Origin: Macrostomum lignano
Lineage: Eukaryota
Assembly (NCBI GenBank): GCA_002269645.1
Contig: NIVC01000951.1
Span: 1 to 30,526, forward strand
Length of the DNA stretch: 30,526 nt
Direction: 5' to 3'
Part shown: piece by piece, positions 1 to 30,526 of the stretch
How the letters are laid out: each line of letters opens with the position of its first letter
Numbering within the stretch: position 1 is the first letter of the stretch
Program-made: the position numbers and the translations under genes
The notes under the pieces: model-generated
What the model was told of the DNA's origin: nothing
The model's input: the letters and a program-made list of their open reading frames with translations, nothing else
The model's database searches: none

Positions 1-656
1 TACAGTTTAAACGATTCAAAAATTGGTCTCGCAACTTTTCAGAGTTCAGCCTCCTCCAGTCTTGTTTGCAACAGGGGCATGCAGAGCGAAAGCGGGATGA
101 CGGAGGTCCAGTTGGCAAAACATCCCCTCTCTCTCCCCATTCCGTTGTTGGGCGTCAGGAAATCCCATCTGTAATTTATCAAACTGCCGCAATCGCTCGC
201 CCTCGCCCAGCCCCGGCGAGAATCGCGGATCTAAAGTACGCAAACAAAACGAACACGAGCCTTGCAGTTCCTGGAAAATGCAACCAATTGCCGATTGTCT
301 AAACTGATAGAGCCGGAGAGAGAGGGGGGCCGGTCGATGCCCCCCTGCAAGTCAAGTAAGTCAAGCCGGAGAGAAAGAGAGAGATGCAGGGAGATAGAGG
401 GAGGGAGGCGAGGGGTCGGCGAGGGCCGAATCTCTGTGTTTATTTGGGCAACTGTTCCCATCCGATTCGCCCAGCCTTGGCCAACCCCGCCTCCAGGGAT
501 GTTCGAACAGCAACGGTCGAGAGTGTCGGGGGTCGGGTACTGGGCTGTTGGACGACTTGGGTATAAACTCTCAACCATTCACTGAGTTGTGATTTTTGTC
601 GGGTTGCTCAAGGCGCCTCAAGTCAAGCCGAAGTGCTGCAGCGAGTGGTGCTGAAC

Positions 657-3600
657 ATGTCGGATTGCATTTTGTCCACGCTGCTCCTGGCCGTTGCAGC
701 AAACTTCGCGTCAGCATCGGCTTCGGCAGTGAGGGAGCCGTTCCAGCCGGAGCTGCAGTCGCTGCGCGCCGTGCTGTCCCGCGCCATGCGCTGTCAGGGC
801 ATCCGGCAGCTGCACGCCGCCGCCGTCCACGCCGGTCGGCCAGTCTTCGACTTCCGACTGGAGGCGACGACAGCTCAAGGCGGCGTTGAGGTCAGAGACC
901 TGAATAGGCAGATGCTGCTGAGCCTGGCGTCCGTGTCCAAGGGAATGGGCACCGCGCTGCCGCGTATTCAGAACGCTCTGCTGGGACAGAATCTGTCGCG
1001 TGACACGCGTGGCGTTGTCAGGTGAGCAATAGTTCAACACGGGTTGAGTGACTCGGGACAAAGACAATTTCGGAAGCCCCTAATTTTACTGTGTTTCTAT
1101 TCAGAATCTCACTTTCAGACATGCGGGTGTTGAGGACCGAGTCCCAATTCTGAATTGGAAGGAAACTGGGGGGGGGGGAGCTCACAGGTTCTCATTTAAG
1201 TTTATCTCGCGTACAAGAGCACATGGCTTATTTGCACTTTTTTATTCGCATAATCAACCACCACCTGACATTTAAGTTCTGAGTTCCCCCACTTCTCATA
1301 TTTACCAACCGCAGCCTTCTAAAACTGCCATTGAAATCGGTTTTTGGCGACGAGTTCTGGTTCATCGACCAGACGCGGACCGACTTGGTGACGTTGGAGG
1401 ATCTGATGAGCCACTCGACCGGGGTAGCCCGACATGACTCGCTCTGGTACCTGAGACACTTCAGCTCAAAGGAGGAGCTTGTCAAGTGAGTTGCTACGGT
1501 ATAAAAAGTTAATTTTAGTGGAAAACAAGAACGTTTACGTACTAGTGCAGTCGACAAAGTAGTCTTTATTAAACAAGTACAACATCAAACTACGAGGTAC
1601 TTACTACTTACGAGCTACATGCTTTATTAGCATATGTTGCTAAAAATTCAGATATAGAGATGCAACAAGTTACAAAACAGGAAGCTGATTTAGTCGGAGA
1701 AGAACCTCTGTTAAATGAGCTGAAGATGCGTTGACGAAACTACTTACTAGGAAGTTTGTCACGTTCGACCATGTAATGCATACACGCACAAACGCATATA
1801 AGAAATAAAACTTGATCCAGAGATTTGCTACTTCAAGGATACGAAGCTCGATATCACTCCGTTATCGCAGCGCCACAGGCCGGCTGCAGGCAATCCGCGG
1901 CTTCCGAGCCTCGTTCCGCTACAACAACTTGGCCTGGACAGTGGCGGACTTGGCTCTGCAGCGCCTCACCGGACAGACCTATGCGCAGTACATGCGCGAG
2001 CACCTGTGGACGCCGTTGAATATGATGGACACCTTTTCCAGCTCAGAGATGAATACTAGCCTCTGGTCGAGGGTCTACCAGAATTCGCGCTCCATAATTG
2101 ACGGCATTCCCTACGACAGCAGCGACCTGCGCAAGTGAGGGCGATGCATTTTTAGTGCACTTAAATATGAAATCGATGTACTGATGTAGAAGAAATCTCA
2201 GCCCATAATTTCGCCCACCTCTTCTCAGTTCCACAATGCTGGTGGAGGCAGCTGGCGGTGTGCACATCTCCCTAGACGACATGCTAAAGTACATGCAACT
2301 GCATACGCTGTCAAACTACTCAAGTGTGCGGCCGTTGCCAAGTCAGTTCGGCCCGGTGAACGCTTTTGTAGCAGAGAACGGCTTCAATAAATACTTCGAC
2401 CGAGACTTTTACACAGCTCCGGACACTGACTTTCCAGACTTGGAGATTGAGTCCTACAGCAAGGGCTGGTTCAGGACTTGGTACCGCAGTGAGTTTCTAC
2501 ACAATAATTTAGCTGTTCCCTATAGTATTAGTTTGTTAGAAGGGCTGTGGGCACCCTGGCGCAACGCCTTTAAAGACATCGTCCCTCAACTAGTGGTGTG
2601 GCAATTCTGCCCATTCCGATGACTCGTGAGCACTCATATACACATAAAATCAGGAAAAATTTACACCGAAAATTTCCGTCCCATTGACAGACAACCTGGC
2701 CTACAGCCACGGTGGCAGCCTCTTCGATGTCCGCTGCCAGCTGGATGTGTTTGTGAAGCGACAACTGGCTGTGTTCACCCACACCAACCTGGCCGATGGC
2801 GAGCAGTCGATGCTGCAGCCGCTGTATGCGGCAATTCTCAACAAATACCTGGCCGACATGCTGCTGATGAACTCTTCGTTTGTCACAGAGAGCAACGTCT
2901 GCAGCCTGCTGCACCGGGTCAATACTGAGGTTGTGGCGGTTCCCAAACTCAACCTGACGAAGGAAGACGTCGAATTTTGCTCCGGCAGGTGGGTACGGTA
3001 ATTTAAAAGCTAGTATACTATTCTATTAGTATAGTCCTTTGAAACAGATGGTCAAGGAGCATCAGCTGTGTAGCCTACCTATCAGGCCTGGCCTTCCGTA
3101 AGAGGCCATGAGCAGAACGCCATGAGTTTTGGGGGAAAGTAAGCCCTAGACTCGGATCAGGTAGCCTTTAAGTTGATTTCGTCTTGGCCGATTGATAATT
3201 CAAAAATCATTGATTTGTTAAACTGAAGCACTGTTCACGGAGGAAATCAACTACACTCTGAGGTTTCAAATTTCGTGTTGCACTCTTTCAGTTTCGGTCA
3301 GTTCGGTTTCGGTTCAGCTCTAGTTTACCTGAACCGCAGTAGCGGAATGCTCAATGTCCGCTACGGCATTCTGCACGTCGAGCTTTTCCTGGTGGCAGTC
3401 AAGGACCAGTTCTACCAGTTCATTCCTCGAACGGTTGCCAGTGTTGACAACAGCGGGGCTTTCGCTCTAACTGTCAACAAAACTCACGTTCACGTGCTGA
3501 ACATCAGCCTTCACGCGCAGCCGTATGCCCGCATCTTCATGTACAACCGGTCCTCGGCAGCAAGAAGAATCGTGCTGAACTACCCGGCACTCGAGCCGAC

Positions 3601-3793
3601 GCTCGCTCTGGAGAAGGACCTCGATCCTGAGGCCTGGCAGCGACCTGAACAGTGCTTGACTGAGTCGAAAACTGAGCTGAACGCAAATTTAAGCTTGACT
3701 GGCTTGACGGTAGCAAGAACGAGTCCGATTTTGCTAACGGCAATTTCTGCAATAACTTTTTATAAACTGAGCTTCTATGTGAACTTTTTCTGA
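657..3793 (+). CDS. Secreted beta-lactamase/PBP-fold serine hydrolase (Pfam Beta-lactamase family), 6 exons, about 619 aa, possibly GPI-anchored
   Basis: Exons 657-1021, 1315-1485, 1871-2134, 2229-2488, 2691-2988 and 3292-3793. All five introns are GT-AG, phases are consistent (2,2,2,1,2), and the exons total 1860 nt, or 620 codons. Motifs: signal peptide MSDCILSTLLLAVAANFASASA, SxxK (LASVSK), VTLEDLMSHSTG, YxN (FRYNN), AAGGVHISLDDMLKYM, HGG and a hydrophobic C-terminal tail. Confidence 0.88.
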
Positions 3794-4963
3794 GCTTTAG
3801 TTGTTCATCTCTAATTTGGATGCCTCAGTTCAATGCAGCATGTTGCTCTAAAATAGTCATCAATCATTCTAGCAAGACTACTTATGACTAATTCGAATAT
3901 TAGTGTTTCAATTTGTAGCAATTTTTCAGAAGATTTAAACCTAATAAAAAGAAGTAACGTGAGCACAGACTCTTTGAAGCTTGCTTGCGCTTATATTATT
4001 AAGTTAAGCTTCTTTTCGCTAGCATATGCCCAGCGAAACTTCCAAAGAATTACAGCTACAATTAAGAAAACTTCTCTAATTGCCTAAGTGAAAAAAAACC
4101 AACAAAATAATGCCAATGTGTTGACAACTCTACTGAAAGTAAGCAAATCTACGAGTAATATTGAATTTTATTTTAAACACATTGCAAAGTTCTACTTTGG
4201 TGTTTAAGGACACAGTAACTATTCGCATTTTCACGGGAGTGAGGCTCGGTGTTTTGAAAACCGCCGTAAAGGCCCTGTAAGAGTCAGAAATAGAAGCTTC
4301 AAACAGTTCGCTTCTGAAGTTGTTATTACGCTCGTAAATTTTTTTAACATTAAAATATTTTAACTACAATAGAGGGGCTAGTGCATTCTCCATGATAAAA
4401 ATTTGAGCAAATTTTACTTTAGGCGAATATTCAGAATATTGTTATTTGCAGATTCTTCCGCAAAATCGAAGTTTGTCATTTGAACACAAGCCAACAATCT
4501 TCGGTCGGTTTTTGTGTCGTAAATTTCTCGATTTTACGGCTGTCATATCAACAAAATCTCTGGCTTAGAGAATAGGATCCAAAAAAGCAAACAAGATAGC
4601 TTGGACTTACATGTTTTCGATACTTCTTCTACCCGACAAAGTAGTCACTTGTGAACGCTTTATTTAGAGGCAGAAAAGGGAACTTCAGTTCTCTCACTGC
4701 GCATAAAATTAGGGCGAATCATGCGATTGGCTGGCAAACTGTACTCAAGCACTGCACACTGCTGCCCCCCCATTGCTTTTCTATTTAGGTATTTTAACAC
4801 CCCATGAAAGCTGCTCCCAGTGCGATTGCTAGTACGGGAAAGTTCGTCAGCATAATCAGCAAAATCAAGTAAGTGGGTGGTGGCACATTCCACTTCAATA
4901 GCTGCTGTAGCTCATTGATTGCATGACAATTTCTATACTTCCAGACAGCCAGATCGAAGCCTA

Positions 4964-6765
4964 ATGGAGGTCCCACATCCGGTGCAACTCACAACTCTGG
5001 TCGAGACCGAATCCGGGGCAGAGAGGTTTCGACTGAACCAAAACATCTGGGCGGAGATGCAGTCCGCTGACCGGCTCCAGAAGAGCAAGGTTGCTGTGAT
5101 CAGCGTTGCCGGAGCCTTTCGCAAGGGCAAGTCATTCCTGCTCAACTTTTTTCTTCGCTTCTTGAAGGCCGCGAGTTGCGGCGATGCTTCGCAGTGGCTT
5201 CGGTCCGACGAGAGGCTGTCAGATGGATTCCACTGGAGATCCGGGAGCGAGAGAGACACCACCGGGATCCTCATCTGGTCCGAGCCGTTCTTCATCCGCA
5301 AGCCCGACGGACAAGAGGTGGCCGTGCTACTGATGGACACTCAGGGAACATTCGATCACCAGTCCACTCAGCAGGACTGCACATCAATCTTTGCCTTCAG
5401 CACGCTGCTGAGCTCAGTGCAGATCTTCAACATCTCGCAGAACATCCAGGAGACAGATCTGCAGCACCTCCGACTATTTGTCGAGTTCGCATCGATCGCT
5501 TCGGACTCGCAGGACTCTGTGCTCCAGCATCTGTGGTTCCTCATCAGAGACTGGCAGTACCCTGATGAGTACGAGTTCGGTGTAGAAGGCGGACGCCAGT
5601 ACCTTGACAAGGTCCTGGAGTGCGATCCGAAAAAGCCAATGGAAAACTTGGAGCTTCGGCAGGGCATCCGAAAGTTTTTTGAAAACACGTCTTGCTGCCT
5701 TCTGCCACATCCCGGATTCGCTGTTACCAGAAAGGATTTTCACGGAGAGCTGGACAAAATCAGCCCGGAGTTTCTGGCGGAGATCGATAAACTTGCCGCT
5801 AGAATATTGTCACCTGAGTGCCTCGCTTCCAAGGCCGTCAACGGGAGAGCGCTGACGGGCTCCGAGCTGATAACCTTCGCCGAAGTCTATTACGAGGCTT
5901 TTCGCAGCGGAAGGCTTCCGTCATCGCGCACCATCCTGTCGGCCACCGTGGACTTGACGAACTTGGCCGTATCGAAGGCATCCAGAGAGTTGTTCGAACA
6001 GAAAGTGGCCTCACGAGTCGATTCAACAGCCGCGGTCACTGACGACGAATTCGAGAGCCTACTGGGTGCAGCGACTCTGGAAGCGCGGGCCTACTTTGAC
6101 AAGAACTGCATGCAGAAGAGCTCTGAAGCCACGGCTGACTGCCGGCGGGTCTTGAAGAAGACCTTCAGCAGCAGTCGCAACATCACCGACTCATGAACCA
6201 GCTGCGATCCGAAAAGATTGCCGAGGAGGAGAGAAACCAGATGCTCGCCAATGACATCGAGAGTCTGCACAAGGACAACGAGGAGGTTGCGAGACGAATG
6301 GTTGAGATGGAGCAGAGGTTCCAGCAGAGCATGAAAGAGCTTTCGCAGGGTATGGCATCAAGAGACGAATTCGAGAAAAGTTGCAGAAGGAGAGCATGCA
6401 GCACCAGATCAACCAGTGGAAAATGGAGCAGGAAAACCTGCAATTGACATCGAAACTTGCCGAGCTACAAAAGCAAGCCAGTGAAGCGATGGTGGAGGAG
6501 CAACGTAGGACCATGGAATCGAGACTGGAGCCATCGAGAAGGAAGACAGAAGAGAGAAAGACACCATGATGATTTGAAGTTGAGCACAGAGGAAATAAAA
6601 GAAGGCTACATCGCTGAGTACGAGCACTACGAAAGAACGGATGGAAGGCATCGAGCCCAGGCATCTGGGATCGCACGAGACAGAGAGAGACCAGATGCTC
6701 AAGAAAACCAAATAACAGAAGATTCTGAAGTCGGCAAGCTCGACAAGAGATGCAAACAGCAGTGA
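4964..6765 (+). CDS. Atlastin-like/GBP-like large GTPase, copy 1; frameshifted in the 3' coiled coil (pseudogene or assembly indels)
   Basis: G1 VAGAFRKGKS, G2 GSERDTTG, G3 MDTQG, LIRDW and LLPHPG lie in an open frame from ATG 4964 to about 6150. Homology to the paralogues continues in other frames (EEDLQQQ..MNQLRSEK, then LQKESMQHQ) after shifts near 6153, 6378 and 6520, with probably more beyond. The last open frame ends DKRCKQQ* at 6765. Confidence 0.85.
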
Positions 6766-7907
6766 GGCTGAGAGTTATTCTGCACAAACGTTCTTACGAT
6801 TTTTAACTAGTGCGTTAGTAAGTTGACTATTTTAAAACACTAACTTGTAGCCTTATGCTTACAGAGACAAAAATCAAGGACTTTCGCTTATCTAAATATA
6901 AGCCTATTACGAGAAACTGTTTCTTATTTTGCCTTAAATAAAAGTTTAGTCGCAGGAGGGTTGTGGTCAGAGCCTTCGTGTTACATTCTTGTTTTAGAAG
7001 TTTTCTTCTCAATTTTTTTGAGTACATTCTTCTTTCCGTGCAACAAAACAGTTTGCCGGACTTTCTCGGTTCCGGCGAAGCGAAACATTGTCAGGAATTC
7101 CAGCCTTGGGAAAAAAACTGGCTGATGCAGAAGATTTGATGCAGAAGAACTGCTTGGCTTCTAAACAGTGCACTTTAGCAGAAAAGGAACTTCGGTTCTC
7201 ATTAATGCAAATAATGAATGCACTGAATGCTCTCACAACGCCAATTATAAAAGTTGTTGGAATTTTACGGTAATATCTGTTGCTGGCGGTGCTGGGCTTT
7301 GGTGCATGCATTCAGGGAGGCGTTTTTGGCAACTGAAGTCCGTCATTTTTCCAGTTGTGTCAAAATTTGGCAAAATTCCTCTGTTTGGGTGCGCGGCTTG
7401 TCTGCAGGCCCCGGAGACAGCCTCTCTGTCTCTCTCAAGGGCCCAGTGTAGTACCATGCTGATGGACCTTTGGTTTGGCCTCTGGTTATTCCAATCCAGG
7501 ATCTTAGCCGAAGAGTTTCTCAGTTGCTAGCGGTCGTTCCAGTAAGAGCTTAAGCCACTCCTGGTCGCTATCTTTTGGCTTGCTGTTGGGTTTGGGGTTA
7601 CGGCCCAGCAGTCTCTTGCCTTAGCCCCCATTTGCCTTTCAGTGACCTATGAACACTGGCGCAACCGGATCTACCTGCACAACACCGCAGCACTAGCCGC
7701 CCGCTGTTGCCAGGGGTTAGCGGAATGGGCGTCAACGCCACATCGCTGTATCCGGATTCCCGGAGCCCCGGCAGCTGAGTAAATCTTAGCACATATCTAT
7801 CAAAATTGTTAGGGTGAGGAAGGGGATCAATTTAAATTTCCTTTCGTCCAAAACTTTAGTAAGCAGGGTCACGTGATACGACGTCTATTTCATATGATAT
7901 CTGAGTT

Positions 7908-8411
7908 GCAGAAAAGGAACTTCACTTTTAACCAGTGCACTTGCAGAGATCGAGCTTCACTTCTGATCAGTGGACTTGTAGAGATGGAACTTCCCTTTAA
8001 CCAGTGTACTTGCGGAGAGAGAACTTCACTTTTAACCAATGCACTTGCAGAAATGTAACTTCACTTTTAACCAGTGTACTTGCGGAGAGAGAACTTCCCT
8101 TTTAACCAGTGTACTTGCGGAGAGGGAACCTCACTTTTAACCAGTGTACTTGCGGAGAGAGAACTTCCCTTTTAACCAGTGTACTTGCGGAGAGAGAACT
8201 TCCCTTTTAACCAGTGTACTTGCGGAGATGGAACTTCCTTTTTAACCAGTGTACTTGCGGAGAGAGAACTTCCCTTTTAACCAGTGTACTTGCGGAGATG
8301 GAACTTCCTTTTTATCCAGTGTACTTGCGGAGAGAGAACTTCCCTTTTAATCAGTGTACTTGCGGAGAGGGAACTTCCCTTTTAACCAGTGTACTTGCGG
8401 TAAGGAAACTT
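7908..8411. repeat. 35-bp minisatellite, about 14 copies
   Basis: Unit TTTTAACCAGTGTACTTGCGGAGAGAGAACTTCCC. TTTAACCAGT recurs at 8101, 8136, 8171, 8206 and 8241. The leftmost units are more diverged. Confidence 0.95.
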
Positions 8412-8659
8412 CGATTCTACTTCGTAAACAGTACAGTAGAAAAAGGAAACTTCGCTTTTCAGAAGTTCACTAAGAGCTATAAAACAAGGAACGCAGTGCG
8501 CTCGAACACTTGAGTTTAAAGTTGCAGCCAGACCAAATCTATTAGCAGAAACTCTTCAAGGTATAAAGTAGCCTGTGACGGAAACAAGTTGTTAGTCCAG
8601 TGTACCAAGAGTCACGCCTGAGCTAAAGTTGTTTGAAGAAAAGCTTTTTAATATTTGCG

Positions 8660-10321
8660 ATGGCGAGCCCAACTGAAACCACTGCTACCGCAATACAACT
8701 CATCATTCCTGATGAGAAAAATACCGGATTTAGTTTGAATCCTAAGATCTCAGCACAGGTCAAAGACCTTGACCGAATGTTGAAAGCGAAGATCGCCATC
8801 ATCTGCGTGGCCGGAGCCTTCCGAAAAGGCAAGTCCTTCTTGCTCAACTTCTTTCTGCGCTACCTGACCGCCCTGGTAAGTGGAAACACAGAAGACTGGA
8901 TTAACTCGGATGACCATCATAGAAGCGGATTCCACTGGAAGTCCGGATCCAAGCGAGATACGACTGGAATTCTTCTCTGGTCGCAGCCGTTCTTCATCCG
9001 CAAGCCCGACGGACAAGAGGTGGCCGTGCTGCTGATGGACACTCAGGGCACGTTCGATCACCAGACGACTCAGCAGGACTGCACGACCATCTTTGCGTTC
9101 AGCACGCTGCTGAGCTCCGTGCAGATCTTCAACCTTTCGCAGAACATCTCCGAGGCGGATCTGCAGAATCTGCGCCTGTTCGTTGAGTTCGCGGCTTTGG
9201 CAAAGAGCTCAGAGGGAAAGGCTCTGCAGCATCTGTGGTTTCTGATCAGAGACTGGCAATTCCCAGATGAGCATCAGTATGGAGAAGAAGGTGGAAGCGA
9301 GTACTTGTCAACCGTTCTCGACTGTAGTGCTGACAGGCCACAAGAAAACAAAGAGCTACGAGAGGGAATCAAGAAGCACTTCGAGAAGGCTTCCTGCTAT
9401 CTGCTGCCTCATCCAGGCAAAGCAGTGAGAGACTCTAAATTCACGGGCGATGTCCAGAGACTAGAGACGGAGTTTGTTGAAGAAATCGAGAGCTTTGTTG
9501 AGAAGATCGCCGCTCCAGAGAACATCACAGTTAAGAAAGTCAACGGCAATGAGCTCTCTGGCAGCGAGCTCATCGACTTCATGGAGGTTTACTTTGAGGC
9601 TTTCAGCAGCGGCAGGATGCCAACTCCGTCGAGTGTTTTCTCCGCCACTGTCGAGATGGTCAACATGACCGCTGCTTCAAACTCAAAAAGACTGTTCGAA
9701 GACAAAGTCAAGAGCTTTTTGGATCCAGCGAAGAGTGACGAAGAGTTTCAAGCGGCAGTTGATGAAGCTTCAAAGGAGGCGCTGGATGCTTTCAACTCCA
9801 AGTGCATGGAGAGCGACTCGTCTGAAGTCCGGAAAGCGAAAAAGAAGCTCCAAGATGACCTAACCGAGCTGAAAGACAAGGCTGTCCTGAACAGGCAGCT
9901 CAGATCGGAGAAGCTAACGGCCGAGAAGAAGTCGGACTTGCTGAAGGGCGAGATGGAGGGCCTAAAGCAGCAGACTCAAGACCGGCAGAAGCAGATGCAG
10001 GAGATGGAAGCCACATTCAAGACAACAATCGAGCAGATCAAGTCGGAGAGCATTTCCAAAGAGGAGATGGAGAGGAAGCTGCAGGAAGAAGCGCTCAAAC
10101 AAGACGTTGCTCGAATAAAGATGGAGGAGAAGAATAACGAGCTAAGGAGGCAGATAAGTCAGATGCAAACCATGAGTGCTCAAAGTTCCGCTGCACAGAT
10201 TGAGCTTATAAACCTTAAGATCGAAAATGCGAGGCTGGAAGAGCGTGAAAGAATGAGGTGTGAGAGTATCCGCCACGAGGCGGCAGCAGCGCCACGAGGC
10301 GGTGGATGTTCAATCCAGTGA
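8660..10321 (+). CDS. Atlastin-like/GBP-like large GTPase, copy 2, intact, 553 aa, CaaX (CSIQ)
   Basis: Uninterrupted ORF with CVAGAFRKGKS, GSKRDTTG, MDTQG, LIRDW and LLPHPG, followed by a three-helix bundle and coiled coil with no TM segment. It ends GGGCSIQ*. ATG 8660 matches the paralogue N-terminal lengths better than the upstream TTG at 8633. Confidence 0.93.
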   Translation: MASPTETTATAIQLIIPDEKNTGFSLNPKISAQVKDLDRMLKAKIAIICVAGAFRKGKSFLLNFFLRYLTALVSGNTEDWINSDDHHRSGFHWKSGSKRDTTGILLWSQPFFIRKPDGQEVAVLLMDTQGTFDHQTTQQDCTTIFAFSTLLSSVQIFNLSQNISEADLQNLRLFVEFAALAKSSEGKALQHLWFLIRDWQFPDEHQYGEEGGSEYLSTVLDCSADRPQENKELREGIKKHFEKASCYLLPHPGKAVRDSKFTGDVQRLETEFVEEIESFVEKIAAPENITVKKVNGNELSGSELIDFMEVYFEAFSSGRMPTPSSVFSATVEMVNMTAASNSKRLFEDKVKSFLDPAKSDEEFQAAVDEASKEALDAFNSKCMESDSSEVRKAKKKLQDDLTELKDKAVLNRQLRSEKLTAEKKSDLLKGEMEGLKQQTQDRQKQMQEMEATFKTTIEQIKSESISKEEMERKLQEEALKQDVARIKMEEKNNELRRQISQMQTMSAQSSAAQIELINLKIENARLEERERMRCESIRHEAAAAPRGGGCSIQ

Positions 10322-10439
10322 TCATCGGCAGAATAAGGTGAATTTTTGTGGTTCTTATTTACCCAAAATAGTTCAGGCTCCAAACTTTTTCAGAGACTTG
10401 GGTTCTGTGTGGCTGTCTTTTTTCTGCTGAGAATAGTAT

Positions 10440-10565
10440 GCTCAGTAGACTTACCGGTAGTAGACTCAGTAGAAACCGTAGACTCAGTATACTCAGTAGA
10501 CTTTGTAGACTCAGTAGAAACCGTAGACTCACTATAAACCGTAGACTCATTAGAGTTAGTAGAAT
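10440..10565. repeat. Degenerate 9-bp (GTAGACTCA) repeat just 3' of copy 2
   Basis: GTAGACTCA and variants such as GTATACTCA and GTAGAAACC are tiled over about 125 bp. Confidence 0.75.
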
Positions 10566-11840
10566 AGTAAAGGCTGATTTAATTGTTATTTAAAAGTTCG
10601 TTAATACTGTATCCAATGTATCAACGCTATTGTTACCCTCTCATAAGTTCAATAATCGGAACAATTACCAAGTTTGCTTACAAATCTACCTGATATAATT
10701 ACCTTGACACAATTTATCCAGTACTACGGAGTGCCTTGAATCGAGTCCGTCAAGTTTTTTTCAACAACGACTACAATGCATCAGTGAAATGAAAATGGAA
10801 ATATGCTATTATAAGAAAAAGAAAATTTGATACCAGAAAGAATATTACAACCTTGACTGACGTTCTTGTCACATCCGTGGATCGCTTTTTTAGCACGCTT
10901 CGTCTCTTGTTGCACGCTGCTATTCCAGAACAGTTGAAAGGGTTTTCATGGTTTAAAAATGTTTCTAAATTCCAATAGAATTACAAAAAATCCATGGAAA
11001 TTTGTAGTTTTCTGTTTTAAACTCTGTATGCACGCCTGGTTCCGCTCAGGCGACTGCTGCCAATTTTTGTTTTTTACCTCTAGCCTAGCTAACAGCAGTT
11101 CATCGGATTTTGAGTTTTTAACGCTTTATTGACAAAAATTCAATATTGGAAAACAATCAAAACATTTATTTTTCTTAAATACATTCGACATTAATTTTAC
11201 ACTGAACTGAAGTAAGTCAAAAGTCGTAAGTATAGTCGTCAATGCAATTTTCTTTCTTGGCTATTGTAGTAGGCCAGCACACGTATAAATGTTGATTTTT
11301 TTGCTTTCAAAGGAATTAAGCGAAATTTGAAATTTAGGAGCTGGTCAGAGAACCAGACTGAATGGAGAAATGTAACTTAAGAAGGCTGAAACTCATCCTT
11401 CATTTGCTGCCTGAACATAAGCTACTAGTTTACTTGGCTAAACCAGAGACTACAGATGTATGCACAAAAGCATTTATTACACTTGGTGCTGATCCCCTGC
11501 CTCAGTTGAGTAAATTCGTGTAAATTACCGGTAGGGTTTTCGGGGTTCCCGGAAGATGTTCGGGATCGGGGTTGACCCTGAAACCCCCGAAAAATGGCTA
11601 TCCCGAACACCCATAATCCTGACATGATTTGTCTTAGTCAACAACTGCTGGTTTTTTTAACTAAAAACTTCTAGCCGCTGCCTATGCATTGGTCTAATGA
11701 AAGAGTTTAGTGAATTAAAACGTCAGTACGTCAGAACCAGAGAGAATAGTACAACCTGGTAGACACTTCGGGCACGTTCCTAGATTGTGCTTTTTGATAA
11801 TGCTTAACCTGAGATACTAACATTCAGGGATTGCTCATTT

Positions 11841-13588
11841 GTGCTGTGGTCTGTCTGTCCTGTATGGTACATTAATGGTGCTGTGGCTGTCTGGTCTGTC
11901 CTGTATTGTCCTTTAATGGTGCTGTGGCTGTCTGTTGGTCTGTTCTGTATTGTCCTTTAATGGTGCTGTGGCTGTCTGTTGGTCTGTTCTGTATTGTCCT
12001 TTAATGGTGCTGTGGCTGTCTGTTGGTCTGTTCTGTATTGTCCTTTAATGGTGCTGTGGCTGTCTGTTGGTCTGTTCTGTATTGTCCTTTAATGGTGCTG
12101 TGGCTGTCTGTTGGTCTGTTCTGTATTGTCCTTTAATGGTGCTGTGGCTGTCTGTTGGTCTGTTCTGTATTGTCCTTTAATGGTGCTGTGGCTGTCTGTT
12201 GGTCTGTTCTGTATTGTCCTTTAATGGTGCTGTGGCTGTCTGTTGGTCTGTTCTGTATTGTCCTTTAATGGTGCTGTGGCTGTCTGTTGGTCTGTTCTGT
12301 ATTGTCCTTTAATGGTGCTGTGGCTGTCTGTTGGTCTGTTCTGTATTGTCCTTTAATGGTGCTGTGGCTGTCTGTTGGTCTGTTCTGTATTGTCCTTTAA
12401 TGGTGCTGTGGCTGTCTGTTGGTCTGTTCTGTATTGTCCTTTAATGGTGCTGTGGCTGTCTGTTGGTCTGTTCTGTATTGTCCTTTAATGGTGCTGTGGC
12501 TGTCTGTTGGTCTGTTCTGTATTGTCCTTTAATGGTGCTGTGGCTGTCTGTTGGTCTGTTCTGTATTGTCCTTTAATGGTGCTGTGGCTGTCTGTTGGTC
12601 TGTTCTGTATTGTCCTTTAATGGTGCTGTGGCTGTCTGTTGGTCTGTTCTGTATTGTCCTTTAATGGTGCTGTGGCTGTCTGTTGGTCTGTTCTGTATTG
12701 TCCTTTAATGGTGCTGTGGCTGTCTGTTGGTCTGTTCTGTATTGTCCTTTAATGGTGCTGTGGCTGTCTGTTGGTCTGTTCTGTATTGTCCTTTAATGGT
12801 GCTGTGGCTGTCTGTTGGTCTGTTCTGTATTGTCCTTTAATGGTGCTGTGGCTGTCTGTTGGTCTGTCCTGTATTGTCCTTTAATGGTGCTGTGGCTGTC
12901 TGTTGGTCTGTTCTGTATTGTCCTTTAATGGTGCTGTGGCTGTCTGTTGGTCTGTTCTGTATTGTCCTTTAATGGTGCTGTGGCTGTCTGTTGGTCTGTT
13001 CTGTATTGTCCTTTAATGGTGCTGTGGCTGTCTGTTGGTCTGTTCTGTATTGTCCTTTAATGGTGCTGTGGCTGTCTGTTGGTCTGTTCTGTATTGTCCT
13101 TTAATGGTGCTGTGGCTGTCTGTTGGTCTGTTCTGTATTGTCCTTTAATGGTGCTGTGGCTGTCTGTTGGTCTGTCCTGTATTGTCCTTTAATGGTGCTG
13201 TGGCTGTCTGTTGGTCTGTTCTGTATTGTCCTTTAATGGTGCTGTGGCTGTCTGTTGGTCTGTTCTGTATTGTCCTTTAATGGTGCTGTGGCTGTCTGTT
13301 GGTCTGTTCTGTATTGTCCTTTAATGGTGCTGTGGCTGTCTGTTGGTCTGTCCTGTATTGTCCTTTAATGGTGCTGTGGCTGTCTGTTGGTCTGTTCTGT
13401 ATTGTCCTTTAATGGTGCTGTGGCTGTCTGTTGGTCTGTTCTGTATTGTCCTTTAATGGTGCTGTGGCTGTCTGTTGGTCTGTTCTGTATTGTCCTTTAA
13501 TGGTGCTGTGGCTGTCTGTTGGTCTGTTCTGTATTGTCCTTTAATGGTGCTGTGGCTGTCTGTTGGTCTGTTCTGTATTGTACATTAG
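11841..13588. repeat. 44-bp tandem array, about 40 copies, highly homogeneous
   Basis: Unit GGTGCTGTGGCTGTCTGTTGGTCTGTTCTGTATTGTCCTTTAAT. Lines 12001 and 12661 are identical and line 13321 keeps the same register (660 = 15 x 44). A T>C variant occurs near 12868, 13176 and 13352. The first two units are shorter. Confidence 0.98.
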
Positions 13589-14501
13589 TTGATTCTTGCC
13601 TATTTAAACACATTGATGAGACACGAAGTATAACGTTTTACAGCACAAAATTCCCAAAAACTACCAGATTAGAGACTGACAGGCAAGCAAAGTGCTGAAG
13701 AAATTTCCACTGTTTCCATATATTTTCTTCTTTTTTATGAAATACTTGTGAATGCAACTCAAGCGAAAAACACTGGCTTTATAGTTACGAGCGTACGAGC
13801 TATAATTCAGAAGTTCAGAAGGTAAGGTGTTGTGAATTTAGCACTAAGAACTGAAAACTTTCAATTTTGCATGATTTGCAAGATTAGCGCCCATCTGCTT
13901 TACGCTCGAGTTGTCAATGGTTTGCCGCCCACCTATCGAAGTGCTCACACGCGTCAGGTTATCCTCGAACAGGCGAACAGTATACATAAACTTGCGTATA
14001 TGAAAGTAGAAAACATTTAAAATTGTTGTGAATTGAAGTTAAAAGGTACAATTCAAAGGTAAAAAGGAACAGCAGAAGCATGCAATTTTAATAATCGCAG
14101 CAAGGGCCTCAGGTGCAGAACTATTGGATATAGTTCACATTCTAGGTAATGTATTCAATATTAAATAGACAGCATCTGCACGCAAACAATAATTAGATAA
14201 ATTTCTAATAAATCATGCCAGCAGAGCTGCAGAGGCAGTAAAATATGGTCTCGCAAAGGTTACGCAAAGGTCAAAGCAATTTTTTTTACTTGAGTTTTCT
14301 CTTACATACCGGCTTTTTAGGATTATTGAGTAGCATCGTGCTCATTTGGATTCTAACCGAAACGTTCAAGTTTGTTTTAAAAACGTTAAACATTTTATTG
14401 ACACTACAAAGCGCATATAGTGAGCCATGCGCACTTTTGGAGATAGAAAAATTAGAACTGCGAGTAATCGAATCAACTCTATGATATGCTGCATGACGAT
14501 G

Positions 14502-16223
14502 CTAACTTTGAAACCAAAGACGCAAAGCTGTAGGAACGGCGGCGGACAAAATGGGAGAAACATACTTTGTGAAAAAGTTGGAAGAATCCTCTGCCGCCTT
14601 CCTGTATTTTTCCTGTGCAACCTTCATTTGCCGCATAAACTCCTCCATCATCTCCTGCTGCTGCTGCATCGCCTCCTCTTTATTCTGCTTCAGCTTACTC
14701 ATCAACTTCCGGTTTTTCTCCGCCATCTCCACGGTTCGCTTCATCATCTTTTCATTCTGCTTTTCCAATTCCTTTTGCGCAGTCGAGTGCTTAACCAGCA
14801 TCTCCTCCATTTGCTCTCTTGTAATCGCCGAGCGTTGAATCTCAGCAACTTTGTCAGCGAACTCCTTCTCCATCTCGCACATTCGTTGTGCAGCTGCCAG
14901 GCTCTCGTCCTGCATGCGCTTTATGTGGTCCATCAGCATGCGGCTCTTCGTCTCGGCCTCGATCTTGTCCGACTTCAGCTGGTTCAGCATCTGCTGCTGC
15001 TGGAACAGTCCTCGGAGCTCAGCTTCGAGCTTCATCCTGGTTTGAGCAGTGTCTTTCGATCCTCTCTCCATGCAGTTGTCATCGAAGTGCTGCATCGCCT
15101 GCTCAAACATCGTACTGAGTAGGTCGCTCAGCTCCTGGTCGCTGATGGCTGTCGGACCCGAAAGTGAGCCCATCGAATCTTCGAAGAATTTCACTGCGTC
15201 CCGCGAAGCAGATTGATTGGCCATCTCGACGGTGGCGGTGAAGATTCTCTTCGGAGTCGGCAGCTTGCCAAGGCGGAAGGCATCGAAGTAAACTTCAATA
15301 AGTGAGAAAAACTCTCGACCAGTGAGCACCTTGCCGTTCAGCTTCTTGACCACAAGATTTTCGGGCGCCAAAATACGGCGGACAAAGCAATCCAGGTGCT
15401 CGACAAAGTCGCTATCGAGCCTGTCAACTTGACCCTTGAAATCCGCTCGCGTGACTGCTTTTCCAGGATACGGCAGCAGGAAGCTGGACGCCGCCTCGAA
15501 CTGCCGCTTGATGCCTTGTCTCAGCGCCTGGTTCTCTGGAGGCTTCTTTTCATCACACGCAAGAACGTTTTTAAGGTAGTCTTCTCCGCCATTAGCTCCG
15601 TAATCATACTCGTCTGGATTCTGCCAGTCTCTGATGAGGAACCACAGATGTTGGAGAACTTTCTCTGCAGAGTTCTTCGCCATCGAAGCGAACTCAATAA
15701 ATAGTCGAAGGTGCTGCAGATCCGTCTCCTGGATGTTCTGCGAGATGTTGAAGATCTGAACTGAGCTCATCAGTGTGCTGAAGGCAAAGATGGTGGTGCA
15801 GTCCTGCTGGGTCGATTGGTGATCAAATGTGCCCTGAGTGTCCATGAGCAGCACGGCCACCTCTTGTCCGTCGGGCTTGCGGATGAAGAACGGCTCGGAC
15901 CAGATGAGGATCCCGGTGGTGTCTCTCTCGCTCCCGGCTCTCCAGTGGAATCCGTCGTCTAGCTGGTCCTCAGATAGAATCCAGTCACGAGTGTCACCTC
16001 GACTGAGAGCTCGGAGGTATCTCAGGAAGAAGTTGAGCAGAAAAGACTTGCCCTTGCGGAAGGCTCCAGCCACGCTGATGACGGCGACAGGCGATTTGGC
16101 AAGTCTTTCCGGTGAGTCAATGAGTTCAGCGAAGTCGCGGTTAAATTGAAATCGATCCTGTTCATCATCCCACTGCTGGCCTTCAACGACCGGCTTCGTC
16201 ACTTGGAGGGGTCTTCCTGGCAT
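14502..16223 (-). CDS. Atlastin-like/GBP-like large GTPase, copy 3, intact, about 573 aa, amphipathic/hydrophobic tail, no CaaX
   Basis: Uninterrupted ORF with the same G1-G3, RD and LLPYPG motifs. It ends SSNFFTKYVSPILSAAVPTALRLWFQS*. An upstream in-frame ATG exists at 16265, but ATG 16223 (MPGRPLQV) fits the paralogue N-termini and directly follows a splice-acceptor-like TATTTTCAG. Confidence 0.92.
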   Translation of the reverse strand: MPGRPLQVTKPVVEGQQWDDEQDRFQFNRDFAELIDSPERLAKSPVAVISVAGAFRKGKSFLLNFFLRYLRALSRGDTRDWILSEDQLDDGFHWRAGSERDTTGILIWSEPFFIRKPDGQEVAVLLMDTQGTFDHQSTQQDCTTIFAFSTLMSSVQIFNISQNIQETDLQHLRLFIEFASMAKNSAEKVLQHLWFLIRDWQNPDEYDYGANGGEDYLKNVLACDEKKPPENQALRQGIKRQFEAASSFLLPYPGKAVTRADFKGQVDRLDSDFVEHLDCFVRRILAPENLVVKKLNGKVLTGREFFSLIEVYFDAFRLGKLPTPKRIFTATVEMANQSASRDAVKFFEDSMGSLSGPTAISDQELSDLLSTMFEQAMQHFDDNCMERGSKDTAQTRMKLEAELRGLFQQQQMLNQLKSDKIEAETKSRMLMDHIKRMQDESLAAAQRMCEMEKEFADKVAEIQRSAITREQMEEMLVKHSTAQKELEKQNEKMMKRTVEMAEKNRKLMSKLKQNKEEAMQQQQEMMEEFMRQMKVAQEKYRKAAEDSSNFFTKYVSPILSAAVPTALRLWFQS

Positions 16224-17028
16224 TTCTGAAAATAGATTGCATAAGAATTTCGATCTTAGTCTCATCTGTCATAGCTCGCACAAAATATCTTGCAGTTGTG
16301 GTGTTATCGAATAGGAAATACTTTTCATCACCTTACGAGCTAGAATAGGAAAATTAAAGTACATTTCTGGAATCGTCGAATCAGCATGTGTCAGCTCCTT
16401 CGTAACTGTAATATACTCAGCAACATTTAAAAGTCGTCATCACAGAAGATTCAGTCTGTGGTCGCCACTTTTGAGAATGCAGGTAAAGTCTCTCAATCTT
16501 TGCCGCAACTTAGCTACACCGCGGCAGACTTGAGTTGAGGAATAAAGTGGGGGAGAGGTCGCGGGTTGGACGGATTAAAGCTACCCCGATCAGTTTTTTC
16601 GTATATTTGTTTTCAAAATAGTCCAAGAGAAATTGCTCACTGGCGCATAGAATGGCGACTTTTCAATGTTGCTGAGTGTATGTGTTTATTTTTCAGCACT
16701 TTTTCGCCACCACTTCTGACGTCAGGAACTGATTGTTGTTAATAACGAGTATGAATTCTTGCGATATATTTGTAGAATAGCCAAAGTTACTTAAACGAGT
16801 TATTGATAGTTAAATTAGCTATCTAACGTTGCAGTTACGCTAAAGTTAGTCTAACGAGTTAAAAATCGAGAGCAAAAGCTTGAATAATATTGAATTTCAC
16901 TGATGAACACTGGCAAAGTAAGTGGAGAGAGTACGAAATGGTAGAGACTTAAGGAGCGATGCAAGGCTAGCTGATGAGAGCATGAGAGCATGAGAGCATG
17001 ATGAAAAATCACGCTCACGTGTCATTAC

Positions 17029-17657
17029 TCCCCTGGTGCCACCTGTTGAAGGTGCCGACGGCGTCGGGGTGATGACGGAATGCTTGACTGACTAGCTGAG
17101 GATGTCCAGCAGTTGATTTTTGCCCAATATTGAAGCTTGATCAGAAAAACCTGACATATTTGCAATAGGATGTTCATAGTCACCTGTTGTAATCTGTTGA
17201 AAGAGCCGACGGCGTCCGGATGATGACGGAATGCTTGAGAGACTAGCTGAGGATGTTCAGCAGTTGAGGCTTGCCCACTGTCGAGGCTTGATCGGTGAAA
17301 CTCGAGAAGTTCGCATCAAGGTGTTCATAGTCACCTGGTGCCACCTGTTGAAGGTGCCGACGGCGTCGGGATGATGACGAAATGCTTGAGAGACTAGCTG
17401 AGGGTGTCCGGCAGTTGAGGCTTGCCTACTGTCGAGGCTTGATCGGTGAAACTCGAGAAGTTCGCATCAAGGTGTTCATAGTCGCCTGGTGTCATCTGTT
17501 GAAGGTGCCGACGGCGTCGGGGTGATGATGGAAGGCTCGAGAGACTAGCTGAGGATACCTAGCAGTTGAGGTATGCCCACTGTCGAGGCTTGATCAGCGA
17601 AACTCGAGAAATTCGTATCAGAGTGTCCATAGTCACTTGGTGCCACCTGTTGAAGGT
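17029..17657. repeat. 151-bp tandem repeat, 4 full units plus a partial unit
   Basis: Equivalent TC(A/G/C)C(C/T)TG positions fall at 17029, 17180, 17331, 17482 and 17633, an exact period of 151. Units share CTGTTGAAGGTGCCGACGGCGTC, GACTAGCTGAGG and GCTTGATC. Confidence 0.9.
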
Positions 17658-18055
17658 CCAGAAGCTCCGCCTGGGTGAAGGCTAGTGACCAACGAAGTCA
17701 GAGCTGATGCAGACACATGTGGTCGACGTGCTGATGAAATTTGGAGGCATTGCAAGGCTGCGCTGAGGCGCAGTGCTGATTGGCGCACAGGGGTGTACTG
17801 AATACACTAGCGCTTATGGGAAAAATCCGACCTTCTGGAAGAATCGTCGAATATCTCGACGGTCCGGATGGCTGGCGACTTGATTCTTGTTTGAGAAGGT
17901 GCGCAACAAAAAGTCAGCCCATGTTCTTGAATTTCGTATGCCTGCGTTGCTCCGTTCCGGCGCAGCAAAAAAAATTGTCAGGGGGGGGGGGAATTTTCCC
18001 CCCCCCCTTGGTAGTTCGACGGGCGGAAAAATGGCTTGGCATTCCTACTGTTAAG
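17350..18055 (+). repeat. Direct duplication, copy A (two 151-bp units + unique 130 bp + CAGGGG-starting segment B)
   Basis: It aligns with scattered substitutions to 18801-19861 once the SINE is removed. Segment B runs from 17788 to about 18055. Confidence 0.88.
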
Positions 18056-18617
18056 CAAACAAACCCCGCACCGTTACCCAGCTCACAACCAACCAACCGT
18101 CACTTCAACAAGTCATACTATGGCTGCTATCGGAAAGAAGAGGACGCAATCATTCTGCCACAAGCAGAACAGGACAGGTCCATTTGTAGAGAGCCGTTAG
18201 TCATACCCTAATGCACTACTTAAAGTAACATCTAATAAAACCAATTTAAACTCGCAATCTGTTTTTAAATGAGTTATTATGAGTCATATCTATTTTTAAA
18301 ATATCTATTTTTAGAATGAGTCATGTGTAAACAGTAGTGACTCAGAACCCTACGTAGGACCAACGTTTATTTGCAAGGAACCGGTTCTCAGATGTTGTAT
18401 TTGCTTAATTCCATATACGGTAATAATCAAACATTCATGACCCCTTAATCAAACGCGCATGACATAAGCAAAAATCTGAGTAAAAAATCAGACTCGGAGC
18501 AGTCTCAAGACTGACTTTTGAAGACTTAAAAAAGAAGACCCATCTCTGAGGCACGAAATCCGGACCGATTGATAAGCGTTTCCAGATTTAGCTCTTTGCT
18601 ACTATAGCGCTAACAAG

Positions 18618-18806
18618 TTGATTAACAGTGGAACTACCAGGGGGGGAAATCTCCCTGACAATTTTTTTTGCTGCGCCGGAACGGAGCAACGCAGGCATAC
18701 GAAATTCAAGAACACGGGCTGACTTTTTGTTGCGCACCTTCTCAAACAAGAATCAAGTCGCCAGCTCTCCGGACCGTCGAGATATTCGACGATTCTGCCA
18801 GAAGGT
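18618..18806 (-). repeat. Inverted, truncated copy of segment B (TIR-like arm)
   Basis: Reverse complement of about 17829-18058 with a roughly 30-bp internal deletion. It joins the next 151-bp unit through the shared hexamer GAAGGT at 18801-18806. Confidence 0.88.
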
Positions 18807-19861
18807 GCCGACGGCGTCCGGGTGATGACTGAATGCTTGAGAGACTATCTGAGGCTGTCCCACGGTTTAGGCTTGCCCATTGTCAAGGCTTGATCAGTGA
18901 AACTCGAGAAATTCCTATCAGGCTACTCGTAGTCACCTGGTGTAATCTGTTGAAGGTGCTGACGGCGTCAGGGTGATGATGGAAGGCTTGAGAGACTAGC
19001 TGAGGATTTTTTAGAGGCAGTGGGGTTGGTGCACCCTGGCATAAGCGACTTTAAGCGACATAGGCACACAACCGGCGAGAGGCATTACTGCCCATTGCGC
19101 CGACTCCCCTGAGCACGCGGATACGTACGCAGGCACACACTCACACAGGAGTGTACAGCGGCCCTAACTTTATATTATCGTTAGGCATGTACACTTCACT
19201 GCGCCTTGGGGGTTGGCTCTCAAGGCCGTTAATTGCACGAACAGAGCCAAGCCGAGATTCCAATTCAGCCCCAAATTAATGTGACTGCACTTGGAATCGA
19301 GCCTGGGTCGCTGGCACACCAGAGCAGCTGCGCTACCGCTGGGCTACGGCCCCCCTTGACTAGCTGAGGATACCTAGCAGTTGAGGTTTGCCCACTGTCG
19401 AGGCTTGATCAGCGAAACTCGAGAAATTCGTATCAGGGTGTCCATAGTCACTTGGTGCCACTTGTTGAAGGTCCAGAAGCTCCGCTTGGGTGAAGGCCAG
19501 TGACCAACGAAGTCAGAGCTGATGCAGACACATGTGGTCGACGTGCTGATGAAATTTGGAGGCTTGGCAAGGCTGCACTGAGGTGCAGTGCTGATTGGCG
19601 CACAGGGGTGTACTGAATGCACTAGCGCTTAGGGGAAAAATCCGACCTTCTGGCAGAATCGTCGAACATCTCGACGGTCCGGATGGCTGGCGACTTGATT
19701 CTTGTTTGAGAAGGTGCGCAACAAAAAGTCAGCCCGTGTTCTTGAATTTCGTATGCCTGCGTTGCTACGTTCCGGCGCAGCAAAAAAAATTGTCAGGGGG
19801 ATTTTCCCCCCTCTTGGTAGTTCGACGGGCGGAAAAATGGCTTGGTATTCCTGCTGTTAAG
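18801..19861 (+). repeat. Direct duplication, copy A' (carries the SINE insertion)
   Basis: Two 151-bp units (18801-19472, interrupted by the SINE), the unique segment 19473-19602 and segment B (19603-19861) match copy A. Confidence 0.88.
19008..19357 (-). mobile_element. tRNA-derived SINE, 350 bp, full length
   Basis: Perfect 14-bp TSD GACTAGCTGAGGAT at 18994-19007 and 19358-19371. The empty site is visible in the sister copy near 17543. On the minus strand the 5' end reads GGGGCCGTAGCCCAGCGG (Pol III A box) and GGCTCGATTCC (B box, one mismatch), and the 3' end is a short A tail. Confidence 0.9.
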
Positions 19862-20344
19862 TAAGTTTACGACAGCCGTTTTTGTCGACATATCGTATTA
19901 ATATTCTATCAACTATTATTTTAGCAAAACACATCCGAAACACATTTTGTATACCCTACTGAATCCGACTATAAGTAGTATGAAACGCTTTTTTTACAGT
20001 CCGGAAATCGTTCGCTGTTGGTAAGAAAAAGACGTCTTTTCGATTAAAATACTTTGTACCGCGGTCGTACCCGGGGACCCTGACATGTACGAGTCCGAAC
20101 GACGACTTTTTTACACCGGGATTTAAGAAGGCCTCCTTGTTTCCTAGGATATATTCCTAGAGGATTTATTGACTGATTTAAGTTATCCGTTACGTTTCGG
20201 ATGTAACGAAGAAGACACCCTTCAGGAGGACCTATAGCAGAAACTTAGGGAATTCAATTGTTCATAAGGGCGCACGTTCTGCTGTTAATTCCGAGCTCGA
20301 GGATCGTCAAGACTTCTGATCCGCTCTCGTCTTTGGTCGACCCA

Positions 20345-20710
20345 TGTAAATAATATCAGGAAACGCTAGTCAATATTTTATTGGAGTTGAACACACAAAA
20401 CCAGACAAGAGGGCGCAGGGCCCAAATTCATATATTTATAAGGCATTGACTAAATTAGAGGGGATGGGGGTTGCATCCACGGTAAGAGACCGGGGATGAA
20501 TAATTAGAGCACGAGAGCGGGAGGGGGGTCGAAAAATAATAACAAAAACAAATCAATGTGCAATGGGGAGTGGGTATAAGGCGCGACGAGAAGGCAAAGA
20601 TAGAGATAAGGCGCAGAGAGGCAGCCAATCAGAATTGAAGAGAGATTCAAACATGAGCGAGAAAGGAGCGAGGAAGACAGAACGTGAAACAAATGAAGAA
20701 AGTCGCTACA
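20345..20710 (-). mobile_element. Probable solo LTR, 366 bp
   Basis: Termini are TGTA...TACA (minus strand starts TGTAGCGAC). Flanks ACCCA/GCCCA form a 5-bp TSD with one mismatch. On the minus strand TATAAATA is followed by AATAAA about 30 nt before the end. Confidence 0.55.
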
Positions 20711-22310
20711 GCCCACAGATAAAGTTAAGGGACTCACGGAAGCAACCGCGGTTCACCGAAACCGGTCGCGGTTACCGCTCAACAAGCTAACCAGCCCGAC
20801 AACCTACAAGACTCAGACGTCTACAGACCACCAGAGGATCCGCTGCAGTTATTTGATTTTGTGTATACCTACGAGTAGGCACTTGTTCCCCAGTGTCTTG
20901 GAAGTGGGAGTTCGTGCGTTTAGACTAGACTTAATTATCTCTCTCTCTTTCTCTCTGTTCCATCTCTCTATAGTGTGCTAAATCGAACTCTTTACATTCT
21001 GTTGCTTTTAGGAACGAGCAAAATGGAAAAATTCGTATAGAAAAAAGGTTTGACTCAATGTGGAAATTGTTAGATCTCATTTCCCGTATCCGACAAATTA
21101 CTTTAAGAGAAAACTTAAGCTTTTTCACGTAATCAGGAATGATATTTTACGCTCATCTACTTTTAGTGCGTCCTACAGAGAGTTTCGGCTTTATTTGATG
21201 ACTTTGCCAAACAGTCCCGAAAACTGAAAAAAAACAATTTAAATTTGAGTCTTACCTTGAAGGTGCACTGAGTTGCAGCGAATTCTTGTTAAGAATTAAA
21301 ACTGGTCCGATTTTCGGTGAACAGTGAGCCGCATTTATACCCAGCCGCTTTACTTAGTTCATAACAAGGTACGTACCTGAGCATAACAGCCGAAAAGATT
21401 CTAGATCTTTTTTTGATAAATAGACCAGCCAGAAGAACTTTTCAGTCAGCTTTTCTGCCCTCCTTTCCTCTCCCTATGCGAGATCCCTATTCTAACTGCT
21501 TCCTGCACGCAGTGCATAAAGTTTCGGCCGGCTTTTGGGGTGGTGTTTATTTTTCGCATTTCTACTGGGGTTTTAGAGTTCTTATCTACATAATACTCGA
21601 TTATTTTAGTTTAATTTTCACGCGGCAGCGCATGAAAATATTCCGTGACTTCACAATTTATCAGCTCGCTTTTGCTGTCTCGTGTTGTGAAAAGTCTCCA
21701 TGGCAACCCATGATTGCCATGCTTTCATTTAGATAACGCGCGGCTTCTGAATGCATTAACGGACGAGTTCAAGGCCGAACTGTAGCAGCCAATGTCCTGC
21801 ACTGAATTCCTTATCCACAAACGCACGAGGGTTTAGGGTCGTTAGGAACGATTCTAGAACGATTCTAGTCGCACTCGTGCTTTTGCCAATGACGCACGAG
21901 TTTTCGTTAGCTATAGTTGGCCTAAACGTGTTGAATTGAAACGGGGTGAAACGCACGGCAGCCCGCGCCCGTTGCAATTTTCTATAGCCAACATCAATAA
22001 ATAGAAAACTTAATATGCATATAATAAGCATTTCAAGTTAATGTTTTTACAACTTGTATATTTCAAATGTAAAGCTTAGTACCATAGACAACAGTATAAA
22101 TTATAATTACATAGAACTTTAGCCGGCGATTAGTATGTAAATACGAACTATGGCAATTCCAACCACGAAGGAAAGAATAGAATGGAGTGCTAATCTGAGC
22201 CAGTTATTTTTGTCTCGCTCGACCTAATGGTTGTTTCGCTCATTCCTGCCCTCAAATCCATAGACAGAACTGTGTTGTCTCATCATTTCGAGGGCGCCAC
22301 TAAGCACTAA

Positions 22311-22389
22311 CCATAGACGAAACTAGCGGGCACGGAATTCATTCCTGCCCGCGTTTAAAATCTTTCCTGCCCGCCACTTTAGTCTGTGG
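22311..22389. mobile_element. Small palindromic non-autonomous element with CCATAGAC...GTCTGTGG ends
   Basis: Terminal 8-mers are inverted with one mismatch. Internal GCGGGCA(C)GGAA is inverted against two TTCCTGCCCGC copies. Confidence 0.45.
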
Positions 22390-22392
22390 TAA

Positions 22393-22821
22393 TATTGGTT
22401 TTTGCGAGCTATCTCAGCCAAGGAGCAAGCAAACTCATCCATCCCATAGATTTCAATACGACGAAGGAGGTGGTTTGAACCATGACTATCACGTTTTTTC
22501 AACCAAACTCATCCAACGGGCGAGCATTCTCAGCCATAGCTTGTCTGCCCATTCATTTCCTCTTCCCTTCTTTCTTTCCTCCTCCTCCGATGGCTCAGTT
22601 GTGTTCTGATGTGCTGCTCTATCATAAAGTCTCTTATATACGAACCAATTAAATTTTTCGCTTAATAAACAAGCTATGGCTGAGATAGCTCGCCCGTTGG
22701 ATGAGTTTGGTTGAAAAAACGTGATAGTCTATGGTTCAAACAACCTCCTTCATCGTATTGAAATCTATGGGATGGATGACTTTGCTTGCTCCTTGGCTGA
22801 GATAGCTCGCAAAAACCAATA
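22393..22821. mobile_element. Foldback/MITE-like element: about 152-bp near-perfect inverted arms with a 124-bp spacer
   Basis: 22393-22544 is the reverse complement of 22669-22821 with only a few mismatches or indels. Each arm repeats GCGAGC..CTCAGCCA and CAAACTCATCCA twice. No clear TSD. Confidence 0.85.
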
Positions 22822-23011
22822 CTCAGGCTTTTTAAATTGTATTTTTGCAACAGCTGAGAGAATCCTGAAGAAAAGAGCGAATATATATATGGAAGTCAAC
22901 AAGCACGACAACTTATTGAGCACGAGGCATGATCAATTTGCAAAGAATCGCCACTGGTGATATTAGTGGCTTGGATAGTCCTGAATTGGAATTCATGTCC
23001 AAACTGCGTCC

Positions 23012-23416
23012 ATGAGCGCGAAGACGTCTGTCGATCAGTGGTCGGGATTGCCAATCCTGGACCTCAATGACGTGGAAACGTTTTTGGCGGAACTACGGAC
23101 TCAGGAAGATTCATACCGCGACTTAGATGTACAAGAACTAGAGGACATCAAACGACTTGAACAGTCGTCAAAGTCGGCATCCACCTTAGCAACCACTAAG
23201 AATCAAATTAATCGGTTCAAGAAATTTCTTTGAGAGAAAAACCTGCCTGATGACATTGAAAGCATGCCAGTGCGATACTTAGACGGCTATCTGCGCCTCT
23301 GGTACGTAAGTCTGCGAGCTAATCCTGCGCTTGGAACGAAGACCTATGCACCGGATACGATTCGTGGCTTTCGGGCTAGTATCCATCGATTTGTAAAGGA
23401 GACAAACAGTGCTTGA
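23012..23416 (+). pseudogene. Remnant of a Crypton-type tyrosine-recombinase transposon ORF (N-terminal core-binding region)
   Basis: Reading through the in-frame TGA at 23231-23233 gives STLATTKNQINRFKKFL*EKNLPDDIESMPVRYLDGYLRLWYVSLR...KTYAPDTIRGFRASIHRFVKE. This matches the pattern NT.K.T...+..F..+L.E....+E.+P..LD..L..F+...R...G..Y.P.+L..+.A.+.R+L.E that I recall for Crypton and Crypton-derived (DUF3504-associated) proteins. No catalytic domain follows. Confidence 0.7.
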
Positions 23417-23586
23417 GAAAGACGGTGTAAGACTCAGCTTCTATCTTTAACGCTGCATGGCTTTTGATGAAGCATTGATGAACTATTCTGCTATTGACGT
23501 ATTGTTTATAAATGTACTTTTGTTATGCTGGCTAGCATGTACTGTTACTTCGATAAATTTATCTTTTTCTACGCTTAATAATAAAT

Positions 23587-23769
23587 GCCATAGACTAAAA
23601 TCGCGGGCACACATTGACGATTCCGTGGGCCGTGCGGCCCGCAAAATCATGGGACAACTTCACTTTTAGCATCCTTTTCCCCCGTTCCTTCCTATTGGCT
23701 CGTGACTGCGACATTACTTTCAGAAGGGGGCGAAAAGGAACACGAGACGAAAACGAATTAGTCTATGGC
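23587..23769. mobile_element. 183-bp non-autonomous element with perfect 12-bp TIR GCCATAGACTAA
   Basis: GCCATAGACTAA at 23587-23598 and TTAGTCTATGGC at 23758-23769. No TSD seen. Confidence 0.6.
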
Positions 23770-24589
23770 CTACTGCCGACTACTGACAGAGCCTTGTCTG
23801 CTAGCTATTCCGAAGGGCCTGATGAGCCGCGAGATAGGTTATTGACCCATTTGTTAAATAAAATTTTCTCTAAGAAGTTACTTTTACTATAACTACGGTA
23901 TTTCATAAAAGACAATAATAATATTAATAAAATAATTTATTGTTAAGGATTAATCTAAATAAGGATAAGGATAAGGACCACTAATGCACTAAAATTCCGC
24001 ATCTAGTTTGGTGTAACCTAGAAAGATTATTGCTGAGTAATTAAAATATATTTGTTGAATATGCAAACTAAACAATTCGATCATTAATTTAAAATAAAGA
24101 TAGCTCATTATCTGTGATGTCATTATCTTGAAATAAAACACCGCAAACAATGTAAACAATGGATGGTTTAAAATCACACATGAAATTATATCTGTGGGAG
24201 ATAAAAAGTTACGTAGAGCATTAGAGTGCAATTTTAGAATAGTAAGATAGACAAATTGATATATTCTCGTGCATTGCTACTGTTATATAAGGATATAAAA
24301 CTTACTTGAAACATATACGATGTGTTAAAAAGGGTTAATAAACAAATATCAATATTACAATGTCATATCATTATTTCTCGCAACCACTTATTATAATAAT
24401 TTTTTGCTAGCTACTTGAATTTCAGAAACTAAAATTTTCTTAAATAAAAATTGAATTGAATATTAGCGTAACGAACATGCAAAAAGCTACATGTACTTTT
24501 CTGGTTTTGAAACGAATAGTATCGTTATTCAATTAGCTACAGATATCGCCTCATAAGCTAAAAGCCACAGCAAGGAGACAATGCAAAGT

Positions 24590-26260
24590 CTACATCAAGG
24601 GGCACGATCTTTTTGGTTTTCTCGACTCGAGCTGGGAAATCCGACTTTGCAGTTCGGCCACCTCACTCTGCCTCAACTGTTCTCGCCTTTCAAAGGAGCG
24701 CTGAGCCTCTTGCTGGCGAACAGAGAGCTGGTTTTTCAATTGTGAATTCATTTCCGCGAGTTGGTTCACTTTTCCCACAAGCTTCTCGCTATCAGCCTGA
24801 ATTTTCATCTTGTCAGCAAGGTGCTGCATTGACAAGTCTTGCAGCAAGCGATCCATTTCATCCTTTGAGACGCTTTGCCTCCTGATTTCTTCCTCAGTTC
24901 TCCTAAAGTTCTCCTCCATGTTTTCCATCTGTTGCAATACGTCCATGTTCTGTAGCTGCAGTCTCCCGATTTCGTGCTGCAATTGTTGGTTTTTTCTGTC
25001 GGCGCTCAAAGTCCTCGACTGCAGCCTCCTGACGAACTTCTTGTTATCAAGCAGCCCTTGGATCTCCTCTTTCAGCTTCTCCAGAGTCTTCTTGGTAGCC
25101 GCGGTTTCTGGCTGCATGCAGTTGGAAAGAAAATATTCCAGTGACTGTTGCTTCAGGACTTCTAGAATGTCGAAAAACTCGTCATCATGGAGGTCCGGAT
25201 CCAGAGAGTCTTCAAACATCTGCCTCGCCCCCTGAGCAGCGGTGATGTTTGCCATCTCAACTGTTGCATCGAAAATGTTTCTTGGAGTAGGCATTTTCCC
25301 GTTTTTAAAGGCTTCGAAATATATGTCAAAAAACTTGAATAGCTCTTTTCCAGGAAGTTCGGTTCCGTTCACCTTTTTTACTACCAGCGCTTGTGGACTG
25401 GCAATGACTGGAATGAACTTCTCCATTTCATCCACGAACTCGGGATCCAGTCGATGTATTTCACCTCGGAAGTCTTTGGCTGCAACTGCCTTTCCTGGAT
25501 GCGGCAGCAAGCAGCAGGATGCGCGCTCGAAGTACCGCTTGATGCCCAGCCTGAGCTCCTGGTTCTCCTTCGGCTTACGGCTATCGCACGCAAGGACTTT
25601 GTCCAGGTATTCCTGTCCACCAGTAGAACCATAGTCATGCTCGTGCGAATTCTGCCAGTCTCTGGTGAGGAACCACAGATGCTGAAGAACTTTCTTATCC
25701 TTCGACTCTCTCGCCATTGAAGCAAACTCGACAAACAGTCGGAGGTGCTGCAGATCTGTTTCCTGGATGTTCTGCGAGATGTTGAAAATTTGCACCGAAC
25801 TCAGAAGTGTGCTGAATCCAAAGATCGTAGCGCAGTCTCTTTGAGTCGACTGGTGATCGAATGCGCCCTGAGTGTCCATCAGCAGCACGGCCACCTCTTG
25901 TCCATCGGGCTTGCGGATGAAGAACGGCTCGGACCAGATGAGGATCCCGGTGGTGTCTCTCTCGCTCCCGGCTCTCCAGTGGAATCCGTCATCGAGCTGG
26001 TCCTCAGATCGAATCCAGTCTCGAGTGTCACCTCGACTGAGAGCTCGGAGGTATCTCAGGAAGAAGTTGAGCAGGAAAGACTTGCCCTTGCGGAAGGCTC
26101 CGGCCACGCTAATGAGAACCACCTTGCAGGTCGCCAGCTTGTGAGCGTTTCGCATTTGCTTGAAGATATCAGCGTTGAACTCGAATCGCATGCAGTCATC
26201 TTCTGTGTCTTCAGCTAGCTGGACGAGGTGGATCGGTCCGCTCCGTACTGATGAAGCCAT
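24590..26260 (-). CDS. Atlastin-like/GBP-like large GTPase, copy 4, intact, 556 aa, polybasic + CaaX (RKPKRSCPLM)
   Basis: Uninterrupted ORF from ATG 26260 with VAGAFRKGKS, GSERDTTG, MDTQG, LTRDW and LLPHPG, a coiled coil and no TM segment. Confidence 0.93.
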   Translation of the reverse strand: MASSVRSGPIHLVQLAEDTEDDCMRFEFNADIFKQMRNAHKLATCKVVLISVAGAFRKGKSFLLNFFLRYLRALSRGDTRDWIRSEDQLDDGFHWRAGSERDTTGILIWSEPFFIRKPDGQEVAVLLMDTQGAFDHQSTQRDCATIFGFSTLLSSVQIFNISQNIQETDLQHLRLFVEFASMARESKDKKVLQHLWFLTRDWQNSHEHDYGSTGGQEYLDKVLACDSRKPKENQELRLGIKRYFERASCCLLPHPGKAVAAKDFRGEIHRLDPEFVDEMEKFIPVIASPQALVVKKVNGTELPGKELFKFFDIYFEAFKNGKMPTPRNIFDATVEMANITAAQGARQMFEDSLDPDLHDDEFFDILEVLKQQSLEYFLSNCMQPETAATKKTLEKLKEEIQGLLDNKKFVRRLQSRTLSADRKNQQLQHEIGRLQLQNMDVLQQMENMEENFRRTEEEIRRQSVSKDEMDRLLQDLSMQHLADKMKIQADSEKLVGKVNQLAEMNSQLKNQLSVRQQEAQRSFERREQLRQSEVAELQSRISQLESRKPKRSCPLM

Positions 26261-27176
26261 TTTGCGTGCTTGTACTTAAAGAGTTGGGAGTTAATGACAG
26301 CGGTGATTAGCAAATAATAGCTTTAGAAATTGCGTTTGAAGGCAATTAATATGCTATTCAACTCATGCGACGTTGTTACGAGTACAAATACTTTTTAATG
26401 TAGCTTGGATCTTAGTCTCAGTTCGGAAACGGAAAATTACTCTACAAGCAGAATAGTATCCGTCCCTTGCAGGCCTTCTTTCCGCACAAGTTGTTTCGGA
26501 AAATAACGGAAAATTCCATTTTATTTTTTTGCATAGCACGATAGCAGTATATCCTTAGCAATGTTCACGACCTATGCTCATACTCAACGAGGTGAATATC
26601 TACCCTGACTAACCAACTCGTCTACAAGTACGCTCGTAGCAAACGAAACCGAACTAGACTACATGCAGACACAATACCAGTTTAAAAGCAGTTTAGTACA
26701 ATACCCGCATAATGCTGCTGGTGTGACGCTCTGGTGGGGCGTGGCGAATCTGCTTTGGCGTCTAAGATAGTGCGAGTGCAAGTTAAATCTTATTTTAGAA
26801 ATGACGACGGTTAAGCAGAGTGCACAAAAACAAATTTTGCAAGAGTTTAAAAATACAAATTGTACGTCACGCTCACGTTGCACTCCACAGATTTATTTTA
26901 AGTATTACTCGCATACCAACTGACTGAAATTTAAAATCTCATGAATTTTCATTTCTGTCCTTAAATTTCCCTATCTAAATTAGGTAATTCAAAATGAAAA
27001 CTCTGTCTAGCTGTACTTTTTGAATACATATAGCTCGTAGTAACGTCTCGAAACTCCAAAAGTTAAAGTTTATGGATCTTGAAAGTGCATCTTTGCTGTT
27101 TGCATTGTTGCTATTCTACGTTCGACAAATTAAAACTGAAAAAATGTTGCAGACAAACAGATAACAGGCAAAGACA

Positions 27177-29057
27177 ATGACGACTGGCGAGGTTGTCTAC
27201 CTGGCAGAGCTAGCAAGCGGTGAGTCTGAGAGCGTCGAGAGATTCAAACTGAACGCTGGCATCGAGCGTCGAATTCTTTCATCTAAGAGCTTCCTTCGGT
27301 CTAAAGTCGCTGTAGTCAGTGTTGCCGGGGCATTTCTTAAAGGCAAGTCCTTCCTGCTCAACTTCTTCCTGAGATACCTCAGAGCTCTCAGTCGAGGAGA
27401 CACTCGAGACTGGATTCGATCTGATGACCAGCTCGATGACGAATTCCACTGGAGAGCCGGGATCGAGAGAGACACCACCGGCATCCTCATCTGGTCCGAG
27501 CCGTTCTTCATCCGCAAGCCCGACGGAGAAGCGGTGGCCGTGCTGCTGATGGACACTCAGGGTACATTCGATCACCAGTCGACTCAGCAGGAATAGCACC
27601 TCAATCTTCGTCTTCAGCACACTACTGAGCTCAGTGCAGATCTTCAACATCTCGCAGAACATTCAAGAGACGGATCTGCAGCACCTCCGACTGTTCGTTG
27701 AGTTCGCCTCGATGGCAAAGGATGAAAGCGAAAAGGTCCTTCAAGACTTGTGGTTTCTACGAGTCGTAATTCGGGACTGGCAAAACCCCGATGAGTTCGA
27801 GAACGGCCATGCCGGCGGTATGAGATATCTACGCAAGGTAGTGGCGTCAGATGAGAACATGCCGGCTGAAAACCGTGAGCTCCGCACAGGCATCAGGAAA
27901 TATTTCGCATGTTTTGCTGCCTGCTGCCCAGCCCTGGGAAGTGTGCGACTAGATCGAATGTTCGAGGGGAGCTGGACAAGCTAGATGAAGACTTCGTTGA
28001 GGAGGTTGAGAAGTTTGTGGAACTCGTGCTATCACCTGAAAAGCTTGTCATTAAAGCAGTTAATGGAAGAGAACTCACTGGGCATGAGCTGCTGAACTTC
28101 GCTAAAGTCTACTTTGAGGCCTTCCGCAGCGGCAGGCTGCCTTCGCCCAAGTCGCTGTTCTCGGCCACCGTCGAATTGACGAACGCTGCGGTTGCCGCAT
28201 CCGCCAGACAGACGTTTGTTGACAAGGCCAGGCCGATTTCAGCCTCCGCATCCGCTGTTGACGCAATCGAATTAGAGCCACAGCTGCAGAAATTGGCCGA
28301 CGAATCGCTCGAACAATTCGACAAGCGCTGCATGCAGAAGGACTCAACCGACTGCGACAAGTGCCGACGAAAACTGCACGACAATCTACAGAGGGAGGTG
28401 CAGGATTTGATACTAATGAACCAGCTGAAGTCTGACAAGATCGCTGAGCAGAAGAAAGGATAGTTGCTGCAGCAAGATTTTCAGCGTGTCCTTGATGAGA
28501 AAGTTGATACCAACAGAAGGATGCAGCAACTGGAGCAGGAATTCCAGGAAAAAGTGAAACGAATCTTGGAGTCGTCCGTGTCCAAGGAGGAGATGCGGTC
28601 GCTGCTAGAAAAAGAGTCCATGCAACGCCAATTGGCCCTGCAGGAGTCCGAGGCGCGCAGCTCGCGGCAGGCAGCCAAGATAGAATCCCTGCTAAAGATG
28701 AACGAGGAGCTGCAGCGCCAGGTGCGCGAAAGCCAAGAGGAACGCAGGCAGCAGGATGCCAACGCAAAGCAGATGATGGCGCAGTGGGAGAAGCACATGG
28801 AAGAAGAGCGCAGGCGTCGGGAGCAGGAGGCCAAACGCAGTGCTAAGTGGGAGAATTTTCTTTTCGGAGTTTTGCAGGCTGCTGGGGGTGAAATTGTTAA
28901 ATGAACGATTTCGATTTTTTTCAGCGGCAGCGAGACAAGAGGCGCCAGTTCTTCCTCTGCCGCAGCCGCGGCTTCAACCCCAACCTTCATCCCGTTTCCC
29001 ATGTTCAGCCCCACCAGCTTCGCAGAAGCAGGAAAATCCAAAAGGAAAGGAAGCTGA
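27177..29057 (+). pseudogene. Atlastin-like/GBP-like large GTPase, copy 5, pseudogene
   Basis: G1 reads GAFLKGKS (R>L at 27336-27338). A +1 insertion creates TAG at 27594-27596. There is a 3-codon insertion before IRDW, a frameshift near 27905-27912, and an in-frame TAG at 28461-28463. The TGA at 28902-28904 is followed by 50 more open codons ending GKSKRKGS* at 29057, so the original end is either 28904 or 29057. Confidence 0.88.
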
Positions 29058-30285
29058 TGGGAAATAGCTGATCAAAATTGTGTTTTACTTTACAATATGT
29101 TTGATGTAATCATAATTGACTATATTTGTTATTTATTCACCGCATATTTTGCCTTTTTTGAATTTCTGTAGACATTCTGGTTCAAACAAATGTTTATTTG
29201 AAAGCGGTACGAGCTACATCATTGATTTTAGGAACGAGCGTACTATCAAAACAGGGTTCCATCCAGAATTATCCTACTATTCAAGATTTTGGAATATTCT
29301 GTCAGTTTCTGACATAAATTTCCTGTTTAGCCTCGTGATCTTCAGAAATTTTAAATACACAAATATATTTAAACTCAGATAAATTAATTAATTTTATTAT
29401 ATTGAATGTCTGCCAAGCTACTCCGGTATCAGGCTTCCCCGCCTCCCCACCAACGCTCTGCGCCTTCACTGCAACTGTGCTTTAAATACAGCATTCTCAA
29501 TGTTCTTAATATTCATTCTTGCGTTATGCTATGGCAGGCAGAAATCAGATCCCCAAATTCCTTGAAAAACCCTAAGAATTCTTGCGTAAAAGCCTGCTCA
29601 GAGAGCCTGCTCGTGAGGAGTGGTAGCCGCCTCCGAGGCATTTACAGCGGCCCGGAGGGCACCAAAACCACCTTAGCAGCCGGAGAGGTTCGCAAAGAGC
29701 CTTGCGCTCAGGCATAAAAAATTATACCTTAAAAATCCTTCACAATTAGGGCACTCTTACGAGATGAAAAGAGTGGATAATACAAGTGCAGGGATTGAGA
29801 TAGCCTTTTACCCATTCAGATATCAATAAGTTCGGTTATTCATATCGCCATGAGCTCAAAATATTAAAAGCTCGAAGCTTGTCAAGCATCTCCCTAGTTG
29901 TGAATGACAAGCAATTGTCTTTCCGACGATGTGGAACTTCGAGCTTATGAAACGACCGCCTTATTTGATTCCCTTTGGGTTAGAGAATGCTGAAGCGAGT
30001 GACAAAGCCAAATCAAAGCTAAAATAGACATAAGCGTAACGCGTTTGTCTTGCAATTTTATTTTATCACGCATCAGGAAAATGATGCAATCCAATTATCA
30101 GTGTACACAGGTCCTGTTTTAGATGCTCTTTAGGGTCACAAATCTTGGAGGAAATTCGAATACTGGTACAGCTATTCGATAAAACCATTTGTTGATCTAC
30201 TTTTGTATAACAGAATTTCATGAAAAACTGTCATTACAACAGCAGAATGGGAAAAATTCTTCTGTAGTCAGGGCAGCCTCAGCTG

Positions 30286-30526
30286 TCACATCAGCACACA
30301 ATTGCCTTTATTGAAGCTATCTTGTATCTCGTTCAGCTTTTGGGCACTCTGTCTACTGTTGGCCTCTTCATTTTTCAGCGCGAACATCACTGCTTCCAAG
30401 TTTCTTTGGATCTCCGAAATTTCTCTGTTAGCGTTTCTACGCTCCTCGTTTCGTTCTCTGTCGAGCTTTTCCTTCTCATTCCGAAGACTGCTGACCTCGC
30501 GTTCAAGCCGCTGCACAGCACTGTTG
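30286..30526 (-). CDS. 3' end of a coiled-coil protein ending in CaaX (GNCVLM); probable copy 6 of the GTPase family, truncated by the window edge
   Basis: The frame is open from the window end to the stop at 30286. It is an E/R/K/N-rich coiled coil ending in CVLM*. Family membership is inferred from architecture and position only. Confidence 0.6.
   Translation of the reverse strand, partial: NSAVQRLEREVSSLRNEKEKLDRERNEERRNANREISEIQRNLEAVMFALKNEEANSRQSAQKLNEIQDSFNKGNCVLM

What the first reader, a model, noticed from the sequence alone, without database searches (positions are those of the whole stretch)
4964..30526. Expanded cluster of atlastin-derived GTPases rebuilt into a GBP-like soluble, prenylated form
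Seen: five full-length paralogues with intronless CDS and a probable sixth, oriented + + - - + -, within 26 kb. Their G-domain motifs are atlastin-type (VAGAFRKGKSFLL, GSERDTTG, KPDG..VAVLLMDTQG, IFNxSQNIxExDLQxLxLF, LxRDW, LLPxPG) and similarity runs through the three-helix bundle. Where atlastin enters its TM hairpin (the NQLRSEK/NQLKSDK junction), all copies instead continue into 130-190 aa of coiled coil that share a motif like S(V/I)S(K/R)(E/D)EM..L. Established: atlastins are ER fusogens anchored by a TM hairpin, while GBPs are coiled-coil, often CaaX-prenylated GTPases that coat pathogen membranes and occur in fast-evolving clusters. Inference: one atlastin copy lost its TM hairpin, converged on the GBP architecture and amplified, possibly as a lineage-specific cell-autonomous immunity family.
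Basis: partly seen in the sequence, partly recalled or inferred. Interest (0 to 1): 0.85.

Follow-up and report, generated by a model that had tools for sequence, protein, structure and literature searches.

The report
Flatworm cluster of anchor-swapped atlastin GTPases
A flatworm (Macrostomum lignano) carries six neighbouring copies of an atlastin-type GTPase in which the usual membrane-spanning hairpin is replaced by a long helical hairpin, mostly ending in a lipid-attachment (CaaX) signal; a transmembrane-less relative in silkworm is antiviral, but the flatworm genes' function is untested.

Summary
The window is a whole contig of the Macrostomum lignano genome. It holds six atlastin-type GTPase genes in the order + + - - + -.

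- **State of the copies:** three are intact single-exon ORFs (c2, c3, c4). c1 has three small frame-breaking deletions in simple repeats and is intact on a sister contig. c5 is a real pseudogene. c6 is cut by the contig end and is full-length on the sister contig.
- **Family assignment:** sequence and predicted fold are closest to atlastin (PDB 1e-88; Foldseek 2e-34). RNF112 (1e-38) and GBPs (1e-11) are much further.
- **Tail and anchor:** no copy has a transmembrane hairpin, and none is encoded anywhere in the window. Instead, the last three-helix-bundle (3HB) helix continues into a two-helix hairpin of 142-190 residues. Four of six copies end in CaaX (CKQQ, CSIQ, CPLM, CVLM).
- **Age and selection:** the paralogues are old. 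Synonymous sites are saturated outside a roughly 300-nt gene-conversion tract over the nucleotide-binding core, and the G domain is under purifying selection.
- **Not unique:** the architecture is not unique. TM-less atlastin paralogues are published for silkworm, where BmAtlastin-n is antiviral. I found CaaX-ended or tail-anchored forms in mites, ticks, barnacles, insects, Daphnia and nematodes, in separate clades.
- **Open:** an immune role in the flatworm is plausible but untested.

The parts
4964..6765 (+). Paralogue c1. It has an atlastin-type G domain, a 3HB, a helical tail and a C-terminal CKQQ. In this window the frame is broken by deletions near 6143, 6375 and 6554.
   Evidence: The intact 601-aa ORF is at L001:5302-7107. 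CKQQ is the prenylated CaaX of NAP1L1/NAP1L4 (PMC7902609).
8660..10321 (+). Paralogue c2, an intact 553-aa protein (the ORF is open from TTG 8633). P-loop at 8813-8836, junction RQLRSEK at 9893-9913, hairpin-turn motif SISKEEM at 10049-10069, CaaX CSIQ at 10307-10318.
   Evidence: The protein is identical on two sister contigs.
14502..16265 (-). Paralogue c3, an intact 587-aa protein (annotated as 573 aa). It has no CaaX and ends in a short hydrophobic or amphipathic segment, NFFTKYVSPILSAAVPTALRLWFQS.
24590..26260 (-). Paralogue c4, an intact 556-aa protein with CaaX CPLM (CVLM on the sister contig).
27177..28904 (+). Paralogue c5, a pseudogene. Frameshifts lie near 27590 and 27925. There is a 9-bp insertion at 27758-27766 and an in-frame TAG at 28461-28463. 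P-loop R is changed to L (GAFLKGKS). No CaaX.
   Evidence: The first frameshift is shared with L004 and is not in a homopolymer.
30286..30526 (-). Paralogue c6. Only the last 79 codons of the helical tail are present, because the contig ends here. It ends in CaaX CVLM.
   Evidence: The full-length copy is at L004:10001-11788.
15677..16088 (-). Gene-conversion tract over the nucleotide-binding core (P-loop to switch II) of c3. The matching tracts are c4 25711-26125 and c5 27303-27592.
   Evidence: Nucleotide identity is 89-90% over about 290 nt (D16, I4, I5). Third-position identity is 85-100% at residues about 43-135, against 20-60% beyond residue 250.

Best explanation
This is a six-gene tandem family in Macrostomum lignano: four or five functional genes and one pseudogene. 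The genes derive from atlastin and keep its GTPase domain and three-helix bundle. The double-pass membrane hairpin and the C-terminal amphipathic helix are gone. In their place is a long two-helix hairpin (about 75 + 75 residues), with a conserved S-x-S-K-E-E-M motif at the turn. The C terminus carries a CaaX prenylation signal in c1, c2, c4 and c6, or a short hydrophobic tail in c3.

Likely mechanism (inferred): the proteins are soluble or peripheral. They attach to membranes through a farnesyl or geranylgeranyl group. Like atlastin, they dimerise through the G domains on GTP binding, using the cis arginine of GAFRKGKS. This would let them tether or coat membranes rather than fuse the ER.

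The role I consider most likely, though only weakly supported, is defence or organelle surveillance of the kind shown for silkworm BmAtlastin-n and for vertebrate GBPs.

Shown: ancestry, domain layout, absence of a TM segment, the CaaX ends, the age of the family, purifying selection and gene conversion. Inferred: prenylation, GTP-driven assembly on membranes and the biological role.
For: - **Ancestry:** atlastin is the closest family by sequence and by fold. Catalytic and nucleotide-binding residues are invariant across paralogues and canonical atlastins: G52, R55, G57, K58, S59, T101, T102, D127-G130, R197-W199, P250-G253.
- **No TM segment:** shown by hydropathy. No hidden hairpin-coding exon exists in 30.5 kb.
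- **Tail structure:** AlphaFold2 models of two paralogues agree. c2 (pLDDT 86.6) has helices 388-462 and 467-543. c3 (pLDDT 82.8) has helices 404-478 and 484-575. In both, the break falls on the conserved motif. Heptad a/d contrast exceeds shuffles with z = 2.5-4.3.
- **CaaX:** four of six copies carry it, and it is kept, with variation, on the sister contig (CPLM/CVLM, CVLM/CVMM). Cys at -4 occurs in 28 of 93 TM-less homologues against 1 of 161 TM-bearing ones.
- **Selection:** G-domain dN/dS is 0.17-0.33, and dS is saturated elsewhere.
- **Precedent:** BmAtlastin-n is TM-less, cytoplasmic, midgut-enriched and restricts BmNPV (PMC4926086).
Against: - No expression, localisation or biochemical data exist for the flatworm genes, and supplement searches found nothing.
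- No Logan-derived copy of c2 or c4 is on record; all places found are genome contigs. This is weak evidence, because the collection's coverage of M. lignano RNA-seq is unknown.
- Flatworms have no interferon system (established knowledge).
- Positive selection cannot be tested on saturated paralogues.
- CKQQ and CPLM are non-canonical CaaX boxes.
- c3 lacks CaaX.
- I could not establish whether M. lignano also keeps a canonical TM atlastin.
Confidence: 0.6

Rival explanations
1. The family has a housekeeping or tissue-specific membrane-dynamics role, not immunity. As prenyl-anchored atlastin paralogues they would tether particular organelles, for example in the germline, sperm or gland cells, which are rich in lineage-specific genes in Macrostomum.
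For: - The G domain is under strong purifying selection and is further homogenised by gene conversion.
- The paralogues are old and stably retained.
- Tail-anchored and CaaX forms are widespread in arthropods and nematodes with no known immune link.
- The 3HB needed for the atlastin crossover is kept.
Against: - The only functionally studied TM-less atlastin is antiviral and antiparasitic (PMC4926086; PMC9005921).
- Tandem multi-copy clusters with divergent tails are more typical of defence families.
- In the mite, the parallel cluster lies beside three serpin genes.
Confidence: 0.3
2. The array is a decaying set of retro-copies or pseudogenes with no function.
For: - c5 is a pseudogene, and c1 is frame-broken in this window.
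- The CDSs have no introns, whereas M. lignano genes average about 4.9 introns (PMC5730564).
- No transcript-derived copy was found.
Against: - Three ORFs of 553-587 codons are intact although synonymous sites are saturated.
- G-domain dN/dS is about 0.2.
- The catalytic residues are invariant.
- CaaX is retained in four copies and on the sister contigs.
- The c1 indels lie in homopolymer or dinucleotide runs of a PacBio-based assembly, and c1 is intact on L001.
Confidence: 0.05
3. They are ordinary atlastins whose TM hairpin is supplied by an unrecognised downstream exon, or they are mis-assigned canonical GBPs.
For: Pfam names the domain 'GBP' (PF02263), with a weak GBP_C hit. Public gene models in this region are chimeric and unreliable.
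Against: - The ORFs run uninterrupted to stop codons placed directly after CaaX.
- tblastn with seven atlastin TM and tail regions gives nothing below E = 0.1.
- No stop-free double hydrophobic segment exists in any frame of the window.
- Atlastin outranks GBP by about 77 orders of magnitude in sequence E-value and 16 in fold E-value.
Confidence: 0.03

Closest known systems
BmAtlastin-n and Bombyx mori Atlastin3/4 (TM-less atlastin paralogues; Liu et al. 2016, PMC4926086)
   Same: They share an atlastin-type G domain, a helical continuation and no TM segments. They are extra paralogues alongside other atlastin genes. BmAtlastin-n is cytoplasmic and restricts baculovirus and microsporidia. c2 is 39% identical to the Bombyx TM-less protein P0159 over the G domain and 3HB.
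   Different: - The clades are separate in the NJ tree.
- The tails are not homologous. The silkworm tail is about 350 aa and seems to be built from repeated 3HB-like segments. The flatworm tail is a 142-190-aa two-helix hairpin.
- P0159 and its Operophtera relatives have no CaaX.
- A six-gene tandem array and CaaX ends are not described for silkworm.
Canonical atlastins (ATL1-3, Drosophila Atl)
   Same: The G domain is 33-39% identical and shares the catalytic motifs, including the cis arginine of GAFRKGKS. The three-helix bundle is shared, and the predicted fold has TM-score 0.81-0.86 to ATL1/ATL3 crystal structures.
   Different: The flatworm proteins have no TM hairpin and no C-terminal amphipathic helix after it. 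Both are required for atlastin-mediated fusion (established knowledge). They therefore fail that defining feature.
Guanylate-binding proteins (GBP1/2/5)
   Same: The overall layout is the same: a large GTPase, a helical middle part, long paired helices and a C-terminal CaaX. Both form multi-copy gene clusters and belong to the same GBP/atlastin branch of the dynamin superfamily.
   Different: The G domain is far from GBPs (E = 1e-11 against 1e-88 for atlastin). The middle domain is the atlastin 3HB, not GBP helices alpha7-11. The resemblance is therefore parallel evolution, not membership.
Uncharacterised 'atlastin-like' proteins with CaaX or a tail anchor in arthropods and nematodes
   Same: They show the same swap of the hairpin for a helical extension plus a C-terminal anchor:
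- mite Halotydeus destructor: CSIL, CTLL
- barnacle Amphibalanus amphitrite: CTIL, CVIM
- Zophobas morio: CTIS
- Contarinia nasturtii: CQIL
- Amblyomma ticks: CTLM, CLLF
- Planococcus citri: CGLM
- Daphnia carinata: CILN
- tephritid flies: 800-aa tail-anchored forms
- TM-less forms in the nematodes Pristionchus entomophagus, Diploscapter pachys and Mesorhabditis spiculigera

The mite has four such genes within 11 kb.
   Different: The M. lignano clade is monophyletic (95% bootstrap) and never groups with the mite clade (0 of 200 replicates). The tails do not align. These proteins have only automatic database names, and I found no paper on them.

Membership tests
Atlastin (canonical ER fusogen) | Atlastin-type GTPase domain with GxxRxGKS, DTQG and RD motifs | tested here: met
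   PDB phmmer gives 2.6e-88 to Drosophila atlastin. The motif columns are invariant.
Atlastin (canonical ER fusogen) | Three-helix-bundle middle domain | tested here: met
   AlphaFold2 predicts helices 301-315, 323-352, 360-381 and 388 onward in c2. Foldseek TM-score to ATL1 1-446 is 0.81-0.86.
Atlastin (canonical ER fusogen) | Two closely spaced TM segments (hairpin) after the 3HB | tested here: not met
   Maximum 19-aa Kyte-Doolittle value is 1.34-1.41, against 1.9-2.8 in canonical atlastins. The alignment shows the hairpin columns are absent. No such coding piece exists in the window.
Atlastin (canonical ER fusogen) | C-terminal amphipathic helix after the hairpin, and ER fusion activity | not testable with these tools
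   No homologous segment aligns. c3 has an unrelated hydrophobic or amphipathic end (muH 0.43). Fusion activity needs biochemistry.
GBP (guanylate-binding proteins) | GBP-type large GTPase domain closer to GBPs than to other dynamin-superfamily branches | tested here: not met
   GBP5 scores 1.3e-11 and GBP1 8e-11, against 1e-88 for atlastin. Foldseek gives 3e-18 against 2e-34.
GBP (guanylate-binding proteins) | C-terminal helical domain (Pfam GBP_C) | tested here: inconclusive
   PF02841 scores 16-24 bits, below the 24.3 cut-off, and covers only the 3HB region.
GBP (guanylate-binding proteins) | CaaX box and pathogen- or cytokine-induced expression | not testable with these tools
   The CaaX motif is present in four of six copies. 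No expression data were found.
TM-less atlastin paralogues of the BmAtlastin-n type | Atlastin-type G domain, helical or coiled-coil continuation, no TM segment | tested here: met
   The definition is taken from PMC4926086.
TM-less atlastin paralogues of the BmAtlastin-n type | Orthology with the lepidopteran genes | tested here: not met
   The clades are separate in the NJ tree. There is no tail similarity to Bombyx P0159. NJ only, so long-branch effects are possible.
CaaX-prenylated proteins | Cysteine at the fourth position from the C terminus in a context accepted by FTase or GGTase-I | tested here: met
   - c1 has CKQQ, the same as prenylated NAP1L1/NAP1L4 (PMC7902609).
- c2 has CSIQ.
- c4 has CPLM, and CVLM on the sister contig.
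- c6 has CVLM, and CVMM on the sister contig.
- c3 and c5 do not meet the feature.
CaaX-prenylated proteins | Actual isoprenylation of the cysteine | not testable with these tools
   This needs metabolic labelling or mass spectrometry.
RNF112/ZNF179 | N-terminal RING finger plus a GBP/atlastin-like G domain and TM segments | tested here: not met
   Pfam finds only PF02263 and PF02841. The RNF112 structure 9jju matches at 6.8e-38, much weaker than atlastin.

The most novel reading that the evidence does not exclude
Atlastin has repeatedly been rebuilt into a GBP-like effector: lipid-anchored, helical-tailed and self-assembling. This would have happened independently in a flatworm and in many arthropod and nematode lineages, producing tandem families that fill the cell-autonomous defence niche GBPs hold in vertebrates. 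The M. lignano cluster would be the first such family in a transgenic, RNAi-tractable invertebrate. A still more unusual reading is not excluded: M. lignano may have no canonical TM atlastin at all, and these prenylated forms may shape its ER. I put that at about 0.05.
Probability: 0.3. Interest if true: 0.8.

Novelty: new variant of a known kind. Interest (0 to 1): 0.55.

Why it matters
A 2022 review of GBPs asks whether atlastins took over defence functions in invertebrates that lack GBPs (PMC9005921). So far only the silkworm's BmAtlastin-n speaks to this.

The flatworm cluster, together with the CaaX-ended and tail-anchored relatives found here in mites, ticks, barnacles, insects, Daphnia and nematodes, shows that swapping atlastin's membrane hairpin for a lipid or tail anchor is recurrent. 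It has not been described as a class in the literature I could search.

M. lignano has transgenesis and RNAi. Localisation, prenylation and infection phenotypes are therefore directly testable there. The family also offers a natural experiment on what an atlastin G domain plus 3HB does when it cannot span the bilayer.

Tried and rejected
1. **Hidden TM exon.** tblastn with seven atlastin TM and tail regions, and a six-frame scan for double hydrophobic segments, found nothing.
2. **Canonical GBP or RNF112 identity.** Rejected on sequence and fold E-values.
3. **Orthology with the mite CaaX cluster.** Rejected: 0 of 200 bootstraps.
4. **dN/dS for positive selection among paralogues.** Synonymous sites are saturated in the 3HB and tail, and a conversion tract distorts the G domain, so no test was possible.
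5. **Profile search with the 3HB plus tail (A2).** It returned only 11 proteins, because word-based candidate selection was swamped.
6. **Expression look-up.** I searched for Mlig034242, Mlig014101, Mlig022258 and 'atlastin' in the supplements of four M. lignano papers. No occurrence.
7. **Canonical TM atlastin of M. lignano.** Not found among the named hits, and the tools cannot search by taxon. This stays unresolved.
8. **Literature search for prenylated or TM-less atlastins.** Apart from BmAtlastin-n and the review PMC9005921 that discusses it, the searches returned nothing on TM-less or prenylated atlastins.
9. **Placement of the M. lignano clade.** It sits at the base of all atlastins (51% bootstrap) or beside a Bursaphelenchus atlastin. 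I treat both placements as probable long-branch artefacts of NJ.


Full report
**What the window is**

The best protein matches are 100% identical Macrostomum lignano entries. The look-up of encoding contigs shows that the window is the whole 30,526-bp contig NIVC01000951.1 of assembly GCA_002269645.1 (Mlig_3_7). Two further contigs carry nearly the same cluster: NIVC01003765.1 (77.8 kb; loci L001 and L004) and NIVC01003048.1 (L003). They differ from the window by about 1-2%. This fits the published redundancy of the assembly, which is a Pilon-polished PacBio/Canu assembly with 180 Mb in duplicated blocks of at least 95% identity (PMC5730564).

**Checking the observation**

ORF listing and tblastn give five copies.

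| Copy | Coordinates | State | C terminus |
|---|---|---|---|
| c1 | 4964-6765 (+) | Frame-broken in this window | CKQQ |
| c2 | 8660-10321 (+) | Intact, 553 aa | CSIQ |
| c3 | 14502-16265 (-) | Intact, 587 aa | LRLWFQS (no CaaX) |
| c4 | 24590-26260 (-) | Intact, 556 aa | CPLM |
| c5 | 27177-28904 (+) | Pseudogene | No CaaX |
| c6 | 30286-30526 (-) | Last 79 codons only | CVLM |

- **The sixth copy is real.** The minus strand at 30286-30526 is open to the contig end and reads ...NEIQDSFNKGNCVLM*. On the sister contig the same gene is complete (L004:10001-11788, 595 aa, ending CVMM).
- **c1 is frame-broken.** It differs from the intact 601-aa ORF on L001 by a 1-bp deletion in a G run, a 1-bp deletion in an A5 run and a 2-bp deletion in a GA repeat. 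L003 carries a different 1-bp deletion. These are either assembly indel errors or very young lesions.
- **c5 is a real pseudogene.** Its first frameshift is shared with L004 and is not in a homopolymer. The window copy also has a 9-bp insertion, a P-loop Arg-to-Leu change and an in-frame TAG.

The quoted motifs, the orientation and the span are correct. The statement 'five full-length intronless CDS' is only partly correct.

**What the proteins are**

- Pfam finds the GBP/atlastin N-terminal GTPase domain (1e-63 to 2e-66) and a sub-threshold GBP_C hit over the 3HB.
- Against PDB sequences the order is Drosophila atlastin 2.6e-88, human ATL1 4e-85, ATL3 3e-82, then RNF112 (9jju; PMC12012479) 6.8e-38, then GBP5 and GBP1 at about 1e-11.
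- An AlphaFold2 model of c2 (pLDDT 86.6) gives the same order by Foldseek: ATL1 2e-34 with TM-score 0.81-0.86, RNF112 1e-21, GBP1 3e-18.
- In an alignment with canonical atlastins from a brachiopod, a sponge, a frog and amphioxus, similarity runs through the third 3HB helix to the N(E/Q)xK junction. There the canonical proteins enter the TM hairpin. The flatworm proteins have no counterpart to it.
- Hydropathy agrees. The maximum 19-residue Kyte-Doolittle mean is 1.34-1.41 in the flatworm proteins, against 1.9-2.8 at residues about 420-500 in canonical atlastins.
- No atlastin-like TM or tail coding sequence, and no stop-free double hydrophobic stretch, exists in any frame of the window.

**The tail**

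The tails are 142-190 aa long, rich in E, K, Q and R, and almost free of Pro and Gly. Their heptad a/d hydrophobic contrast exceeds shuffled controls (z = 2.5-4.3).

AlphaFold2 models of two paralogues agree. The last 3HB helix continues for about 75 residues (c2 388-462; c3 404-478). A short break follows, then a second long helix (c2 467-543; c3 484-575) and a disordered end that carries the CaaX. The break coincides with the only conserved tail motif: SISKEEM at c2 464-470 and AITREQM at c3 480-486. I therefore read the motif as the hairpin turn and helix N-cap.

**CaaX**

- Four of six copies end in Cys-x-x-x. The sister-contig copies keep the cysteine while the a and X positions vary (CPLM/CVLM, CVLM/CVMM).
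- CKQQ is the CaaX of NAP1L1 and NAP1L4, which are recovered as prenylated proteins (PMC7902609).
- Among 291 homologues collected here, Cys at -4 occurs in 1 of 161 proteins with a TM region and in 28 of 93 without. The latter set includes some redundant sequences.
- c3 instead ends in a short hydrophobic or amphipathic segment.

**Age and mode of evolution**

- Nei-Gojobori estimates between paralogues show saturated synonymous sites in the 3HB and tail (pS 0.6-0.95). In the G domain, dN/dS is 0.17-0.33.
- Within the G domain there is a tract of about 290 nt, from the P-loop to switch II. It is 89-90% identical in DNA between c3, c4 and c5.
- In that tract, third-position identity at conserved codons is 85-100% among c3, c4 and c6. 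Beyond residue 250 it is 20-60%.
- This is gene conversion that homogenises the catalytic core while the tails diverge.
- The family is therefore old and constrained, not demonstrably fast-evolving.
- The CDSs are single exons. M. lignano genes average about 4.9 introns, which hints at a retro-copy origin. That is inference only.

**Relatives elsewhere**

An exhaustive HMM search of 1.84 billion representatives found no close relative outside M. lignano. The next hits are ordinary or atypical atlastins at 270-390 bits per G domain; the higher-scoring hits carry more than one G domain. In M. lignano the only additional member seen is another near-identical copy of c6 on a 615-kb contig.

Many hits lack the hairpin:
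- **Mite (Halotydeus destructor):** four atlastin-like genes lie within 11 kb next to three serpin genes. Two of them end in CSIL and CTLL.
- **Other CaaX-ended forms:** barnacle (CTIL, CVIM), Zophobas (CTIS), Contarinia (CQIL), Amblyomma ticks (CTLM, CLLF), Planococcus (CGLM) and Daphnia carinata (CILN).
- **Tail-anchored forms:** 800-aa proteins in tephritid flies.
- **TM-less forms in nematodes:** Pristionchus, Diploscapter and Mesorhabditis.

Neighbour-joining trees on 382-391 G-domain and 3HB columns give these results:
- The flatworm copies are monophyletic (95% bootstrap).
- The mite trio is monophyletic (98.5%).
- The two never group together (0 of 200 replicates).
- On the larger tree there are 44 maximal non-TM clades. 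This number is inflated by fragments and by NJ error.
- The deep position of the flatworm clade is unresolved and probably affected by long branches.

**Literature**

Liu et al. 2016 describe BmAtlastin-n of Bombyx mori. It is 770 aa, with an atlastin-type GTPase domain, a coiled-coil region and no TM segments. It is cytoplasmic, midgut-enriched and restricts BmNPV. They note that silkworm Atlastin3 and Atlastin4 also lack TM segments (PMC4926086).

A 2022 review adds protection against microsporidia. It asks whether atlastins adopted GBP-like defence roles in invertebrates without GBPs (PMC9005921).

A Bombyx TM-less atlastin (P0159) is among my hits. It is 39% identical to c2 over the G domain and 3HB only. 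I found no paper on CaaX-ended atlastin relatives, and none on M. lignano atlastins.

**Interpretation**

- The proteins derive from atlastin.
- The hairpin is lost.
- The tail is a helical hairpin.
- Most copies carry a prenylation signal.
- The copies are amplified in tandem.

The proposed mechanism is a prenyl-anchored, GTP-dimerising tether or coat. It follows from conserved catalytic residues and from what is known of atlastin and GBP mechanisms, but it is inferred. The immune role is a reasonable hypothesis with one published precedent and no direct evidence here. A tissue-specific membrane-dynamics role is the main rival.

The finding is a new variant of a known kind, namely TM-less atlastin paralogues. 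Its added value is showing that anchor swapping is recurrent across protostomes.

Noticed in passing
window 11853-13581: A satellite of 39 copies of a 44-bp unit at 99% identity lies between c2 and c3. It accounts for the strong AT and GC skew in this region.
   Followed up: partly
window 7916-8412: A minisatellite of 14 copies of a 35-bp unit lies about 250 bp upstream of the c2 start codon.
   Followed up: no
window 17019-19812 and 22393-22821: The 8-kb spacer between c3 and c4 holds a 151-bp tandem repeat (four copies), near-perfect inverted repeats (17830-17983, 18653-18806, 19645-19812) and a 91-nt inverted repeat pair. These are probably transposon remnants. No ORF there has a Pfam hit.
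   Followed up: partly
window about 600-3800 (+): An unrelated multi-exon gene lies upstream of the cluster. The ORF piece at 1812-2138 matches Pfam Beta-lactamase (PF00144, 2.4e-09). At the other end of the cluster, on the sister contig, lies a gene called with a 2968-aa product. One of its ORFs has a weak, sub-threshold Pfam Cadherin hit (L004:1-6892).
   Followed up: partly
whole window; L001, L003, L004: The window is a complete contig. The same cluster is present on at least two other contigs at about 98-99% identity, and c2 is identical at the protein level on all three. Lesions differ between the copies: the c1 indels and the c5 TAG.
   Followed up: yes
public proteins P0001, P0002, P0004, P0126, P0286: Database gene models for this locus are chimeras that fuse neighbouring paralogues: c1+c2; the c6 N terminus with the c4 C terminus; and multi-copy fusions of 940-1419 aa. 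The conversion tract probably misleads gene predictors.
   Followed up: partly
L006 (Halotydeus destructor JAIUWE010000095.1: 21453-43110): The mite has four atlastin-like genes (508, 519, 606 and 624 aa) within 11 kb, interrupted by an FMO-like gene. Three serpin genes and ATG9 flank them. This is an independent parallel to the flatworm cluster.
   Followed up: partly
P0111, P0190 (ticks), P0122 (Daphnia carinata), P0206 (Planococcus citri): Short forms of 419-445 aa stop right after the 3HB junction and end in CaaX-like boxes (CLLF, CTLM, CILN, CGLM). They could be alternative isoforms of atlastin genes that swap the hairpin for a lipid anchor.
   Followed up: no
c3 C terminus (window 14505-14580, minus strand) compared with barnacle P0196: The c3 end NFFTKYVSPILSAAVPTA resembles the barnacle pre-CaaX segment NFFTSVLNALMPTLVSLA. 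c5 on the sister contig has NFLFGVLQAAGG...NFFSG. This may be a shared amphipathic membrane-binding element, or it may be chance.
   Followed up: no
P0159 (Bombyx), P0139 (Diploscapter), P0166 (barnacle): The long tails of these TM-less atlastin-likes seem to be made of repeated 3HB-like segments. BLASTP gives weak secondary hits of c2 residues 355-408 to Bombyx 521-547 and 589-659. The flatworm two-helix hairpin is different.
   Followed up: no
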